This document shows, piece after piece, positions 1 to 64,000 of a stretch of 64,000 bases of DNA; position 1 is the first letter of the stretch; every line of letters starts with the position of its first letter. The notes under the pieces are model-generated. The model did not search any database, was not told the origin of the DNA, and worked only from the letters and a program-made list of their open reading frames with translations. The stretch is from Methanocellales archaeon (GTDB lineage Archaea; Halobacteriota; UBA148): contig JAQUQR010000004.1 in the NCBI GenBank assembly GCA_028715985.1, positions 73,223 through 137,222 on the forward strand, in the 5' to 3' direction. Both the position numbers and the translations under genes were made by a program.

Positions 1-638
1 CGGACAGGATGACCATGTGCAACATGGCGATAGAGATGGGAGCCACTACAGGCATCGTTGAACCAGATGCAAAAACGGAGGCATATGTTAGAGAGCGCAT
101 TCCAGGTTTCACTCTCAAAGAGCCTTTGAGGAGCGATGAGGATGCAGCCTATGAACTCCGGGAGTATGACGTCTCAGATCTGGGACCGCAGGTTGCCTGC
201 CCTCACGGCGTGGATAACGTCAAGAGCGTGAGCGATGTAGAGGGAATCAAGGTAGATCAGGTGTTCATAGGCTCTTGCACAAATGGAAGATTTGAGGATA
301 TGCGGATCGCTGCAAATATCCTGGGAGATCGTTCTATAGCTGAGGGGACCAGGTTGCTCATCATTCCCGCCTCCAGGGAGGAGTATGTCAAGACGCTGAA
401 AGCAGGCTACATCGAGCGATTTATCGATGCAGGCGCGATTGTGGAGGCGCCATGCTGCGGTCCATGCATGGGCGGATTATTTGGGATATTGGGTGATGGG
501 GAGCGTTGCCTCTCAACTTCCAACAGAAATTTTAGAGGCAGGATGGGGAGTGCGAATGCAGAGATATATCTGGGCTCCCCCGCTACCGCCATTGCTTCAG
601 CCATCAAAGGAAGGATTACCGATCCGAGGTCAGTCTAA
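1..638 (+). CDS. Aconitase-family dehydratase large subunit (3-isopropylmalate dehydratase / homoaconitase LeuC/HacA-like), C-terminal fragment; 5' end lies outside the window
   Basis: Frame-3 ORF runs from the window edge to a stop at 638. It carries aconitase-family C-terminal motifs ([32 protein letters not shown]). Confidence 0.75.
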
Positions 639-1566
639 ATCTTTTTAGAAAAAAGCGATTTTATCTAGGGCATTAAATTTTGAAGGTATCTAAATCAGTA
701 GGACCTCCATTTGAATACTCTCTGAAATTGCCCCTCTAAAACGTGAGAATTTTAGTGAAAAAGCTAAATTAAGGAAGTGTAAAGGCCTTTAAAGGGCTAA
801 TTTAACTCATATAAAAGTTTTAATTCTTGGAATATCCCCAGCTTGATCTCAATGCGTTTTATTTTTCTTTTTTTGGCAGGGCAAATATGCGATTTGTGAG
901 CTGGCTTGTAAGTCTTATTTAACATTGAATTTGACTTAAAGTTTGATCCTTTCAGGATTCGTTTTAGACTTTATTTAGTATAGTATGAGACATACATATC
1001 TATCCATGATGCTTTTTTATCCATCCCATCTGTTCTTTTGATGCTCTGGAACAATCTTCTTGGAAAGAAAATTGTGAGTGCATTCTCTTGTGATTCCAGT
1101 CTCTCATCATGATTTTTATGTTAAATGGATTGCGCCTCTGAGCACTTATTACTAAAAAATGTCTCTGACAACCATTTGAAGAATTTGTAACTGTATCTGG
1201 CTCCTACCATCTTTCCAATCTAACACGGTTAAAGCCTCGCCTGTTATGTCTTGATAGAGGACTTTTAGGGTTTTTTGGTAAAGCTGGCAGGATTTTATTT
1301 GAAGACGGATATAACGCAACGCCATCCCAGGAAAGGTAAATTAGATACTTATCAATCTCCTTATCAATCGACTCAATCGACTTTTTCGACCAATAGCGAT
1401 ATGTTTATATATAGTACACTCATAAGGGCATCTTGAAGAGTATATTCTCTTTGAGGGGATAGGGAGGTCATTATAGGGTGGCTAAAACTCAATTTTATAT
1501 GTTGGTTCAGGGTACTATTTATGGGTCTATTGATCTAGGACCGAAAATCTAACGTAGGGATTTGCT

Positions 1567-1586
1567 ATCATATTATATAATATGAT
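1567..1586. promoter_or_regulatory. Perfect 20-bp palindrome ATCATATTATATAATATGAT in the AT-rich 1.1-kb leader upstream of the giant surface-protein gene; candidate operator
   Basis: Sequence equals its own reverse complement. It lies about 160 bp upstream of the 1744 ATG. A TATA-like tttatatata at about 1665-1674 follows it. Confidence 0.3.
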
Positions 1587-1743
1587 GAAATAGGGGAATT
1601 AAAAAATATTTGGGAGGAATATGATAGAAGATTTACGCAAGTCAAAGGCTCAAAAGTTGGGTTTAGGAGAAAAATTTATATATAGTAGCAGATTCATTCT
1701 GTATTTAGTTTTAGCTAAACTGAGGTTAAACTAAGAGGGAAAA

Positions 1744-4700
1744 ATGAAGGGGGAAAAAATGAATAGTAGTAAACCTTTTAAAAATAGCGTTGACAGAAAA
1801 AAGATAACCTCGATAATATTAACAGCGATAATGTTGCTTTCGATATTTTCAGGCATCAGCGCTTCTGTAGCTGGGAATAACAACAACCGTGTTGGCAATA
1901 ACGTTGCTAGTCCGATGGAAGATGAAGGCGTGGGTGCAATGGCAGTCGGTAGCCTTGCAGCTAGCTTACATACATCATCTCCTTCTGCAAATATCGCCAA
2001 CTCGAGTGCTAACTTTACTAATGTCTTTTGGATTCGTTTTACCGCATCAGGTGAAAGTTCGAATATAACAAACATTACAATCACAGAGGCAGGAACGATT
2101 CACGGTACGAGTGAAATAATTGGAGTAGGCGTTAACGATACCGGTGGAACTGTGCTTGCTAAAAGCACTTTTTCTGCTGATAATGGAACGGCTACGCTTA
2201 CCATACCGGGTGGCTTCGAAGTGCCGGTTGGCACGCTGAAAGACCTCTACTTGTGGGTCAACACGACCGGATTTCCGCTTGGGCGTACGATAAAGCTGAC
2301 ATTAACGTCGTTCAATGCAACGGGTCTTGCTTCCGGACAAGCTGTTACAACGTCAGGAGTACCGCTTTCATCGAATGAAATAGCAGGTACTGGAAGGTTA
2401 ACGGCGGCAAACGGTCCAAGTGATGTTGCATCCCGCACCGTTAATGCAGGGGCAAACACAACTGGAATCGTGCTGGCGCAACTCAACTTCAGTGCAGAAA
2501 TCGAAGGATGCACGCTGAATACTGTTATGCTTACGGAAAATGGAACTGCAAACGGTACACAAGATTTCTCTGCTATTTATCTGGTGAATGATACCGATTC
2601 GGATGGCGTTTGGGATTCAAATGAGCCAATAGTAGGGACTACTGTGACTACGTTTTCCAAAGATAATGGCAGCGCAACCATAAGTGGAATTAGTAAAGCG
2701 ATACCGCTCAATGGCTGGTTAAATCTGCTGGTTGTGGTAAACACCACGAACCAGTTCTGGTCCGGTAACACTCTCAAGGTTAACATAACCAATGCGACGG
2801 ACTTCACCGCAACTGGTGCTACTTCGGGAGCAGCAACGGGCACATATGGAACCCCCTCATCGAATACAGCGACAGGGCAGGCAATGATTCAGGTGGCGGC
2901 AGGCGCCAAGCAGCCGTATCTCTCTTATGTGCTGGAAGGTCAAAGAGCATTGGTCGAGAGTGCACAGTTGAACTTCACTGCCATTGCAGGTCAGGTGAAC
3001 ATCACGCAAATTACGCTTGAGCAGTCGACGGTAACCAATTGGACCTATGCGGCCGCTGATACATTCCCCAAAGTCTACATAGATGTGGACGAGGATGGCA
3101 ATGTCACTGCTTTGGATACGCCATTAAACCTAACTGCGCTTAACTTTAAGACTAATAATGTGACTTTGGCGAGCTACGACACTACAATATCGGGCAATTT
3201 CTCAGATTATGCTAAACTAGCGAATGGTACGTTCCCGTATATACACATAGTAACTTTGACTAATGACACAATGGTTACAGCTTCATACCCAGAGTGGTGG
3301 TATAACATCAGCATTACCTACGTCAATAGTACTCATGCTACTGGTCAAACCAATACGACTTGGTCCAATATTACAAACGTCACAGTGGTCGATGCTGCAA
3401 ATGATACCTGGTGGCCTCTTGATATAGGCGCTAGTGAAATAGTGAGAGACATTACAGACATATCGTTCGTTACAGCTCACAATGTATCAGCTGTTGACAT
3501 CGACATCGTCGCAGGTTCACAAGTGATAGACGTTGTCTTGGATAGCAATCTAACAATTGGAAGCGTCAGTGAGACCACTGCAGGACAGGCATCGAAAATC
3601 ATCATAATAGCGGTGAATACAACTTCTGCATGGACTTCGGGCAACTATACGAAAGCATTACCCAATACGATTACAAAATACGGCAACTTCAGTAATTACG
3701 TTGCCTATGATGACACAACCGGGCAGATGACGAGGATATACCAGAACAATGACCCACTAAATACATCCATGAAGCAACTTAGTGCAGCAGTCGTTGGTGC
3801 AGTGTCCAATCCAGAGTTTAAGGTTCAGCTGGGAGCGAACACACCTACTTCCAATGTTGGCAAGAGCACCAATCTGGCTCCTGTGATGCAGTTGAGCTTC
3901 TCATATGGCGGCGTTGTAGGGGCTGATTTGGACTCAAAAGTATACCTGAGGGAATTAATCATTTCAACCAACGGCACGATCAACGAATCAAACAACGTCA
4001 CAGCATGTCTCGTTGTTGACACCAATGGCGATGGGGCAGTGAGTGCCGGTGAAACGATAGTAGCCAGTGTACTTTACTCAACCAATAATCAAACAATCAA
4101 GTTCACGCTCGCCACTCCGATCGAGATAATGCTCAACAATAAAGGCAATATGACATCAGAAGCTCTCATAGCCTACAAGCATTTGCTGATAGCATTCAAC
4201 ACATCTTCGAACATAGTTCTCGGTGAGACGATCAGACTCTACATGGACAACTCGTCCGTAGATTACATCGCCGATACAGGAACCAGCATGGTTGTAAACC
4301 AGACAAGTGCACAACTAATTGGGAACGCGCTAACAGCAGCAGGCTCAATAACAGCAACAAACACAAATGCGGTCACTGCTGGAACGGTTTCATCCGTGGT
4401 TGACGAGACCTACGTAGAACTAATACAGTTGAAGTTTACGGCAAGCAGCACTGAGGCTGTGAACATCACGAGCATAAATGTAACGTGGAACGGCACTGGC
4501 AATGGTTACGAGAAGACAAGCGGAATAGGGGTAATCAACGATACAGATATGGACGGTGTATGGGACATAACAGATACGGAACCGATGTTGAATAAAACGA
4601 CAATTGGAACTAATAACTTAGCATTCCTTAACGTGTCCTATGACAACCACAACATCACCGTTCCAGCAGGCGGGTCTGCCTATGTCTTGATATACGTGAA

Positions 4701-7359
4701 CACGACTGCTACTAGCATAAACACAAGTGATAAGATCGCATTGAACATAACGGCAGCGCCATACCTCAATTATAGCGCTGAGGGGAACGCCTCTAAGGTG
4801 ATCATCGCAGACCTCCAGACGACAACAATCTCTTCGGCAACGATGACTGCGGCTTGGACAGGAAGCATTAGCGCTGCAGGATACAACCTGACCGACAAGA
4901 CATGGGTCGAGGGTGCTCAGACGAACTTCCCAGTGTTGGCATTGAACTTCACAGCAACCAATGAAACGGCAAATATCACTTCGATGGTCCTAAGTGCATC
5001 TGGAACCGCCAATGAATCTGGCAATGTAACGCTAAAGCTGGTAGAGGATGTTGCACCGTTTGGCTCTTACGAGAGCGAGACGATATTAGCTACTGCAACT
5101 TTCACGGCTGACAATGGGGCGGTAACATTAACGCCGTCATCCCAGATTCAGGTGGTCGGTGGAAGCTACACGAAGGTACTTGTGGTCGCAGACATCACCG
5201 CAAAGGTTGAGGCAGGTACAAGCCTGGTGACTTCTTTGCTGGACCCATCTGTGCATTACAATGCGGTAGGTTACTACTCCGGAGCGAGAATCCAGGATGC
5301 AAGCACAACGGCGGTTTCAAACACGACATGGTCAACAGGAAACATTACGGTCCTCGTTGGAGCGAACAATACCATCACTGGACCGGTGGACGCACTGAAT
5401 AACACCTATGTTGAAGTAATGCAGTTGAACTTCTCGGCAACGTTCGGGATGGAAAACGTGAACATCACGGGAATCAACCTGACCGCAATGGGTACGGATC
5501 CATACAACGACACATGGGGAGTTGGACTCATCAACGATACAAATGCCAATGGTCTGATTGATGCCGGTGAAGCAGTAATTGGAAATGGCACATTCGATGT
5601 AAACGGCACGGCAGTAATCAATTTCGACTTTGTAGAGTATTGGAATCTGACGGTCAATGGCTCGGCTGTGCAAGAATGGGCAAATCAAACGTTCAACAAC
5701 ACGATCGTTTACGTGAATACGAGCAGCAACTTCAATGCCAGCGACTGGCTGCAGTTGAGACTGGAGAGCTACAACGCGACGGGCGTTACTTCCGGTCAAT
5801 CGTTAACCGCTTTCGGTACGACGATAACGTCCAACAAGCTCACCGGAACAGGGAACGTGACCGCTATGGATGGAGCCAGTGATGTGCTTAATGAAACAGT
5901 TATAAAGTCTGGTGTGAACACCAGCGTAGTGGTCTGGCAACTAAAACTCACGGCAGGAGCGGCTGAGAACATCACCATAACCAGCATAGACATATCAGAA
6001 AACGGAACCGCCAATGCGGCAACAGATATTGCAAGCATCTACCTGGTGAACGATACAAATGCGAATGGACTATGGAACACGACAGCAGGTGACAGCGGTA
6101 TCATTTCGAACGCAGGAACATTCACCGCCGATGATGGTACAGTAACGCTGACGCTGACTGCAAACAACACGGTACTTGCAGGGAATTCTGTTAATTACCT
6201 GCTGGTTGTGAACACAGCATCCACGTTCTACGAGGGAGAAACACTGTCGTTCTTCATTAACAGGTCAGCTCCAAACGGAGAGCCAACAAGAGTACAGGGA
6301 ATGATTGCAACCGGTGCAACTTCGGAAACAACCGTTTACAACAACTTCACATTCAGTCCAGCTTCGAACAAAACAATTGGGTCTGCCTGCATTGACGTCT
6401 ACGACACGACACAGACAACAGTAGCAATATATAACCAAACTGCCACCAACAAAGAGGTTCTCAGGGTGAACTTCAGTGCACCACAGGGAGCAGTGAACAT
6501 AACGAACATAACGCTGAGGGAGAACGGATCTGCACTGGTAGCACCTGGCGGAGGCATTCAGAATGTCAGTGTTTGGTACAATGGCGTGTGTTACAATAGC
6601 ACCTTGGCCAGTTTGTGGTCAGAGAACGGAACACTCCGCATAGAGACGGTGGGCATGGTCGTTAATGGCACGACCAACGAGGTTACGATAAAAGTGAACA
6701 CGACATCCGCTCTTGCAACTGGCCAGACAATAAACTTCGAACTCAACAGGACGTTAGGCAACGGATACAACGCATCGGGCAATGTTTCATTGAATATTAC
6801 CTCCAGTCAGACAGGCAACATAAGCAACCTGATTACGGTGCAGGGTGCACCATCAGGCGAGATATCCTTGAAGGCAGGTTGGAACTTCATTTCCGTGCCG
6901 AAGAAGCAGGATACCACCAAGGATACCTTTGGAGAGTTACTCGCTGGATGGACGACATGGACTGCATATTCATACAATGCAGCTACGAGTAGTTGGACAT
7001 CGTTGACTGCGAGCAGTTCAATCAATGACGATGTGTTAGCCGGTTACTGGGTCTACGTTGATACTGCGGGAACAGTCTATCTGTCTTACAAAGACGCAAG
7101 TTATTTACCACCACCAAGCAAAGCGCTTACAGGCAATGCATGGAATGCGATAGGCTTCTCGAACACTACTGCTCAGACTGCTGAGAATACATTGAAATCA
7201 GTGGATGGTTCGTGGAGCACAGTGATTGGATGGGATGCAACAAGCCAGAGCTATCAGGATGCAATCATCGAGGGTGACTTGACATCAACCATGAATCCCT
7301 TCCAGGGTTACTGGGTATGGATGACACAGGACGACACACTATCCGCAATAAGTGCCTAG
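1744..7359 (+). CDS. Giant (1871 aa) secreted, heavily N-glycosylation-sequon-rich cell-surface protein (S-layer/adhesin-like) with at least 6 internal ~150-aa repeats carrying DxDxDG Ca-binding-like loops and a divergent 2-copy C-terminal module
   Basis: It is a long uninterrupted ORF. The N-terminal hydrophobic segment (ITSIILTAIMLLSIFSGISASVAG) is a signal-peptide candidate. N-x-S/T sequons are very frequent. A repeated motif QLxF...NITxIxLxENGT...IYLVNDTDxDGxWD recurs. An alternative start is ATG 1759 (MNSS), which is preceded by GGGGG. Confidence 0.8.
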   Translation: MKGEKMNSSKPFKNSVDRKKITSIILTAIMLLSIFSGISASVAGNNNNRVGNNVASPMEDEGVGAMAVGSLAASLHTSSPSANIANSSANFTNVFWIRFTASGESSNITNITITEAGTIHGTSEIIGVGVNDTGGTVLAKSTFSADNGTATLTIPGGFEVPVGTLKDLYLWVNTTGFPLGRTIKLTLTSFNATGLASGQAVTTSGVPLSSNEIAGTGRLTAANGPSDVASRTVNAGANTTGIVLAQLNFSAEIEGCTLNTVMLTENGTANGTQDFSAIYLVNDTDSDGVWDSNEPIVGTTVTTFSKDNGSATISGISKAIPLNGWLNLLVVVNTTNQFWSGNTLKVNITNATDFTATGATSGAATGTYGTPSSNTATGQAMIQVAAGAKQPYLSYVLEGQRALVESAQLNFTAIAGQVNITQITLEQSTVTNWTYAAADTFPKVYIDVDEDGNVTALDTPLNLTALNFKTNNVTLASYDTTISGNFSDYAKLANGTFPYIHIVTLTNDTMVTASYPEWWYNISITYVNSTHATGQTNTTWSNITNVTVVDAANDTWWPLDIGASEIVRDITDISFVTAHNVSAVDIDIVAGSQVIDVVLDSNLTIGSVSETTAGQASKIIIIAVNTTSAWTSGNYTKALPNTITKYGNFSNYVAYDDTTGQMTRIYQNNDPLNTSMKQLSAAVVGAVSNPEFKVQLGANTPTSNVGKSTNLAPVMQLSFSYGGVVGADLDSKVYLRELIISTNGTINESNNVTACLVVDTNGDGAVSAGETIVASVLYSTNNQTIKFTLATPIEIMLNNKGNMTSEALIAYKHLLIAFNTSSNIVLGETIRLYMDNSSVDYIADTGTSMVVNQTSAQLIGNALTAAGSITATNTNAVTAGTVSSVVDETYVELIQLKFTASSTEAVNITSINVTWNGTGNGYEKTSGIGVINDTDMDGVWDITDTEPMLNKTTIGTNNLAFLNVSYDNHNITVPAGGSAYVLIYVNTTATSINTSDKIALNITAAPYLNYSAEGNASKVIIADLQTTTISSATMTAAWTGSISAAGYNLTDKTWVEGAQTNFPVLALNFTATNETANITSMVLSASGTANESGNVTLKLVEDVAPFGSYESETILATATFTADNGAVTLTPSSQIQVVGGSYTKVLVVADITAKVEAGTSLVTSLLDPSVHYNAVGYYSGARIQDASTTAVSNTTWSTGNITVLVGANNTITGPVDALNNTYVEVMQLNFSATFGMENVNITGINLTAMGTDPYNDTWGVGLINDTNANGLIDAGEAVIGNGTFDVNGTAVINFDFVEYWNLTVNGSAVQEWANQTFNNTIVYVNTSSNFNASDWLQLRLESYNATGVTSGQSLTAFGTTITSNKLTGTGNVTAMDGASDVLNETVIKSGVNTSVVVWQLKLTAGAAENITITSIDISENGTANAATDIASIYLVNDTNANGLWNTTAGDSGIISNAGTFTADDGTVTLTLTANNTVLAGNSVNYLLVVNTASTFYEGETLSFFINRSAPNGEPTRVQGMIATGATSETTVYNNFTFSPASNKTIGSACIDVYDTTQTTVAIYNQTATNKEVLRVNFSAPQGAVNITNITLRENGSALVAPGGGIQNVSVWYNGVCYNSTLASLWSENGTLRIETVGMVVNGTTNEVTIKVNTTSALATGQTINFELNRTLGNGYNASGNVSLNITSSQTGNISNLITVQGAPSGEISLKAGWNFISVPKKQDTTKDTFGELLAGWTTWTAYSYNAATSSWTSLTASSSINDDVLAGYWVYVDTAGTVYLSYKDASYLPPPSKALTGNAWNAIGFSNTTAQTAENTLKSVDGSWSTVIGWDATSQSYQDAIIEGDLTSTMNPFQGYWVWMTQDDTLSAISA

Positions 7360-7391
7360 TCAAAGCGCAACACAACAACAAAAAACAAAGA

Positions 7392-7440
7392 TAGGGAGAA
7401 TCAATCTCCCTAACATCTTTTTTTATTTTTATTTTCTTTT
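7392..7440 (+). terminator. Hairpin (AGGGAGA-ATCAA-TCTCCCT) followed by a long T-tract; candidate terminator of the giant gene
   Basis: A 7-bp inverted repeat is directly followed by tttttttatttttattttctttt. Archaeal terminators are oligo-T tracts. Confidence 0.45.
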
Positions 7441-7554
7441 AATTTCATTTTTTCATTGTTGATAAATACCAGTAGTTGATGGGAATGGCAAGAAAAACAA
7501 AAATTTATATTGTATATGGTAGTAAGTAAAGCGGAAAATACAATAAAATAAAAG

Positions 7555-8367
7555 ATGGATGTGAGGATGAAGGGCTATAATAAAAAACAGCTGTTGTATG
7601 CTATCTTGATCGTCTCTTTTTTGATGCTATTTTCGACTGTCGTGGTAGAAGCACAAGCACCAGTATTACCCTGTAGTTTTTATGGCAACGTTACCATCGA
7701 TGGGAAGCCTGCGCCCATAGGGACCGAGATCACAGCGAAAATGGATAATAAAACCTGTGGAAATATGACTGTAAGAGAAGAAGGTAAATATGGGGAATCA
7801 GCTGGGGAAAAATTAAGTGTGACCGGAAATATAGCGGACGAAAACAAGATAATTTCGTTCTACGTGGACGGAGATGAGGCGGAGGAAAAAGCTACATGGC
7901 AAATTGGAGGAGTTAACCGTCTGGATCTTAGCGTTAAGAAATCGAACATACAGACCCCTTCAAGTCCACCCTCTAGTGGTAGCGGGGGGATAAGTCCAAC
8001 CACGCCTGCACCAACGCCATCGTCCACTCTGGTTCCTGCGCCAACTCCAACCCCTACACCAACTTCTACTCCAACACCAACGCCTACCCCAACACCAGCA
8101 CCAACACCAGCACCAACTTCAACACCCCTACCAACACCAGCTCCTACACCAACATCAACTCCCACTCAAATGCCAACAACTACACCGACTCCCGCTCCTG
8201 TTTCTACTCCAAGACTATCGCTCATATCTGAGAGACCATCCTCTGAGAAGCCATCGAATGCCTTTGACTTAAATTCAGAGAAAATTATGCTAGTCTTTGG
8301 TATAATTTTGGTTGTATCAGCTTTGGTTGCATTAATGTTATATCGACGCAAAGGCGAGAAACTTTAG
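7555..8367 (+). CDS. Secreted surface protein with an N-terminal FYGxVTxxGxPAP beta-sandwich-like domain (family A), a Pro/Thr-rich linker and a C-terminal TM anchor with a basic tail (no PGF motif)
   Basis: Signal peptide [23 protein letters not shown]. The domain is shared with the 8464 gene. The linker is PTPTPTPT(S)[12 protein letters not shown]. The C-terminus is [27 protein letters not shown]. The start may be at M5 (7567). Confidence 0.7.
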
Positions 8368-8463
8368 AGATACGAACTGCATTTGTCTATTAAACCAAAA
8401 AGCTTTATTATATAGTAAGAAGTTTAATAAATAGTAAAGTCCAATACCTGAAGGGGCGTAAAG

Positions 8464-10842
8464 ATGAGGCAAATAAGGGGAGATTTAATAAGAAAGTCGA
8501 CTTCGATCGGCGTCATTGGAATGCTTATACTTTCGATGTTAACTATGATGGCAGTGCCATCAGTATCGGGAGTTGACGTCTTTCTACCTGCTAGTTTTTA
8601 TGGAGACGTAACTGTGAATGGGGAACCCGCACCCGTTAATACAGTGGTTACAGGAAGAATAGTTGATGCCGTAGGATCACCTGGTCAGGGTAACATAACG
8701 GTAACCGAAGCAGGCAAATATGGCGTGGCTGCTGGTGAGAAATTAGGTGTTTCAACTGATAACGAAAATGATAACGAAAAAACGATAGAATTCTACATAA
8801 AACTTCCTTCCGGGTCGGAAGGCAAAGCGGATCAAACCGCGACTTTTTCCATTGGTGGTATTACCAAATTGAATTTAACCGCTACGGTGGTAATAGGGAC
8901 GCCACCAACCATAACATCCTATTCACCTACCGATACCACACCGAATGATTACGAGGCTGCGACAAGAACGTTCTCGGTCACCGTTGATCAGCCGACAACA
9001 GTGGCATGGAGTATAAATGGAACCGTGGTCGAAACAGATGCAGGCGTACCTGCTTCTACAGCCGCCAGTTATACGAATGGGAGTGCTGTCGAAGGTTATT
9101 GGTCAGTTTCTGCGGTTGCAACGAACGTTACCTCAGGGTTGTCTGATACACAGACTTGGGAGTGGATGGTGGAGGACATAACGCCACCGGCAAAGGTAAC
9201 TGGATTGACAAGTGACACACCCACTCTTACCACCGTTAACCTTACGTGGGATGCAAGTACAGCCTCAGACTTTTTAAAATATAGCGTGTACAAGAATGGG
9301 GCACTATTGGACAATACCACAAATACATATTATAATGTAACTGGTTTGGAGGCCAGCACAACTTACTACTTTAACGTTTCCGCATGGGATGATAGCGACA
9401 ATGAAGGAGAATTGAGCGCTGGTGTTACCATAACGACGGCTTCCTACCCTGCACCAATTATTGTGGGTTATAACAACGTAACAGGCAGTTCACTCAGTAT
9501 AACGGTTAACGAAATGGAAGCAATACGGTTCAATGCAACTGCCGATCAAGCTATTACCACTTGGAATTGGTTCAGGGATGGGGTAAATCAGATTTGGAAT
9601 TACGATAGCTTTGAAACGTGCTGGAGCGTTAACGGAACCTACAGCGTTGCCGTGAATGCTACCAATGCAAATGGCACATCGAACACGGTTACATGGACGA
9701 TCGTGGTGAATGACATAACTTCGCCAGCGATGGTGACGGGATTAACGAATGGCACGCCAAGTTCCACTGGGGTTGATTTGTGGTGGACAGCAAACACAGA
9801 AGCGGACCTCGTCGGATACAGGGTATATCAGGACGGTTTGTTACTTGTAACCACTGCTAACGCCTACTACAGCGTAACCGGATTATCGCCAGCCACGACA
9901 TATACATTCAACGTTTCGGCATATGATGACAATGCTTTGGAAGGCGAGAACGCAACCATAAGTGTGACCACATCGCTCTATTCGGCACCAACGATCACTT
10001 CCTACACCATATCTAATCGCACCATTGCACCGCCGCAGACCACTGATATAGATGTGGCATTTTCGGAAGTGGTGGAAGCCTGGATACAAATCGAGGATTC
10101 AAACCACAACCTTGTGAAGGAATTGTATCACAGCTCCAGCGTAACCAATCCGACCGCTAAGACTTGGGATGGGACCTACACGAATGCAACCGTTGTTCCA
10201 GATGGCACCTATTACGTAAACGTTACGGGAATAAACGCAACAACTGGCTTGAGCGTGGTTGACAATACGCAGAGTATCGTGGTGGCATCTGAGGTAACCA
10301 TTCAGTACAACCTCGTCAAGAATCCCGGAAGCACGGGCAAGAACTGGATCAGCATACCGCTCACCACAAACATCACAACCGCATCCCAACTGATGTCTGT
10401 AATAGGGTCCAACTGCGATGCAGTCAACCGATGGAATCCTGTTACCCAGAAACCAGAAGGCTGGATCTCACTGATGGGCGGCATGGGCACTAACTTTGCA
10501 ATAGTGCCTGGCGAAGGCTACGAGGTATCGGTTACTGCGAATACGACCTTCAGCGTGACAGGTGCACCTGCAACCATCAGCCAGATTGACCTCGTCAAGA
10601 AACCCGGAAGCACGGGCAAGAACTGGATCGGTTTGCCCTACGACACCACGCTTACGTCTGCATCTACGGTGATGAGTTCAATAGGATCCAACTGCGATGC
10701 AGTCAACCGATGGAACCCTGTTACTCAGAAACCAGAAGGCTGGATCTCACTGATGGGCGGCATGGGCACTAACTTTGCCATCGTAACGGGCAGGGGATAC
10801 GAGGTATCGGTCACAGGCAATGTGACCTGGACACCTGTTTGA
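8464..10842 (+). CDS. Secreted modular surface protein (792 aa): family-A N-terminal domain, PKD-like domains, two fibronectin-III-like domains, an Ig-like domain and two tandem copies of the conserved KNWIS...GYEVSV C-terminal module
   Basis: Signal peptide IGVIGMLILSMLTMMAVPSVSG. FN3-like motifs (VNLTWDAS...YKNG...TxYxFNVSAWDD) occur twice. The C-terminal module copies lie at about 10300-10563 and 10585-10839. Confidence 0.8.
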   Translation: MRQIRGDLIRKSTSIGVIGMLILSMLTMMAVPSVSGVDVFLPASFYGDVTVNGEPAPVNTVVTGRIVDAVGSPGQGNITVTEAGKYGVAAGEKLGVSTDNENDNEKTIEFYIKLPSGSEGKADQTATFSIGGITKLNLTATVVIGTPPTITSYSPTDTTPNDYEAATRTFSVTVDQPTTVAWSINGTVVETDAGVPASTAASYTNGSAVEGYWSVSAVATNVTSGLSDTQTWEWMVEDITPPAKVTGLTSDTPTLTTVNLTWDASTASDFLKYSVYKNGALLDNTTNTYYNVTGLEASTTYYFNVSAWDDSDNEGELSAGVTITTASYPAPIIVGYNNVTGSSLSITVNEMEAIRFNATADQAITTWNWFRDGVNQIWNYDSFETCWSVNGTYSVAVNATNANGTSNTVTWTIVVNDITSPAMVTGLTNGTPSSTGVDLWWTANTEADLVGYRVYQDGLLLVTTANAYYSVTGLSPATTYTFNVSAYDDNALEGENATISVTTSLYSAPTITSYTISNRTIAPPQTTDIDVAFSEVVEAWIQIEDSNHNLVKELYHSSSVTNPTAKTWDGTYTNATVVPDGTYYVNVTGINATTGLSVVDNTQSIVVASEVTIQYNLVKNPGSTGKNWISIPLTTNITTASQLMSVIGSNCDAVNRWNPVTQKPEGWISLMGGMGTNFAIVPGEGYEVSVTANTTFSVTGAPATISQIDLVKKPGSTGKNWIGLPYDTTLTSASTVMSSIGSNCDAVNRWNPVTQKPEGWISLMGGMGTNFAIVTGRGYEVSVTGNVTWTPV

Positions 10843-10845
10843 ATT

Positions 10846-10890
10846 GAATGCACTGATGGTGCATTCATTCCTCCCTTTTTATTTTCATTT
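10846..10890 (+). terminator. Hairpin GAATGCAC-TGATG-GTGCATTC followed by a T-rich tract; candidate terminator
   Basis: An 8-bp inverted repeat lies immediately after the stop at 10842. It is followed by attcctccctttttattttcattt. Confidence 0.45.
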
Positions 10891-10957
10891 ACGGGCTGGC
10901 ACATCGGATAAAATAAAGTAGGGAAGGCATAATCACAAAATGGTGAGGTGAGAGGAA

Positions 10958-13393
10958 ATGCTGAAAAATAAGTTCATTTTTATTTCGGTTTTGATGGTGG
11001 CTTTTCTGGCACTGGCAAGCGGGGCCCAGGCAGCCCACTGGATTGCTGGTACTGTCAACGATGCAGCAGACGGCAAGCCTGCTGATGGGCATACGGTCAT
11101 CATATACTATCTGGGCGACGAAGCCCGTAATAATTCTGGCATCATAGGTCCAACGGTTGAGAATCCTGATATTTTAAATAACAAGTACCAGATTGATGCC
11201 CAAGCGATTCCAGGCCATACATGGAAAGAAGGCGATGTAATCTATGCGAAAGTAATTGACAACGGAGACGGCTATACTGCTGGACCGGTTTCCGTGACTA
11301 CAACAGGTGCAGGATACGATGTTGAGCCTGACATGACCCTTCAAGCCTCTGTAATGGCGAATGCAGGTCCTGACCAGATGGTTGATGAAGATGTTATAGT
11401 ATATTTCAACGGCTCAGCCTCCACTATGGCAGTCAATTACTCCTGGGACTTCGATGCCAGCGATGGAATCCAGGAGGATGCTACAGGAGTTAACGTGAGC
11501 CATGTCTATGCCGATCCCGGTGTATATACAGTAACCCTCACCATAAACGCCGGAGCGAGCAATGACACCCTAATAGTCACCGTAAACGACATCACGTCCC
11601 CAACAGCCAATGCAGGTTCGGATCAGACCGTTTTAAACGGTACAACAGTGACATTTAACGGCACCTTATCCACCGATAACGTCGCCATAGTAAACTACTC
11701 TTGGGACTTCGATGCCAGTAACGGCATCCAGGAGGATGCTACAGGTGCTGTTGTGACCTATCTTTATCCCGCTTTTGGCACCTACACGGCAACCCTTACC
11801 GTATCTGACGCAGCAGGCAACAATGACACGGACACGGTCAATATAACTGTCACGGAGGTCAGAGCAGATGCAGGTCCTGACCAGACGGTTGATGAAGACA
11901 CGGTGGTCTATTTCAACGGTTCCAACTCTTCAGGTGCGTTAAACCACTCCTGGGATTTCGATGTAAGCGACGGCATCCAATCAGATGCCACAGGAGTTAA
12001 CGTGAGCCATATCTACGCTCAACCAGGCGTTTACACCGTAACCCTCACCATAAACGCCGGAGCGAGCAATGACACCCTTGTCGTCACAGTGAATGACATC
12101 ACGCCCCCAACAGCCAACGCAGGTCCAGATCAGAACGTTCTAAACGGCACTCTTGTGCAATTCAATGGAACGTTATCCACCGACAATGTCGCTATAGTAA
12201 ACTACTCCTGGGACTTCGATGCCAGCGATGGCATTCAAGAGGACGCTACAGGTGCTGTTGTGACCCATCTTTATCCCGCTTTTGGCACCTACACGGCAAC
12301 CCTTACCGTATCTGACGCAGCAGGCAACAATGACACTGACATAGTCAACATCACCGTCGCGGCAATAATAGCAGATGCAGGTCCTGACCAGACGGTTAAC
12401 GAGGACATCGTAGTCTATTTCAACGGCTCAGGCTCTTCAGGTGCGTTAAACTACTCTTGGGATTTCGATGCAAGCGACGGCATCCAATCAGATGCCACAG
12501 GAGTTAACGTGAGCCATATCTACGCTCAACCAGGCGTTTACACCGTAACCCTCACCATAAACGCCGGAGCGAGCAATGACACTCTAACGGTCACAGTAAA
12601 GGATGTAACGCCACCGACAGCCAATGCGGGTCCCAACCAAATTGTATTAAACGGCACTTTTGCTGAATTCAATGGATCATCATCCACCGATAACGTCGCT
12701 ATAGTAAACTACTCCTGGGACTTCGATGCCAGCAACGGCATTCAGGAGGATGCTACAGGCGCTATAGTAACCCATCTTTACCCAACCTTTGGCACCTACA
12801 CGGCAACCCTCACCGTATCTGACGCAGCAGGCAACAATGACACTGACACCGTTAACGTCAGCGTAGTGCCTTCAGTTGCACCCATTGGATTGACAGTGGT
12901 GTTAAATGCGGATAATACGGTCACATTAACCTGGGTTGAATCCCTTTTGGGCAATTTTGACATCTATGCATCAAACACATCTGGAGTCAGCCTAGTTACT
13001 CCCATAGCTACAGGTTATGGATATTCTTGGACAGATAACGATGCGGATGCTTATTCCCATAGGTATTATAAGGTCAGAGCCAAGGGAATTATTGGGTCCG
13101 AAACCATTGCAAAATATGACGTTAACCTCGTCAAAAAGCCCGGCGGCACAGGTAAGAATTGGATATCGATGCCTGAAAATCCTGCCATTACAAATGCATC
13201 CTCCTTAATGAAGGCAATAGGGCCCACATGTGACTCCATAAACCGATGGAACCCTGTTACCCAGAAACCAGAAGGCTGGATCTCACTGATGGGCGGCATG
13301 GGCACGAATTTTGCTGTTACACCCTATGAAGGCTACGAGGTATCTGTCAACGCCAACACAACGTTTACTGTTGTGGGAATCATGGGCTATTAG
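10958..13393 (+). CDS. Secreted PKD-repeat surface protein (811 aa): family-B N-terminal domain (AHWIxGTVNDAAD...), three tandem units of 169 aa that are 2 PKD domains each, then one copy of the conserved C-terminal module
   Basis: Signal peptide FISVLMVAFLALASGAQA|AHW. PKD signatures (NYSWDFDASDGI...HxYxxPGVYTVTLTI) recur. The C-terminal module lies at about 13112-13375. Confidence 0.85.
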   Translation: MLKNKFIFISVLMVAFLALASGAQAAHWIAGTVNDAADGKPADGHTVIIYYLGDEARNNSGIIGPTVENPDILNNKYQIDAQAIPGHTWKEGDVIYAKVIDNGDGYTAGPVSVTTTGAGYDVEPDMTLQASVMANAGPDQMVDEDVIVYFNGSASTMAVNYSWDFDASDGIQEDATGVNVSHVYADPGVYTVTLTINAGASNDTLIVTVNDITSPTANAGSDQTVLNGTTVTFNGTLSTDNVAIVNYSWDFDASNGIQEDATGAVVTYLYPAFGTYTATLTVSDAAGNNDTDTVNITVTEVRADAGPDQTVDEDTVVYFNGSNSSGALNHSWDFDVSDGIQSDATGVNVSHIYAQPGVYTVTLTINAGASNDTLVVTVNDITPPTANAGPDQNVLNGTLVQFNGTLSTDNVAIVNYSWDFDASDGIQEDATGAVVTHLYPAFGTYTATLTVSDAAGNNDTDIVNITVAAIIADAGPDQTVNEDIVVYFNGSGSSGALNYSWDFDASDGIQSDATGVNVSHIYAQPGVYTVTLTINAGASNDTLTVTVKDVTPPTANAGPNQIVLNGTFAEFNGSSSTDNVAIVNYSWDFDASNGIQEDATGAIVTHLYPTFGTYTATLTVSDAAGNNDTDTVNVSVVPSVAPIGLTVVLNADNTVTLTWVESLLGNFDIYASNTSGVSLVTPIATGYGYSWTDNDADAYSHRYYKVRAKGIIGSETIAKYDVNLVKKPGGTGKNWISMPENPAITNASSLMKAIGPTCDSINRWNPVTQKPEGWISLMGGMGTNFAVTPYEGYEVSVNANTTFTVVGIMGY
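11357..12877 (+). repeat. Tandem DNA repeat of 3 x about 507 bp inside the PKD gene (each unit encodes two PKD domains), about 90 percent identical
   Basis: The unit boundary GCAGATGCAGGTCCTGACCAG recurs at about 11357, 11864 and 12371. Long identical runs are visible between copies. Confidence 0.8.
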
Positions 13394-13458
13394 GTGGATA
13401 AAAGTATATATATGTAATACGCACATAAAAATAGGGAAAGGGAGGTATCAAAAAAAAG

Positions 13459-14709
13459 ATGAGAGCGAATAAACTTATTTTTATTTCGGTCTTAACAGTG
13501 GCTTTCCTGGCACTGATGAGCGGAGCGCAAGCAGCCCACTGGATTTCTGGAACGGTCAACGATGCCGCAGACAGCACGCCAGCAAACGGACACAAGGTCA
13601 TCATCTACTATCTGGGAGACCAAGCCCATAACGTATCCGACACCATAGGTCCCGCTGGTATGTCTGGTACGAGTAACATGTATATGTGTGATGCTGAGTC
13701 CATTCCAGGTCACGTATGGGCTCCCGGCGATGTAATCTACGCCAAGGTAATTGACACCGGCGACGGCTACACTGCTGGGCCAGTTTCTGTGACTACCACA
13801 GGTGCAGGCTTCGATACTGAGCCTACCATGACACTCGAAATTTGGGTACCGCCACCCATCGTGGCAGAGCCCCAGGCAAGCCCATCGCAAATAAGCATCA
13901 ATACAGGCGTTACGGAACTGAGCGTCAAAGTGTACAAAACCTCTTATGACATTGATACGGTTACAGTAAACCTCTCTCAAATTGGTGGTCTGAGTAATCA
14001 CATGATGAGCCTCAAGGAAGTCATTAACGCTACGGCCTCCATTTATAATTGTACAACCAACTCAAGTGTGGAAGGTACTTTTAGTCTTCCGGTAAATGCC
14101 ACAGACATCTACGGCAATTCCAACACATCCGTTAGCATTTCTCTGGAGGTCACAAGTGCCATTCAAATCCAGTACAACCTCGTCAAAAAGCCTGGAAGCA
14201 CAGGCAAGAACTGGATCAGCATACCTCTTGAAACGAACATTACAACAGCATCCCAATTAATGTCTGCAATAGGATCCAACTGCGATGCAGTCAACCGATG
14301 GAACCCTGTTACCCAGAAATCAGAAGGCTGGATTTCACTATTTGGAGGCATGGGCACTAACTTTGCAATAGTGCCTGGCGAAGGCTACGAAGTATCGGTC
14401 ACAGCAAACACGACTTTCTCAGTCTTAGGAACCATACCCACCACACAAAGCATCAATCTCGTCAAAAAACCTGGCAGCACTGGCAAGAATTGGGTCGGAC
14501 TTCCCTACTTCACAACCAAATCCAATGCCTCTCAACTGATGAGTTCAATAGGATCCAACTGCGATGCAGTCAACCGATGGAACCCTGTTACCCAGAAATC
14601 AGAAGGTTGGATTTCACTATTTGGAGGCATGGGTACGAACTTCAACATCACAACAGGCGCAGGCTACGAAGTATCGGTTACAGGAAATACGACATGGATG
14701 CCTACTTGA
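13459..14709 (+). CDS. Secreted surface protein (416 aa): family-B N-terminal domain, a central Ig-like region and two tandem copies of the conserved C-terminal module
   Basis: Signal peptide FISVLTVAFLALMSGAQA|AHW is nearly identical to those of the 10958 and 14779 genes. Module copies lie at about 14161-14425 and 14452-14706. A TATA-like aagtatatatatg and a GGGAGG RBS lie upstream. Confidence 0.85.
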   Translation: MRANKLIFISVLTVAFLALMSGAQAAHWISGTVNDAADSTPANGHKVIIYYLGDQAHNVSDTIGPAGMSGTSNMYMCDAESIPGHVWAPGDVIYAKVIDTGDGYTAGPVSVTTTGAGFDTEPTMTLEIWVPPPIVAEPQASPSQISINTGVTELSVKVYKTSYDIDTVTVNLSQIGGLSNHMMSLKEVINATASIYNCTTNSSVEGTFSLPVNATDIYGNSNTSVSISLEVTSAIQIQYNLVKKPGSTGKNWISIPLETNITTASQLMSAIGSNCDAVNRWNPVTQKSEGWISLFGGMGTNFAIVPGEGYEVSVTANTTFSVLGTIPTTQSINLVKKPGSTGKNWVGLPYFTTKSNASQLMSSIGSNCDAVNRWNPVTQKSEGWISLFGGMGTNFNITTGAGYEVSVTGNTTWMPT

Positions 14710-14778
14710 GTCAAAAAGAAAAAATTAATAATTGAATTAGAAAAAAATACTGAATAGGAAGTGAGAAGGGAGAAAAAG

Positions 14779-16143
14779 ATGAAACAGAAAATATGTCTTG
14801 TATTTGTCTTAACAGTGGCTTTCTTGGCACTGATGAGCGGGGCTCAAGCAGCCCACTGGATTTCTGGAACGGTCAACGATGCCGCAGACAGCACGCCAGC
14901 AAACGGACACACGGTCATCATCTACTATCTGGGAGATGAAGCCAATTATGTATCCGACACCATAGGTCCAACCGGCGCATCTGGTACAAATAACATGTAT
15001 ATGTGCGATTCGGAGTCCATTCCAAACCATGTATGGGCTCCCGGCGATGTGATCTACGCGAAAGTAACAGACAATGGAGATGGCTACACCGCTGGACCGG
15101 TTTCCGTGACTACAACAGGTGCAGGCTTTGATGTTATGCCTGCCATGACACTTCAGGCAGCACCAGACACAACAGCACCTGTGATAACAAGCCCAACAGC
15201 AACCCCATCTTCAATACCTGCGGATGGAGCTACGACATCTGTGTTGAACGCAACGGTAACGGATAATGTCGGCATCGCAAGCGTTACAGTGGACCTCTCT
15301 ACAATAGGGGGCTCTGCTACGACAGCGATGACGAAGGTTGGCACTACAGACGTTTACAGCGTAACCACGACTGCATCGACATCGACAGCCTTAGGAACCA
15401 AAAGCTTAACAGTCACTGCGACTGACACTAATACCACTCCGAATACGGCAACCAGTAGCATTTCATTGACTGTTACAGCCGTACCAGACACATTTGCACC
15501 CATAGTTACCAACCCAACTGCGACGCCATCCACCATATACGCAAACGGGATTGCAACATCTCAGTTGAGCGTAACGGTAACGGATGGTACTGGCATCGCA
15601 AGCGTTACAGTGAACCTCTCTGCAATAGGGGGCTCTGCTACGACAGCGATGACGAAGGTTGGCACTACAGACGTTTACAGCGTAACCACGACCGCAGCGC
15701 CAACGACAGCACCTGGGACCTACAACTTGGCTGTTACTGCGACAGACAGCAGTACGAACGCTAACACCAACACATCGGTTAGCATTTCATTGACGGTTCA
15801 GGCGTTGCCTGTGACCATCACGTCAGTCTCGATCGACGATTCAACCGCCAGCAAGGGACAGAACTTCACTGCGCGCATAAACATGAGTTCAACTGTTACT
15901 GGGTGGTATGTCGTTGTTGTCAGTGGAATTGAATCCGGCGGAGAAGGTATAGCTGGTATAGGAACGGTCTATTTAACTGCAAGTCAGTCTGTAACGAATA
16001 TGCCTGTACTCGTGCATATCCCGTCTCAGGCAACAGTGGGTAGTTATACCCTCTATGCAGGAGCATATGCGATAGGTGACTATCCAGCAAACCTAGCAAG
16101 CATAATAGACCATGCAGGGCCTGTGACTGCGACGGTCACATGA
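14779..16143 (+). CDS. Secreted surface protein (about 455 aa): family-B N-terminal domain, 2 x 106-aa tandem Ig-like repeats and a distinct C-terminal beta-domain; it lacks the KNWIS module
   Basis: The ORF track starts at 14761. ATG 14779 (MKQKICLVFVL) is preceded by GAAGGGAG. The N-terminal coding sequence is about 95 percent identical in DNA to the 13459 gene. Confidence 0.8.
   Translation: MKQKICLVFVLTVAFLALMSGAQAAHWISGTVNDAADSTPANGHTVIIYYLGDEANYVSDTIGPTGASGTNNMYMCDSESIPNHVWAPGDVIYAKVTDNGDGYTAGPVSVTTTGAGFDVMPAMTLQAAPDTTAPVITSPTATPSSIPADGATTSVLNATVTDNVGIASVTVDLSTIGGSATTAMTKVGTTDVYSVTTTASTSTALGTKSLTVTATDTNTTPNTATSSISLTVTAVPDTFAPIVTNPTATPSTIYANGIATSQLSVTVTDGTGIASVTVNLSAIGGSATTAMTKVGTTDVYSVTTTAAPTTAPGTYNLAVTATDSSTNANTNTSVSISLTVQALPVTITSVSIDDSTASKGQNFTARINMSSTVTGWYVVVVSGIESGGEGIAGIGTVYLTASQSVTNMPVLVHIPSQATVGSYTLYAGAYAIGDYPANLASIIDHAGPVTATVT
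15160..15797 (+). repeat. Tandem 2 x about 318-bp repeat with an 80-bp core of near-100 percent identity, inside the 14779 gene
   Basis: The stretch ctctct(a/g)caatagggggctctgctacgacagcgatgacgaaggttggcactacagacgtttacagcgtaaccacga occurs twice. Confidence 0.8.
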
Positions 16144-16153
16144 CTCTTTTGAT

Positions 16154-16936
16154 TTGTGGGGAGATGAACTAACCATGAAAAAAAGAGTTGAATGGGGAAT
16201 TGTTTTAGCAATTCTCGTATTGGCATCTTCATTAATCGCACCCGCATCTGCTGTAGATCAGCTTGCTATTTCAGTCTCTCCTGATCCAGCGGTTCAAGAC
16301 CTAGCCTTAACGGTAACCGTTACAGCGTCAGGCAGTCCTGTCTCAGGCGTATTCGTACAGTTTATCCTGAATGGTGGAACGCCAATATATGCATCGACGG
16401 ATGCAAGCGGTCAAGCGATATTTAAACCGCTTCTGACAGGCACATTGGAGATAATTGCGACAAAATCAGGGTATCTAACCGCAACTAAATCTGTATCGGT
16501 TGGGGTGGCGCCTACGCCTACACCCACGCCCACACCTACACCCACGCCTACGCCCGTAACTCCTGGAACAGGTGGCGGCGGGTACGTACCGTCACCTACA
16601 CCGACGGCAACACCAACAGCAACACCAGCGCCAACAGCAACACCAACAGCAACACCAACAGCAACACCAACAGCAGCACCAGCACCCACACCAGCACCCA
16701 CACCAGCACCCACACCTGCACCCACACCTGCGCCAACACCGAAACCAACACCAGCACCTACACCAGCACCCACACCAGCGCCTACACCAAAACCAACACC
16801 AGCACCTACAGTCAGACCAACGCTAGCCCCAGCTCCAACACCCACGCCAACGCCTGGTATACCGGGATTTGAGGCAGCCTTCGCAATCGTTGGACTCCTA
16901 GCGGTTGCATATTTGATTAGACGAAGAGAATATTAA
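16154..16936 (+). CDS. Secreted PGF-CTERM protein (archaeosortase A substrate) with a PEGA/carboxypeptidase-regulatory-like beta-domain and a long Pro/Thr/Ala linker
   Basis: Signal peptide [18 protein letters not shown]. The C-terminus [27 protein letters not shown] is the canonical PGF-CTERM pattern (PGF, then TM, then Arg-rich end). The gene starts 11 bp after the previous stop. Confidence 0.85.
16508..16858 (+). repeat. Low-complexity microsatellite-like DNA (ACACCAGCACC-type units) encoding the PT/PA linker; it generates artefactual ORFs in other frames
   Basis: Tandem acaccagcacccacaccagc units. The antisense ORF (16411..16845) is poly-GV and the +2 frame ORF is poly-QH. Confidence 0.8.
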
Positions 16937-17081
16937 GCTAAAACGAAGGGAGGCTAAAACGAAGGTAGCAATCCCTTCTACAATTTTTTTATTTATCTAT
17001 TTATCTTAATCAAAAGTTCTAGGATTTTAACCCCCTTTTAGTTCGCAACTCTTAATTAAGTTCACATCCTATTGTAACTGG

Positions 17082-18251
17082 ATGTTGAGCATCGCAATTG
17101 CAGGGAAGCCAAATACAGGCAAATCGACTTATTTCAAGGCATCAACGATGGTGGATGTGGCAATAGCGTCATATCCCTTCACCACAATCGATGCCAACCA
17201 TGGGATTTCCCATGTACGAACGAAATGTCCATGTAAGGAACTTGGCGTTCCTTGCAACAATTGCATAGGTGGAAATCGGTTCATCCCTATTGAATTCATA
17301 GACGTTGCAGGTCTGGTTCCAGACGCCCATCTGGGAAAAGGTCTGGGAAACGAATTCTTGGATCAGTTGCGTCAGGCCCAGGCGGTCATACATGTGGTTG
17401 ACTCCTCGGGGGGAACGGATGCGGAGGGCAATCCTGTGGAGATAGGAACCCGGGATCCCCTTGAAGATGTACGTTTCTTGGAGCGGGAAATGACGCTGTG
17501 GCTTTTTGGCATCCTCAAGCGCAACTGGAGTCGATTGGTTCGAAAAATTCAGTCCACTAGGATTGAGCAGGTTTTCGCAGAGCAACTGATGGGCGCCGGT
17601 GCGGATGAAACAAGGATAAAAGAGGCATTGCATAATGCATCTTTGGGCGACAAGCCGGCATCATGGTCTGATGAAGACCTAATGCGCATAGCAGACGAGA
17701 TCAGAAAGACGACTAAACCGATGATAATCGCAGCAAACAAGATCGATATCGCTCCAAAAGAAAACATCCAAAAACTTCTTTCACTGAAAGACTATATGGT
17801 AGTTCCCACTTCATCCGAAGCTGAACTGGTGCTCAGAATGGGTGAAAAGAGCGGATTGCTCAGCTACCTTCCTGGTGACTCCGATTTTGAGATCACGGGT
17901 GAGCTATCTCAGGCTCAAAAAGAATGCCTGGACCTCCTAAAATCTTTGCTAAAGCGATATGGTAGCACAGGCATCCAAGAATGTGTGAACCGTGCTGTCT
18001 TCAAACTGCTGGACATGATAGTAGCTTACCCGGTGGAGGACGAGAACAAGTTCTCGGATAAGGATGGGAGAGTATTGCCGGACGCATTCTTGATGAAGAA
18101 AGGGCAGACTGCACATGATATGGCATATCAAGTCCACACCGACCTGGGTAAAAGCTTCTTGTATGCTATAGATGCGAGGACGAAGCGCAGGCTCAGCGAA
18201 AAACACGTTTTGGAAGATGGTGACATCATTAAGATAGTTTCTGCTAAATAA
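17082..18251 (+). CDS. OBG-family P-loop GTPase/ATPase of YchF/OLA1 (or DRG) type with a C-terminal TGS-like domain
   Basis: G1 motif GKPNTGKST. It also has ASYPFTTIDANHG. The C-terminus has LEDGDIIKIV (TGS-like). Confidence 0.65.
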   Translation: MLSIAIAGKPNTGKSTYFKASTMVDVAIASYPFTTIDANHGISHVRTKCPCKELGVPCNNCIGGNRFIPIEFIDVAGLVPDAHLGKGLGNEFLDQLRQAQAVIHVVDSSGGTDAEGNPVEIGTRDPLEDVRFLEREMTLWLFGILKRNWSRLVRKIQSTRIEQVFAEQLMGAGADETRIKEALHNASLGDKPASWSDEDLMRIADEIRKTTKPMIIAANKIDIAPKENIQKLLSLKDYMVVPTSSEAELVLRMGEKSGLLSYLPGDSDFEITGELSQAQKECLDLLKSLLKRYGSTGIQECVNRAVFKLLDMIVAYPVEDENKFSDKDGRVLPDAFLMKKGQTAHDMAYQVHTDLGKSFLYAIDARTKRRLSEKHVLEDGDIIKIVSAK

Positions 18252-18267
18252 ATGTGGGGAATGGAAA

Positions 18268-18663
18268 ATGAAGAAAGTACGAGATGTTATGACTAAAGGT
18301 GTAGTTACGATCCATTTGGATACGTCTGTCAAGGAGATTGCGGCAGTTCTGATAAAAAACGACATTTCTGGCGTCGTTGCGGTCGACAGCACGGGAGAGA
18401 CCTGGGGGGTGGTTACTGATATGGATCTGGTAAAGTGCTATGCAGAGGGGAAAACCGACGTAGTTGCTGAGAGTATCATGTCGCCTCAAACGCTTGCCGT
18501 GGACCCGGATATGAGCCTTAAAGATGCGGCGGCTTTCATGCATTCCCACCAAATCCATAGGGCATTCGTGATGTCTGCCAGAAGCGCATACGTGACCAAA
18601 AACATTCCAATCGGCGTTATTTCAGCAACGGATGTGGCTCGTGAGCTGGCCAGGCACATCTAA
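18268..18663 (+). CDS. CBS-domain pair protein
   Basis: It has the typical CBS pattern (VRDVMTKGVVTIHLDTSVKEIAAVL...ISGVVAVD ... ISATDVAREL) and is 131 aa long. Confidence 0.7.
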   Translation: MKKVRDVMTKGVVTIHLDTSVKEIAAVLIKNDISGVVAVDSTGETWGVVTDMDLVKCYAEGKTDVVAESIMSPQTLAVDPDMSLKDAAAFMHSHQIHRAFVMSARSAYVTKNIPIGVISATDVARELARHI

Positions 18664-18709
18664 TCTAACGAGAAAAGTTTATTAACATCGGAGGCACATT
18701 GCAAGACCT

Positions 18710-19234
18710 ATGACAAGATCATTTTATTCATACATAAGAGATGCCCACAAAAGGCCAAAAAAGACGTATGTGGACGAATTGATGTGGCATCGGCTACAAG
18801 AATGGCGCAGAGAGCCCACCATACAACGAATTGAGCATCCTACTAGGTTAGACCGAGCCAGAGAGCTGGGATACAAAGCCAAGCAGGGCATAATCTTGGT
18901 AAGGGCCAAAGTCCGCAGAGGTGGAAGGCGCATATCTCGCTTCACTGGTGGAAGGAGAAGTGCGCACATGGGTGTACATAGCATCACGCCGGCTAAATCC
19001 CTTCAGAGAATTGCAGAAGAGCGTGCGTCACGCAAACATCCCAATTTGGAGGTGTTGAATTCATACTGGGTCGGCGAGGACGGCAAAAGCAAGTGGTATG
19101 AGGTGATACTTATGGATCGCAGCCATCCGTCCATCCAGAGTGATCCAGAGTTGAGTTGGATTTGCAATCCATCTCACAAAGGGCGCGCCTTCAGGGGCAA
19201 GACCTCTGCTGGTAAAAAGAATAGATGTAAATAA
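18710..19234 (+). CDS. rpl15e: Ribosomal protein L15e
   Basis: It has [13 protein letters not shown] and the basic Arg-rich L15e pattern. It sits first in the exosome superoperon context. Confidence 0.85.
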
Positions 19235-19242
19235 ATAGATAA

Positions 19243-19674
19243 ATGATTCGTAATATACTACTCAGAACGTTTGCACATGCCACAGAAGACATATCCCGCG
19301 TGAAATCCTCTCTAACATTATTCTTATCAGAGGGCTGCGAAATTAAGACCACAATGACGAAAGGTCACTTTGGGAACCCAATTACGGTCTTGGAGGCGAA
19401 TTTAGATCCAGAATATCATCAGTTGTTTCTTGCTGTTTTGAGAAACTTACCCAAAGCTGAACTGTTACAGTTGAAGGATGAACTAAAACGACACATTGAT
19501 GATGACTGCAATTTTTATATCAGATTTGATAAGCAGGCGGCATATAGGGGTGATGTCAAGCTAGCTCAAACTGATGATGCAGTTGTTGCTAAAATGAAAA
19601 TTATTTCCTATCCGGCTCGTAGGGAAAATGCGATTAGGTTCATGGAGGGGTTATTAGATGCCCAATTATTATGA
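19243..19674 (+). CDS. Predicted RNA-binding protein of the exosome superoperon (COG1325/DUF54-like)
   Basis: It is 143 aa and contains the FAHATED motif. It sits between L15e and Rpp30, where this family typically occurs. Confidence 0.45.
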   Translation: MIRNILLRTFAHATEDISRVKSSLTLFLSEGCEIKTTMTKGHFGNPITVLEANLDPEYHQLFLAVLRNLPKAELLQLKDELKRHIDDDCNFYIRFDKQAAYRGDVKLAQTDDAVVAKMKIISYPARRENAIRFMEGLLDAQLL

Positions 19675-20320
19675 TCTCAATGTGCATTCTTCTCCTGAGG
19701 ACCCACCTGAACGGTTGGTTTCAGTGGCGAAAAGATATGGTTATACCGCCATTGCCATCACAAATCATTCGAATTTGGGGGGTGAAGTCACTGGCGAGGG
19801 GGTCATTAGTGGTATTGAAATCGTGGCTGATACAATCTCAGGGCTAAGGAAACAGATTGAGATTTATCGCCCCAAGGTGGATGTTTTGCTCGTTCATGGT
19901 GGCGATCCAAAGATCAATAGGGCTGCTGTTGAAAACTCAGAGGTAGACATCCTTGCACATCCTTCCCATCATTTCAACCATATACTAGCTGAATTTGCTG
20001 CTGAGAACGAAGTTGCCATTGAGTTCAATCTTGATGAGATCCTATACACAAGAGGCATCCCTAGGGTAAGGGCACTTTCTGCTTTTCAAAGAAATCTGAA
20101 GCTTGCAAGAAAATTCGACGTTTCAATGACCCTAAGCAGTGGTGCCAGGTCCCAATACGACCTAAGGGCTCCGAGGGAGTTAATTGCCTTGGCTGGTTTG
20201 TTCGGTATGAGCGAGAGTGAGGCAGTTTGGGCGCTCAGCCAGACGCCCTGGAACATCATCACGCGCAATCGTAAAAAAAAGCTGCCGGGATATGTGATGA
20301 ATGGCGTGGAGTTATTATGA
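19658..20320 (+). CDS. rnp3: RNase P protein component 3 (Rpp30, PHP-like TIM barrel)
   Basis: It has YDLNVHSSPE...AIAITNHS. It is about 220 aa and lies upstream of Pop5 and the proteasome alpha gene. Confidence 0.75.
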   Translation: MPNYYDLNVHSSPEDPPERLVSVAKRYGYTAIAITNHSNLGGEVTGEGVISGIEIVADTISGLRKQIEIYRPKVDVLLVHGGDPKINRAAVENSEVDILAHPSHHFNHILAEFAAENEVAIEFNLDEILYTRGIPRVRALSAFQRNLKLARKFDVSMTLSSGARSQYDLRAPRELIALAGLFGMSESEAVWALSQTPWNIITRNRKKKLPGYVMNGVELL

Positions 20321-20676
20321 AAAACGTGCCCTCCTCAATGCGTGAAAGAAAAAGGTATATAGCGTTCGAGGTTCTGTCAGCTGGAAAAATAGATCGTAGT
20401 GAGCTGATCAATGAACTATGGTCCTCCACATCGTCGCTTCTGGGAGACGTTGGCTCCAACTCATGCAACTTATGGGTGCTCGACTTTGATGGGAGGAGAG
20501 GCATCCTGAGATGTGCTCATGATAGGACTGCCATGGTAAGGGCAGCACTTGCGACAATCAATCGTGTTCATGGGACAAGAGTGGGAATTCGCGTCCTAGG
20601 AACCTCAGGAACAGTGAAAAGCGTAACAGAAAAGTTTATGCGACAAGTGGACCATTCTAAAGACACCATAAATTGA
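20317..20676 (+). CDS. rnp2: RNase P protein component 2 (Pop5)
   Basis: It has the KRYIAFEV motif and is 119 aa. Its start overlaps the upstream stop in an ATGA overlap. Confidence 0.75.
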   Translation: MKNVPSSMRERKRYIAFEVLSAGKIDRSELINELWSSTSSLLGDVGSNSCNLWVLDFDGRRGILRCAHDRTAMVRAALATINRVHGTRVGIRVLGTSGTVKSVTEKFMRQVDHSKDTIN

Positions 20677-20747
20677 TCTAATATGTGGTAAAACTATTTA
20701 TGGAAAGTTGATGTATGATGGTAGGTATTTATGAAAGGTGATGCATT

Positions 20748-21488
20748 ATGATGGGGCCAGTACAAATGGCTTATGATAGGGCTATAACGGTTTTCAGTCC
20801 GGATGGGCGATTGTTCCAAGTGGAATATGCAAGGGAAGCTGTGAAAAGAGGAACAACTGCGGTCGGTATAAAGGCAAAAGACGGAGTTGTCCTCCTAGTG
20901 GATAAAAGAATTACCAGCAGGCTGCTTGAGCCGCCATCTGTAGAGAAGATATTTCAGATAGATGATCACATAGGTGCGGCTGCATCTGGTCTGGTGGCAG
21001 ACGCCAGGATACTGATCGACAGAGGGCGTGTAGAGGCTCAGATAAACCGGGTGGTTTATAATGAGTCCATTGGTGTGGAGACTCTGGCCAAGAAGATTTG
21101 TGACCATATGCAATCTTACACTCAGTTTGGTGGCGTCAGACCATATGGAACCGCAATGCTCATAGCGGGCATCAATGGCGATTCCATCTCCCTTTTCGAG
21201 ACGGATCCATCTGGCACATTACTGGAGTACAAGGCGACTGGTATAGGGGATGGGAGGAACACTGCCATAGAGGTTTTCGAGGAGCAATATAAGGACGATC
21301 TTGACCTTGATGAGGCCATACTACTAGGGCTTGAAGCCTTATACAAGGCGACAGAAGGAAAAATCGATGCGCAGACGGTAGAAGTCGGTATCATCGAATC
21401 CGAGATTAGGCTGTTCAAAAAATTGGCGCCAGAAGAGGTTAAGGTTTACGTCCAGCAAATTCTCGACCGTCACGTTTCTAAAAAATAG
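20748..21488 (+). CDS. psmA: Proteasome subunit alpha
   Basis: It has [34 protein letters not shown]. Confidence 0.92.
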
Positions 21489-21497
21489 GCGGTTTTA

Positions 21498-22199
21498 ATG
21501 GTCACCCTTGATGAAGCCGTAGTTGCTAGATATAAAACTCATGGATTACATTTCGAAATTTTAGTCGATCCAGAGGCAGCATTGGCGTTGAAAAGAGGCG
21601 AAGACGTGAATATCGAGAAAATATTGGCTGTAGAAGATATATTTGAGGATGCATCAGCTGGGGATCGAGTTGCAGATGATAAGCTTATGACAGTCTTCGG
21701 GACGACCGAGGTGTACGCGATCTCCAAGGAGATAATATCTCATGGGGAGATCCAGCTCACATCTGAGCAAAGGAGAAGGATGCAAGAAAATAAACGCAAG
21801 CGGGTGATAGATATAATAACGAGGAACGCATTTAACCCGCAAACGCGCGCTCCGCATCCCCCCTCCAGAATAGAAAAAGCTATGGAGGAGGCAGGCATCC
21901 ATATCGATCCCTTCAAGAGCGACGATGAAATGGTCAACGAGGTTATGAAAAAAATCAGGCCGATAATACCCATTCGTTTCGATGAGGTGAATATAGCGGT
22001 CAAGATTCCTGCTGAATATGCTGGCAAATCCTATGGTGCAGTCCAGGGCTTTGGACAATTGGTGAAGGAAGAATGGCAAAGTGACGGGTCGTGGGTAGCT
22101 ATAATAAAAATTCCCGCCGGCATACAGGGTGAGTTCTACGACTTGGTGAACAATCTCACAAAGGGTAATGCCGAGACCAAATTGATGAGGCAAGCATGA
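21498..22199 (+). CDS. SBDS-family ribosome maturation protein (Sdo1)
   Basis: It has the N-terminal FYSH-like domain ARYKTHGLHFEILVDPEAALALKRGE. Its position in the exosome superoperon fits. Confidence 0.8.
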   Translation: MVTLDEAVVARYKTHGLHFEILVDPEAALALKRGEDVNIEKILAVEDIFEDASAGDRVADDKLMTVFGTTEVYAISKEIISHGEIQLTSEQRRRMQENKRKRVIDIITRNAFNPQTRAPHPPSRIEKAMEEAGIHIDPFKSDDEMVNEVMKKIRPIIPIRFDEVNIAVKIPAEYAGKSYGAVQGFGQLVKEEWQSDGSWVAIIKIPAGIQGEFYDLVNNLTKGNAETKLMRQA

Positions 22200-22864
22200 A
22201 ACTGGTTATTCCCGGTGACTTACTTTCTGATGATGTCAAGCGGGCAGGGGAGGGCACATATGTTGCAGGTGGAGAGGTACATGCATCGGTATATGGAATC
22301 TTAGATCAAAAAGAGCTCAGGGTTATTCCCCTATCTGGAAAGTATATGCCACATACTGGCGATAATGTGATCGGAAAAGTGGTTGACATCAGCTTTTCAA
22401 ACTGGGTCGTCGACATCAATTCGCCTTATGAAGCGCTTCTGCACATATCAGAGCATCCGGATCGCATATATCCGTTTGATATGGGTCAGCATCTTGATAT
22501 AGGTGATTTGTTCATTGCAAAGGTAAAAGATGTAGATGCTACCATGAGGGTAGACCTCACGGTGGAAACGTTCAATCCACTACGAAGTGGTAGGATAATC
22601 CAGATCTCTCATACCCGGATACCTCGGGTGATAGGGCGAGGGGGCTCCATGATTAATTTGCTGAAAAAGGAGCTGGATTGTAACATATTTATCGGTCAAA
22701 ACGGTCGTATTTGGGTCAATGGTAAAGAGGATGATATGGATCTAGCTATCCAGACTTTGTTAAAAATAGAGCGAGAATCGCATACGGCTGGACTAACAGA
22801 TATAGTTAGGGATATGATAAAAACAGCGAAAAGAGAAAGGAAGGAAGGGAGAAATAGAGTATGA
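22196..22864 (+). CDS. rrp4: Exosome complex RNA-binding subunit Rrp4 (S1 + KH)
   Basis: It has S1 and KH motifs ([14 protein letters not shown]). It overlaps the SBDS stop in an ATGA overlap. Confidence 0.85.
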
Positions 22865-23583
22865 GTGATAAGCCCAACAAACTTATAGAAAACGGAAAAA
22901 GGCTCGATGGAAGAAAGGTAGACGAGCTTAGGCCTATCAGGATGGAGGTAGGCGTTCTAAAGCGAGCGGATGGCTCTTGTTATATGGAACTTGGCGGAAA
23001 TAAGGTAATTGCCGCAGTATATGGACCTAGGGCAGTTCATCCACGCCATCTTCAGGAAGCCACTCAGGTGATCCTTCGCTATCGATACGATATGGCATCT
23101 TTCTCTGTGAAAGAGAGGAAAAGGCCTGGACCAGACAGAAGGTCGATAGAAATATCTAAGGTGAGCAGAGAAGCCCTAGCACCTGTAATCCTAAAAGAAT
23201 ATTTCCCTAGGTCAGTCATAGACATCTTTGTGGAAATACTGCAAGCGGATGCAGGTACGCGGACAGCTGGAATCAATGCCTCATCAGTTGCATTGGCAGA
23301 TGCGGGCATTCCCATGCGAGGTATCGTATCTTCATGCGCTGTCGGGAAAGTGGACGGAGAGATCGTTCTAGATTTGACAGGTGCAGAGGACAATTATGGG
23401 GAAGCAGATATGCCGATTGCGATGACACAGGACGGTAAGGTCACTCTATTGCAAATGGATGGTCACTTGACCAAAGAAGAATTTACAAGGGCAATTGAGC
23501 TGGCTAAAAAAGGCTGCAAAGAGATATATGAAGTGCAGCGAAGTGCACTGATCTCAAAATACGAAGGTGTTAATAATGTCTGA
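22861..23583 (+). CDS. rrp41: Exosome complex exonuclease Rrp41 (RNase PH fold)
   Basis: It has RxDGR and RNase PH motifs ([33 protein letters not shown]). Confidence 0.9.
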
Positions 23584-24394
23584 TGATATCATTGCAGAGA
23601 TTAAGAGGGATTATATTTACAATCTTGCCAAGAAGGGCAAGCGAGTGGATGGGAGAGCCTTTGACGAATATCGCCAAATAGGGGTTGAGACTAGGATTAT
23701 AGATAATGCAGAAGGCTCAGCAAAAGTCAAAATAGGGAATACCCAGGTCGTCGTGGGCGTAAAGATACAGCCTGGCAAACCTTTCCCGGATACACCCGAT
23801 CAAGGTGCAATCATCACGAATGCTGAGTTCGCTCCGATCGCATCGCCCTCCTTCGAGCCAGGTCCTCCGGATGAGAACGCTACGGAATTAGCAAGAGTTG
23901 TGGATCGTGGTGTGAGAGAATCAGGGGCGATAGATTTGACAAAGCTGTGCATTACTGAGGGCGAGGATATTTGGACGGTCTTCATTGATGTCTACGTGCT
24001 TGACCATGATGGAAATCTTATGGATGCATCAGCATTGGGTGCCATTGCTGCTTTGTTAAATACAAAACTTCCAAATGTGAGGTACGGGTTAGGTGAGGAA
24101 GATGTTCCGTTACCAATAAATGATCTTCCAGTCGCTATCACAGCTGCGGATATAGATGGGGAAATCATACTCGACCCGAGTTTGGATGAAGAATTAATCG
24201 CATCCACTCTGATCACGATCATAACAGGCAAGGACGGCTCCTTAGCTGGAATACAAAAAAGCGGAATGGGACCTCTAACATTTGATCAGATCTTTCATAT
24301 TACAGATCTTGTGTATAAAAAGGCAAAAGATATAAGGGAGAAATACTTGGAGATAGTTGATGACCAGAGCCGGGAAGAAGGGAAAAAAGACTAG
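23576..24394 (+). CDS. rrp42: Exosome complex subunit Rrp42
   Basis: It has an RNase PH-like fold. The ORF track starts at a GTG at 23567. ATG 23576 (MSDDII) is the more likely start. Confidence 0.85.
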
Positions 24395-24641
24395 ATCTGC
24401 AGGGCGTTTTGGGCCTCGATATGGGCGAAAAGTTAGGAAAATGGTAGCAGATATTGAGGATATCATGCATTCCGCGCATGAATGTCCACAATGCGGTAGA
24501 AAATCCGTATCTCGGGTTAGCACTGGCATTTGGTCTTGTTCGAAATGCAAAAAAACATTTGCTGGAGGCACCTATGCTCCTCAAACGCCTATGGGGAAAT
24601 CCATAAACAGGTCCCTGGCAAAAGTTGAAGAAGAGGCGTAA
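24357..24641 (+). CDS. rpl37ae: Ribosomal protein L37ae
   Basis: It has a CPQCG...CSKC zinc ribbon and the basic N-terminus [18 protein letters not shown]. Confidence 0.9.
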
Positions 24642-24644
24642 CCG

Positions 24645-24782
24645 GTGTCCTACAAATGCGCTAGATGCAAGCGGGAGGTAGAAGTTGACCAGGAGTATGG
24701 CGGAATTAGGTGCCCCTATTGTGGACATCGGGTGCTTTTAAAAGAGCGCCCCACAGTAATCAAGCGAGTTAAAGCTAGATGA
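24645..24782 (+). CDS. rpoP: DNA-directed RNA polymerase subunit P (RpoP/Rpb12), 45 aa; not in the supplied ORF track because it is under 60 aa
   Basis: A GTG start 4 nt after the L37ae stop gives [45 protein letters not shown]. It has a CxxC...CxxC zinc ribbon. Its position between L37ae and Pcc1 is the conserved one. Confidence 0.7.
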
Positions 24783-24783
24783 T

Positions 24784-25020
24784 ATGACGACATATAGCGA
24801 GTTCGAGATTGAATTAAGGGAACATGCAGACATCATCTATAACTCGCTGCTTCCTGAGCTAAGAAATATACCTTCGCAGAGATCCAATATCAGTTTGGCT
24901 CTTGAGGGAGATACGATCAAGCTTCGGGCAGAAGCAGAAGATATAGTCTCTCTTAGAGCTTTACTGAATACATGGTTAAGGTTTATTAAGGTCGCATATG
25001 ATATGGTTGTGATAAAATGA
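24784..25020 (+). CDS. pcc1: KEOPS complex subunit Pcc1-like
   Basis: It is 78 aa. SLLPELRN...SLRALLNTWLRFIKVA matches the Pcc1 pattern. It lies next to prefoldin beta. Confidence 0.6.
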   Translation: MTTYSEFEIELREHADIIYNSLLPELRNIPSQRSNISLALEGDTIKLRAEAEDIVSLRALLNTWLRFIKVAYDMVVIK

Positions 25021-25382
25021 GTACTGAATTACCTCCACAGGTCCAACATCAATTGGCACAATTGCAACAAGCACAGCAGCAAGCTCAGGCTATGTTTGGG
25101 CAGAAAACCCAGGTAGAGATGATGCTTCGCGATACAGAGCGGGCGTTAGAGGAGCTGGAGAAGTTGGACGACAAGGCAGCGATCTATAAAATCGTCGGCG
25201 AACTGCTCATTAAATCGGAAAAAAGTGCAACTCAAGTGGAGTTGGCAGAGAAAAAAGAGACCCTTGATCTAAGGCTAAAAACTCTGGAAAGACAAGAGAA
25301 GCGAATTCAAAAGAGACTTCAAGAACTACAGGAGCAGCTGCTACCCTTGTTGCGCAAAGAAGGCGAGAAGAGGGCAGGTTGA
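25017..25382 (+). CDS. pfdB: Prefoldin subunit beta
   Basis: It is a 121-aa coiled-coil protein. Its superoperon position fits. Confidence 0.8.
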   Translation: MSTELPPQVQHQLAQLQQAQQQAQAMFGQKTQVEMMLRDTERALEELEKLDDKAAIYKIVGELLIKSEKSATQVELAEKKETLDLRLKTLERQEKRIQKRLQELQEQLLPLLRKEGEKRAG

Positions 25383-25577
25383 GGATTGATCATATTTATT
25401 ATTTAATCCCTAATCGAAACCGTTCTTGATAAAAATTGATAACTGTACTGTATGGATCATACCTTGGGTTTTTGCGGTGCGATAATGGGCTGAAAAAGCC
25501 TGCGGGCAATATCACCAATCAACAAACAAATGAAATGCAATTGAGAACTGTAAAAAATTCTGAGCCCAGTCTAACGG

Positions 25578-27098
25578 TCATCCTTTCTTTATCATCAGCC
25601 TATTTATGGCGCTTACCAATGCCTCAACCGAAGCCATTACGATATCTTCTCTGGCGGCTCTTGCGGTCACAATATTGCCTTTTTTATCCTCCACTCCGAT
25701 GATCACCTCTGCCAGTGCATCAGATCCGCCGGTTATTGCCTCTATCCTAAAGTCTCGCAGCTTTATGCTTGCATCCTCACCCAAGATCGTCTGCACCGCG
25801 CAAAGAGCGGCATCTACCGGTCCGACTCCAGTTTGGGCGCCAATCTTTGGTTTCCCATTAACGACTGCTTTTATGGATGCCGTTGGTGTGATCTTGTTTC
25901 CTGTCATGACCGAGACCTCTTCTAACACTATTGCCTGCTCTCCTTTTGCGACCTCACCCATGATTACCTCCGCAATGGTATACAGGTCCGCATCTGTCAC
26001 CCTCTTTCCTTTGTCGCCGAGGTCCTTAATTCGTTGCATTATCTCTGCTAGTTGGCCATCTGTCGGATTTAGCCCCGCACTGGTTAGCATTTGTTTTACG
26101 GCATGTTTGCCAGCGTGTTTGCCTGCCACTATTCGGCGCACATGTCCAACCATCTCGGGCGTCATAACACCTGGCTCAAAGGTATCGGCTCTCATCAAAA
26201 CGCCATGTGTATGTATCCCAGATTCATGGGAAAATGCATTATCCCCAACGATGGGCGTATTTGGAGGAACTTGAATTCCCGACAGCCTTTCTACCAATCG
26301 TGATGTTTCCACCAAGTATTTCGTTTGAATGTTCGTTCTCAATTTATAAATCGAGTGCAAGCTCATTACAGTCTCAGCAAGGTCTGCATTTCCTGCTCTC
26401 TCTCCCAGACTGTTTACGGATGTCTGTACCTGACGAGCACCCGCCTCTACCGCCGCTAGGGAATTCGCTACAGCCAGCCCGAAATCGTTATGACAATGTA
26501 CATCGATGGGAACTTTCACGGTGTTATAGACCTTTTCGATCAACTCTTTCATGGCTGAAGGATATGTTATGCCAACGGTATCTGGAACGTTGATAGTATC
26601 AGCTCCCGCCTTTTCGACTTCTTTGTAGACCCTGAGCAAGTAGTCAGTGTTCGTTCGAGTGGCATCCATCGCCGAGAAAAGACACTCTACCCCATGCTCT
26701 TTGATGTATTCTACCGCCTCTACGGCCAGTTGCAATACTTCTTCTTTGCTTTTCTCTATCGTATACTGAATCTGAATATCAGAGGTTGGGATGAAGGTGT
26801 GTACTATGTCCACATTGCAATCAAGGCATGCATCGATATCGGGTTTATTTACCCTCGCTAATCCGCATATCTTGGCATGCAATCCAGCACTTACGACACT
26901 CTCCACAGACTTCTTTTCACCCTTTGATGAAATGGGAAACCCCGCCTCTATTATGTCAACGCCTAATTTGTCTAGTTGGCGAGCTATGAGGAGTTTATCC
27001 TCGGTTTTTAATGAAACTCCTGGCGTTTGCTCTCCATCCCTAAGTGTAGTGTCAAAGATCTGGATGTGTTTGTGCATGTGCATCATGTATATCATCAA
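25578..27098 (-). CDS. 2-isopropylmalate synthase / (R)-citramalate synthase family (LeuA/CimA) with a C-terminal regulatory domain
   Basis: It has [17 protein letters not shown] and [21 protein letters not shown] (HMGL-like TIM barrel), and is 506 aa. Confidence 0.85.
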
Positions 27099-27172
27099 TT
27101 GGATTGATATAGTTTATAAATTTGTGGATTAAAAATATGGTCGTTGGCCTAAATACATCGGGGCTGGAGGAG

Positions 27173-27580
27173 ATGAAAAAAATTTTAATCGCATATGACG
27201 GATCTGAGGATTCGAAGAGGGCCCTTGATTGGGCAGTGGAATTGGCAAAATGTACCGAGTCCAGCATCACCATTCTGACGGTAGTGCCCTCTGCTATGAG
27301 AATGTTTGCTTTTGCTGATATAGTCACCCCAGGTACTTTTAAGAGTCAAGCGCTAAACATGGTGCAGGAGGCAGCGAAGCGCATTCAAGGCATTCCAGTC
27401 ACATGCATTCTACGAGAGGGCGACATAGCGGACGAAATTCTGAGGACATCTGAAGATTTAGGATGCGACTTAATCGTTATGGGTCGCAGGGGACTTGGCA
27501 AAATAGACCGATTCTTGCTGGGTAGTGTCGCCGAAAAGGTTGTCAAGCACTCCTCAAAAACGGTCTTAATGGTGAGGTGA
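27173..27580 (+). CDS. Universal stress protein (UspA family)
   Basis: It has MKKILIAYDGSEDSKRALDWA...IVMGRRGLGKIDRFLLGSVAEKVVKHS. The start is taken at the internal Met of the 27122 ORF. Confidence 0.8.
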   Translation: MKKILIAYDGSEDSKRALDWAVELAKCTESSITILTVVPSAMRMFAFADIVTPGTFKSQALNMVQEAAKRIQGIPVTCILREGDIADEILRTSEDLGCDLIVMGRRGLGKIDRFLLGSVAEKVVKHSSKTVLMVR

Positions 27581-27632
27581 CTCATATCGCAATCCTTATT
27601 GTTTGAGACGAATGATAAAATGAGGAGTTATC

Positions 27633-28559
27633 GTGGTTTTACCAGACATACAAGCAAATAGGCCAGAAGTCTTAATAAACCTAACAAGGGTAGGCGTTAC
27701 AGGAGTTAAAAAACTTGTAGAAGTCGCTCGAAAAGAAAAGAGATCGATCATCCTCCTCTCAACGTTTGACATCTTCGTTGATTTGCCGCCTGATAGGAAG
27801 GGCGCCAATTTATCACGCAACTTTGAGGCGATCGATGAGGTGCTCGAGGAGGCAACTTCCTCGCCAGTCTACGATACAGAAGAACTCTGTGTTGTAATTG
27901 CACGGAATCTTTTAAATCGGCATGAATATGCTTCTCGGGCAGAGATAAAGATGCGCAGTGAATATATAGTGAAACGAAAGACACCTGCTACAAATGTTAG
28001 GTGCCAAGAGGTCGTAGACATTTTTGCAGGGGCCATTGCTACTAGATCGGACAGGAAGATCAGAAAGACCGTCGGCGTGGAAGTGGTTGGTATGACCACA
28101 TGCCCTTGCGTGCAGGAAATCATGCGTGAGAAGGCCCGAGATGAGATGGAGAAGTTGGGCATTCCCCCTGAGAAAATCGAATCCTTCCTCGATAAAGTGC
28201 CCATGGCCACCCATAACCAGCGAGGGCGCGGGTTTATTTCCATTGAAGTACACGATAGTTATGAAGTTCGGCTTGAGAGACTGATGGACATTATCGAGAG
28301 TTCGATGAGCTCTCAAATCTACGAATTGCTGAAAAGATCGGATGAAACCTTCATAGTAGAGACCGCGCACAGAAATCCAAGATTTGTGGAGGATTGCGTG
28401 AGAATCATGGCACAAAAGATCGTTCAAGAATTCAAGGATTTGCCAGATGACTCCCTTGTGACCATCAGACAGACGAACGAGGAAAGCATCCATCAACACA
28501 ATGCGTTCGCAGAGAGGATTGCCACGTTGAAAGAGCTTAGATACGAGCTTTCTGTTTAA
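27633..28559 (+). CDS. mptA: GTP cyclohydrolase MptA (FolE2 family)
   Basis: It is about 308 aa with the conserved FolE2/MptA layout, including [19 protein letters not shown]. Confidence 0.75.
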
Positions 28560-31348
28560 TCGTGCCAGAACCTCTTGGTTTTAGTGTATTCTCTTTCTGC
28601 CATCAGAATCTCTCTGTAAAAATCTTCCTCATCCCTTAATCTGCGGATCACCCTAGATGCGCTCTTGGGTCCGAGCCCCCTGCTTGCTAATGCAATGACC
28701 GCAGTTTTTCCATGGGATAGGACGAGATTTGCATTCCCATACACTCTCTGGACCCGTTTTTTATCCTCTTCGGATCTAAGTTTATCAGGGCGCTTGGTGA
28801 TTTTTATTTCTTCTTTCTCCCAAGGTTTTAGTGCAGCTATCATCCTTGAGTTACAGAGTGGGCATTCCGGCCTTTCAGGTACTTGTTTGACCTTACGTTG
28901 AGAAAGCCATTTTTTACAGTTTACGCAGAAAAGTATGATCCTATCGTTCATGATCCGCTCCTTTAGCGCAAGTAAAATCGATCCATCCGCTTTTTCAGGA
29001 GCTATCAGTTCCTTGCTGGATTCTCGGCCTGCAAGTCCAATCGGGCTAACTCCAGATGTAACAAGCTCAATCTCTCCAGAAAGCATTTTTTCTAGGACAC
29101 CCTCTGTCTTGGGAATGTTTAATTTGTCTAGGAAGATCTCCCTCATCGTTGCATCATATAGGGGGGTGTCAGTGAAAACATCAAGCAGTTTGTCGTCAAC
29201 GAACCGGTAATCTGTATCGCGGCTAAAAACTCCGAATTTTCTTGCGACATGGACCATCTTCCACTTGAAAAGCGCGGTGCTCTTAAGTGTCATTTCGATG
29301 ATTGGCTCGATATACTCTGGCTTTATGTCCAGTATCAGCTCCTTTATCTGTCCTGCGGAAAGTTTTCTTGGCAACTCGAGTTCAATTCTGTAGGGATCGA
29401 TTTCCATTGCCACGCTGCTGCCAAAGCGTGCGGTTAGCAATGAGACGATCACTCGCCCCAGCGTCTCGTTCACCTTATGCCCAAAACAGGCGTTTATTAT
29501 TATCGTTCTGTTTTCACATTCGATGACAGCACAACTATCCGTCGGAATCGGGTAGTTGCCCTCGGTTTGTTCTTGGACGAGTTTTATCAGCTTTTTGGCA
29601 GTGCTGGCATCAGTGGGATAAGTCTTCATGAGTTCCTCGGCTGCATCCTCTTTCTTTTCTAGCATTGAAGCCACTCTAGCTCGGATGCGTCCAACCTCTT
29701 GCGCCACCTCATAAGGGACGGGAATTTCCTCTCCGATCCAAGAAGGAATTTCTCCGCTTGGGTCTTCAACTGGCTCCACTTTTATCTGATCTTCAGCCAT
29801 CTCAACTACCCGCCACATATCCCCCTTCGTGATGAAGGTCGCTCCAGGAGATGCGAAGTTGACCACAAATGCCTCATCCAAGGTCCCAATAAAGCGCCCA
29901 CCGATGACGTCATATATGTCATAGTTCTTCTTGTCAGGGATCATGGATAAGTTCTCATAGAAGTACTGCCTTGTTCTGCGATTTTGCCCTAGGGTATTTT
30001 CATCAAACCAGATGATTCGTTGCTCTTTTAACTGCTGGATGATTTGAAGCAATAATTCATGTGTGATTTTCCTGAAAGGATAGGACCTACGTATTATGGA
30101 GAAAATTTTTTCAAGGGAGACATGCCCAAATTGAAGAGCCATTCCGCAAATCTGGTTTGCGAGCGTATCGCCTGCATCGTGTAGTTCTATCGATTCGATT
30201 TCATCTTCATAAGCTCTGCGTACTATGGCCCATGCTTCTGCAATGTCATCTGGGTTGGTGGCTATGATCGTTCCCTTTGAGGTCTCACCCACCTTATGTC
30301 CCGATCTGCCCACTCTTTGCAATAAGCGAGTCACCTGCTTTGGTGATGCATATTGTATCACCTGATCTACCTTGCCTATGTCGATGCCCAGCTCCATCGA
30401 AGACGTGCATATCAACGCTTTCAGGTCACCCCGCTTAAATGCATCCTCTGCCTCAACTCTCATCTCTTTTGATAGAGAGCTATGGTGCACGCCTATGTTG
30501 GAACCAAGCATACGAAATCTTGATCCAAGTGCTTCTGCAGACTGACGCGTGTTCACGAAGATTAACGTGGATTTATGTTTCTCGATAAGGTCGCTCATGC
30601 AGCTTAGATGGGCCACTATCTCTGGGTCAGTCATCATTCTTTTCGCCTTTTTTATGTCCTCGGGCGATGCACTTGGGATGATGACTTTGAAGTCGAGCAA
30701 TTTTGATATGGACACCTCAACGATTTCTACATCCCTATCCGCCCCTACCAAGAATTTTGCAATCTCCTCCGGCGAGCCAACAGTTGCAGACAGTCCTATT
30801 CTCTGAAATTCTCCTGCAACTTCAACTAGTCGCTCCAATCCGATTGCGAGTTGAGCACCCCGTGGGGAGCTGGCTATTTCATGAACTTCATCCACGACTA
30901 CATAAGAAACATCCGCTAGGTTTTCACGCAGTCTTTTTCCTGTTAGCATCGCTTGTAATGTCTCTGGTGTTGTGATCAGCATGTCCGGGGGATTCGTCGC
31001 TTGTCTCCTTCTTTCATGGTCTAGGGTGTCTCCGTGCCTAACGGCAATATCAATGCCGAACTTAGTGCTCCACCATTCCATTCTCTTGAGCATGTCCCTG
31101 TTCAATGCTCTGAGCGGAGTGATGTATAATGCGGAAATTCCTTTTTTATCTCTCCGGAGAAGATGATGAAAAATTGGTAGCACGGCAGACTCAGTCTTAC
31201 CAGAGCCCGTGGGTGCGATGAGAAGGACGTTTTTACCTCTTAACACTATGGGGATGGCTTTCTCCTGCGGTTCAGTGGGCACTAAAAAATCTCTCTCTCT
31301 GAGTGCTTCTTTAATCCTTGTATCCAGAGGGTCAAATGCTGTCATCAT
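28556..31348 (-). CDS. lhr: Lhr-type ATP-dependent DEAD/DEAH-box helicase (930 aa) with a C-terminal zinc-finger region
   Basis: It has Walker A APTGSGKT, a DEVH box (VVVDEVHE), helicase motif VI (QRVGRSGH) and CVNCKKW...CPLCNS. Confidence 0.8.
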
Positions 31349-31728
31349 GTTATATTGTATTATATTATATTGTTTGCAATGACATCATGATCCTTCTGAT
31401 AAGTAAACTTATTCTTGTCAGCATTGCTATATGGAGACTATATGGGTCATCAATCATTCGAAAGATATTCGCATTAGGCTCAAGGATACGCCCATCTGTT
31501 ATGCTATATCAAAACTGTGAATGGTGCAGTCTGTGAATGCACTCCTTGTGGTACTTTTATAGATAATAGGTGGTTAGAACTTCTTCATCACATTCTAGGG
31601 GCGCCCACATCTTCTTCTCTTCTTTTATTTTTATATCTCATGGATAGTGGCATCCTTCATAATAGTTTTCAATTCAAATGTGGTAGCAGGATCAAGGATC
31701 GCTACAAATATCGATTGTGGACAATCCT

Positions 31729-32469
31729 TTAAACTCTCAGATTTCTGATTTTCCCGATATAGGTTCCATCCAGTAAGTATACCTCCGCACTATCTAGCTT
31801 GATTGCTCCTGAGGTGGACATCGGTCCCACTAAATCCTCATGTGAAGCCTCGTTAAAGGGTATTCCGCCGCAAAGTTCATTAAATGCAGGCATTATCGTC
31901 AAGCATCGTGAGATATTTTTATCGGCTTTCATGGAGTAGTGTTTTCTTATTACATTCTCATCAAAATTCACCCTAATCCATGCTGGTACGACTTTCCTGT
32001 AGCCCAGTCGGTCTGTAAACCGCACTGAAGGATGATTGTGCGCCATCACAACGTGTTTTGCGGATAGAATTTTGGCATATGGCCAAGCATGCCCATGAAA
32101 ATACCCTATGTCATCCCTAAGAAGACCTCTTGAGCTATGGAGTGTGATACCAGCGCCCTTAGGGATCAAAAAGCCCAGATCTCCATCATGGTTTCCTGGA
32201 ACTATGTCTATTGGTGCGCGTTTTGCCAATTCCCCCAAGAATCTGGGGATATCGCCCCGCTCTTGATATGAAATCAGGGGGATATTGTGCTTTACATCTC
32301 CGAGCAAGAGTAACCTATCTGGGCCCGTTTTTTCAATATAATCGATTATCTTAGCCAGTTGTTTCTGTGTTTGGCTGGGAATTTTGATTCCACTTTTATA
32401 GAGCTCATGCTCTATCCCGATGTGAAGGTCTGCAATTACCAATGTTTTAATTTCATTTTTCACGACCAA
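31729..32469 (-). CDS. Calcineurin-like metallophosphoesterase (MPE-type nuclease candidate), same strand and upstream of lhr
   Basis: It has LVIADLHIGIEHE, LLLGDVKHN, GNHDGD and GHAHP motifs. Confidence 0.75.
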   Translation of the reverse strand: MVVKNEIKTLVIADLHIGIEHELYKSGIKIPSQTQKQLAKIIDYIEKTGPDRLLLLGDVKHNIPLISYQERGDIPRFLGELAKRAPIDIVPGNHDGDLGFLIPKGAGITLHSSRGLLRDDIGYFHGHAWPYAKILSAKHVVMAHNHPSVRFTDRLGYRKVVPAWIRVNFDENVIRKHYSMKADKNISRCLTIMPAFNELCGGIPFNEASHEDLVGPMSTSGAIKLDSAEVYLLDGTYIGKIRNLRV

Positions 32470-32657
32470 TACGGGCGCATCTAGAAGAGGCTCTATGCTA
32501 ATGCTCTCTTCAAAGCACTTTGGGCTCGTAGTACCACTTCTCCATCACAACATCTCACAGCATACAGCGCGATGATTATCAATCGTCTCAATTCTTTCAG
32601 GAAACATTCCAGAACACCAGCATATTAATGATTCAAAAGCAATAAAAAGTCATTGGA

Positions 32658-33506
32658 ATGAAAACGCATACTATACCTGTCCATAATTTCGATCTCGATC
32701 ATACGTTGCGATGTGGTCAGGTTTTTAGATGGAGAGATGATAAAGACAACTGGATTGGTATAGTAGGCAATTCAGTAATCAAGGCGAAACAGGCAGGGAA
32801 TCGTTTAATCGTAGAATCCGATCTCGATATTGGCCATGTCACGAGCTACTTTAGGCTTAATGATGATTTGGATGGCATCTATCAATGCATAAACAAGGAT
32901 GCGATGATGAACGAGGCCATCGCTATGTACCGGGGCATGCGAATAATCAAACAAGACCCATGGGAATGTCTCATCTCTTACATCTGCTCAAGACAAAATC
33001 GAATTGAAAAAATTGAGAGAACCGTTTTCCATCTCTCCAAAAATTTTGGAGATGAAATCCATTTTGACAATAAAATTTTTTATACCTTTCCCAAGCCAGA
33101 TGAGCTTGCAAAAGCAAGTTTAGATGATTTGAGAAAGTGTCAATTTCGTTTTGGGGATAAGCAAGCAGAGGAGATCAAAGGAATAGCTCAACTGGTATCT
33201 GAAGGCGGTTTTTGTCTGGAACGATTAAGAGAACTCGATTATGAAAGCGCTAAGGAAGAGCTGATGTCACTGGAAGGAGTGGGGCATAAAGTTGCAGATT
33301 GCGTTCTTTTATTTTCTTTAGATGAGCTCGAGGCCTTCCCGGTAGATGTTCATGTAAGGAGAATTGTACAGCGCGATTACTTCAGAAATAACAAAATATC
33401 GGATAAAAAACTCAGGGAATGGGCAGGGCGATATTTTGGCAAGTATGCTGGCTATGCGCAGCAGTACCTGTTCTACTACGAACGCACCAAGGAGATGCAA
33501 AGATGA
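32658..33506 (+). CDS. ogg: 8-oxoguanine DNA glycosylase / DNA lyase (HhH-GPD, Ogg family)
   Basis: It has the helix-hairpin-helix motif LMSLEGVGHKVADCVLLF followed by D (GPD). Confidence 0.75.
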   Translation: MKTHTIPVHNFDLDHTLRCGQVFRWRDDKDNWIGIVGNSVIKAKQAGNRLIVESDLDIGHVTSYFRLNDDLDGIYQCINKDAMMNEAIAMYRGMRIIKQDPWECLISYICSRQNRIEKIERTVFHLSKNFGDEIHFDNKIFYTFPKPDELAKASLDDLRKCQFRFGDKQAEEIKGIAQLVSEGGFCLERLRELDYESAKEELMSLEGVGHKVADCVLLFSLDELEAFPVDVHVRRIVQRDYFRNNKISDKKLREWAGRYFGKYAGYAQQYLFYYERTKEMQR

Positions 33507-34141
33507 AATCCAGACCATTCGTATTCATTAATGCAGCGATGAGCGCAGACGGAAAGATTTCCACATATGGGCGCAGTCAAGTAAAAATATCGGGCTATGC
33601 TGATATGAAGCGGGTTGATGGGCTTAGGGCGGGCTCGGATGCCATAATGGTGGGCATAGGCACGGTTTTGGCCGACAACCCCGGTTTGACCGTGAAGTCA
33701 GGAGAGAAGAATCCGATTCGAATAGTTGTGGACAGCATGGCGAGGACGCCCGTAGATGCTGAGGTCATCTCCAGAAAAGGCGGTCCAACGATCATTGCCA
33801 TGTCCAAATCTGCGCCCTCTGAAAGAGTAGCAGCGCTGAGGGAAAAAGCAGAAATCATCGCTATGGGTGATAAGCATGTCTCCTTGTCTGAGTTACTTGC
33901 GGAATTGAAGAACCGCGGCATTGAACGGCTGATGGTCGAGGGTGGCGCAACGCTTAATTGGAGCCTGATCTCCGAGGGGCTGGTAGATGAAATCTATGTC
34001 TACATAGGGAACATGGTCATCGGCGGCAAGACTGCACCCACGCTTGTGGATGGAGTTGGCTTAAGAGAGCCGATGAAACTGGAGCTGTTAAGCGTTGAGA
34101 GGATGGATGAGGGCGTTTTGGTCAAATGGCGCTTGATTTGA
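33503..34141 (+). CDS. 2,5-diamino-6-ribosylamino-pyrimidinone 5'-phosphate reductase (RibD C-terminal-like reductase, archaeal riboflavin pathway)
   Basis: It has FVFINAAMSADGKIST...MVGIGTVLADNP...RLMVEGGATLNWSL. ATG 33503 overlaps the ogg stop in an ATGA overlap. Confidence 0.75.
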   Translation: MKSRPFVFINAAMSADGKISTYGRSQVKISGYADMKRVDGLRAGSDAIMVGIGTVLADNPGLTVKSGEKNPIRIVVDSMARTPVDAEVISRKGGPTIIAMSKSAPSERVAALREKAEIIAMGDKHVSLSELLAELKNRGIERLMVEGGATLNWSLISEGLVDEIYVYIGNMVIGGKTAPTLVDGVGLREPMKLELLSVERMDEGVLVKWRLI

Positions 34142-34280
34142 ATAGGGTGGAATAAGAGCGCTTGTGGGGAGAGTTGCCAAAAAATAAATAGTTAGGATAT
34201 AATATCAATTTGTAGCTGTAGCAATATATAAATTAAGTTTGGATGGGGGAGTTGTCTGCCATTGCATGGGTGAGAACTAA

Positions 34281-34838
34281 ATGAATCCAATATCAGAAAA
34301 TCAAAAAACCGAAATCATTAGCTTAATGCGGGAAGGTAAATTAAACAGAGAACAGATTGCTGTGAAAGTCGGAGTATCTCCAGGGACGGTTAGTGCAATA
34401 AAAGCTCATTTGACAATGGGAACTTATGCTGAACCTTCTGAGGCTGAAGAAGTCATCGATGCTATGGAAACAACTTTTGGACTTGAACGTGATCTCCAAA
34501 TAGCCCTACGTTCTAACATTCAACAGCTTGAGCAAGGACTCAAGATCATTGATGAAGGAAAGGAACTAACAACTGAAGCAGGTAGAATTGATATTACAGC
34601 CGAAGACCAGCAAGGTGCAATTGTAGTCATAGAACTGAAAGCAGGTTCTGCTAATCCGGATTGTGTTGCTCAAATACTGTCCTATATGGGTGCTCTTAGA
34701 GAAAAGGAACAAAGGCCTATCCGTGGCATTTTGGTGGCGGGGGATTTTCCACCGCGTGTAGTCTTTGCAGCTCGCGCAGTACCTAACCTTCAATTAAGGA
34801 AATACACTTTTAGGTTTTCATTTGAGGAAGTTAAATGA
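34281..34838 (+). CDS. NucS/DUF91-like PD-(D/E)xK nuclease domain protein with an N-terminal HTH
   Basis: The C-terminal ERDLQIALRSNIQQLEQGLKII...GRIDITAEDQQGAIVVIELKAG matches the NucS C-terminal RecB-like nuclease pattern. The N-terminal REQIAVKVGVSPGTVSAIK is HTH-like. Confidence 0.6.
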   Translation: MNPISENQKTEIISLMREGKLNREQIAVKVGVSPGTVSAIKAHLTMGTYAEPSEAEEVIDAMETTFGLERDLQIALRSNIQQLEQGLKIIDEGKELTTEAGRIDITAEDQQGAIVVIELKAGSANPDCVAQILSYMGALREKEQRPIRGILVAGDFPPRVVFAARAVPNLQLRKYTFRFSFEEVK

Positions 34839-34943
34839 GGAACAAATTGGCAATGGCAGATAACAAGCGAGTATGCGATTCGCTATTGCTTGCCCCAATC
34901 CTCTTCATAAATTCATAAATGAATATCAGAGGAATATGAAAAC

Positions 34944-35756
34944 ATGCTAGACTTTTTACAGAACCTTCATCCTGTTATACAGGCTCTTCTTGCAACATCT
35001 TTTACGTGGTCATTGACCGCTCTCGGAGCAGCCACGGTATTTATGGCTAAAGATGTGAGCAAGAAGGTGCTCGACGGGATGCTTGGTTTTGCTGGCGGAG
35101 TCATGGTCGCTGCAAGTTATTGGTCTTTGCTAGCTCCTGCTATTGAGATGTCAACTGGCAAAGATATTCCCGTTTGGTTTCCTGCTGTGGCAGGTTTTCT
35201 CCTCGGTGGCATTTTCTTGCGGGGGATTGATAACATCCTCCCCCATCTTCACATCGGCTTTCCGATCGAGGAAGCCGAAGGAATCAAGACGACTTGGCAG
35301 CGTAGTACCCTGCTTATCCTTGCCATCACTTTGCACAACATCCCAGAAGGTCTTGCGGTTGGCGTTGCCTTTGGAGCTGTTGCCGCCGGTTTTCCCGCTG
35401 CCACTTTAGCGGCAGCCATAGCCTTGGCAATCGGCATCGGCATACAAAATTTTCCAGAAGGGCTTGCAGTCTCCATGCCTCTTCGACGTGAGGGGATGTC
35501 TCGTTTGAAAAGTTTCTGGTATGGCCAGTTATCCGCAATAGTTGAGCCGATTGCTGGTGTCATTGGAGCTGCAGCCGTTATTCTTGCACAGCCCATCTTG
35601 CCATACGCTTTGAGTTTTGCCGCGGGTGCTATGATTTTTGTCGTAGTCGAGGAAATAATCCCAGAGTCTCAGCGTGGCGGCAATACGGATTTAGCCACCA
35701 TGGGTGCAATGATGGGTTTTGCGGTAATGATGGTGCTTGATGTAGCATTTGGTTAG
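34944..35756 (+). CDS. zupT: ZIP-family metal (zinc) transporter ZupT
   Basis: It has multiple TM helices. It has the [10 protein letters not shown] and FPEGLAVS signatures. Confidence 0.85.
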
Positions 35757-35948
35757 AAGGCGATCAATTAGCGACTTTATCTTGTATCAAAATACCTATA
35801 CAAAATGGTTCTGATAACTCTTAGGGGTTTTCATTTTGTTTTTCTCCTTTGATTACTTTCGGGGTTTGCCTTTCTATTCGGCTTTGTTGCATCTTGGTGG
35901 GATGAGGTTCAGGTTTTTGTCGGTGTTGCAAATGGTGGAGCGCCTTTC

Positions 35949-36566
35949 TTACTCCTTGACTTCTTGGACTTGAAAAGTATGACGAAAGATGTACTCTCTA
36001 GTAGATGGAGTGTACATATCTACGAGATGGGGTAAGTCGCCCTGATGGATATGAGCAAGAATTGCGATATCCACTATCAACTCTGATGCATCTTTTACTC
36101 GGCACCAGAAAGTTGCTAATCCAACATGCTTATCTGAATCTCCTATGATCTGTTGCCTCGCAACCAAATGCGGTGGGGCATTTGTACGTGGAGGGATCGT
36201 GTCTCCAGTAAGCAGAACTGGTAGACATCCACTAGACTCGATTCCTCCTTTCTGTTCATATGGAATAATGACCCAGACGCTATCCACCACAACTCTTTGC
36301 TTGTTCTTGGCATGGATTGCAATCTGGATGTTTCCTCCCCTCCTTGGGATGGTATCTGGTGAACCATCGCAGTGAACAAAGATATACAAATCGGGTCTAT
36401 AGCGAAATCTGTTTATGAAGTAGGGCAATATGACTAAAATGCTCAGAATAGTTGAGAAGCCAGTTAGAATCGACCACATTGCAGGTAGTAAATTGAAATA
36501 CCATAATGAAATGAACATGATTAAAACGATTATAATGATTATAATGGAACGTTCTCTCATACACAT
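35949..36566 (-). CDS. Hypothetical membrane-anchored protein
   Basis: It is a 205-aa ORF with two N-terminal TM helices and no recognisable motifs. Confidence 0.35.
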   Translation of the reverse strand: MCMRERSIIIIIIVLIMFISLWYFNLLPAMWSILTGFSTILSILVILPYFINRFRYRPDLYIFVHCDGSPDTIPRRGGNIQIAIHAKNKQRVVVDSVWVIIPYEQKGGIESSGCLPVLLTGDTIPPRTNAPPHLVARQQIIGDSDKHVGLATFWCRVKDASELIVDIAILAHIHQGDLPHLVDMYTPSTREYIFRHTFQVQEVKE

Positions 36567-36710
36567 GATTATTGAGCAGTTCTCTCTTTAAATTTACCCG
36601 ATAGTTATCAGGGAGGTCACCTAGCAGAAACCTCCCGAAGAGTTATCAGAACCTAACAAACCGAAAAACTTTTATTTTTAAAGTATCCAAAAAAATAAGG
36701 GTGTGAAAAT

Positions 36711-37262
36711 ATGGCTAAAGTGGCACGGGAAATGGTTGAGAAATCAGGAGTAAATGTTGATGAATTGTTGGAGCTTTTGGTCAAGAACGCAGCTGCGGAG
36801 CTCACGACTTACTACTACTATACCATACTTCGGTGCAACCTGATTGGGCTGGAGGGAGAAGGTATAAAGGAGATTGCGGAGACCGCTCGCATTGAAGACA
36901 GGAATCACTTCGAAGCTATTGTGCCCCGCATTTACGAGCTTGGGGGCAAACTGCCAGATGACATGAAAGAGTTCCACGATATGTCTGCATGTCCGCCAGC
37001 GTCTCTCCCCGCGGATCCAACGGATGTTATTGAGATACTTAAGGTGCTTGTGGCAGCTGAGCGTTGTGCAGTCAGAGGTTATACACACATCTGTAATCTT
37101 ACGGCAGGCAAGGATCATCGTACCTATGCCCTGTCTCAGGCGATTCTAAACGAAGAAATTGAGCACGAGTCTTGGTTCTCTGAATTCTTGGGCGAAGGAC
37201 CTTCTGGGCATTTCCTGCGCAGAGGTGAGACCTCCCCTTTTGTATCCAAGTTCCTGAAATAG
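36711..37262 (+). CDS. Ferritin-like diiron-carboxylate protein (Bfr/DpsL-like), paralog 1
   Basis: It has the four-helix ferritin-like pattern. The second ExxH is EEIEHE. The first site reads IEDRNH (variant). Confidence 0.65.
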   Translation: MAKVAREMVEKSGVNVDELLELLVKNAAAELTTYYYYTILRCNLIGLEGEGIKEIAETARIEDRNHFEAIVPRIYELGGKLPDDMKEFHDMSACPPASLPADPTDVIEILKVLVAAERCAVRGYTHICNLTAGKDHRTYALSQAILNEEIEHESWFSEFLGEGPSGHFLRRGETSPFVSKFLK

Positions 37263-37410
37263 ATTTAGAATTGGGGGTCTAAAGTTTTTAAAGACCTCTT
37301 TTCTTAAGATAAGACGGATCTTAAAAATTCGCTAGATGCGAGGCAAAGTGAGGAAATAGCTTGTCCATCATGGAAAACTTTTAAGAGTTGGAAATTATAC
37401 GTAAAAACAG

Positions 37411-37914
37411 GTGGTAAAAATGGGAATGAAAGGAAAGGAAATAGTGCAAACCGATGTAAAAAAGTTAATAGAGCTGTTAAATAAGGCTTATGCCGATGAG
37501 TGGCTGGCATACTACCAATATTGGGTGGCTGCACAAATAGTGAGGGGAAACATGAAAGGTGCAGTGACCTCAGAGCTTGTAGAACATGCCGCAGAAGAAC
37601 TAGAGCATGCGGAAAAGCTCTCAGAGCGTATAATGCAATTGGGTGGAACACCCATAACAGATATGACTGAATTAAACGAAAGAGCAAATTGTAAATATGT
37701 GGACCCTTCGGATCCTGACTCCAGGGCCATCTTAAAACTGGCAATAGAAGGTGAGAGATGCGCCATCGATGTTTACACAAAGCTCTTGGCCATCGTCAAA
37801 GACAAAGACCCTGTAACCTACCACATTATCTTGGACATTCTCAAGGACGAAGTAGAACACGAGGATGACTTTGAGACGGTATTGGAAGATATAAAACGAG
37901 GTGGAAAAGAATAG
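37411..37914 (+). CDS. Ferritin-like diiron-carboxylate protein (Bfr/DpsL-like), paralog 2
   Basis: It has two ExxH motifs (EELEHAE, DEVEHED) and a bacterioferritin-like helical layout. Confidence 0.7.
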   Translation: MVKMGMKGKEIVQTDVKKLIELLNKAYADEWLAYYQYWVAAQIVRGNMKGAVTSELVEHAAEELEHAEKLSERIMQLGGTPITDMTELNERANCKYVDPSDPDSRAILKLAIEGERCAIDVYTKLLAIVKDKDPVTYHIILDILKDEVEHEDDFETVLEDIKRGGKE

Positions 37915-37971
37915 CAAATTAACAGTCTCTTTTCTTTTTTCCAGCCATAAGGTACGTGCTTGGGATGTTAC

Positions 37972-38208
37972 ATGAGAAATTTCACCAGGAAAGAACTGGT
38001 CCAGTACAATGGCAAAAATAAGGCTCCAGCACTAATAGCCTACAAAGGGAAGGTGTATGATGTATCTTGTAGTTTTCTGTGGAAGGGTGGGACTCATCAG
38101 GTTACCCATAACGCTGGAGAAGATTTGACAGACGGTCTTGAGAAAGCCCCACATGATGCAGATCTGCTCAACAATTTTCCAGTCGTTGGAACGATGCATG
38201 AAGATTAA
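37972..38208 (+). CDS. Cytochrome b5-like heme/steroid-binding domain protein
   Basis: It has ELVQYNGKNKAPALIAYKGKVYDVS...WKGGTHQ. The ORF track starts at 37960. The start used here is M5. Confidence 0.55.
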   Translation: MRNFTRKELVQYNGKNKAPALIAYKGKVYDVSCSFLWKGGTHQVTHNAGEDLTDGLEKAPHDADLLNNFPVVGTMHED

Positions 38209-38356
38209 TTGAAGTATTTTGCTCATACCCGACTTCTTTCTGGACTTTCTCGGCTAGGTAAGACTTTAACAACATGATCCATCCATGAACAATCCAGCCA
38301 AAACTTTATAAGCTACTATGGCATAGCTAGCCATGCAACATAGAGGTGTGTAAATT

Positions 38357-38572
38357 TTGTATAGAAAAGAGCCAAGTGCCCCCGTAGCAGAGGGGGAAAC
38401 GTACGATGTAAAGATAGAGGACATAGCTAGGGAAGGAGACGGAATCGCTCGAATTGAGGGATTTGTGGTATTCGTTCCATCTACCAAGTTGGGCGATGAG
38501 GTTAAGATAAAAATTAACAAGGTAATGCGTAGGTTCGCTACAGCCGAATTGGTATCAGACAAAGCGGAATAA
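38357..38572 (+). CDS. TRAM-domain protein
   Basis: It is 71 aa with [44 protein letters not shown]. Confidence 0.65.
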
Positions 38573-39101
38573 TCCCTCTTTTTCAGTCCGGCGGTATCTC
38601 ATTTTTAGGTGCGATTGAATTAGCTAGCGATACTATATAAATCCCCAATGTAACCCTTGGTATCGTAGCCTTTCATAGGAATATTGCATCGACATCGCCT
38701 TACAGTTATTTTCAGCCCTGCATCCTCAGTATTAGTTGAGGAGTCCCAGTTTAACCTCTCTATAAATTTTTGTTTTACTGCCATTGATGTTGGTGCACTG
38801 CATCGTCGAGTTCTGCATCAGTTATCCAGGTAGAACTAAGATGTAATCACAGGGACCCAGCTCGTTCAGTTGCATGGTCGCTCAGCTCAACATGAGAGCC
38901 ATCGAAAAGATTATAACGTATACGAGTAAATAATATTACCCCAAAAGTCTCAGAAAAGTTTAAATTATAGGACTGCATTGCTATAGCGACATATCCTGGC
39001 GACTTCTACTAATGGTGAGCGTTTGTTGGTAGCTATAATATATAATACGTTTAAACGTCGTACATCCGTGCTTGAGCGGAAGCTCCATACGGTCTTGAAA
39101 A

Positions 39102-39268
39102 GGGCTCGTAGCTCAGCTAGGAAGAGCGCCTGGCTTTTAACCAAACTTTTAGTAGAGATGAACTCTAATCAAAACATGCTGTCTTATTCGCTGGCATTTT
39201 ATGGTAGACGGATCTTGAAAATTCTGGAAGAAACCAGGTGGTCGGGGGTTCAAGTCCCTCCGAGCCCG
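39102..39268 (+). tRNA. tRNA-Lys(UUU) with a 93-nt intron in the anticodon arm (exons about 39102-39140 and 39234-39268)
   Basis: The acceptor GGGCUCG pairs with CGAGCCC and the discriminator is G. The D-arm is GCUC-AGCUAGGAA-GAGC. The anticodon stem CCUGG pairs with CCAGG and flanks the loop CUUUUAA. The T-arm is GGGGG-UUCAAGU-CCCUC. Confidence 0.7.
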
Positions 39269-39297
39269 TTAAAATCATTCAACGTGGAGGAAATTAT

Positions 39298-39537
39298 TTG
39301 AAAGAATTTAGCGTTCTCAACCATAATATGGTTCCCGAACATATATTGCTGACCGAAGATGAAGTAAAAGCATTATTGGAGAAGTATCACATAACCAAGG
39401 GACAATTACCCAAGATCAAGACGTCTGATCCTGCTTGTAAGGAAATAAATGCAAAGGCAGGCGATATCCTCAAAGTAGTTAGGGATAGCTTGATTGCGGG
39501 CAAAGCGTTATCATATCGATTGGTGATCGAGGGATGA
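39298..39537 (+). CDS. rpoH: DNA-directed RNA polymerase subunit H (Rpb5 homolog)
   Basis: It has [29 protein letters not shown] start at 39298 preceded by GGAGG gives an N-terminus [15 protein letters not shown] typical of RpoH. The ORF track extends upstream over the tRNA. Confidence 0.8.
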
Positions 39538-39538
39538 G

Positions 39539-42500
39539 ATGTTAGATCGAAGAGTTTTATCCAAAGCCTATTTTACCAATAAAAAAATTGCTCAGCACCA
39601 TATAGATTCTTTTAACGATTTTGTCGATAACGGTCTCCAGAAAATTATGGGTGAGCAAGATATAATCGAAACTGACATTGAGGAAGTCGACAGCAGGGGC
39701 AAATATAGGGTATATGTCAAGATCGGCAAGATCAGGGTTGGAACGCCAAAAGTCAGAGAAGCAGACGGCTCCTATGAGAAGTTATTTCCAACAGAAGCGA
39801 GACTTAGAAATCTTACCTATGCAGCACCCATCTATCTGAAAATGTCTATAGTTAAGAACTATTATGAGATCGGGGAGCTAGAGGATGCGGAAGAGGCCGA
39901 GGCAGAAATTGGTGAGCTTCCGATAATGTTGGGGTCAAAAAATTGTAATCTGAATGGGCTCACACAGGAACAAATGATAATGGTGGGCGAAGACCCTCAG
40001 GATCCCGGTGGTTACTTTATCATCAATGGTACCGAACGCGTGTTGATGACTTTGGAGGACCTGGCACCAAACAAAATTCTCGTCGAATTTGATGAACGCT
40101 ACGGCGATAAAATAGAGGTTGCAAAGGTTTTCTCTCAACGAAGAGGGTATCGTGCCTTAGTTATCGTAGAGCGAGGGCGCGACTCCATCCTTGGGGTATC
40201 CTTCCCATCCATCTCGGGCCGAATTAATTTTGTCACCTTAATGAGATCGCTTGGTTTAGAGACAGACCAGGAGATAGTGAATGCTGTTTCAGGAGATCCA
40301 GAAATTGTGAAATTCATGCTGGAGAACCTGGAGGAAGCAGAAATCGACAGCGTGGAAGAAGCTATGGAAAAACTCGGAAAACGAGTTGCAGCAGGTCAGG
40401 CCAGAGAATACCAGCAAAAGCGAGCTAATTATGTCATCGATAGGTATTTGCTCCCCCATTTGGGCAATGATGCAGGGAGTAGGCTTGCAAAAGCACATTT
40501 CCTTGGTCGAATGGCGGAATCGTGCTTTGAATTAACTCTTGGACGCCGGGGGGTGGATGACAAGGATCACTACTCTAACAAACGGCTGAAACTTGCCGGA
40601 GACTTAATGGAGGACTTATTCCGCGTTTCATTTAGTCGTCTCACCAGGGACATTAAATACCAGATTGAGCGGGCAAATATGAGAAATCGGGAACTTCGCA
40701 TTTTAACCGTGGTAAGGGCGGATGTTCTGACGGAACGTTTGATGCATCCCCTAGCTACGGGCAACTGGGTTGGTGGTCGCACAGGGGTCTCTCAGTTGCT
40801 TGATAGAACGGATTACATGGCTATGTTGTCCCATCTACGTCGTGTTATATCCCCCTTATCAAGGGCACAACCCCACTTTGAAGCTCGTGATTTGCATCCG
40901 ACACAGTGGGGCAGGATTTGTCCTTCAGAGACGCCTGAGGGTCCTAACTGCGGCTTGGTCAAGAACTTTGCTCAGCTGGTGGAACTGTCAACTGGTGTGG
41001 AGGACGATTTTAAAGCAACTCTATCTAAACTTGGATTGCAACCCATAAGCAGTGATCATGGGGCCAGAGTATTTGTAAATGGGAACCTGGTTGGGACACA
41101 CAGTGATCCAACCGCATTGGTAAAGGAAATCAGAGCAAAAAGAAGGCAGGGCACCATATCCAATCAAGTAAACGTTACATATCATGATAGAACCCATGAG
41201 GTTATCATAAGTTCAGACATTGGTCGGGCCAGGCGCCCTCTAATAGTCATCGAGGAGGGCAGACCATTGGTAACCGAGGATCACATTCAATTGCTGAAAG
41301 ATGGCACGATGACATTTGATGACTTGGTTATGCAAGGCTTAATAGAATATCTTGACCCTGAGGAAGAAGAAAATACTTTGATCGCTATAAGCGAGGAAGA
41401 ACTTACTGCAGAGCACACTCATCTGGAGATAGATCCCTCCCTGATTTTGGGGATATGCGCGGGAATGATCCCGTATCCAGAGCACAATGCCTCGCCACGT
41501 AATACCATTGGCGCTGGCATGGTTAAACAGTCACTTGGTATGCCTGCAGCGAACATGAAGCTCAGGCCGGACACAAGGGCATATATGCTGCATTACCCTC
41601 AGCTTGCGATCGTTAAAACTCAAACATCAGATGCCCTCGGTTTCGATGAGAGGCTTGCTGGTCAGAACTTCGTTGTGGCAGTACTATCCTATGAGGGATA
41701 TAATGTTGAGGATGCACTCATCATCAACAAAGGCTCTATAGAGAGAGGGTTGGGGAGAAGTCATTTCTTTAGAACATATGAAGGTGAAGAGCGGCGTTAT
41801 CCTGGTGGTCAGGAGGATAAATTTGAAGTCCCCGACCCTGAAATTCGAGGGGCTAGGGGAAGCGAGGTTTACGCTCACTTAGATGAAGATGGTTTGGTCG
41901 ATCCGGAAATCATGGTCCATCCGAACCATGCTCTAATAGGGAAGACCAGTCCTTCTAGGTTCTTAGAGGAGCCGACTGAGCTTGGTCTGAGTCCGCAGAA
42001 GAGGAGAGATGCATCTATCACCATGAGATCCAATGAAAGAGGAGTTGTGGATACCGTTATTTTAACTGAGACCGAGAATGGCTCACGATTGGCAAAGGTC
42101 AAGATCAGGAACCAAATGATTCCTGAGTTAGGAGATAAATTTGCATCCAGGCACGGGCAAAAAGGAGTCATAGGCCTCATCGCATCTCAGGAGGACATGC
42201 CGTTTACAGAGCAGGGTGTAGTTCCAGATTTGATAATCAATCCGCATGCTATCCCCTCGAGAATGACCATTGGGCACGTGCTTGAGATGATCGGAGGTAA
42301 GGTGGGCTCTTTGGAGGGAAGGCGCATCGACGCCACTGCTTTCTCTGGTGAAACTGAGGATGACTTACGCTCTGCGCTAAAGCAATTTGGTTTATCTCAT
42401 ACAGGGAAGGAAGTCATGTATGATGGAATCACGGGAGAGCCTATACAAGCTGATGTGTTTGTTGGAGTGATTCTGTACCAGAAGTTATATCACATGGTTG

Positions 42501-42867
42501 CAAGCAAACTGCACGCCCGCTCGAGGGGGCCTGTACAAGTTCTTACCAGGCAGCCCACCGAGGGAAGAGCCAGAGAAGGCGGTCTCAGATTTGGTGAGAT
42601 GGAGAGAGATGTCCTTATTGGGCATGGTGCAGCAATGGCTTTAAAGGAAAGATTACTCGATGAGTCAGATAAAGTAGTCGAGTTAGTGTGCAGTCACTGT
42701 GGCATGGTCGCTACCTATGATAAGCGTCGAAAAGCATCCTATTGTCAGAATTGTGGTGCCGATACAGATATATACCCCATAGAGATGAGTTATGCATTCA
42801 AATTATTGCTTGATGAGATGAAATCTCTCGGAATTGCCCCCAGGTTAGAGTTGGAGGATGCGGTATA

Positions 42868-42868
<1 letters not shown>
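39539..42868 (+). CDS. rpoB: DNA-directed RNA polymerase subunit B, unsplit (1109 aa)
   Basis: It has [38 protein letters not shown] and a C-terminal zinc site CSHCG...CQNCG. Confidence 0.95.
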
Positions 42869-46829
<3,961 letters not shown>

Positions 46830-46835
46830 TAGAAT

Positions 46836-47117
46836 ATGAATATGGGTCGAGCACTTCAAGTCGTGGTAAAGACAGGCAAAGTCCTCATGGGTTCAAATGA
46901 GACCTTAGAAGCTGTTAAAAAGGGCACGGCAAAATTGGTGGTCCTTGCCTCAAACTGTCCAGCCCATGTAAGAGCAGAGATCGAAACTAAAGTTAAAACA
47001 TTGGATTATCCTGATACAAGCGCTGATTTGGGGGCAACATGTGGTAAACCATATGCAGTAGCAGCACTTGCAGTGATAGATGTTGGGGAATCGGATATCT
47101 TGGCGGTGTTCAGATGA
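46836..47117 (+). CDS. rpl30e: Ribosomal protein L30e
   Basis: It is 93 aa with LQVVVKTGKVLMGSNETLEAVKKGTAKLVVLASNCP. Confidence 0.9.
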   Translation: MNMGRALQVVVKTGKVLMGSNETLEAVKKGTAKLVVLASNCPAHVRAEIETKVKTLDYPDTSADLGATCGKPYAVAALAVIDVGESDILAVFR

Positions 47118-47542
47118 ACGTTAAGATAACCTCGGAAGGTATACGTTATATAGCGCTATTTGAGAGTTTGACCGGTGCCGCTGTAAGAGATTGCATCGTT
47201 GATGACGAAAACGATCGCGTCATATTCGTGGTCAAAAAGGGTGACATGGGCATAGCTATCGGCAAGAACGGCAGTAACATAAATAGGGTAAAAAAATCAA
47301 TAGGAAAGCACATCGAAATTGTCGAATACTCAGATGACGCTTGCGAATTCATTGCGAACATATTTCAACCGGCAATGATCAAAAAAGTGGACATATTGAG
47401 CAAAGAATCTAAGCGATTAGCTTATGTGTCAGTAGTGTCTAAGGACAAAGGGCTTGCAATTGGGCGTGATGGGAGAAACATACAAAAGGCAAAAATTTTG
47501 GCCCAAAGGCACCATAGCTTAGATGATGTAATAATAACATAG
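47114..47542 (+). CDS. nusA: Archaeal NusA-like transcription factor (KH domains)
   Basis: It has KH motifs IGKNGSNINRVKK and IGRDGRNIQKAK. Its position after L30e is the conserved one. Confidence 0.85.
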   Translation: MNVKITSEGIRYIALFESLTGAAVRDCIVDDENDRVIFVVKKGDMGIAIGKNGSNINRVKKSIGKHIEIVEYSDDACEFIANIFQPAMIKKVDILSKESKRLAYVSVVSKDKGLAIGRDGRNIQKAKILAQRHHSLDDVIIT

Positions 47543-47564
47543 AATAGGTTGAAAAAGGTATACA

Positions 47565-47993
47565 ATGAGCAAAGGGTTATATGCAGTCAGGAAATTAAAG
47601 AAGGATAGGCAAAAGTACCGGTGGAGTGATCGCGCCTATTCTCGAAGGATGCTTCGTGTGGGTCAAAAGGCCGATCCATTAGAGGGTGCTCCCCAAGCGA
47701 GAGGTATCGTACTCGAGAAGGTTGGGGTAGAGGCAAAACAACCCAATTCTGCTATCCGAAAATGCATCAGGATACAGCTGATCAAAAACGGACGTCAATT
47801 AACTGCTTTCTGTCCAGGCGATGGTGCAATCAATTTCATCGACGAGCATGACGAAGTCCTAGTTGAAGGAATAGGTGGAAGAATGGGCGGCTCTTACGGA
47901 GATATTCCAGGTGTTGGGTGGAAGGTTATCGCTGTAAACAACGTATCATTGCCAGAGATGGTGGCAGGGCGTAAGGAGAAACCGATAAGATGA
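47565..47993 (+). CDS. rps12: Ribosomal protein S12 (uS12)
   Basis: It has [13 protein letters not shown]. Confidence 0.92.
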
Positions 47994-48547
47994 GCAAGAT
48001 ATTTGGCAAATGGGATTTTTCTGATGTAAAAATTGATGATCTGGGTGTTAAGCAGTATATCAATCTGAACTCTATTTTGTTGCCTCACACGGGTGGAAAA
48101 GCCTTACAGCAGTTTAGTAAATCAAGAAGATCCATCATAGAACGTCTCATCAACAAGGTGATGCGAAGTGAGCATAACACCGGTAAAAAAACAAAAGCTT
48201 ATAATATCGTTAAGGACGCATTTGACATTATCTACGCTAAAACCAAGGAAAATCCCATGCAATCCCTCATAAAAGCGATTGAAAATGCGGGCCCCAGGGA
48301 AGAGACCGTCCGCTTAAAATATGGCGGAATATCAGTTCCAAAAGCCGTAGATACCTCTTCACAGAGGAGAGTGGATCAGGCTTTGATGTTCATCGTACAG
48401 GGCGCTCAAAGAGCCTCATTCAAAAATAAGAGGAGCATAGAAGAGTGCCTTGCCTCTGAGATCATAGCTGCCTCAAAGTATGATGTGAAGTCTTTTTCGA
48501 TCAGCAGGAAAGGTGAGAAAGAGCGGGTTGCGAAGGCAGCACGATGA
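47990..48547 (+). CDS. rps7: Ribosomal protein S7 (uS7)
   Basis: It is 185 aa and follows S12 as expected. Confidence 0.9.
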
Positions 48548-48822
48548 ACTCAAGGGTTCATGCTTTTATCATTGGAAGGGTTCAAGGAGTTTTCTTTAGG
48601 AGTTTTGTTGAATCAGAGGCGACATCCCTCGACATACGGGGTTGGGTGAGAAATCTAAGAGATGGCAGGGTTGAAGTTCTGGCCGAGGGCGATAAGGATG
48701 CTCTGGATGAATTGCTCAGGAGAATCAGGGAGGGCTCACCTAGGGCTCGGGTCGAGAAGGTCGATGTTATTTGGGAGGAATACGTTGGAGATCTGAAGGG
48801 GTTCAGAATCTTCTGGCTTTGA
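48544..48822 (+). CDS. acyP: Acylphosphatase
   Basis: It has [18 protein letters not shown]...[17 protein letters not shown]. Confidence 0.85.
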
Positions 48823-48884
48823 TTTCATTTTGTAAAGCCTTATCCATTTTTAACCAATTAGGAAGCTGAAGAGACCTCCAATAC

Positions 48885-49490
48885 CTAAGATAAACGTAGT
48901 AGCCGTATCGCCATGACCTCCATCCAGAGTAAAGGAACACCCACCGCCATTCTTTGTAAGGCCCCCATCCAACCTTCTATCCCGCCGAAGATGAATGCCA
49001 AGCCAAGAATTGCCGTCAACAAACCGGTTGTCAAGGAGTATGGGCGATAACTCGCCCATCTTTGGTCCTTCCTGGATCGTCTGGCAATTGCGAAAGGTGC
49101 GATGGAGAACCCCAATCCTACCAGCATGGCGCCCATTACGTGCAGCATGACCGATACGTTTACAGTGCTCGGCTCTGCGTGAAAAAGTCCCACAGCGATC
49201 CAGCCAACGCCTGACATTGCTATCGAAGCTGGACCTATCTTTGAACCTTCTTTTATGCCACGATGAAATCCTAATGAAAAAGCAATCATCAATGCCCCCA
49301 ATAACATAAATCCTGCAGTGTTCATTATTATGGCATTTGGGCCCCCAACCTCTCCGAGCTCGCTCATGGGTTGCCTTAAATGGTTGTATCCGGGTCGAAG
49401 GAGCCCTATGACCATTAAAATAATGGTGTATAATATGGGGCCAACAATGCCGCAGATGGCCAGCATTCTTTGAACTGGTCGACTAGACAT
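48885..49490 (-). CDS. DUF998-like polytopic membrane protein
   Basis: It has about 6 TM helices and no catalytic motifs. The family assignment is by overall pattern only. Confidence 0.4.
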   Translation of the reverse strand: MSSRPVQRMLAICGIVGPILYTIILMVIGLLRPGYNHLRQPMSELGEVGGPNAIIMNTAGFMLLGALMIAFSLGFHRGIKEGSKIGPASIAMSGVGWIAVGLFHAEPSTVNVSVMLHVMGAMLVGLGFSIAPFAIARRSRKDQRWASYRPYSLTTGLLTAILGLAFIFGGIEGWMGALQRMAVGVPLLWMEVMAIRLLRLS

Positions 49491-49960
49491 CTTTTTTCAC
49501 CTTAGACTTCTGGAGTGTTATTAGTGCTATCCCTATTTATTATGCTTTTATATGGAATTATCTCACTTTCTGGGCCCCCTTTGCAATCGAAACGGGGATT
49601 GATTAATTATAATAAATATCTGTCAAACTAAATAAAAATATCAAATGCCGTGTTAATAAAATGCTAAACAATATTCAATATTCCAGCTACGGTTTCTTTA
49701 CTTTATACTATGTACCGCATGCCCTATACAATATATGGGGCATATAAAAACTGAGATAAAATCATGAAGTTCCGACTAAGCGTTGGAGAAGGAGAATAAT
49801 AAACTAGCAATGACAGTATCACACTTGTATCCCGAGTCCAAAAAGGATAAAGTGATATGAGGTAATACAATACTATTGGTAGGTTGACTTTAAATTTGGG
49901 GGATGTTGAACCATCGTTGTTTTTCACATAAATAATGGGGGCCCCTCTAAAAAAGAAGAG

Positions 49961-50764
49961 GTGAAAGAAATGGAGGATAAAAAACAATTGTCACCAGAAA
50001 ATATTTCGGCACCGGGAGCCTCTTACTTTGAGCTGCAAGCTTATTGGGGCGTCACAAAACATATGGGGGGTTTAAAGGCTACAAGAGAGCTAATTGAGTT
50101 ATGCCACATAAGTAAAGACAAATACGTCTTGGTTGTCGGTTGCGGCATTGGGACAACTCCTTGCTACATTGCAAAAAGATACGGTTGTAAAGTCGTGGGT
50201 ATGGATCTTTCTGAAAGGATGGTTGACAGGTTTCACAAAAAGACGAAACGAGAGCGGGTTGAACATAGGGTTGAATGTATGGTGGCAGATGCACAAAATC
50301 TCCCCTTCGATGACGCAATTTTTGACGCGGTCCTTTGCGAGTCAGTCAATGCATTCGTAGAAGACAAACAGAGAGCAGCAAGCGAGTATATGCGAGTTAC
50401 AAAGTCAGGGGGATACGTCGGGCTTAATGAGTGCATTTGGATGAAGGTACCACCTCCCGAGCTGGTCGAATATATATCTCGCATAATGGGTGCGGAGTTT
50501 CCGACTTGTAGCTGGAAAGAATTGTTGGAGGGACTGAGTGAGGTAGTAGCGAGAATTTATAAGGTTGGCATTATCAGTCAGTGGATTGACGAAGTTAGGC
50601 AGACGGATTTTTTAGATTTTTTAAGAGCATGGTGCAGGTTTCTCTTTCTGCTCCTAAAAAGTTCAGATTGCAGGAGGTTCTCAAAAGAAGCATTGGCTAT
50701 GCCCAAGAGCATTTTCGGTTTGTTCGAATATTTTGGATACGAAATATGCGTTGGTAGGAAATAA
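49961..50764 (+). CDS. Class I SAM-dependent methyltransferase
   Basis: It has the motif I VLVVGCGIGT and an acidic post-I residue (VVGMDLS). Confidence 0.7.
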   Translation: MKEMEDKKQLSPENISAPGASYFELQAYWGVTKHMGGLKATRELIELCHISKDKYVLVVGCGIGTTPCYIAKRYGCKVVGMDLSERMVDRFHKKTKRERVEHRVECMVADAQNLPFDDAIFDAVLCESVNAFVEDKQRAASEYMRVTKSGGYVGLNECIWMKVPPPELVEYISRIMGAEFPTCSWKELLEGLSEVVARIYKVGIISQWIDEVRQTDFLDFLRAWCRFLFLLLKSSDCRRFSKEALAMPKSIFGLFEYFGYEICVGRK

Positions 50765-50872
50765 AAGGGGTTTGTTCTATTGGGCTTCGCGAAGGTTCAT
50801 GGGGGCTAAGTGGGGCTTTCCATAATATTTATGGGATTTGTGAGAAGTGTAAGATATTCTGATTTTGGAGGT

Positions 50873-51067
50873 TCAATCCTCGAAAATGAATAATTCGTCA
50901 ATGGTCGTTTTTAAGGCTTTAGCAATATCGTGGGCTAATTTGAGCGAAGGATTGTACTTTCCTTTTTCCAAGAAGAGGATGGTCTCTCTCCGAGCTCCGA
51001 CCATTTTGGCAAGATCCTCTTGGGTTAAATCGTACCGTGCTCTGAATTCCTTTATTCGGGTTTTCAT
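50873..51067 (-). CDS. XRE-family (Cro/C1-type) HTH transcriptional regulator
   Basis: It is 64 aa with [39 protein letters not shown]. Confidence 0.85.
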
Positions 51068-51474
51068 TTTGTATCCCCCTTTCTTGCGAGGTATAGATAG
51101 GATGCCACAAAAACGAATCCTGAGACCAGTACCACAACTGCTGCAACATGATGACCTTCAAGCTCAATGTCCCATATGATTCCTGCGAGTAGATTGCTAC
51201 CAACTGCACTCCAAATTGCGGCGATAAAGCCATAGTGTCCTGCTTTATAACTGACTTGCACCAACCGTTCGTCTGTAGCAGGCAATCCCTTATTTATATT
51301 TTTTAGCCTGTCCCACAATACAAAGGCCGCAAAAGCTACCAATGTTAAGGCTATCCCTATTGATGTTATATCACTTAATTCGATATTTCCTGCAGATTTT
51401 ACGAAAAAGGCCAGCGTCACTAGTACTGCAAATGCTATCCCAATGCCTGCAAAAATTCCGAGTTTATCTTTCAT
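51064..51474 (-). CDS. Four-TM small membrane protein (DUF2178-like), co-operonic with the XRE regulator
   Basis: It has a 4-nt ATGA overlap with the XRE gene. The preferred start ATG 51474 is preceded by AAGAGGTGG. The longer track ORF (to 51579) adds an N/K-rich low-complexity leader that is probably non-coding. Confidence 0.6.
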
Positions 51475-51559
51475 ATTTTTCCACCTCTTTTTATTTATGT
51501 TAGTTAATGACAACTTTTTATTAGATGTCAATAACTTTTTATTATCTATTTCTAACATT

Positions 51560-51579
51560 ATGTTATGTATACATAACAT
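51560..51579. promoter_or_regulatory. Perfect 20-bp palindrome ATGTTATGTATACATAACAT upstream of the membrane-protein/XRE operon; candidate operator
   Basis: It is its own reverse complement and lies about 85 bp upstream of the preferred start. Flanking direct repeats aactttttatta occur twice. Confidence 0.4.
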
Positions 51580-51895
51580 GAGGTATTTATAGTTTTCTGC
51601 TCTTTGTACTGCATAATTTTTTGAGTAGACTTGAATATAGGGAAAGCTTTGGAAAGAGGAAACTCATGGCTGGAATAAATCATCCAATATAAAGAAACCT
51701 TCCATTTTTTATACACGTGCTGAAATCCGTCTCAGGAAAACTTTCATTTGCACTCCTTTCTGAATGTTTGAACTCTTTTAACCCCTTGGTAAATCTTTAT
51801 TTATATTCAGAATTGATATATTCTGAAGAGGGTTGGTATGTGGGCGGAAAGAAAACACCGTCTTAAGTTTAACAATGGGGTGGAATTGAGGCAAT

Positions 51896-52171
51896 ATGTT
51901 TAAGAAATGTCCTGGCGTTAGGGATGTTTTGCGGCCAGATATAATAGTGAGAACATGTCCCTCTTGTGGGGATGATGTGGAGTTTTTTAGCGACGAGACA
52001 GAAGCAGATTGCCCCTCTTGTGGGAGAACGTTGCATAGGGATGCAACCCCTTCATGTGTCAGTTGGTGTGAGTATGCCTCAAAATGTATTGAAGACTTGG
52101 TGGAAAGAAAACTCATAACTCCATCTAGGGCGGAGGAACTTATGAAGATGGCAAAGAAGGCCAATAAATAG
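51896..52171 (+). CDS. Small Cys-rich zinc-ribbon protein (hypothetical)
   Basis: It has CPSCG...CPSCG pairs plus further Cys residues. Confidence 0.45.
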   Translation: MFKKCPGVRDVLRPDIIVRTCPSCGDDVEFFSDETEADCPSCGRTLHRDATPSCVSWCEYASKCIEDLVERKLITPSRAEELMKMAKKANK

Positions 52172-52382
52172 GTTGCTCGTCTTTTTGTATACTGGCTTAT
52201 TCAAGCGTTTCTCTTTCGAATCCCGGTAATATTGATTTTATGGGAGCGATAAAGCACATAATTTTTTTTAAATATTTTAAGTAATTATCATACTTCAACG
52301 TGCAAAAATCTAAAGATACGCTATTTATTTACACAGAATACAAATTTGCTTTTGTTCCCTGAGTGAATTTCCCTCTTTTATT

Positions 52383-52664
52383 TTATTCTGTTAGCTCCTC
52401 AACTTCTTTCCTGCCCTCTTCCAAGGCCTCTAATTGCTCTTCATCATCTTTTAATAGCAACGTTTGGAATTCCCCCACATGTTCCTTTTCCTCTCTTGCT
52501 ACGTCCAAAAGGACTTTCTTGATGTTTTTGTTCTCGGTCATAGCTGCCATTTGTTCATAGAGATTTATGGCATCTAGTTCTGCTATTACTCCAGCTCTTA
52601 ATATCTCTTTATCCAAGTCTTCTTTTTTCGCTCTTTCAAGGTTTATGGGTATTTTTGATAGCAT
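52383..52664 (-). CDS. Small ferritin-like (ExxH) domain protein, rubrerythrin/EncFtn-like
   Basis: It is 93 aa with INLYEQMA ... EEKEHVGEF. Confidence 0.45.
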   Translation of the reverse strand: MLSKIPINLERAKKEDLDKEILRAGVIAELDAINLYEQMAAMTENKNIKKVLLDVAREEKEHVGEFQTLLLKDDEEQLEALEEGRKEVEELTE

Positions 52665-53083
52665 ATTTTCGATTCTCCTTTTTTGACATACAGTTAATAT
52701 CCAGCTTCTATTTAACCAAGGTATCTTTCTTCCTTATATCCTAATAAGAGTTTTGTGTTTCTTCTGATTCCACCAATCGATCCTTAATTGGGTCATGCTC
52801 CAGCTCCACTAACTCATTTAATTCTATGTTTGTTCTGCTTTTTAGGGTGATCAGCATTCTTCCGATTACAGCAAATCTCACGGGCCTCTAATTATAATGA
52901 ATGCTTGTTACCGCCTATAAATTTTGCGTACACTAGCTGAAATATATTTTTCTTCGCCTACCTGTGAAAAATTTTTATTGTCTTAAGCCAAAATGCATCC
53001 AATCTCCGGAGAAAAATTATTCTCGTCAAACATTTATAAGGTTAAGTGATAATGGTAGTGAATGATAAATAATGGTAGTCAAT

Positions 53084-53740
53084 ATGGAAGTCATCAGTCT
53101 GATTTGCAAGGATGAACCTGGCGTATTAAGAGACGTATCCGGCACTGTAGCCAAGCACAATGGCAATATCAAGTATGTTCAGTTGTTTATCATCGAACGG
53201 GGCAAGCATAAAGGAAATGCCTTGATATACATGGAGATCGATGTTGAGGAAGTGGCTCCACTCATCTCTGATCTGAATTCATTGGCTTCTGTGCTAGAGG
53301 TTGCCACACCGCCATCTTTCAGTGACATCTACGGCTCCCGCGTTATAATCGTTGGCGGTGGAGCACAAGTCGCACAAGTAGCTATGGGTGCTATCAATGA
53401 GGCGGATCGACACAATATTCGGGGCGAAAGAATAAGCATCGACACCATCCCTCTTGTGGGGGAGGATTCTTTGGCGGATTCGGTAGCAGCTGTATCACGC
53501 CTCCCTAGGGCGGAAATACTCATTTTAGCAGGCTCGTTGATGGGTGGAAGAATTACCAAAGAGGTTGAGAAGTTACGTGAGGCAGGCATTCCAGTCATAG
53601 CACTCAACATGGCTGGGAGCGTGCCAGATGCAGTGGATCTGGTTGTGACAGATCCCATTCAAGCGGGAACGTTTGCGGTGATGCATGTGGCCAAGACGGC
53701 TGAGTTCGATCTGAAGAAGGTCAAGGGGAGGAGATTTTAG
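53084..53740 (+). CDS. ACT-domain protein with a C-terminal Rossmann-like domain (predicted amino-acid-metabolism regulator family)
   Basis: The N-terminal ACT-like segment is VISLICKDEPGVLRDVSGTVAKHNGNI. The C-terminal segment is VIIVGGGAQVAQVAMGA. Confidence 0.5.
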   Translation: MEVISLICKDEPGVLRDVSGTVAKHNGNIKYVQLFIIERGKHKGNALIYMEIDVEEVAPLISDLNSLASVLEVATPPSFSDIYGSRVIIVGGGAQVAQVAMGAINEADRHNIRGERISIDTIPLVGEDSLADSVAAVSRLPRAEILILAGSLMGGRITKEVEKLREAGIPVIALNMAGSVPDAVDLVVTDPIQAGTFAVMHVAKTAEFDLKKVKGRRF

Positions 53741-54248
53741 CTTCAAACCTCTTTTTGATCGTTTCTGGAAAGTTTGCGTTCAATTCAAAGTACTCCAGGA
53801 ATGCATCCGTGGTGCTGATCACATTCGTTCTACCTTTTTTGGTGCTAACGATCAATCCCCTCTCTTCCAACTCTGAGATGTGGGAATAGGCCTTATTACC
53901 TCTGATGCCAACGACATCTGATTGTGTGATTGGCTGGTGGTAGGCTATCACTGACAGTGTTCTGAGTACAGGTGTGCTGAGATCCTTGGGTGCTATCTTC
54001 TCCACACTTTCTGCATATTTCTGCTTGATCTGTATCAGATATTTATCATTGATCTTGATCAGCTCAAGCGCAGTATCCCGGGCTTTATATTCTTCGATGA
54101 GGGCTTGCATTATGCTGGAGACTTCTCCCGATGAACGGCCGATAAGTTCAGCCAATTCAGCCGTAGATAGTGCCCTGCCTGTAGCGAAAAGGGCTGCCTC
54201 CAGAATTTTTTTATCATTCATGTCTACATTTAACGTACAGATCGCCAA
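53721..54248 (-). CDS. scpB: Segregation and condensation protein B
   Basis: It has ILEAALFATGRALSTAELAEL...AYHQPITQSDVVGIRG (winged helix). The start may be M10 (54221). Confidence 0.85.
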   Translation of the reverse strand: MAICTLNVDMNDKKILEAALFATGRALSTAELAELIGRSSGEVSSIMQALIEEYKARDTALELIKINDKYLIQIKQKYAESVEKIAPKDLSTPVLRTLSVIAYHQPITQSDVVGIRGNKAYSHISELEERGLIVSTKKGRTNVISTTDAFLEYFELNANFPETIKKRFEAKISSP

Positions 54249-54882
54249 ACAGCTCTTTTTGCTCTAACCAGATTTGCTTTCTGTCTGCCATGAACAGCAA
54301 TGGAACGTATGTTCGGATGATGCATGAAGGCGTCCTCTCTTCAATCAGTTCATCGAACATGACACGATCTTGCTTTTGGAATTTTTTACTCAGCTTGCTC
54401 CCTATCGTTTGTATCATGCCCTCGATATCCTCTTCATGCGCGATCTTGAGCACATCTTCCGGGGTAGGCATGCACTCCACTTTTATAAGCCGCCTCTTAT
54501 TGCTTCGCTCCTTTCGATCCATTGCCTTTTTCAATTCGTCTATTAACTCACTAAGTGTCACAGGTCTCTTGGATTCTCTCCTTATCCTCGGGTGTAAGGA
54601 GGGGTATTCATCCGTCTGAAAGTACTCGGGTTGGAAGCCAAATAGTTCCCACTCAAACTCCTCTTCCTCTTGCTTTTTGTCTACCAGTACTTCTGATTTC
54701 ATGCGCAAGAGCATTGAAGCGTAGAGGAGGGTCCTGCCAGATACTCTGAGATCCAGCTGTTTGAGCTCCTCTAATTTTTTGAGAAACTTATCCGTTACAT
54801 CTATTATGTCGATGTTCCAAGGGTCGATCTCGCCTTTAGAAGCAAGCTCCACCAAGATCTCAACTGGCTCTATCGTATCCAT
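54214..54882 (-). CDS. scpA: Segregation and condensation protein A (kleisin)
   Basis: It has ILVELASKGEIDPWNIDIIDVTDKFL and lies immediately downstream of smc. Confidence 0.85.
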   Translation of the reverse strand: MDTIEPVEILVELASKGEIDPWNIDIIDVTDKFLKKLEELKQLDLRVSGRTLLYASMLLRMKSEVLVDKKQEEEEFEWELFGFQPEYFQTDEYPSLHPRIRRESKRPVTLSELIDELKKAMDRKERSNKRRLIKVECMPTPEDVLKIAHEEDIEGMIQTIGSKLSKKFQKQDRVMFDELIEERTPSCIIRTYVPLLFMADRKQIWLEQKELFGDLYVKCRHE

Positions 54883-54915
54883 CTCTATCTATCTATTCAT
54901 CCATCTATCTATCCG

Positions 54916-57900
54916 TCAATTCAACATCACGCCTGTTATGCTGGAGACATTATCTTCCTGCATCGTTACGCCTATGGTTCTATCTGCGGATTCTATCATC
55001 GGTTTTCTTAGTGACACGACTATGAACTGCCCGTCTTTCGAGGCATCCTTTATCACTTTCGCGACCCTTTCCGCATTAGAGCCATCCAGATACATGTCGA
55101 TTTCATCAAACACATAGAATGGGGAAGGTCTGTGTTTTTGTATCGCTAAAATGAATGCTAGTGCAGTCAAGCTCTTCTCTCCTCCGGACAAAGCCTCCAT
55201 GTGATGTATTGCCTTACCAGACGGCTCAGCCTTGATGGATAACCCTCCTGCGAATGGATCCTCCCAGTTCTCAAGTATCAGTTCCCCTTCTCCATCCGAT
55301 AGTCGAGCGAACACATCCTTAAAGTGCGCGTTGATTGCCAGAAAATTCTCCATGAATGTGTCTTTCTTCATCTGTTCATATTGCTTTATCCTGTTGAGGA
55401 GCTCATTTCGCTCCTCGAACAACACATCTCTCTTTTGTTGGAGGTCCTGCTGACGATCTTGAACCTGTTCATATTCCTCTATGGCACGCATGTTTACCGG
55501 CTCTAATGCTGCCATCTCGCTTTCCAAGCTCACAATTTTTTCTTTGATGGAATTGCTCGATGGGATATCTTTTGCATCTTGTATTCCTGCGGAAATGATC
55601 TCCCTGTCTATATCGTTGAACTGTACCTGCAATTCCTCCCTGGTGGCTTCGAGAGATCCCATCTTCACATCCACCAAATCTATATTCCTCTGGACATCGC
55701 CCTTCTCAGTCTCAGCCTTAACCTGCTCGCTCAATAATTCGTCTCTAATTTCACGCAGATCAGCCAATTCGGTTTCCAGTTCATTCTTTCTGTCTTCCCC
55801 GATCTCTAGGTCCTTCTCAAGCCCAACGATTTGGTCCCCGTTCCCTTTTATCTTGGTGTTTAGCAGGCCCTTTCTTTCCTCTAGCGAACCCAGCCTCTCC
55901 TTGTGCTCCTCTACTCTTGATGCACAGAAGTCCCTTTCTATGTGCAGCGCATTCATTCTGACATCTATCTCACGTGCCCTGTCCTCCAACCGTCTGATCT
56001 CAGACTCCATTCTATCGGACTCATTTGCTAGCGATGGTATCTCTGATCCCGCGAGTTCAGCTTCCAGCCCTTCGATTTCGCTTCCAAGAGCGGAAATTTT
56101 GTCATCAGCTTCCGCGATCGAAAGCTCTATAGATGCTATCTCATCTCCCAATCTTTTTCTCGCTGTGGATATGCTCCCTATTTCATCCTCTTTTATCTTG
56201 ATTAATTCGTTATATCGATCTTTTAACTCCTCTCGATCCGCCAACATCCTTTTCTTTCCAGCGATTTCGGTATCTATGTCTGTTGTGCCCCTGATGGTGG
56301 AGGATATTTGGCTTTCGATGGCATCCATGTCCTCAATGCATTTTTGCCGCTTAGATTCATAGATGGTTATCTGTTCCGCCAGCTCTCTTAGCTTGTCCTC
56401 CTCTGTTGCAACGAACTTGAACCTCGATTTCGGAGCCGTGCCGCCGGTCATCGCACCGCTCTTTTCGATCAAATCCCCCTCAATTGTCACCATCCTTCTG
56501 GGCATCAGTTCTCTTGCTGCATCCAGATCGCTAACCACGAGCGTATCTCCAAAAACATAGCTGAATGCTGCATTGAATTGGGGGTCGTATTCCACAAGAT
56601 TTATCGCATAATCGATTACGCCTTTTTCTTTGACCTCTTCCAGCAGCCTGGGTTTTTGCATTTTGTTCAGCGGCAGGAAGGTCGCTCGGCCCGAACCATC
56701 CGCCTTCAAAAACTCGATAGCACGCGTGGCATCTTCATCCGTGCTGACGACTATGCACTGCATTCTGCTCCCAGCTGCGATCTCCAATGCTAACGCATAT
56801 TTTTCGTCGACTTTGCCCAGTTCAGCGATCGTTCCATAGATGCCTGACAGCATGCGATCTTTTTTCGCGCTTAAAATTCTTTCAACCGCATGGTAATATC
56901 TCGTCTCTTCTGCCGCTTTTACTCTCGCTTCTATCTTGGCATATTCCTGCTGGAGATTCCATAATTTGTTTTCTGCTTCGCTCAATTCTCTTTTCAGATC
57001 GAATTTTTTGCCTTCCAGATCTTTTTTGTAATCTGACTTCTTTTTAAGCTCCTTTTCAAGCTCTCTGAGCTCTTCGTGGATTTGCCTAATTTCGCTCTCA
57101 GCTTGATAAATGCGCTCCCTGGCGTTCGATATCTCTCTCTCGGCCCTGCTCACCTCGGCATCATTTCGCCTCATCTCATCGAGCAATCGATCCTTCGCTC
57201 GGAGCAATTCGTTTTTATCATCCCTCTTTTGTTCTATCTGCTTTTTGAACTCTACGAGGCTATCGCGTGTGCCGGCAAATTTTGCATCCACCTTTGCGAT
57301 TTTAGCCTGAATTATGGATAATGCTTCTTTTCTATCGCTCATCTCTGCGAGCAAGCTCCCCTTTCGGACCTCCTCTTCTCCCGCTTGGGCTGTCAGCCCT
57401 TCTATCTTGTGTTGCGTCCTATCTATCTCGATGAACGTTCCCCTTCGCTCCTTCTCAAGCTCTTCTATTTCGTTTTGGGAAAATTCGATGGCATTCTTGC
57501 AGAAAGCGATCTTGCCCTGGAGGTCCATGATACCCTCTTTTATCTTGATCTGTTCGTCCTCCCCTTTCATCAGGATTTGTTCGTTTAAAGTGCCTAATTT
57601 TTCCTCCAGCTCCGATATCCTAGCTCGGATACCAGTTATCTCGCCTACCAAGCCGTCTTTCCTCGAATTTTGGATTTGCAGCTCTTTGATGACTTTTTTC
57701 AGCTTTCCGCTAACGCTTTCCCTTTTTGCCAGTAGAGTGAAAGCTTCATAGCGATGTTTTTCGTTCCGAAGCGCTTGATATTTGAGTGCCTGCTCCCTTT
57801 CACCAGACAATTGCTCCAGTCTGGAGTTCACCTCAGAGAGGAGGATCTCAGCGTGATCTATGCGCTCTCTAACGGTTTCAAGCTCTTTTAAGGATCGCTC

Positions 57901-58437
57901 TTTTTTCTCATCGAATTCTGCGACACCTGCGATCTCATCTATGACCTTTCTCCGCTCTGTGGGGCTCATGCTAATGGTCCTGGTGATGTCCCCTTGCACG
58001 ACCACATTATAACCTTCCGGGAATATCTTGGACTTGGAGAGATATGTCCGAAGCTCGCTTAGGCTGCACGGCCTGTCGTTAAGATAATAGTTGCTGTAAT
58101 AGCCTGCTTCGGTCCGCTGAATCCTCCTCTTTACTTTGACCACATCCTGGTCGAGGGGGAATTCCCTGTCAGCATTATCAAAATTGATGGTCACTTCCGC
58201 ATGGTCTGGGTTTTTCCCGTTAACATTGTATATGAGGTCTGTCAGCCTTTCAGCCCTCATCATTTTGGAAGAGGATAAACCCAGTACGAAAAGGATGGCA
58301 TCGATGATGTTCGACTTTCCGCTGCCATTGGGCCCAGATATGGTCGTGAAATCATCGAAAAAGGAAATCTTCACCCTTTTTCCAAAAGACTTAAAATTCC
58401 TGAGATCGATATCTTTTATATGCAAGGCTAGCCCCAT
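54916..58437 (-). CDS. smc: Chromosome partition protein SMC
   Basis: It has the N-terminal Walker A GPNGSGKSN, long coiled coils, a hinge, and C-terminal LSGGEKSLTALAF plus the D-loop YVFDEIDMYLD. Confidence 0.95.
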   Translation of the reverse strand: MGLALHIKDIDLRNFKSFGKRVKISFFDDFTTISGPNGSGKSNIIDAILFVLGLSSSKMMRAERLTDLIYNVNGKNPDHAEVTINFDNADREFPLDQDVVKVKRRIQRTEAGYYSNYYLNDRPCSLSELRTYLSKSKIFPEGYNVVVQGDITRTISMSPTERRKVIDEIAGVAEFDEKKERSLKELETVRERIDHAEILLSEVNSRLEQLSGEREQALKYQALRNEKHRYEAFTLLAKRESVSGKLKKVIKELQIQNSRKDGLVGEITGIRARISELEEKLGTLNEQILMKGEDEQIKIKEGIMDLQGKIAFCKNAIEFSQNEIEELEKERRGTFIEIDRTQHKIEGLTAQAGEEEVRKGSLLAEMSDRKEALSIIQAKIAKVDAKFAGTRDSLVEFKKQIEQKRDDKNELLRAKDRLLDEMRRNDAEVSRAEREISNARERIYQAESEIRQIHEELRELEKELKKKSDYKKDLEGKKFDLKRELSEAENKLWNLQQEYAKIEARVKAAEETRYYHAVERILSAKKDRMLSGIYGTIAELGKVDEKYALALEIAAGSRMQCIVVSTDEDATRAIEFLKADGSGRATFLPLNKMQKPRLLEEVKEKGVIDYAINLVEYDPQFNAAFSYVFGDTLVVSDLDAARELMPRRMVTIEGDLIEKSGAMTGGTAPKSRFKFVATEEDKLRELAEQITIYESKRQKCIEDMDAIESQISSTIRGTTDIDTEIAGKKRMLADREELKDRYNELIKIKEDEIGSISTARKRLGDEIASIELSIAEADDKISALGSEIEGLEAELAGSEIPSLANESDRMESEIRRLEDRAREIDVRMNALHIERDFCASRVEEHKERLGSLEERKGLLNTKIKGNGDQIVGLEKDLEIGEDRKNELETELADLREIRDELLSEQVKAETEKGDVQRNIDLVDVKMGSLEATREELQVQFNDIDREIISAGIQDAKDIPSSNSIKEKIVSLESEMAALEPVNMRAIEEYEQVQDRQQDLQQKRDVLFEERNELLNRIKQYEQMKKDTFMENFLAINAHFKDVFARLSDGEGELILENWEDPFAGGLSIKAEPSGKAIHHMEALSGGEKSLTALAFILAIQKHRPSPFYVFDEIDMYLDGSNAERVAKVIKDASKDGQFIVVSLRKPMIESADRTIGVTMQEDNVSSITGVMLN

Positions 58438-58650
58438 CCCTCTATATAATAATCAACCAAAGAGCATATATATTTTATGGTTGTTATAATGGATTTTAAT
58501 TGCAGTAGTATCTTAATTATTGTCGGGTATTTTTTAATCTTGATGAAGAGGTCATTTGTGGTTCAGAAAGTAAAAAAGAACATCAACCCAAGTCGATGAT
58601 TGGATAGTAGAACAATGATAAGAACCCCCTATGAGTGGGTTTATATATAA

Positions 58651-59748
58651 TTAGTTAGGCGAAATACGCCGATTAAGGGGGGGTATATACTCATTGAAGA
58701 ATTTTTTAATTTCTTCAATGTTTAATATAATTTGAATATCCCCTTTATTACCATCTAAACAAACAATTTGACCATCAGCAAATTTATTGTAGTCACAACA
58801 AACTACGCAAGGAATACCTAACGACCTGCTTACTATCGCCAAATGTCCTGTAAAGCCCCCACATTCCTGTAGTCCTATGATCCCGATACATCGTTTAATG
58901 CAGGGAATCATTTCTGGTGTGGCATACTTAAGTACCCCAATATCTCCGTCAAGAGTTTTATCTAAATCCTCAATAGAATTGATAATTTTTATCATACCAT
59001 AAACAACACCGGGAGATGCTGCGGTTGCATGCAGGAGGATTCCATTCGCTGGATAAGATTTACTTTTTCTCTGATAAAGGGGAGAATTACTTTGACTTTC
59101 ATACTCTGATTTAACTATATCTTTTATCTCATCGATTGACTGGTCTAATGGTTGTAATGAGTGATTTTGGACAAATTTGTTCCACAAATCTGTAAATTCT
59201 TTTTCAGTGTTAGTATCTGATTCTTTTACTTCGCCTATAATGATTTCTCTCCTCAAAAAATCTTTGATTTCATTAAACTTTTCATATGAGATTTTACTAT
59301 GAAAATGTGCCTCTCTTATAGCATAAATTTTGGTCAGATATTCAAAAAGTATACCGCTAGAGTTTGAGAATTTCTCATGCGTTTTTTCATTTATTTTGTT
59401 TTTTCTTCGCCAAGCTTTGTATGTTTCGCAAAATGCATTTGCAATAATTCCAGATGCTATCGATATAAGAGCCGTTATATAGATGTCCTCATAGCGTGGA
59501 ACTTTACGAAAACGGTAAATACCTTCATAAAATTCCACAAATTTAAAAGAATCAAAATCCAATAATTTTATCCAAACGTCCCGAAGCGGTCTGATTACTC
59601 CAAAATCTGCAGAATATTCATAAATCAAACGATCTTTCAAATAAGTTAAATTATGTATCTTCAAATAACGTATAGTTGCCTTTGTTGCTATATTATCACA
59701 CTCATTCAAGAGATCACATAACTCAGTATGAGGTATTGATTTGCTCAT
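58651..59748 (-). CDS. Standalone protein with a C-terminal PEP-utilizing-enzyme mobile (phosphohistidine swivel) domain and an N-terminal region of unknown function, in an AT-rich islet
   Basis: The C-terminus GGFTGHLAIVSRSLGIPCVV matches the GGxTSHAAIxAREL-GIPxVVG swivel-domain signature. The local GC is visibly lower than in the flanks. Confidence 0.6.
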   Translation of the reverse strand: MSKSIPHTELCDLLNECDNIATKATIRYLKIHNLTYLKDRLIYEYSADFGVIRPLRDVWIKLLDFDSFKFVEFYEGIYRFRKVPRYEDIYITALISIASGIIANAFCETYKAWRRKNKINEKTHEKFSNSSGILFEYLTKIYAIREAHFHSKISYEKFNEIKDFLRREIIIGEVKESDTNTEKEFTDLWNKFVQNHSLQPLDQSIDEIKDIVKSEYESQSNSPLYQRKSKSYPANGILLHATAASPGVVYGMIKIINSIEDLDKTLDGDIGVLKYATPEMIPCIKRCIGIIGLQECGGFTGHLAIVSRSLGIPCVVCCDYNKFADGQIVCLDGNKGDIQIILNIEEIKKFFNEYIPPLNRRISPN

Positions 59749-59974
59749 CTCTTGTATCCCCGCAGCTATTTTGATAATTCGTTCATATGTGACATAAATG
59801 TCGTATATCCTTCCATTTAGGAGTTATCTATTGAGACATGATATTGGCTAGTTATCTATTGAAATTATCTATTTAGCTTTTAGCGGATCTTTTTAAAATG
59901 CATTGGGTGATGGCTTTAGTTCCATAAGTTTAGCAGTCTTTTTGAAACCACCAACCTACAAATTCTACAGTAAA

Positions 59975-61258
59975 CTAGGGCGATAGCCTATGCTGGTCTC
60001 TTGGGAACAAGACGACCTCCCGAATATTGCTGAGGTCGAGCATCGTCATCAGCAATCGCTCCAGCCCCAGCCCCCATCCTGCATGGGGCGGCATTCCGAA
60101 TTTGAAAGCCCTCAGGTAAAATTCAAATCCTTCTGGATTCAGCCCTTGTGCCTCGATCCTTCTCAGGAGCAGGTCGGGGGAATGTATCCTCTGTGCTCCT
60201 GAGGAGAGCTCCATTCTGGGATGCATCAGATCAAACGCTTTGCATATCTCCGGGCGATCTTCATAGGGCTCTGTGTAATAGGGCTTGATCTCGGTGGGCC
60301 AATCCACTATGAAGTAATGCTTGCCCATCTTCTCTCCAATAGCCTTTTCTGTTGCCGTATCCAGGTCATCTCCCCATTCCATATCTCCAATATCTATCGC
60401 CTCCTCATAGGGCAATCGCTTGAAGGGTGCCTTTGGAGCCCTGAGCTGCAGGCCCAGAATGTCAAGCTCATTTTTGCAACTCTTGATCACGTCTGAATAT
60501 ACGCTCTCAACCAGGAGTTCTAAGATAGACATCACATCTTCGTGGGTGACAAAGGAAGCCTCTATGTCAATAGAACTGACCTCGTTCAGATGTTTGGTGG
60601 TGTCATGCTCTTCCGCTCTGAATATCGGTCCGATTTCATAGACCCTGTCCAATCCGGCCGACATCATGATCTGTTTATATAGTTGTGGGCTTTGGCTGAG
60701 AAATGCCTCCCGCTCGAAATACGTGATCGGAAACAGCTCAGTGCCCCCCTCTGTGGCTGTGGCAACGATCTTGGGCGTATGTATCTCTTTAAAGCCGCTG
60801 TTATCCAAGAAAGCTCGAATCGTCTTTAATACATGGTGACGGATTACGAATATCGCCTGTGTGCTTTGCCGCCTGATGTCCATGAATCTGGAGTCCAATC
60901 TCGTATCCAAATCAGCGCTCACTTTTCCTGTAACGTCCAATGGGAGCGGAGAATCTGCCTTGTTCAGCACCTGGACATCACTTGGGATGATCTCATAGCC
61001 GTTGGGTGCCTTGTCCTCTCTTTTGACGAAGCCAGATATCAAAACCACAGATTCTCTGGAAATGCCTCGGACTATGTTGAATAATTTTTCATCTACCTTG
61101 CCTTTGGGTAGCGTTACTTGCACTAATCCTTCCCTATCCCTGAGAACGAGGAATGTGATCCCGCCGAGATCCCTTGTCTCATGGACCCACCCTGCTATGA
61201 CTACCTTCTTACCATCATCGTCTGGCGTTATCTCTCTGGAGTAATGTGTTCGTAGCAT
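59975..61258 (-). CDS. aspS: Aspartyl-tRNA synthetase (archaeal type)
   Basis: It has the N-terminal OB fold ([22 protein letters not shown]) and class II motifs (FRAEE, GLERL). Confidence 0.92.
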
Positions 61259-61471
61259 CTAATCACTCGATTATTTTTGCTCTCTTAGATAGTTACGTCC
61301 AGGTTTAAAAGTCTAATCTTATCTCATCTCCTCAAAGTTCTAAACACACGAAAAGACGAATCTATAGAATCGAAAGCTTCAATAATCTACAGGTTAAGTA
61401 TTTTACGTCCTATAGAAAACCTTTGAAAAAGAGCATTTATCCTAAATTTTGTAAGGAAAGGACGTGCTATA

Positions 61472-62254
61472 ATGGATATAAAGCAGTCTTTGCTGGATAC
61501 TGAAAATGCCCTACGCGATTTTATTCAGTATACCCTGCAAGCTAAATTCGGTGAAGAATGGATTTGCCACTTGGGAGCAACAGACGATCGGGTTAACCAA
61601 TGGAAATCCCGAATGGAAGAAGAGAGGCAACGTGCTGGACCTGTGGAAGAGCGCCTTCTTTATTACGCCGATTTTTATGATTTGCAGAAGATAATCGAGG
61701 AGAACTGGGAGCCATTATTCAAAAACGTCTTCTTCGATTTAGGAACTCTGGGTGTATATTTTGACCAATTGCGAGATTTTCGAGATGCCCGGGAGTTATT
61801 ACTTTTCCAACAAAATCTGGTCCTGGGCATTTGTGGGGAGATTAGGTCACTCATTGTAAAATATCGCAGCAGGGCCCATTTCCCGCAAATCGAGTCAGCT
61901 CAGGATAGTTTAGGATCGCTTTTGTTGCCTGGGCCTATAGTGCAATTCACTCTGGCAAAGAAGGTATTAAGGATGGTTCCAGTCACTCTAACGGAAAAGG
62001 TGTTAAGGCCCGGTGACGAGGTCGAGTTTATAATCACTGCGTCTGATAAAGAGGGGGGAGAAATAGAATTTGCAATTCAGAAGGGTTGTAGTATGTGTGA
62101 AAAATGGCAGAAGGACAATCATTTCAAATGGAGAATTGACGACTCTGATATAGGCAAAAAAACTGACCTTACCTTCTATATTCGAAGCATGCGGAAGCAT
62201 CACGCAATGGGAGACTATGACGATTTTGTTAATTTCTCTTATATTATCATTTAA
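61472..62254 (+). CDS. Hypothetical two-domain protein (N-terminal helical domain with a HEPN-like appearance that I cannot confirm; C-terminal beta-rich domain)
   Basis: It is a 260-aa ORF flanked by AT-rich intergenic DNA. The N-terminus is LLDTENALRDFIQYTLQAKFGEEWI. No clear Rx4-6H motif was found. Confidence 0.4.
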   Translation: MDIKQSLLDTENALRDFIQYTLQAKFGEEWICHLGATDDRVNQWKSRMEEERQRAGPVEERLLYYADFYDLQKIIEENWEPLFKNVFFDLGTLGVYFDQLRDFRDARELLLFQQNLVLGICGEIRSLIVKYRSRAHFPQIESAQDSLGSLLLPGPIVQFTLAKKVLRMVPVTLTEKVLRPGDEVEFIITASDKEGGEIEFAIQKGCSMCEKWQKDNHFKWRIDDSDIGKKTDLTFYIRSMRKHHAMGDYDDFVNFSYIII

Positions 62255-62382
62255 TTCCCAAGCGATGACCTAGGATATGACAAGAATACTAGGAGACGAT
62301 AGCATACTAAAATCTTGAAGTATACTCATGCTTCGATTCAATGCAGATTGATATTTATTGGCTGGGCTTTTTCTCTATTCCA

Positions 62383-63681
62383 TCACTCCTCAAACCTCTT
62401 CCTGATCGAATCCGCATGGGCTTCAAGCCCCTCTGCCCTGGCAAGCGCTATTATGTCCTCTTTTACACTGCTCAATCCTTCCTTACTGAGAATCTGGATG
62501 CTCGTCTTCTTCGTGAAGTGGTCCACGTTCAGACCGGAAAGCACTCTGGCATACCCTCCTGTGGGTAGAACGTGATTCGTCCCATACGCATAATCGCCTC
62601 CTGCTACCGGGGAGTATTCACCGATGAAGATCGAGCCGGCATGTTTGATCTTCTTCAACACGCTCAGGGCATCTGAGGTCATCAGCTCCAAATGCTCTGG
62701 AGCGAATTTGTTGACGAATTCGATCCCCTCCTCTAGATCGCTCACAGTCAGAATGGCGCTACGCTCTAGTGCTTTTGCTATGATGTCCTTTCGCTGCTCT
62801 TTTTTCCCTTGCACTTTCAACTCGCTGCTCACAGCTTTCGCTAGTTCATCTGAGGTCGTGATCAGGACGGAAAGGGACATGGGATCGTGCTCAGCCTGTG
62901 CGATCATATCTGATGCGATGATCGACGCCCTTTTGTTCAGAGGTTGATCCGCAAGGATCATGACCTCGCTGGGACCAGCAGGAAAATCTATCTCAACCTC
63001 GTTACGCACCAGCATTTTGGCAGCGGTTACGTAGACGTTTCCGGGGCCAACGATCTTGTCAACCTTTGGTATCGTCTCTGTGCCATAGGCCATCGCAGCT
63101 ATGGACTGAGCGCCACCCACCTTATATACGCTGTCTGCCCCGGCGATGTTTGTGGCCACCAGTGTGAGTGGGTCTATCTTTCCGTCTGGCTTGGGCGGAG
63201 TGCATACTATCACATCTTCCACACCCGCTACCTTTGCGGGAATGACGGTCATCAAAGCCGTCGAGGGGTAAGATGCCAAACCACCGGGCACATATGCACC
63301 TACACACTCCAAGGGTTCAGTCTTTTGACCTAACAACATTCCTGGTGCAAATTCTGACAGCCACAGATCCTCTTTCAACTGTCCTCCATGGAAGGCTGCA
63401 ATGTTTATCGACGCGCTCTCCAGATATCTGATGAGTTCTTTGTCCAGAGACCTTTCTGCCTCTTGCATCTCCTCCTCTGTGACCTCCAGCCCTTTAAGTT
63501 CAACCCCGTCGAACTCCTTGGTGTACTTGATCAGGGCCGCATCGCCTTTTTCTCGTACATCTGCCAGAATGCTCTTTACGCTTTCCATCGGCTTTTGCAG
63601 AGCAATCTCTCTATGCAATAACCGCTCAATTTCAGTGTCGCTCAACTCAGAAAGCCTTTTAATTATCATGTTTGATCCCAA
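62383..63681 (-). CDS. hisD: Histidinol dehydrogenase
   Basis: It is 432 aa with the NAD/zinc-binding regions GPGNVYVTAAK and QAEHDP. Confidence 0.92.
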   Translation of the reverse strand: MGSNMIIKRLSELSDTEIERLLHREIALQKPMESVKSILADVREKGDAALIKYTKEFDGVELKGLEVTEEEMQEAERSLDKELIRYLESASINIAAFHGGQLKEDLWLSEFAPGMLLGQKTEPLECVGAYVPGGLASYPSTALMTVIPAKVAGVEDVIVCTPPKPDGKIDPLTLVATNIAGADSVYKVGGAQSIAAMAYGTETIPKVDKIVGPGNVYVTAAKMLVRNEVEIDFPAGPSEVMILADQPLNKRASIIASDMIAQAEHDPMSLSVLITTSDELAKAVSSELKVQGKKEQRKDIIAKALERSAILTVSDLEEGIEFVNKFAPEHLELMTSDALSVLKKIKHAGSIFIGEYSPVAGGDYAYGTNHVLPTGGYARVLSGLNVDHFTKKTSIQILSKEGLSSVKEDIIALARAEGLEAHADSIRKRFEE

Positions 63682-63974
63682 CCCTGTAAGTTTAGTTCAT
63701 TATCGAATCCATCTATCATCTCTTTCATCTCTTTTTTATTCATGTATCTTAATTCTTCGGACAACTTCACCATATTCGGTATTGCTCTGACCACATTGTC
63801 CACCACTGTTATAGTGGCCGTTCTGGAGGTTCTACTCAATGGGTTCAGGTCTATCGCTATGACGGTTTTACCCATGTGCACCAGAGCTTCACACCTATCC
63901 CCATCCTCCAAGGCCACGAGCACTGCATCCGCTCCATAAATCCCTTTTTTTTCCACCTTTCCTCTTTCGTGCAT
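63666..63974 (-). CDS. Hypothetical protein upstream of hisD, possibly 5'-truncated by the window edge
   Basis: The ORF overlaps the hisD start by 16 nt. GKTVIAIDLNPLSRTSRTATITVVDNVVRA could not be assigned to a family. Confidence 0.35.
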   Translation of the reverse strand: MHERGKVEKKGIYGADAVLVALEDGDRCEALVHMGKTVIAIDLNPLSRTSRTATITVVDNVVRAIPNMVKLSEELRYMNKKEMKEMIDGFDNELNLQGWDQT

Positions 63975-64000
63975 TATGCCTGGTATGCTTGAATCGGCCT

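What the first reader, a model, noticed from the sequence alone, without database searches (positions are those of the whole stretch)
1744..16936. Accessory island of seven co-oriented, modular, sequon-rich surface-protein genes with shuffled N- and C-terminal cassettes
Seven consecutive plus-strand genes all encode signal-peptide proteins. They combine a small set of modules. N-terminal family A (FYGxVTxxGxPAP) occurs in the 7555 and 8464 genes. N-terminal family B (AHWIxGTVNDAADxxPAxGHxVIIYYLGD, carboxypeptidase-regulatory/PEGA-like feel) occurs in the 10958, 13459 and 14779 genes. The middles are PKD, FN3 or Ig-like repeats. The ends are the conserved C-terminal module, a plain TM anchor or PGF-CTERM. 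Signal peptides of family B (VAFLALxSGAQA|AHW) are nearly identical, and the 13459 and 14779 genes are about 95 percent identical over their first ~130 bp. This combinatorial pattern suggests a recombination-driven surface-variation or assembly system rather than a single S-layer gene.
Basis: partly seen in the sequence, partly recalled or inferred. Interest (0 to 1): 0.7.

Follow-up and report, generated by a model that had tools for sequence, protein, structure and literature searches.

The report
Modular archaeal cell-surface protein gene cluster
This is the conserved cell-envelope gene cluster of an uncultured methanogen (Methanocellaceae): seven secreted proteins built from shared, unannotated head and tail modules that recombine among themselves and that, from gene neighbourhoods in distant archaea, may be a head-to-tail docking pair for displaying proteins on the cell surface.

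Summary
Seven co-oriented genes (1744-16936) encode secreted proteins built from three shared modules: N-A (2 genes), N-B (3 genes) and a ~90-aa C-terminal module (5 clear copies, plus a divergent tandem on the 1871-aa giant).

It is not an accessory island. The cluster sits between the same core genes in at least four related lineages, one of them a single-cell genome.

Recombination is real. It shows as gene-conversion tracts in N-B and in the C-module core, an in-frame two-gene fusion (g7555), a 174-aa unit indel (g8464), and synonymous divergence 1.5-4 times that of flanking genes. Nothing indicates programmed variation: no silent cassettes, inverted repeats or recombinase.

New findings:
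- The C module defines a large family with no match in the Pfam or NCBIfam copies searched: 1591 cluster representatives, usually a tandem pair at the extreme C-terminus of diverse passengers.
- In all seven distant loci examined, an N-B gene lies adjacent to, or within 5 kb of, the C-tandem gene.
- That N-B gene usually carries a membrane anchor or a dockerin-like tail.

I infer, without proof, that N-B docks C-tandems, forming a dock-and-anchor envelope whose outer layer is the sequon-rich giant protein.

The parts
639..1743 (+). 1.1-kb AT-rich non-coding leader upstream of the giant gene, with an archaeal BRE/TATA-like motif AAAAATTTATATA at 1670-1682
   Evidence: Sequence read. Motif scan: 9 matches in the window against 2.2 expected. 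No Rfam hit. This region is only ~77% identical to UBA148, whereas the adjacent aconitase gene is 92% identical.
1744..7359 (+). g1744 (NCBI start 1759, PHD13_03215): a 1871-aa secreted giant with 110 N-glycosylation sequons. It has nine ~170-aa repeats (about 1972-6885) followed by a divergent C-like tandem (about 6886-7356). Candidate outer-layer (S-layer-type) glycoprotein.
   Evidence: only 22 homologues, none with a functional annotation; sequon z 12.3; nine repeats; C-like tandem; hhalign probabilities 88% and 73%. No Pfam, NCBIfam or PDB sequence match.
7392..7412 (+). Hairpin followed by a long T-run (terminator-like) after g1744. A TATA-like motif for g7555 lies at 7499-7511.
7555..8367 (+). 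g7555: signal peptide, N-A head (7663-7938), Pro/Thr linker and a C-terminal TM helix. In this genome it is an in-frame fusion of two neighbouring genes that are separate in relatives.
   Evidence: L003, L005, L019 and L020 have two genes here. The first (172-176 aa) carries an N-A head; in L003, L005 and L019 its TM anchor was read. The second is 215-264 aa in L003, L005 and L019 (second head + PT linker + TM) and is cut off at the contig end in L020. The W protein matches residues 1-134 of the first gene (68%) and the linker plus TM of the second.
8464..10842 (+). g8464: signal peptide, N-A head (8581-8889), two [Ig + fn3] units, a FlgD_ig-like domain, and C modules C1 (10306-10557) and C2 (10585-10836). 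The segment 9210-9731 is an extra 174-aa unit absent from relatives.
   Evidence: 612-617 aa in L005 and L019 against 792 aa here. The indel ends fall at the repeated DIT[PS]PAxVTGLT motif.
10958..13393 (+). g10958: signal peptide, N-B head (11033-11356), six PKD domains (three 507-nt double units), an fn3-like domain (by eye) and a single C1-type C module (13121-13372).
   Evidence: PKD_4, E 2.7e-95, 6 stretches; repeat families D3/D5.
13459..14709 (+). g13459 (PHD13_03235): signal peptide, N-B head (13534-13848), one Ig-like domain, then C1 (14173-14424) and C2 (14452-14703). It has both a head and a tail, so it is a candidate connector.
   Evidence: AlphaFold2 model with pLDDT 88.5. Single C module modelled at pLDDT 95.7.
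13489..13619 (+). Conversion tract shared with 14806-14936 in g14779 (about 97% identical, synonymous sites included). It is flanked by an unrelated 5' end and by ~80% identity downstream.
   Evidence: (D7).
14779..16143 (+). g14779 (PHD13_03240): signal peptide, N-B head (14851-15165), two 321-nt Ig-like repeats (15146-15755) and a C-terminal beta domain. It has no anchor of its own.
   Evidence: (D8). More distant orthologues of this gene (L004, L007, L022) end in a PT linker plus PGF-CTERM.
16175..16936 (+). g16175: signal peptide, CarboxypepD_reg-like beta-sandwich (about 16310-16516), a long Pro/Thr linker (about 16553-16878) and PGF-CTERM (about 16859-16927). It starts 31 nt after g14779 and is probably co-transcribed with it. 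A membrane-anchored stalk.
   Evidence: (TIGR04126 37.5 bits against a cut-off of 24.5). It is intact in L003 although the gene caller missed it there.

Best explanation
The region is the chromosomal cell-envelope locus of an uncultured Methanocellaceae lineage (window = GCA_028687135.1; the nearest named relative is 'Methanocellaceae archaeon UBA148').

Shown:
- It encodes a giant, heavily sequon-rich repeat protein plus six smaller secreted proteins.
- These proteins are assembled from a small kit: N-A or N-B heads, Ig/fn3/PKD spacers, and one of several tails (C-module tandem or single copy, TM helix, or PGF-CTERM).
- The kit arose by duplication and is kept partly homogenised by gene conversion.
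- The locus is syntenic in relatives, yet its alleles are far more divergent than the genome background.
- The C module belongs to a large family with no match in the Pfam or NCBIfam copies searched. It sits, usually as a tandem pair, at the extreme C-terminus of very diverse extracellular passenger proteins.
- N-B genes are adjacent or close to C-tandem genes in distant archaea.

Inferred:
- N-B is the receptor for the C tandem.
- Membrane-anchored stalk proteins, and N-B proteins anchored by TM, PGF-CTERM or dockerin-like tails, hold C-tandem-tailed passengers on the cell. The logic resembles cohesin-dockerin or SlaB-SlaA.
- In this lineage g10958 and g13459 carry both a head and a tail, so they could act as connectors or form head-to-tail chains.
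- The giant g1744 would be the glycosylated outer layer, docked through its own divergent tandem.
- Within-genome homogenisation of the N-B loop and the C core would keep all heads compatible with all tails while alleles diverge between strains, plausibly under virus or predator pressure.
For: Identity and synteny.

Modules.

C-module family:
- 1591 representatives at E<=1e-3 and 574 at E<=1e-10.
- Of 169 retrieved proteins, 139 carry a tandem pair and 145 end within 10 aa of the C-terminus.
- Passengers include subtilase, VWA, LTD, Laminin_G_3, NosD beta-helix, cohesin, TIG and MAM domains.
- The giant's tail is a distant member of the family.

Anchors look mutually exclusive in the window. 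Proteins with C modules have no TM or PGF. The two PT-linker proteins have TM or PGF and no sequon enrichment. The sequon-rich proteins are exactly the four that bear C or C-like modules.

N-B/C linkage in distant loci:
- L015 (Aenigmatarchaeota), L017 and L016 (Methanosarcinales): the C-tandem gene is followed by a gene of the form SP-N-B-...-TM.
- L028 (Altiarchaeales): followed by SP-N-B with a dockerin-like tail.
- L025: the N-B gene lies directly upstream and overlaps the C-tandem gene by 8 nt.
- L026: a weaker N-B-like domain (E 3e-6) lies directly downstream.
- L027: an N-B gene lies 4.6 kb away.
- Nearer relatives L004, L007, L022 and L023: a g5-type gene is followed by a g6-type N-B gene. 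In L004, L007 and L022 that gene ends in PGF-CTERM; in L023 its C-terminus is cut off by the contig end.

Concerted evolution:
- In the N-B body there are 30 'genome-grouping' sites in the W/UBA148 quartet, and every site inside the domain body is of that type. All 42 'orthology' sites lie at the 5' end and downstream of the domain.
- The C1/C2 core has dS 0.11-0.25 against 0.6-2.1 in the flanks.
- A Lys-to-Arg codon change is fixed in all five UBA148 copies, and a Ser-Ala replacement in all three SAG copies.

Allelic divergence: dS is 0.30-0.82 in the island against 0.12-0.23 in the flanks, and the N-B loop has dS 0.7-1.2.
Against: - No binding evidence of any kind exists. No multimer model could be run.
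- The adjacency sample is small: seven distant loci plus four nearer relatives. It is not a systematic neighbourhood statistic.
- One distant case (L026) rests on a weak N-B match, and in another (L027) the N-B gene is not adjacent.
- The L025 N-B protein has no obvious anchor.
- In the window itself g14779 (N-B) has no anchor, and the only anchored proteins (g7555, g16175) carry N-A or CarboxypepD_reg heads rather than N-B. The local wiring therefore needs extra assumptions.
- Shared genome-specific residues could arise from conversion alone, without any co-evolving interface.
- Nothing shows that g1744 forms a lattice.
- All sequences come from MAGs, one SAG or metagenome contigs. Some length variants may therefore be assembly collapses of repeats: the L005 PKD gene, the fused C1/C2 in L006, and the gap in L003.
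Confidence: 0.5

Rival explanations
1. Ordinary paralogous surface-protein cluster. The modules are shared only because of tandem duplication and domain shuffling, with occasional gene conversion. N-B and the C module have independent roles (for example adhesion or generic beta-sandwich spacers), and their neighbourhood in other archaea reflects common descent of a duplicated gene pair, not physical docking.
For: The modular beta-sandwich architecture is what Pfam reports for such proteins: PKD, fn3 and Ig-type domains. Gene conversion alone explains the within-genome homogenisation. No interaction data exist.
Against: The linkage persists across Methanocellales, Methanosarcinales, Altiarchaeales, Aenigmatarchaeota and unclassified archaea, although the passenger parts are unrelated: cohesin, TIG, MAM, or giant repeats. 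The C module sits strictly at the C-terminus of unrelated passengers. Anchors on the N-B partners complement it. These patterns are those of a targeting or docking module rather than a spacer.
Confidence: 0.28
2. The C-module tandem is a glycan-binding or wall-binding anchor (functionally like SLH, or a lectin). It attaches passengers to the N-glycans of the sequon-rich giant protein or to another envelope polymer. N-B is not its partner.
Against: No significant structural or sequence match to any carbohydrate-binding module was found. This reading does not explain the conserved N-B neighbour. It also does not explain why the giant protein carries the same kind of tandem.
Confidence: 0.13
3. 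A dedicated recombination-driven antigenic or phase-variation system. Cassettes would be actively exchanged to change the displayed surface.
For: Conversion tracts, a gene fusion and a unit indel between close lineages. Strongly elevated dS in the locus.
Against: There are no silent or promoterless cassettes: all genes are complete, each with a signal peptide and most with a TATA-like motif. There are no significant inverted repeats and no recombinase or mobile-element gene in the window. Gene order and architectures are conserved across lineages, and orthologues persist down to 56% identity. Among close genomes most C modules cluster by orthologous slot.
Confidence: 0.06
4. Assembly artefact: the shared segments are collapsed or chimeric repeats in a MAG.
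For: The source is a MAG. Some relatives show suspicious breaks: an N gap in the L003 fn3 gene, a truncated PKD gene in L005 and a fused, frameshifted C1/C2 in L006.
Against: The copies are 70-97% identical, not 100%. All reading frames in the window are intact. Four contigs carry the identical g13459 protein. The same architecture appears in independent assemblies, including a single-cell genome and two assemblies of UBA148 that agree at 99.7%.
Confidence: 0.03

Closest known systems
Cohesin-dockerin surface assembly (cellulosome-type scaffolding, also reported in archaea)
   Same: A small C-terminal tandem module on diverse passenger proteins, paired with a receptor domain on anchored or adaptor proteins. 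Adaptors that carry both domains allow hierarchical assembly. In some relatives the two systems are physically mixed: P0070 carries cohesin plus a C tandem, and the N-B proteins of L024, L028 and P0034 end in dockerin-like DxDxDG segments (by eye).
   Different: No window protein hits the cohesin or dockerin Pfam models. The C module is a ~90-aa beta-rich domain with one helix, not a 22-aa EF-hand pair. N-B is an N-terminal ~105-aa domain. Binding between them is untested.
SlaA/SlaB two-component S-layer of Sulfolobales (from my own knowledge of that system)
   Same: A very large, heavily N-glycosylated outer protein is encoded next to a small secreted protein with beta-sandwich domains and a C-terminal membrane anchor. 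L015 and L017 show exactly this pair: a protein of at least 2178 aa with a C tandem, followed by SP-N-B-linker-TM.
   Different: No sequence similarity was detected to any curated S-layer family. The window locus has seven genes, several heads and several tails. Lattice formation is unknown.
PGF-CTERM / archaeosortase-anchored glycoproteins
   Same: g16175 has a bona fide PGF-CTERM after a Pro/Thr linker. g6-type orthologues in L004, L007 and L022 also do.
   Different: Only one of the seven window proteins uses it. The dominant tail is the much larger C module, which has no hydrophobic segment.
Type IX secretion C-terminal domain (CTD) of Bacteroidota
   Same: A beta-rich domain of roughly 80-100 aa at the extreme C-terminus of very diverse secreted passengers.
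   Different: The TIGR04183 match is below its cut-off and lies inside a PKD repeat, not in the C module. The hosts named so far are archaea without an outer membrane. The module usually comes as a tandem pair.
Concerted evolution of tandem surface-protein paralogues by gene conversion, as described for bacterial surface-antigen gene families (from my own knowledge)
   Same: Short conversion tracts homogenise paralogues within a genome while alleles diverge between strains.
   Different: There is no expression-site/silent-cassette organisation and no evidence of a high switching rate.

Membership tests
PGF-CTERM sorting-signal proteins (archaeosortase A substrates) | PGF motif, hydrophobic helix and basic tail at the extreme C-terminus, scoring above the curated cut-off | tested here: met
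   g16175 only: PF18204 at 40.6 bits (cut-off 18.8) and TIGR04126 at 37.5 bits (cut-off 24.5).
PGF-CTERM sorting-signal proteins (archaeosortase A substrates) | An archaeosortase (ArtA) gene in the same genome | not tested
   Only the 64-kb window was available. No such gene is seen in it.
PKD / fn3 domain surface proteins | Pfam domain hits above the gathering score | tested here: met
   g10958: PKD_4 at 313 bits, 6 copies. g8464: fn3 at 46.7 bits, 2 copies.
Cohesin-dockerin system | Cohesin (PF00963) and dockerin (PF00404) domains in the proteins concerned | tested here: not met
   No such hits in any of the seven window proteins. They occur only in some distant C-module or N-B proteins.
T9SS C-terminal sorting domain | TIGR04183/Por_Secre_tail match at the C-terminus, above the cut-off | tested here: not met
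   18.8 bits, below the 23-bit cut-off, at residues 339-369 of g10958, which is inside a PKD repeat.
Curated archaeal S-layer protein families (e.g. NF041431 S_layer_MEMAR) | Profile match above the cut-off | tested here: not met
   No Pfam or NCBIfam hit for g1744. The only S-layer-family hit is g16175 against NF041431, at 21.4 bits with a cut-off of 600, and it covers only the PGF tail.
Two-component S-layer (SlaA/SlaB-like organisation) | The large glycoprotein forms a lattice and is held by an adjacent membrane-anchored stalk protein | not testable with these tools
   Only the gene arrangement and the sequon density are compatible.
Cassette-based antigenic or phase-variation loci | Silent promoterless cassettes plus an expression site, or invertible segments with inverted repeats and a site-specific recombinase | tested here: not met
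   All genes are complete, each with its own signal peptide. The only inverted repeat is one 18-nt pair at 83% complementarity. No recombinase was found in the window.
Pfam PF27237 'AF_1625_C' (a newer Pfam family seen only in precomputed annotation) | Profile match over the C-module region | not testable with these tools
   It is listed for P0082 only and is absent from the local Pfam copy. It is not recorded for the window proteins or for P0070, P0085 and P0123, which have equally good C tandems. It is therefore probably a different domain.
C-module tandem family (defined here, profiles A3/it2) | A ~85-aa module with the NW(I/V)(S/G)xP ... (R)WN ... Q ... NF ... GxGYE motif, ending within ~10 aa of the stop codon and usually duplicated | tested here: met
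   g8464, g10958 and g13459 score 137-178 bits per module across the two profiles. g1744 matches only by profile-profile comparison.

The most novel reading that the evidence does not exclude
N-B and the C-terminal tandem are the two halves of a previously undescribed, widespread archaeal dock-and-anchor system. N-B heads, carried on membrane-anchored or dockerin-bearing stalks, would capture the C-tandem tails of S-layer-type giants, proteases, adhesins and other exoproteins. The system would occur from Methanocellales to DPANN and Altiarchaeales. Head and tail alleles would co-evolve within each genome by gene conversion.
Probability: 0.35. Interest if true: 0.8.

Novelty: new variant of a known kind. 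Interest (0 to 1): 0.6.

Why it matters
How most uncultured archaea build and decorate their envelopes is unknown. Known anchors (TM helices, PGF-CTERM lipidation, SlaB-type stalks) cover only part of their exoproteomes.

A ~90-aa tail with no match in the Pfam or NCBIfam copies searched, present on about 1600 protein clusters including 2000-4800-aa giants, with a candidate cognate head domain next door, would give a testable rule. The rule would say which proteins are surface-displayed and how, in methanogens, DPANN and Altiarchaeales. It would also supply a new orthogonal protein-protein docking pair.

The locus is in addition a clean natural example of concerted evolution combined with allelic hyper-divergence in an archaeal envelope locus. 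That pattern is expected under virus pressure.

Tried and rejected
- Foldseek of the full-length g13459 model against PDB gave only generic Ig-string matches.
- Pfam, NCBIfam and PDB sequence searches of the C module and of g1744 were empty.
- The third large protein search, with a 61-sequence profile, returned only 6 short hits and added nothing.
- The genome-contig scan used a single narrow peptide pattern and returned only 11 loci.
A systematic neighbourhood count was therefore not possible.
- Plain self-BLAST of g1744 found no repeats. An iterated HMM was needed to find them.
- The sigma-70 promoter scan is not applicable to archaea and was below the shuffle expectation.
- Rfam gave no hit. 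tblastn against phage genomes gave no hit.
- Literature searches found nothing on this locus, on UBA148 envelopes or on AF_1625.
- Rejected as explanations: a horizontally acquired island (same position in relatives, normal GC), programmed inversion or cassette switching, and assembly collapse.
Full report
**Source and setting.** The window is contig JAQUAS010000003.1 of GCA_028687135.1, a MAG labelled 'Methanocellales archaeon' with PHD13_ locus tags. The closest named relative is 'Methanocellaceae archaeon UBA148'. The island lies between an aconitase-family gene (9-638) and a YchF-like GTPase (17082). Downstream come a CBS protein, rpl15e, RNase P subunits, the proteasome alpha subunit, SBDS, exosome subunits and, further on, RNA polymerase, SMC and aspartyl-tRNA synthetase. 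This is core chromosome. GC content in the island (0.45-0.50) is like the rest of the window.

**Check of the observation.** All seven + strand ORFs exist. Each begins with a basic n-region, a hydrophobic core and an AxA-type cleavage site.
- N-A occurs in g7555 and g8464 (E 3e-24).
- N-B occurs in g10958, g13459 and g14779.
- The ~84-aa C module occurs twice in g8464, once in g10958 and twice in g13459.
- None of these modules occurs elsewhere in the 64 kb.
- Pfam sees only fn3 (with a FlgD_ig match just below its cut-off) in g8464, six PKD domains in g10958, and CarboxypepD_reg plus PGF-CTERM in g16175. NCBIfam adds nothing.

The '95% over the first 130 bp' statement needs refinement. Upstream DNA and the first ~36 nt of g13459 and g14779 are unrelated (58% identity). 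Then 13489-13619 and 14806-14936 are ~97% identical, and identity decays to ~80% afterwards.

Sequon enrichment is real but restricted to four proteins: g1744 (110 sequons, z 12.3 against composition-preserving shuffles), g10958, g8464 and g13459. The two PT-linker proteins and g14779 are not enriched. Other window ORFs have 0.32 sequons per 100 aa.

**The giant protein.** g1744 has only 22 detectable homologues, none with a functional annotation, mostly 1700-2400 aa. An iterated HMM resolves nine ~170-aa repeats. Its last ~160 residues, and those of its homologues, form two modules of the 'GWNxIS ... GYWV' type. A profile of the C module matches both of them (hhalign probabilities 88% and 73%, near full length; hmmsearch hits at the expected C-terminal position). 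Four of the seven proteins therefore end in C-type modules, and they are exactly the four sequon-rich ones.

The gene is preceded by a 1.1-kb AT-rich leader carrying a perfect BRE/TATA-like motif at 1670-1682. It is followed by a hairpin and T-run. This is compatible with a strongly expressed monocistronic envelope gene, but that reading is an inference.

**Not an accessory island.**
- The same gene order at the same chromosomal position is found in UBA148: L003, plus the independent assemblies L019 and L020, with L019 99.7% identical to L003.
- STD1_76 (L006) shows the right-hand part of the cluster and its junction with the GTPase gene.
- The single-cell genome SAG AM-311-A10 (L005) shows the same gene order on a contig that ends inside the cluster.
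- More distant relatives keep only parts, notably the g5-g6 pair (L004, L007, L022, L023).
- Full-length orthologues of g13459 exist down to 56% identity.

**Evidence for recombination.**
1. Divergence. W and UBA148 are 92-96% identical in the flanking genes. They are only 73-80% identical from the end of the aconitase gene through g1744, g7555 and the 5' two-thirds of g8464, and 85-93% identical further right. Synonymous divergence is 0.12-0.23 in nine flanking genes, against 0.64 (g1744), 0.82 (g7555), 0.53 (g8464 N-part and g10958) and 0.30-0.36 (g13459, g14779, C modules). dN/dS stays at 0.13-0.46. The alleles are therefore older than the genomes, as expected for imported or long-maintained envelope alleles. 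Simple fast adaptive change on a clonal background does not explain this.
2. N-B loop. All three N-B domains show a sharp dip to 68-74% identity at the same internal loop. There dN is ~0.4 and dS 0.7-1.2.
3. Conversion between g13459 and g14779. In the W/UBA148 quartet, every informative site inside the N-B body groups the two paralogues of one genome together (30 such sites in the quartet, with no 'orthology' sites inside the domain). The signal-peptide n-region and everything downstream of the domain follow orthology. N-B trees group g5 and g6 by genome in UBA148, L007 and L004.
4. Conversion in the C module. Among close genomes the modules cluster by orthologous slot. In L007 and L004 they cluster by genome. 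The 28-codon core has dS 0.11-0.25 between C1 and C2 of one gene, against 0.6-2.1 in the flanks. Genome-specific states are shared by all copies: Lys in all five W copies against Arg in all five UBA148 copies, and Ser-Ala in all three SAG copies.
5. Structural variants. W's g7555 is an in-frame fusion. It joins the N-A head of a 172-176-aa gene (its TM anchor was read in L003, L005 and L019) to the PT-linker and TM of the next gene. Both genes are present and separate in L003, L005, L019 and L020. W's g8464 carries an extra 174-aa unit (9210-9731) whose ends fall in the repeated 'DIT(P/S)PAxVTGLT' motif. PT-linker length differs even between two UBA148 assemblies (264 against 240 aa).

Some other length differences coincide with gaps or frameshifts and may be assembly problems: the truncated PKD gene in L005, the fused C1/C2 in L006 and the split fn3 gene in L003.

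**No programmed variation.** Every gene is complete. There are no promoterless copies, no significant inverted repeats and no recombinase or transposase.

**What the C module is.**
- An AlphaFold2 model of one module is very confident (pLDDT 95.7). It has six strands plus one helix.
- It has no Pfam or NCBIfam model in the copies searched.
- A profile search of 1.84 billion cluster representatives finds 1591 proteins at E<=1e-3 and 574 at E<=1e-10.
- Among the 169 sequences in hand, 139 have exactly two modules and 145 end within 10 residues of the last module.
- Passengers are unrelated to one another: subtilase S8, VWA, LTD, Laminin_G_3, NosD beta-helix, cohesin, TIG, MAM, PKD and fn3. Protein lengths reach 4871 aa.
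- The hosts named so far are archaea: the Methanocellaceae UBA148 lineage, Methanosarcinales, Altiarchaeales, Woese-, Pace- and Aenigmatarchaeota. One locus (L026) has SLH and GH94 neighbours and may be bacterial.

This is the signature of a C-terminal targeting or anchoring domain.

**The N-B / C-tandem linkage.** I scanned every fetched locus with the module HMMs.
- L015 (Aenigmatarchaeota) and L017: a protein of at least 1800-2178 aa ending in the tandem is followed by SP-'AHWIVGYVN...'-N-B, a beta domain, a Thr-rich linker and a TM helix.
- L016 (Methanosarcinales): the next gene is SP-N-B, thrombospondin-type repeats (by eye) and a TM helix.
- L028 (Altiarchaeales): the cohesin plus C-tandem protein is followed by SP-N-B with a dockerin-like tail.
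- L025: a 472-aa N-B gene overlaps the start of the 2417-aa C-tandem gene by 8 nt.
- L026: the next gene starts with a weaker N-B-like domain (E 3e-6).
- L027: an N-B gene lies 4.6 kb away.
- L004, L007 and L022: the g6-type N-B protein ends in a PT-linker plus PGF-CTERM. In L023 the g6-type gene is cut off by the contig end.

All seven distant loci, and all nearer ones, therefore link the two domains, although the passengers differ. The N-B partner usually carries the anchor.

I infer that N-B is the dock for the C tandem. In the window lineage the design is elaborated:
- two membrane-anchored stalks (g7555 with an N-A head; g16175 with a CarboxypepD_reg head and PGF-CTERM);
- three proteins with a head and a tail (g8464: N-A...C-C; g10958: N-B...C; g13459: N-B...C-C);
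- one head-only protein (g14779);
- the giant with a divergent tail.

Within-genome homogenisation of the N-B loop and the C core fits binding partners that must stay mutually compatible, but conversion alone could produce the same pattern. This step is inference. I put it at roughly 35-50%.

**Comparison with known systems.** Functionally the closest analogues are cohesin-dockerin assembly and the SlaA/SlaB two-component S-layer. Membership in either fails on sequence. The T9SS CTD is similar only in position and size. PGF-CTERM applies to g16175 alone. A newer Pfam family, PF27237 'AF_1625_C', appears in the precomputed annotation of one distant family member. It is not recorded for the window proteins or for three other C-tandem proteins, and I could not inspect it.

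**Verdict.** The 'accessory island' and 'variation system' parts are not supported.

Noticed in passing
L003:3325-4119 vs L019:16324-17046: Two assemblies of the same species (99.7% identical) differ in the Pro/Thr linker length of the second stalk protein (264 vs 240 aa). This is strain-level copy-number variation of the PT repeat, or assembly slippage.
   Followed up: partly
L006:2140-2573: In STD1_76 the g13459 orthologue has C1 (profile positions 1-55) joined out of frame to C2 (positions 35-83). This is either an unequal crossover between the tandem modules or a collapsed assembly.
   Followed up: no
L005:8631-9982: In the single-cell genome the PKD gene has about 2.5 PKD domains, then a frameshift, then a separate 93-aa ORF holding the C module. 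This is a possible repeat collapse or a pseudogene.
   Followed up: no
L025 (P0082): The precomputed annotation lists Pfam PF27237 'AF_1625_C' for this 2417-aa C-tandem protein. The family is absent from the local Pfam copy and from the other C-tandem proteins checked, so its relation to the C module is unknown.
   Followed up: partly
L026:11342-15426: A C-tandem protein with 15 TIG repeats is followed by an N-B-like protein ending in a FlgD_ig/T9SS-like tail, and then by an SLH-domain protein, with a GH94 gene nearby. The domain pair may therefore also occur in bacteria.
   Followed up: no
C-module family members listed: A subfamily of the C module carries a Cys-rich insertion (consensus roughly TCNxxSCPxxxxCTxTNCNF) between the 'WN..Q' and 'NF' motifs. 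This suggests a disulfide-stabilised or metal-binding loop at the position that varies between genomes in the window lineage.
   Followed up: no
L024:1154-1897, L028:8860-9462, P0034: Several N-B proteins end in dockerin-like DxDxDG...DL segments (by eye). The Altiarchaeales locus also encodes a TM-anchored cohesin protein. This points to cross-wiring of N-B/C modules with cohesin-dockerin systems.
   Followed up: partly
window 58001-60000: GC drops to 0.36, against ~0.45 elsewhere, around the 58438-58650 intergenic region and the PEP-utilizers-domain gene (58651-59748).
   Followed up: no
window 639-1743: The 1.1-kb non-coding leader of the giant gene has no Rfam match. It diverges from UBA148 as much as the giant gene itself (~77%), although the adjacent aconitase gene is 92% identical. 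The hyper-divergent block therefore starts exactly at the end of the upstream core gene.
   Followed up: partly

Follow-up and report, generated by a model that had tools for sequence, protein, structure and literature searches.

What kind of protein is the 1871-aa giant encoded in a 64,000-nt stretch of Methanocellales DNA (the window, i.e. the whole stretch analysed), and what would its calcium-loop-like repeats and dense N-glycosylation sequons do? A first-pass annotation had read it as a giant glycoprotein with internal repeats and had speculated that it might act as a scaffold, its repeats serving as receptors for smaller module-bearing proteins. Archaeal housekeeping genes, a neighbour that carries PGF-CTERM and the name of the NCBI record all place the gene in an archaeal context. 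Feature coordinates are collected in Table 1.

There is no other long ORF at 1744..7359; two antisense ORFs (1731..2084 and 5332..5799) fall within conserved coding sequence and were for that reason dismissed as spurious. The true start is probably the second in-frame ATG at 1759 (1866 aa), where homologues and the NCBI record begin; the 1866-aa form matches 'hypothetical protein PHD13_03215' of a Methanocellales archaeon. A BRE-like purine-rich element, AGGAGAAAAA (1665-1674), and an adjoining TATA box, TTTATATATA (1675-1684), were read directly from the sequence. This block is unchanged in the window and three homologous loci (proteins 62-70% identical) and would act as a promoter; the giant is the first gene behind it. 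The N-terminus has the basic n-region (...DRKK) and hydrophobic stretch (ITSIILTAIMLLSIFSGI) of a signal peptide, followed by SAS with predicted cleavage between SA and S, as expected of a secreted protein. The whole protein has no match in Pfam or NCBIfam, including no S-layer family, and Rfam gave no match at positions 1-20000. Codon usage was uninformative as a proxy for expression, since Nc was 52-61 for all genes.

Table 1. Positions of the giant gene, its parts and its neighbours in the window
Feature	Position	Strand	Details
Promoter-like element, archaeal	1665..1684	+	~75 nt 5' of ATG 1759
Giant glycoprotein gene	1744..7359	+	1871 aa counted from ATG 1744
Sec-type signal peptide, N-terminal	1744..1863	+	read from translation; conserved in homologues
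Repeat R1	1984..2427	+	aa 81-228; HMM i-E 1.5e-48; 8 sequons; Ca loop lost (VNDTGG-TVLA)
Repeat R2	2428..2919	+	aa 229-392; intact loop, N followed by DTDSDGVWDSNE (D283-E294); 9 sequons
Repeat R3	2920..3837	+	aa 393-698; intact loop DVDEDGNVTALD (D447-D458); 21 sequons
Repeat R4	3838..4374	+	aa 699-877; intact loop DTNGDGAVSAGE (D759-E770); no sequon at position 0
Repeat R5	4375..4884	+	aa 878-1047; intact loop, N followed by DTDMDGVWDITD (D933-D944); N-D-T sequon overlaps
Repeat R6	4885..5376	+	aa 1048-1211; loop degenerate (EDVAPFGSYESE)
Repeat R7	5377..5886	+	aa 1212-1381; intact loop, N followed by DTNANGLIDAGE (D1265-E1276); N-D-T sequon overlaps; 16 sequons
Repeat R8	5887..6411	+	aa 1382-1556; loop, N followed by DTNANGLWNTTA (D1437-); N-D-T sequon overlaps; position 12 non-acidic
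Repeat R9	6412..6861	+	aa 1557-1706; HMM i-E 2.2e-37; loop lost; 15 sequons
Tandem 'GWNxI..P ... GYWV' module pair, C-terminal	6862..7356	+	aa 1707-1780, 1797-1871
Small membrane-anchored protein	7555..8367	+	signal peptide, 'SFYG..PAP' beta domain, Pro/Thr-rich linker, C-terminal TM
Three secreted neighbours	8464..14709	+	fn3 8464-10842; 6xPKD 10958-13393; 13459-14709

BLAST among fragments of the giant detected internal repeats with pairwise E-values as low as 1.8e-27; the intact protein compared with itself gives the self-hit only. An iterated HMM delimited nine diverged repeats of ~160 aa, eight clear units plus R3, in which an insert of ~115 aa (aa ~504-618, nt ~3253-3597, 'WWYNISITYVN...') is nested between N- and C-terminal halves that both match the repeat HMM. 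The repeats noticed earlier ('at least six' of ~150 aa) were thus real, but their number had been set too low. Repeats are 17-36% identical to one another (mean 28%), whereas identity between a repeat and its positional orthologue is 45-80%, and the domain count is constant at 9-10 across the family. DNA-level searches found nothing but a 42-nt similarity at two loops, and this lack of repetition indicates that the repeats are old. The comparisons show them to be ancient and position-specific.

The pattern Dx[DN]x[DNS]G occurs six times in the giant (0.25 expected), with D1 at aa 283, 447, 759, 933, 1265 and 1437, and every loop string quoted in the first-pass annotation is present. The six loops are EF-hand-like, comprise 12 residues of the general form Dx[DN]x[DN]G..(D/N)..(D/E) and share one position within the repeat. 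As R1, R6 and R9 (three of nine) have no intact loop, Ca2+ cannot be essential for the fold. In four of the six, N stands before D1 and T at position 2, so that an N-D-T sequon overlaps the loop (binomial P = 4e-6), which bears out the proposed coincidence of loops and sequons; N282-D-T of R2 is one case, and the R3 loop has an internal sequon, N453-V-T. Among 123 family loops the consensus is D1 (100%), [DN]3, [DNS]5, G6 and [DNST]9, with a hydrophobic residue at position 8 in 116 and [DE]12 in 98. In 989 units, drawn from Bacteria and Archaea alike, conservation is 86-97% for D1, 87-91% for G6 and 80-94% for D/E12.

Positions 1-12 of the EF-hand consensus are matched by five of the six loops when any hydrophobic residue is allowed at position 8 and by three under the strict pattern (0.02-0.03 expected). 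The full PROSITE pattern PS00018, including position 13, has no match in the giant, and EF-hand Pfam models gave sub-threshold matches only. When the repeat profile was compared with PDB sequences, dockerin/EF-hand loops were the only matches (E at least 0.03), and with dockerin 2y3n_B the loop residues alone align (E = 0.03). The AlphaFold (AF2) model of R2, the unit modelled, is an all-beta sandwich (pLDDT 93.5), in which DSSP places the loop in a hairpin between strands 47-54 and 68-73. A canonical EF-hand was rejected, because the loop lies between beta strands with no flanking helices and position 13 of PS00018 is never matched. Dockerins are ~70-aa domains with two duplicated 22-residue Ca-binding segments and helices; a dockerin domain was likewise rejected, there being one loop per 160-aa beta domain and no Pfam dockerin match. 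The EF-hand or dockerin likeness that had been noted therefore holds for the loop but not for either domain.

The loops fit instead the Dx[DN]xDG class of Ca2+-binding loops, having a conserved structural position and a later acidic ligand. Loops of the DxDxDG type bind Ca2+ in no fewer than 16 structural settings, strand-loop-strand among them, and occur preferentially in secreted proteins (PMC3123361). The giant shares with this class the acidic or amide side chains of positions 1, 3 and 5, the Gly of position 6, the hydrophobic residue at 8 and the downstream acidic ligand, as well as the strand-loop-strand setting in an extracellular protein. It differs in that the fold hosting the putative Ca2+ site is an unannotated ~160-aa sandwich and that archaeal members frame the loop with a sequon (N at 0, T at 2). 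By analogy with the class, the loops probably bind Ca2+. The ion would be structural, as it is in other extracellular proteins with DxDxDG loops: it would stabilize each domain and possibly stiffen the array.

We counted 110 N-x-S/T sequons (x not P; 81 NxT, 29 NxS) in the 1871 aa, which take up 110 of the 187 Asn residues and amount to 5.88 per 100 aa or one per 17.0 residues, in line with the 15-20 estimated by eye. R9 has the highest density of all units (10 per 100 aa). Elsewhere in the window the values are 0-0.8 per 100 aa in cytoplasmic ORFs, ~15 times below the giant, and 0-3.95 in secreted neighbours. In the C-terminal domain of Sulfolobus SlaA, one site per 30-40 residues was termed 'remarkably high' (PMC2948927). 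The giant reaches about twice that density, here in a methanogen lineage rather than in a thermoacidophile S-layer, in support of the earlier description of its sequon content as extreme even for archaeal S-layer proteins.

Could this excess simply reflect beta strands rich in Asn and Thr and be unrelated to glycosylation? The protein has 10% Asn and 23.5% Ser+Thr, and N-x-T suits the in/out alternation of exposed beta strands, but this explanation is close to refuted: composition-matched shuffles predict 43 sequons (~2.5-fold fewer than observed, z = 12.4); the reversed motif [ST]-x-N, of equal periodicity and composition, occurs only 52 times; sequons occupy nine conserved columns although the repeats are only 30% identical; bacterial homologues with the same fold have 0-2 sequons per 100 aa and no asymmetry between N-x-S/T and S/T-x-N; and the giant's own C-terminal module pair is nearly devoid of sequons (1 in 165 aa). 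Such an enrichment of sequons beyond composition, at conserved sites, is what would be expected of an AglB-dependent N-glycoprotein. A Pfam/NCBIfam scan of about 28 of the window's ~44 ORFs that reach 150 aa found no agl gene. AglB probably glycosylates most sequons, and glycans at these sites would clothe an extended rod of many domains in an uncharged coat.

The repeat occurs in ~2,900 protein clusters (50% identity), mostly giant bacterial surface proteins, with sizes up to ~7,000 aa. Neither Pfam nor NCBIfam has a model for it; what emerges here is a large family of domains in which a putative Ca2+ loop is conserved. Its bacterial members are giant adhesin-like proteins with sorting signals, in which the domain is joined with FG-GAP/VCBS repeats. 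The sequon-poor and sequon-rich groups were labelled bacterial and archaeal from a few named records and C-terminal sorting signals. At columns 19/28/37/53/103, N is found in 73/65/44/61/79% of 253 archaeal-type units, whereas R/T/S/R/D stand there in 736 bacterial-type units. In the latter, conservation of the loop columns is as high or higher. Archaeal units carry 6-8 sequons per 100 aa; since the bacterial homologues keep the loop at ordinary sequon density, the loop is ancestral and the sequons are an archaeal overlay. In this alignment the archaeal sequons sit at fixed, predicted surface positions, in place of charged residues (Arg, Lys, Asp). One ancient domain, sequon-poor in Bacteria and sequon-rich in Archaea, thus offers a natural experiment on N-glycosylation. 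Close homologues of the giant itself were found in only 4 of 185,579 GTDB species representatives, so that it is not a general Methanocellales envelope protein; cultured Methanocella had no close homologue by the patterns used.

The giant ends in a tandem module pair, with neither a TM segment nor PGF-CTERM. The AF2 model of this C-terminal domain was poor (pLDDT 60.6), and Foldseek with that model found no credible match (all probabilities < 0.25). Each of the three secreted neighbours terminates in one or two copies of a related 'KNWISIPL..GYEVSV' module; hhalign between the giant's modules and theirs gave E = 3.6e-5 at a probability of only 71%. The module also closes many other archaeal secreted proteins: of 62 proteins with varied N-terminal domains, 59 have it right at their C-terminal end. 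It is present in all complete Methanocellales-type members of the giant family and on many proteins in lineages where no giant was found. At a DPANN-type locus, contrary to prediction, the neighbours are without the giant's C-terminal domain, and the DPANN-type C-terminus matches the module HMM only marginally (E 1e-3 to 4e-2).

The small membrane-anchored protein encoded next to the giant is a candidate membrane partner or stalk. At loci L001-L004 and L006, the cluster that holds the giant gene also has an orthologue or relative of this small gene close by, immediately downstream of the giant except at L004 (~5.5 kb downstream). Such neighbours are seen in Methanocellales, in the distant P0014 lineage and at the DPANN-type locus. 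The bare module pair may be a protein-protein attachment domain that tethers the giant and the fn3/PKD neighbours to the envelope, possibly through this SFYG-domain protein; the giant would then be anchored by its C-terminal module. The recurrent tandem module and the conserved small neighbour may represent an undescribed mode of attachment for archaeal surface proteins.

Taken together, we consider it fairly probable that the giant is a secreted cell-surface glycoprotein with no membrane anchor of its own and a structural or adhesive role, as a putative envelope component or surface fibre and not as a receptor scaffold. It represents a familiar type of cell-surface protein in a form that lacks annotation, and is most likely a calcium-stabilized, glycan-shielded envelope or adhesion protein. 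Current understanding is not overturned, and the findings are useful for domain annotation and archaeal glycobiology. Staphylococcal Sdr B repeats, RTX-adhesin BIg repeats and cadherins are Ca2+-stiffened tandem beta-sandwich stalks. The giant resembles them in being a very large surface protein with tandem beta-sandwiches (~110-160 aa), EF-hand-like Ca2+ loops and a proposed structural role for Ca2+, but has no known sequence homology with them. Their repeats are near-identical and variable in copy number, with covalent or secretion-system anchors; those of the giant are ancient (28% identity), constant in number and sequon-dense, with a putative novel anchor module at the C-terminus.

It is possible, though doubtful, that the giant is the canopy of a two-component S-layer with the adjacent SFYG-domain TM protein as its stalk, Ca2+ aiding lattice or domain stability. 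Like SlaA, with SlaB, of Sulfolobus acidocaldarius, it is large, secreted, sequon-rich and anchor-less, and is encoded beside a small membrane-anchored partner (PMC2948927, PMC5744192). Its place directly behind the conserved BRE/TATA block, the fixed set of 9-10 diverged, position-specific domains and the clustering of the small TM-anchored gene with the giant in all three lineages are in keeping with this reading, and according to a structure-based survey, which gives no detail, Methanocellia have S-layer proteins (bioRxiv 10.1101/2024.05.28.596244). The signal peptide and many sequons fit an S-layer glycoprotein, but the C-terminus is a soluble module pair and no S-layer family was matched in Pfam/NCBIfam. 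Close homologues in just four uncultured species representatives and none in cultured Methanocella (patterns used) also argue against it, as do the adhesin-like bacterial relatives with sorting signals, and codon usage says nothing on expression. SlaA has 31 sequons in 1395 aa (~2.2 per 100) against 5.9 in the giant, which has no sequence or family kinship with SlaA/SlaB, belongs to a Methanocellales archaeon and not to a thermoacidophile, and whose lattice is hypothetical.

An unlikely reading, which overlaps our preferred one and does not exclude it, is that of a lectin or adhesin, multivalent and Ca2+-dependent, in which each CBM-like sandwich would bind a glycan on another cell, a polymer from plants or soil, or the cell's own glycans, and the array would mediate attachment or aggregation. 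The best PDB folds found by Foldseek for the repeat model were sialidase N-terminal CBMs, GH123 N-domains, CBMs and a cohesin (TM 0.4-0.57). Many CBMs use Ca2+, and the pairing of the domain with FG-GAP/VCBS repeats in giant bacterial surface proteins is also consistent with such a role. BNR_assoc_N (PF14873) is the sole non-EF-hand Pfam family matched by more than one unit at E ~1e-5; it matched weakly, in 2 of 52 family units (best E = 1.3e-5), one homologue has a precomputed PF14873 match, and R2 of the window has no Pfam match. The model's best structural matches were N-terminal domains of Bacteroidetes GH33 sialidases (PF14873; 6mrx, 4fj6, 7qy9, 4bbw, 6mnj), but the likeness is moderate to marginal (TM 0.45-0.57, E at least 2e-3, 7-14% identity), and the window's units fall below Pfam thresholds. 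That domain is single in each enzyme and does not form arrays, and the Ca loop and sequons are not features of it as far as tested. Ligand-binding residues could not be mapped, and dense glycosylation on all faces would leave scant free surface for a ligand.

More improbable is that the cluster at 1744-16936 is an undescribed modular archaeal envelope system. The 'GWN...GYW' module would here be a new non-covalent anchor, dockerin- or SLH-like, that docks the giant and the fn3/PKD proteins on the SFYG stalk or on the giant's Ca2+-loop repeats, and the giant would be the canopy or scaffold of a two-component assembly, S-layer-like or cellulosome-like.

We regard as very unlikely the scaffoldin-like platform suggested by the first-pass annotation, in which the nine repeats would be receptors (cohesin analogues) for the C-terminal modules of the fn3/PKD neighbours (dockerin analogues). 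The clostridial scaffoldin CipA has nine cohesins and a type II dockerin. The giant is formally CipA-like in its nine beta-sandwich repeats and divergent C-terminal docking-type module; several cluster proteins end in one or two copies of a small conserved module, and dockerin Ca loops are the repeat profile's only PDB sequence matches. Cohesin 6kgf_C is a weak fold match (TM 0.39/0.42, E = 1.3e-2), and cohesin identity of the repeats was rejected on this weak match, the lack of a Pfam match and their mean identity of 28%. CipA's repeats are near-identical. Those of the giant have diverged from one another yet are conserved with their positional orthologues, and so are not interchangeable receptors. 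Their dense sequons leave little bare interface, and members of the module family are borne by numerous proteins from lineages in which no giant was found. The Ca loops lie in the large repeats and not in the small modules, the reverse of the cohesin-dockerin arrangement, and the giant bears the same module class as its putative cargo.

The giant encoded by ORF 1744..7359 (+) is a secreted protein of nine ancient, CBM-like β-sandwich repeats that belong to a large unannotated family. No other long ORF lies at this position, and its uninterrupted reading frame encodes 1871 aa. The same protein is already in public databases as 'hypothetical protein PHD13_03215' (1866 aa; MAG Methanocellales archaeon), and this NCBI record and all homologues start at the second in-frame ATG, 1759, which is preceded by a purine-rich GGGGGA stretch. 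The protein starts with a Sec-type signal peptide; at the C-terminus, as read from the translation, neither a TM segment nor a PGF-CTERM was found. A 15-nt unit, AAGAGGGAAAAAATG, present in 2.1 copies at 1733–1763, gives rise to the two in-frame ATGs (1744 and 1759), and a purine-rich Shine–Dalgarno-like stretch lies 5′ of each. Comparison with relatives revealed an invariant AGGAGAAAAA-TTTATATATA block directly 5′ of the gene, which we read as a putative BRE/TATA promoter. The upstream intergenic region (639–1743) is unusually long (1.1 kb); relatives keep its length and part of its sequence. It also contains another invariant TATA-like block, CGACCAATAGCGATATGTTTATATA, ~330 nt 5′ of the main promoter-like one, with a conserved TCTCTTTGAGGGGATAGGGAGGT after it (notable stretches at ~1382–1410 and ~1446–1470). 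Rfam gave no match in this region; the CGACCAATAGCGATATGTTTATATA/TCTCTTTGAGGGGATAGGGAGGT part may represent a further promoter, a small RNA or a short ORF.

When overlapping fragments of the giant were searched against the giant by BLAST, off-diagonal matches reached E-values down to 1.8e-27, and an iterated HMM delineated the repeat units R1, R2 and R4 to R9 (domain i-E-values 1e-37 to 1e-58); R3, repeat-like at both ends, makes the ninth. The first-pass annotation had seen at least six repeats; the internal repetition stands, but the number is nine. The repeats are old: inter-unit identity is low (mean 28 %, range 17–36 %), a search for DNA-level repetition in the gene found none, each unit resembles the orthologue at the same position in other species far more than it does the other units of the giant (for R2, 45–80 % versus 21–34 % identity), and all complete family members have 9–10 units. 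The insertion nested in R3, 'WWYNISITYVNSTHATGQTNTTW...', occurs in at least four copies in the homologue P0010 and in another repeat in P0012, and is apparently a mobile sub-domain placed into the β-sandwich.

Coordinates of the giant's units and of associated features (nucleotides of the window, or aa of the giant)
Feature	Position	Location	Description
Invariant block	1665–1684	directly 5′ of giant	compared with relatives
R1	aa 81–228		iterated HMM
R2	aa 229–392		iterated HMM
R3	aa 393–698		repeat-like at both ends, nested insertion between
R3 insertion	aa ~504–618 (~3253–3597)	within R3	~115 aa
R4	aa 699–877		iterated HMM
R5	aa 878–1047		iterated HMM
R6	aa 1048–1211		iterated HMM
R7	aa 1212–1381		iterated HMM
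R8	aa 1382–1556		iterated HMM
R9	aa 1557–~1706		iterated HMM
SFYG/TM protein	7555–8367	directly downstream of giant	signal peptide, 'SFYG..PAP' β domain, Pro/Thr linker, C-terminal TM
fn3 protein	8464–10842		C-terminal KNWISIPL-type module
6xPKD protein	10958–13393		C-terminal KNWISIPL-type module
Third module-bearing protein	13459–14709		C-terminal KNWISIPL-type module
260-aa protein	16154–16936		signal peptide, CarboxypepD_reg-like domain, very long Pro/Thr/Ala linker, PGF-CTERM

Given an alignment of 52 diverse units with R2 first, AlphaFold2 modelled R2 as an all-β sandwich (mean pLDDT 93.5, pTM 0.87). A Foldseek search of the PDB with this model returned nothing at E ≤ 1e-3. The best matches were N-terminal carbohydrate-binding domains of Bacteroidetes GH33 sialidases (6mrx, 4fj6, 9db6, 7qy9, 4bbw and 6mnj; TM 0.45–0.57, 7–14 % identity), together with GH123 N-domains and other CBMs; cohesin 6kgf_C matched more weakly (TM 0.39/0.42). 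The sialidase matches agree with those of Pfam BNR_assoc_N, the GH33 sialidase N-domain, in 2 of the 52 units (E = 1.3e-5); one homologue also has a precomputed PF14873 match. We take the repeat to be a CBM-like sandwich with a possible distant relationship to BNR_assoc_N, membership of which is unproven. The giant failed the tests for membership of the cohesin and known S-layer families.

The giant contains six copies of the motif Dx[DN]x[DNS]G (D1 at aa 283, 447, 759, 933, 1265 and 1437; 0.25 expected from shuffles), always at the same position of the repeat, and this loop has been lost from R1, R6 and R9. In the AlphaFold2 model the conserved, EF-hand-like loop sits in a predicted β hairpin, at unit residues 55–66 between strands 47–54 and 68–73 (pLDDT ~98). 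The consensus of 123 such loops in 22 family proteins has D at position 1, D/N at 3, D/N/S at 5, G at 6, a hydrophobic residue at 8 (116/123), D/N/S/T at 9 and D/E at 12 (98/123), and is that of the 12-residue loop of EF-hands and dockerins. Searching the full set of PDB sequences with a profile matched only Ca loops, namely dockerin 2y3n_B (E = 0.03) and EF-hand proteins, and Pfam EF-hand models gave sub-threshold matches at the loop in several units. Positions 1–12 of PROSITE PS00018 fit five of the six window loops if any hydrophobic is allowed at position 8; the full pattern, which extends to a hydrophobic residue at position 13, in the exiting helix, fits none of the six. The EF-hand or dockerin likeness proposed earlier holds for the 12-residue consensus but not for its context, which is strand-loop-strand and not helix-loop-helix, and membership of either family was rejected. 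Dx[DN]xDG loops are known from at least 16 structural contexts, strand-loop-strand among them, with near-identical Ca2+ binding and a bias towards secreted proteins; reports of them from archaea are rare (PMC3123361). The loops of the giant would bind Ca2+ structurally. Four of the six are framed by N-D-T (N at position 0, T at position 2), for which composition predicts 0.0235 per loop (P = 4e-6 for at least four of six), bearing out the overlap of loops and sequons noted earlier; in R3 a sequon, N453-V-T, lies within the loop itself.

An exact count of N-x-S/T (x not Pro) gave 110 sequons in the giant (81 NxT, 29 NxS; 5.88 per 100 aa), which take up 110 of its 187 Asn residues. At one per 17.0 residues, the density falls within the 15–20 of the first-pass annotation and is clearly not background: shuffles of the giant's own composition yielded 43 (z = 12.4), and cytoplasmic ORFs of the window have 0–0.8 per 100 aa. 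The reversed motif [ST]-x-N, a control with equal composition and i/i+2 periodicity, occurs 52 times. The values for the remaining secreted proteins of the cluster are 0–3.95 per 100 aa, and relatives of the giant reach one per 13 residues. In Sulfolobus acidocaldarius SlaA, 31 sequons are spread over 1,395 aa, and the one site per 30–40 residues of its C-terminal domain was termed 'remarkably high glycosylation density' (PMC2948927); reviews tie such density to thermophily and acidophily (PMC5744192). With characterised proteins such as SlaA as the yardstick, it was fair to call the giant extreme for an archaeal surface protein. Nine alignment columns retain sequons in 40–79 % of archaeal-family units, with a mean column identity of only 30 %. 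Most sequons would be occupied, giving the giant an uncharged glycan coat.

This directional, position-conserved enrichment is specific to archaeal members of the family. A word-indexed search found only 22 homologues, all archaeal or metagenomic and all unannotated, and among 185,579 GTDB species representatives four had a homologue, all of them uncultured Methanocellales/Methanocellaceae MAGs. Exhaustive HMMER searching with the repeat profile matched 2,939 cluster representatives at E ≤ 1e-3 (1,137 at E ≤ 1e-10; 306 at E ≤ 1e-30), many of them giant proteins that reach 7,176 aa and as many as 29 repeats; here, too, the repeat had no Pfam model. Among the named members are Planctomycetota 'FG-GAP/VCBS repeat-containing protein', a 'MYXO-CTERM domain-containing protein' and proteins of Ca. 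Wallbacteria and, from the Archaea, of Ca. Aenigmarchaeota; many unnamed members end in bacterial-type sorting signals. Of the 150 best HMMER matches, 139 were newly retrieved proteins (the other 11 were known family members), and their sequon density was bimodal: 91 had fewer than 1.5 per 100 aa and no asymmetry between N-x-S/T and S/T-x-N, and 12 had at least 4. We compared 253 units of sequon-rich with 736 units of sequon-poor proteins, groups whose labels 'archaeal' and 'bacterial' rest on few named records, to which a further look-up contributed hardly any names, and on C-terminal signals. Loop columns are kept in both, slightly better in the sequon-poor group (D1, 86 versus 97 %; G6, 87 versus 91 %; D/E12, 80 versus 94 %). 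The sequon columns differ sharply: Asn of the sequon-rich group at columns 19 (73 %), 28 (65 %), 37 (44 %), 53 (loop position 0; 61 %) and 103 (79 %) is opposed by Arg, Thr/Arg, Ser, Arg and Asp, respectively, as the commonest sequon-poor residue, and Thr at column 55 (loop position 2; 65 %) by Val/Ala/Leu. This contrast means that the loop is ancestral to the domain and that the sequons, including the N-D-T frame, are a lineage-specific overlay, mostly in place of charged surface residues. We regard the difference in sequons between bacterial and archaeal versions of a single fold, and the unannotated repeat family itself, as the most useful outcomes.

The last 165 aa of the giant are two copies of a ~75-aa module, 'GWNxI..P ... 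GYWV', and are practically sequon-free (one sequon, versus 5–10 per 100 aa in the repeats). The products of three downstream genes carry a 'KNWISIPL..NRWNP..GYEVSV' module at their C-terminal ends, singly or in two copies, and the two types align over their full length in profile–profile comparison (E = 3.6e-5, probability 71 %). Their joint profile retrieved another 58 proteins, which come from Methanocellales, Halobacteriota and Thermoplasmata, with varied N-terminal domains (NosD, fn3, Big_13, Ig_7, TSP3_bac and others). The module, mostly paired, is the extreme C-terminus in 59 of 62 proteins, some of which consist of a signal peptide and the module pair only, and the pair is present in all complete Methanocellales-type giants. 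It behaves like a shared sorting or anchoring domain, and this candidate anchoring module is a further useful outcome; the giant would be attached through the pair. The C-terminal domain model was poor (pLDDT 60.6) and had no fold match. A GWN...GYW-type module also occurs in a few sequon-poor, bacterial-type giants (P0053, P0042 and P0079; full-sequence E = 3e-10 to 7e-5), 250–350 residues before the C-terminus and not terminal, and so is not restricted to archaea.

Relatives 62–70 % identical to the giant share the order HacA/aconitase, 1.1–1.4 kb intergenic region, giant, small secreted proteins, fn3, PKD. The membrane-anchored SFYG/TM neighbour is conserved, with relatives near the giant gene, within the cluster, at every locus examined: immediately downstream at L001–L003 (64–70 % identical) and at the DPANN-type locus L006 (E = 2e-7 to the L004 protein), and ~5.5 kb downstream at L004, the locus of the distant P0014 (E = 1e-8 to 1e-12). 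At L004 (6803–11734) and L005 a mobile-element and toxin–antitoxin block (with Y1_Tnp transposase, UPF0175/DUF3368, UPF0150 and an ATPase_2 gene among its members) lies between the giant gene and the SFYG/TM partner genes. An anchor-less giant recurrently beside a small membrane-anchored protein resembles SlaA/SlaB, although the pairing is circumstantial here. It is the main support both for the anchoring step of our preferred model and for the alternative that the giant is an S-layer canopy, which we consider possible but unlikely. That the giant is a lectin-type adhesin seems rather doubtful, and this reading overlaps with the preferred model, in which the giant's role at the envelope would be structural or adhesive. 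The earlier speculation that the giant is a scaffold, its repeats serving as receptors for module-bearing neighbours, is highly improbable: the repeats are old and each is closest to its positional orthologue, and the giant is itself a module-bearing protein. In the preferred model the giant works like tandem β-sandwich surface proteins with Ca2+ loops and like archaeal surface glycoproteins.

The 270-aa SFYG/TM protein resembles a fusion of two adjacent genes of the relatives, s1 (SFYG domain and TM, 172–176 aa) and s2 (second β domain, PT-linker and TM, 215–240 aa), compared at L001 15800–16985 and L002 15795–17046; it joins the s1 N-domain to the s2 PT-linker and TM. The SFYG N-module is common to the 7555 and 8464 proteins. 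Another, near-identical N-terminal module of ~110 aa ('AHWI[AS]GTVNDAADG.PA.GH.VIIYYLGD...GDGYTAGPVSVTTTGAG'; no Pfam match) is shared by the consecutive secreted proteins starting at 10958, 13459 and 14761 (10958–16143). Across the cluster, N-modules, fn3/PKD/Big middles and C-terminal modules or anchors are thus joined in varying combinations. Unlike its neighbours, the 260-aa protein has zero sequons and is therefore probably O-glycosylated and lipid-anchored. Elsewhere in the window, RNA polymerase subunit B is a single 1109-aa ORF (39539–42868) with Rpb2 domains 1–7, followed by A′ and A″; in many methanogen lineages rpoB is split into B′ and B″.

Follow-up and report, generated by a model that had tools for sequence, protein, structure and literature searches.

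The retention of unanchored secreted proteins at the surface of archaea without a wall polymer is poorly understood; the known archaeal routes are transmembrane helices and archaeosortase/PGF-CTERM lipid anchors, PGF-CTERM being a short motif with a transmembrane helix that is processed to a lipid anchor. The type I dockerin (PF00404), taken as a whole, consists of two duplicated EF-hand-like calcium-binding segments and is all-helical, with a length of ~60–70 aa. No type IX secretion system (T9SS) is known from archaea. Repeats of 42–54 aa and domains of 70 and 200 aa have been described in archaeal surface proteins (Adindla et al. 2004, PMC2447325), and the identification of these repeats with the module described below was rejected on length, the latter measuring ~88 aa.

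In the window, that is, the whole 64-kb stretch of Methanocellales DNA analyzed, five modules of ~88 aa with a mutual identity of 66–91% were found at the C-termini of three gene products, with two modules each for the genes at 8464 and 13459 and one for that at 10958. The corresponding features are as follows:

8464–10842, + strand: secreted protein of 792 aa (ORF list; Pfam fn3 and FlgD_ig; module HMM)
10297–10560, + strand: first module (c1) of the 8464 pair (tblastn, HMM coordinates, alignments A1 and A2)
10576–10839, + strand: second module (c2) of the 8464 pair (tblastn, HMM, alignments A1 and A2)
10958–13393, + strand: secreted protein of 811 aa (ORF list; Pfam; module HMM)
13112–13375, + strand: single module of the gene at 10958 (tblastn; HMM)
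13459–14709, + strand: secreted protein of 416 aa (ORF list; Pfam; module HMM)
14164–14427, + strand: first module (c1) of the 13459 pair, with 91% identity to its 8464 counterpart (alignment; tblastn; HMM)
14443–14706, + strand: second module (c2) of the 13459 pair (alignment; tblastn; HMM)

A tblastn search of the 64 kb window with copy c1 of 8464 recovered the five copies at E-values of 1e-38 to 1e-58 (10294–10563, 100% identity; 14161–14430, 91%; 10582–10833, 77%; 14455–14697, 77%; 13124–13378, 75%) and no sixth match below E = 2, and the 45-mer quoted in the preliminary description occurred four times at ≤1 mismatch versus 0 expected by chance. The family motif is a tandem "N-W-I-S-x-P ... 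R-W-N-x-x-T-Q ... N-F ... G-E-G-Y-x-V" pair, and a family member is defined by two ~88-aa modules 4–14 aa apart, an HMM match, and a signal peptide; the proteins of 8464 and 13459 have all three, with E = 1e-39 to 1e-41 for each module. According to the ORF translations, every module carrier of the window has a signal peptide. The protein of 8464 has, behind its signal peptide, an N-terminal domain that recurs in the product of 7555, then two fn3 domains and one FlgD_ig-like domain, and finally the module pair (aa 616–703 and 709–796 in stop-to-stop ORF numbering), with the stop codon directly after ...NVTWTPV. The products of 10958 and 13459 begin with a domain that they have in common with 14761; the former continues with six PKD domains (PKD_4, E = 2.7e-95, six stretches in Pfam) and one C-terminal module, which has a c1-like end (TTFTVV) and then a GIMGY tail to nt 13390, while the latter continues with an Ig-like region and the C-terminal pair, with the stop codon directly after ...NTTWMPT. 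Both the single module and the GIMGY tail are kept in the 10958 orthologues P0018, P0004, and P0005. The middle domains of the carriers are unrelated, as had been noted before (fn3, FlgD_ig, six PKD, and Big-like in Pfam and NCBIfam). The preliminary description had counted seven near-identical copies; the five close ones are placed as claimed, whereas the remaining two, the pair of the gene at 1744, are only ~22–26% identical to them:

1744–7359, + strand: giant secreted protein of 1871 aa (ORF list; Pfam)
6856–7356, + strand: distant tandem module pair at the end of the 1744 product (hhalign; AlphaFold2)

The remote modules lie at 6856–7095 (GWNFISVP...GYWVYV) and 7117–7356 (NAWNAIGF...GYWVWM), and were neither linked to the rest by BLAST nor detected by a 254-module HMM. 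Comparison of this pair with the family pair profile by hhalign gave a probability of 95.7% (E = 9.6e-9) over 162 columns, in register over both modules, and the AlphaFold2 model (pLDDT 86.5, pTM 0.82) had in each module the order of predicted secondary-structure elements seen in the family. The 1744 pair is a distant version of the module, tied to the family only at the level of profiles and predicted secondary structure. An orthologue of the gene is present in a syntenic locus (L001). No Pfam domain was assigned in the 1871-aa protein; a sub-threshold Dockerin_1 match (E = 0.074) was seen at aa 446–483, outside the module.

The statement that the module belongs to no nameable motif family held in Pfam, NCBIfam, PHROGs, and PDB sequence profiles. 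No curated family covered the module in the window proteins and 30 other members at E-values up to 0.1, and the domain search brought up chance-level fragments alone, e.g., DUF6966 (E = 0.003 over 12 residues). In Pfam, SLH (PF00395) and LysM (PF01476) had no match in any carrier scanned, and Dockerin (PF00404) had none on the module; the profiles of the T9SS type A C-terminal domain (CTD; PF18962/TIGR04183), CBM and lectin profiles, and PDB folds did not match it either. A viral structure library yielded one match, A0A8D9C8P8 (587 aa, E = 6.5e-4, TMq 0.52), whose length is close to that of the T9SS-type members P0058 and P0066 (594–595 aa); it is probably merely another family member, its "hemin binding" label being uninformative. 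Full-text literature searching found no description of the module. The family is absent from every domain library searched, and its very confidently predicted structure is without a PDB counterpart; an entry in a library such as Pfam would provide the first domain label for many carriers that are now "hypothetical protein" or unnamed.

The AlphaFold2 model of the pair (pLDDT 96.7, pTM 0.91) bore out the structural plausibility of the module, although the small beta-sandwich expected at the outset was not obtained: each module is predicted to be alpha+beta, with two strands, one helix, and then four strands. The two modules are predicted to form one compact, rigid, two-lobed unit with pseudo-two-fold symmetry. 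The segment had been described as occurring in one copy or in tandem; the tandem arrangement was upheld, but the unit appears to be the pair folding as one body, since exactly two copies, 4–14 aa apart, were present in 134 of the 155 best HMM matches. Polar positions are conserved in both halves (N17, R/K46, N/D48, Q52, N/D67), as is the end of the second copy (W86, 94%; P88, 75%). The conserved aromatic and polar residues could be fold determinants alone. A disulfide between the halves was considered and rejected, the module Cys being only ~50% conserved and missing from one half in some members.

Searching beyond the locus, as had been proposed, an exhaustive HMM search showed the module to be widespread, with at least 986 clusters at 50% identity, which indicates a large uncurated family rather than a local oddity. 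Its hosts include Methanocellales, ANME-1, Altiarchaeales, Pacearchaeota, and bacteria; the module was first taken for archaeal, but many members are bacterial, going by their T9SS CTDs and bacterial gene neighborhoods. Among 215 members that looked complete, 189 had an N-terminus resembling a signal peptide, as judged by a crude test. The pair ended within 10 aa of the protein C-terminus in 120 of the 155 best matches (77%) and was internal in 31, so that "always C-terminal" has to be relaxed to mostly terminal, behind unrelated cargo. This cargo comprises PKD, fn3, FlgD_ig, VWA, LTD, MG2, cohesin, Laminin_G_3, CBM_11, Big_5, Peptidase_C1, NosD, and dockerin. Complete single-module proteins include the product of 10958 as well as P0018, P0021, P0022, and P0053; stand-alone secreted pairs without cargo are common. 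Cohesin or dockerin domains co-occur with the pair in some family members.

An earlier remark on gene conversion was supported by the codon-aligned copies, in which the flanks group by position (c1 vs. c1, 83% and 78%; c2 vs. c2, 72% and 72%) and the cores are homogenized within a gene: over module nt 91–192, the within-gene identity was 94% and 89%, with identical runs of 53–61 nt. Family-wide, the median identity was 60% between the halves of one protein versus 30% across proteins, and the grouping by position was retained (c1 with c1 in 113 and c2 with c2 in 115 of 127 proteins). Halves that are homogenized yet position-specific would be expected if both must still recognize one common or symmetric partner. 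Several carriers with near-identical modules occur per genome. The window has three; for the single-cell genome AM-311-A10, a genome scan with alignment A3, whose reach extends to close Methanocellales relatives only, gave at least five, distributed over three loci.

The gene island also contains proteins with other C-terminal endings:

7555–8367, + strand: 270-aa paralogue of the 8464 N-terminal domain (ORF translation; tblastn)
16154–16936, + strand: surface protein with CarboxypepD_reg, Pro/Thr-rich linker, and PGF-CTERM (PF18204, E = 2.2e-10; TIGR04126, E = 1.3e-9)

The product of 7555, which shares 46% identity over 99 aa with the N-terminal domain of 8464 (tblastn), closes with a Pro/Thr-rich linker plus a transmembrane helix in place of the pair seen in 8464. 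The PGF-CTERM of 16154, already recognized in the preliminary description, was confirmed by both Pfam and NCBIfam, in which the signature was confined to this gene. No hydrophobic helix or membrane anchor was found in the pair-bearing proteins, which end in ...TWTPV, ...TWMPT, and ...GIMGY. Such archaeal proteins might be simply released into the medium.

Two bacterial forms were distinguished. In T9SS cargo, represented by 19 of the 155 best matches, the pair is followed by a further domain and then by a true CTD, and sits at the cell-proximal end adjoining the CTD; the intervening ~148-aa domain matched neither the partner protein described below nor the window. A genuine CTD downstream of the pair in these 19 members shows that the pair and the T9SS CTD are distinct, and since this cargo is already anchored by other means, the arrangement counts against the pair as an anchor there. 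In many bacteria, the pair is a stand-alone secreted protein beside a conserved partner gene, which encodes a secreted or lipoprotein-like protein of 380–440 aa, homologous from locus to locus, and lies directly downstream in all six of the stand-alone loci having downstream sequence; in locus L002, for instance, the pair gene occupies 8001–8588 and the partner gene 8600–9736. The conserved bacterial cassette, comprising an ECF sigma factor, an anti-sigma-like gene, the pair protein, and the partner, offers an experimental handle. A search of the window and the archaeal loci for a homologue of the partner gene was negative. One stand-alone member is located on an IMG/VR-listed contig bearing a pI/Zot-like morphogenesis ATPase.

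Taken together, the extracellular setting, the terminal module on varied cargo, the single compact predicted unit, and the strongly conserved polar positions in both halves, along with paralogues with alternative C-termini, several near-identical copies per genome, and the bacterial partner gene, lead us to favor, tentatively and at somewhat less than even expectation, an extracellular non-catalytic binding or docking unit. Secreted proteins without an anchor would then be held non-covalently at the cell surface by the terminal pair, the shared ligand being an envelope/S-layer component or a dedicated partner protein, and single-module proteins such as that of 10958 would probably make up the full unit by joining with another module. 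The absence of a partner-gene homologue from the window and the archaeal loci counts against binding or docking, as would a role of the conserved residues in the fold alone or a release of the archaeal carriers into the medium, and a stand-alone pair without cargo would be odd for a pure anchor. A more specific form of this reading, which we regard as doubtful, is that the pair is a new fold and the docking half of a new non-covalent attachment system in archaea and bacteria, analogous to cohesin–dockerin and with its own receptor: in bacteria, the 380–440-aa neighbor under ECF-sigma control and, in archaea, an envelope/S-layer component. The near-identical halves would allow dual or symmetric binding.

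The common cargo-less secreted pairs would better suit a structural subunit than an anchor, and it is conceivable, if rather unlikely, that the pair drives the oligomerization of its carriers or their assembly into a lattice or filament, with single modules dimerizing. Such self-association would agree with the packing of the pair as a pseudo-dimer (pTM 0.91), the existence of complete single-module proteins, and the concerted evolution of the halves; however, no donor-strand or pilin-like features were seen, and the conserved neighboring partner gene is more suggestive of heterotypic than of homotypic interaction.

On the unlikely side as well, in our estimation, is an adhesin or lectin head, in which the pair would be the business end rather than a tether and would bind an external polysaccharide, a mineral, another cell, or a host surface. 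The adhesin-type companions (PKD, VWA, Laminin_G, cohesin, and lectin-like domains) and the conserved Asn, Gln, Asp, and Arg positions are consistent with this role, and receptor binding would suit the IMG/VR-contig member, whereas none of the 19 proteins scanned had a glycoside-hydrolase catalytic domain of the kind that usually accompanies CBMs, CBM and lectin profiles and PDB folds gave no match, and in T9SS cargo the pair is nearest the cell, beside the CTD.

Still less probable is an inert structural spacer or a folding/stability domain without a specific ligand, in the manner of Ig or fn3 spacers. Many purely structural domains do accompany the pair, and Pfam and NCBIfam revealed neither a catalytic nor a known binding motif in the carriers scanned; however, a copy number fixed at two, the terminal position, the reuse of one module on different carriers within a genome, and the stand-alone form with a conserved partner in an ECF-sigma context are atypical for spacers, whose copy number varies freely. 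A C-terminal sorting or secretion signal for an unrecognized export or attachment pathway, by analogy with the T9SS CTD, would fit the extreme C-terminal position in 77% of matches and the conserved end of the second copy (W86, P88), but was rejected as highly improbable, since bona fide CTDs follow the pair in 19 matches, the pair also occurs in stand-alone proteins without cargo, has no transmembrane segment, and is shared by archaea and bacteria in spite of their unrelated envelopes.

To return to the preferred binding or docking reading, a module carried by many surface proteins and near-identical within a genome is a concrete, testable candidate for an additional means of retaining or docking proteins, which would span Methanocellales, ANME-1, Altiarchaeales, Pacearchaeota, and T9SS-bearing bacteria. 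Like the type I dockerin, the pair is a small non-catalytic module that is usually C-terminal on varied secreted cargo in each organism, has arisen by an internal duplication whose halves are kept very similar, and is far more alike within than between genomes. Unlike the dockerin, with its calcium-binding EF-hand helices, the pair has a predicted fold that is mainly beta, with a single helix in each half; the halves measure ~88 aa rather than ~22 aa, and a cohesin-like receptor was not identified in the window. The T9SS type A CTD, a domain of ~80 aa that closes a variety of secreted surface proteins, resembles the single module in size and placement, although the pair differs in profile and occurs also in archaea. 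SLH and LysM modules, too, occur repeated at protein ends and attach a range of secreted proteins to the envelope, a role that the pair may share; it differs from them in the lack of a profile match, in its predicted secondary-structure pattern, and in a copy number fixed at two. Finally, like PGF-CTERM (TIGR04126), which terminates the product of 16154, the pair is an alternative C-terminal ending in the same island, but one formed by a globular unit of 180 aa instead of a transmembrane segment.

The products of genes 8464, 10958 and 13459 (named by their start positions in the window) ended in a segment of about 88 aa, hereafter the module, with two tandem copies (a pair) in 8464 and 13459 and a single copy in 10958. 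These genes lay in an island of consecutive genes encoding secreted proteins, which comprised the following ORFs of the ORF list:

1744–7359, forward strand, gene 1744 (remote pair)
7555–8367, forward strand, gene 7555
8464–10842, forward strand, gene 8464 (pair)
10958–13393, forward strand, gene 10958 (single module)
13459–14709, forward strand, gene 13459 (pair)
14761–16143, forward strand, gene 14761
16154–16936, forward strand, gene 16154

A tblastn search of the 64-kb window with the first module copy revealed exactly five matching places (identity 75–100%, E-values of 1e-38 to 1e-58) and no further match; among the copies, protein identity was 71–91% and mean DNA column identity was 80%. 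The module coordinates of the preliminary description were thus right, and the 45-nt string singled out in it had four occurrences when one mismatch was allowed, compared with a chance expectation of zero. The PKD and fn3 middle domains named there, as well as PGF-CTERM (an archaeosortase anchor signal) at the end of gene 16154, were recognised by Pfam-A/NCBIfam, whose matches in the island were fn3, FlgD_ig, six PKD domains and this signal.

Seven near-identical copies had been counted across four genes, gene 1744 among them; five were near-identical, whereas the two in gene 1744 were remote, so that the correct count for the window is five near-identical modules plus two remote ones. At its C-terminal end, the gene 1744 product had two segments, GWNFISVP...GYWVYV and NAWNAIGF...GYWVWM, that broadly follow the module pattern but were only about 22–26% identical to the other modules and were undetected by BLAST and by a plain HMM of the module family. 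A profile built from this pair and its few relatives gave a 162-column alignment with the pair profile of the family, keeping register through both modules (hhalign, probability 95.7%, E-value = 9.6e-9), and the predicted order of structural elements equalled that of the 8464 pair (AlphaFold2, pLDDT 86.5, pTM 0.82). The gene 1744 product is a giant secreted protein of 1871 aa, with very abundant N-x-T/S sequons, apparently composed of repeat units of about 140 aa and with no Pfam domain anywhere; its orthologue of at least 1814 aa was found in the syntenic locus L001.

It should be noted that genes 10958, 13459 and 14761 had in common an N-terminal domain of about 105 aa (AAHWI(A/S)GTVNDAAD...GPVSVTTTGAG) directly after the signal peptide, with about 70% mutual identity and no Pfam or NCBIfam match:

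11030–11344, copy in gene 10958
13531–13839, copy in gene 13459
14848–15156, copy in gene 14761

Long Gly/Val-rich antisense ORFs at 7860–8165 and 16411–16845 (reverse strand), opposite the Pro/Thr-rich linkers of genes 7555 and 16154, are almost certainly artefacts of low-complexity coding sequence. Elsewhere in the window, a 167-nt tRNA at 39102–39268 (Rfam, 51.3 bits), immediately ahead of the genes for RNA polymerase B, A' and A'', was missed by ARAGORN on bacterial settings; its length suggests an archaeal, intron-containing tRNA.

The module had been called unrecognised, and this was borne out: no match over the module was found in Pfam-A (24,736 models) or NCBIfam, either in the window proteins or in 30 further family members, none in PHROGs, and none among PDB sequences even at E = 10 in profile searches. 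The module pair is a distinct, uncurated domain family. The pair of the gene 8464 protein (183 aa) was modelled by AlphaFold2 from an 87-sequence alignment with a mean pLDDT of 96.7 and a pTM of 0.91; such a pTM for two modules implies that they are fixed relative to each other, and the predicted pair would be one body. In the model, each module had the order strand–strand–helix–strand–strand–(short turn)–strand–strand. A Foldseek search of the model against 350,542 chains had E = 0.08 and TM = 0.14 as its best values; the predicted fold thus has no detectable counterpart among solved structures, a comparison that makes no claim of absolute newness. The single BFVD match is probably another family member. 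The most conserved columns were L7, N17, I19, P22, A30, L33, I37, G38, V44, R46, W47, N/D48, Q52, N/D67, F68, G73, G75, Y76, V78 and V80, and the second copy was additionally conserved at its very end (W86, 94%; P88, 75%). An N-x-T/S sequon (NTT or NVT) was frequent across the family at HMM columns 83–85, just ahead of the final conserved aromatic position (N in 35–41% at column 83, T or S in 48–65% at column 85), which hints at possible N-glycosylation of the module in archaea. In the window it was present, for example, at:

10537–10545, sequon in gene 8464
14401–14409, sequon in gene 13459

A word-indexed search yielded no more than five close relatives, each of them a fragment in a metagenome assembly of Methanocellales or Halobacteriota. 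The exhaustive HMM search, covering 1.84 billion cluster representatives, returned 986 proteins at E ≤ 1e-3, 268 at ≤1e-10 and 17 at ≤1e-30. Exactly two modules, 4–14 residues apart, were present in 134 of the 155 best matches, and the pair was modelled as one body, which does not agree with the earlier idea of a single module merely tolerating duplication. Nor was the segment always C-terminal, since it ended within 10 residues of the protein end in only 120 of these 155, whose length ranged from about 200 to 4,871 aa. A diverse pair alignment used as the query retrieved 108 proteins, and in none of them did a Pfam domain cover the module; many were only 195–230 aa long and comprised the pair behind a signal peptide and nothing else. 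A signal-peptide-like N-terminus was present, on a crude criterion, in 189 of the 215 members that looked complete. The cargo domains included VWA, LTD, MG2, cohesin, Laminin_G_3, CBM_11, Big_5, fn3, PKD, Peptidase_C1, a lectin-like domain, CHB_HEX_C, NosD and dockerin.

The hosts included Methanocellaceae UBA148, Methanocellales STD1_76, uncultured Methanocellaceae and Methanosarcinales, the single-cell genome 'Halobacteriota archaeon AM-311-A10' (three loci), Ca. Methanophagaceae (= ANME-1), Ca. Altiarchaeales and Ca. Pacearchaeota; loci L001 and L007 were syntenic with the window. In L001 (8931–10282, AM-311-A10), the counterpart of PKD gene 10958 was an orthologue broken into two overlapping ORFs, one of 362 aa and one of 93 aa, the latter consisting of the module alone, probably owing to a frameshift or an assembly collapse of PKD repeats and not representing a true stand-alone module. 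Bacterial members were recognised by type IX secretion system (T9SS) sorting domains (Por_Secre_tail/TIGR04183) downstream of the pair and by bacterial gene neighbourhoods (e.g., QueA, ECF sigma factors). Consequently, the domain is not specifically archaeal, contrary to what had been proposed; the family spans both domains of life.

In the codon-aligned window copies, the outer parts of the module (first 90 nt and last 54 nt) grouped by position (first copy against the other gene's first copy, 83% and 78%; second against second, 72% and 72%), whereas the central 102 nt were most alike within one gene (94% and 89%), with scarcer synonymous differences and identical runs of up to 53–61 nt. Such a mosaic is the expected product of partial gene conversion between tandem copies and supports the earlier remark to this effect. 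Across 127 family proteins, median identity was 60% between the halves of a protein versus 30% between proteins, yet in 113 of them the first copy was nearest to another protein's first copy, and in 115 the second copy was nearest to another protein's second copy. The duplication is thus old, and the halves are positionally distinct but under continual homogenisation, which is the mosaic also found in the window.

Genes 7555 and 8464 form a natural comparison for the choice of anchor, since they have a common N-terminal domain (LPxSFYGxVTxxGxPAP..., 46% identity, no Pfam match) and different C-termini, namely, a Pro/Thr-rich linker with a transmembrane helix in 7555 and fn3 domains with the pair in 8464:

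7666–7932, N-terminal domain of gene 7555
8584–8883, N-terminal domain of gene 8464

The pair-bearing proteins had no membrane anchor, and near-identical modules were common to several unrelated carrier proteins per genome. The bacterial stand-alone pair genes were followed, about 10–65 nt downstream, by a partner gene of 378–443 aa, secreted or lipoprotein-like, homologous in all six loci with downstream sequence (E-values of 1e-5 to 1e-51), without a Pfam match and with no homologue in the window. In three of the six loci, genes for an ECF sigma factor and for an anti-sigma-like, single-pass protein (about 160–200 aa, conserved C-terminal end ...FY(R/L/V)(I/V)D) lay upstream of the pair gene. 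The six cassette loci and the locus of a further stand-alone pair were:

L002, 8001–9736; L005, 8001–9793; L015, 6001–8009: bacterial cassette (stand-alone pair, partner)
L017, 178–3430; L022, 5001–6987; L023, 995–4361: bacterial cassette, further loci
L018, 6001–6636: stand-alone pair protein gene (L018/L019/L021, IMG/VR UViG 3300001580_000497), 57% identical to the window pair

The stand-alone member P0161 lay on an IMG/VR-listed contig and adjoined a pI/Zot-like ATPase. The L018 gene was the last of a tight low-GC operon, which further encoded a pI/Zot-like morphogenesis ATPase, a number of small membrane proteins and a subtilisin whose C-terminal part is a transmembrane segment; this UViG is possibly an integrated element or an archaeal virus.

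The best fit for the pair, as a tentative candidate function, is a pseudo-symmetric unit that would act outside the cell in binding or docking and would be non-catalytic. This reading is favoured by the terminal position behind interchangeable cargo, the mutual exclusion of pairs and membrane anchors in the archaeal island, homogenisation within the protein and within the genome, as in dockerins, and the conserved neighbouring partner gene in bacteria. Dockerin copies are homogenised, each having to fit one cohesin. Self-association of the pair and a role as an outward-facing adhesin or lectin head are both unlikely, to the same degree, and an inert spacer is less probable still. A sorting signal is largely excluded, because in 19 of the 155 best matches the pair was followed by an uncharacterised domain of about 148 aa and then by a true T9SS C-terminal sorting domain (CTD), so that the pair is not the sorting signal in those proteins, and because stand-alone pair genes with a partner gene exist in bacteria. 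The 148-aa domain (PHLVYG...F.AY...P.E.L...S.GC...G.W.VQC..F...W; bacterial T9SS cargo P0058, P0066, P0078, P0085, P0090 and others) had no match in Pfam/NCBIfam scans and was related neither to the partner protein nor to any part of the window.

Among known systems, membership tests of the pair were negative for dockerin or SLH, for the T9SS CTD and for PGF-CTERM; the closest in behaviour to the pair is a dockerin or an SLH-type tether. Metagenomic data contain many uncharacterised domains of surface proteins, and the pair was rated as belonging among the terminal accessory modules of surface proteins, a kind already known. Within this kind, it stands out by a confident predicted fold without a solved counterpart, by obligate pairing with concerted evolution and by a testable bacterial partner gene.
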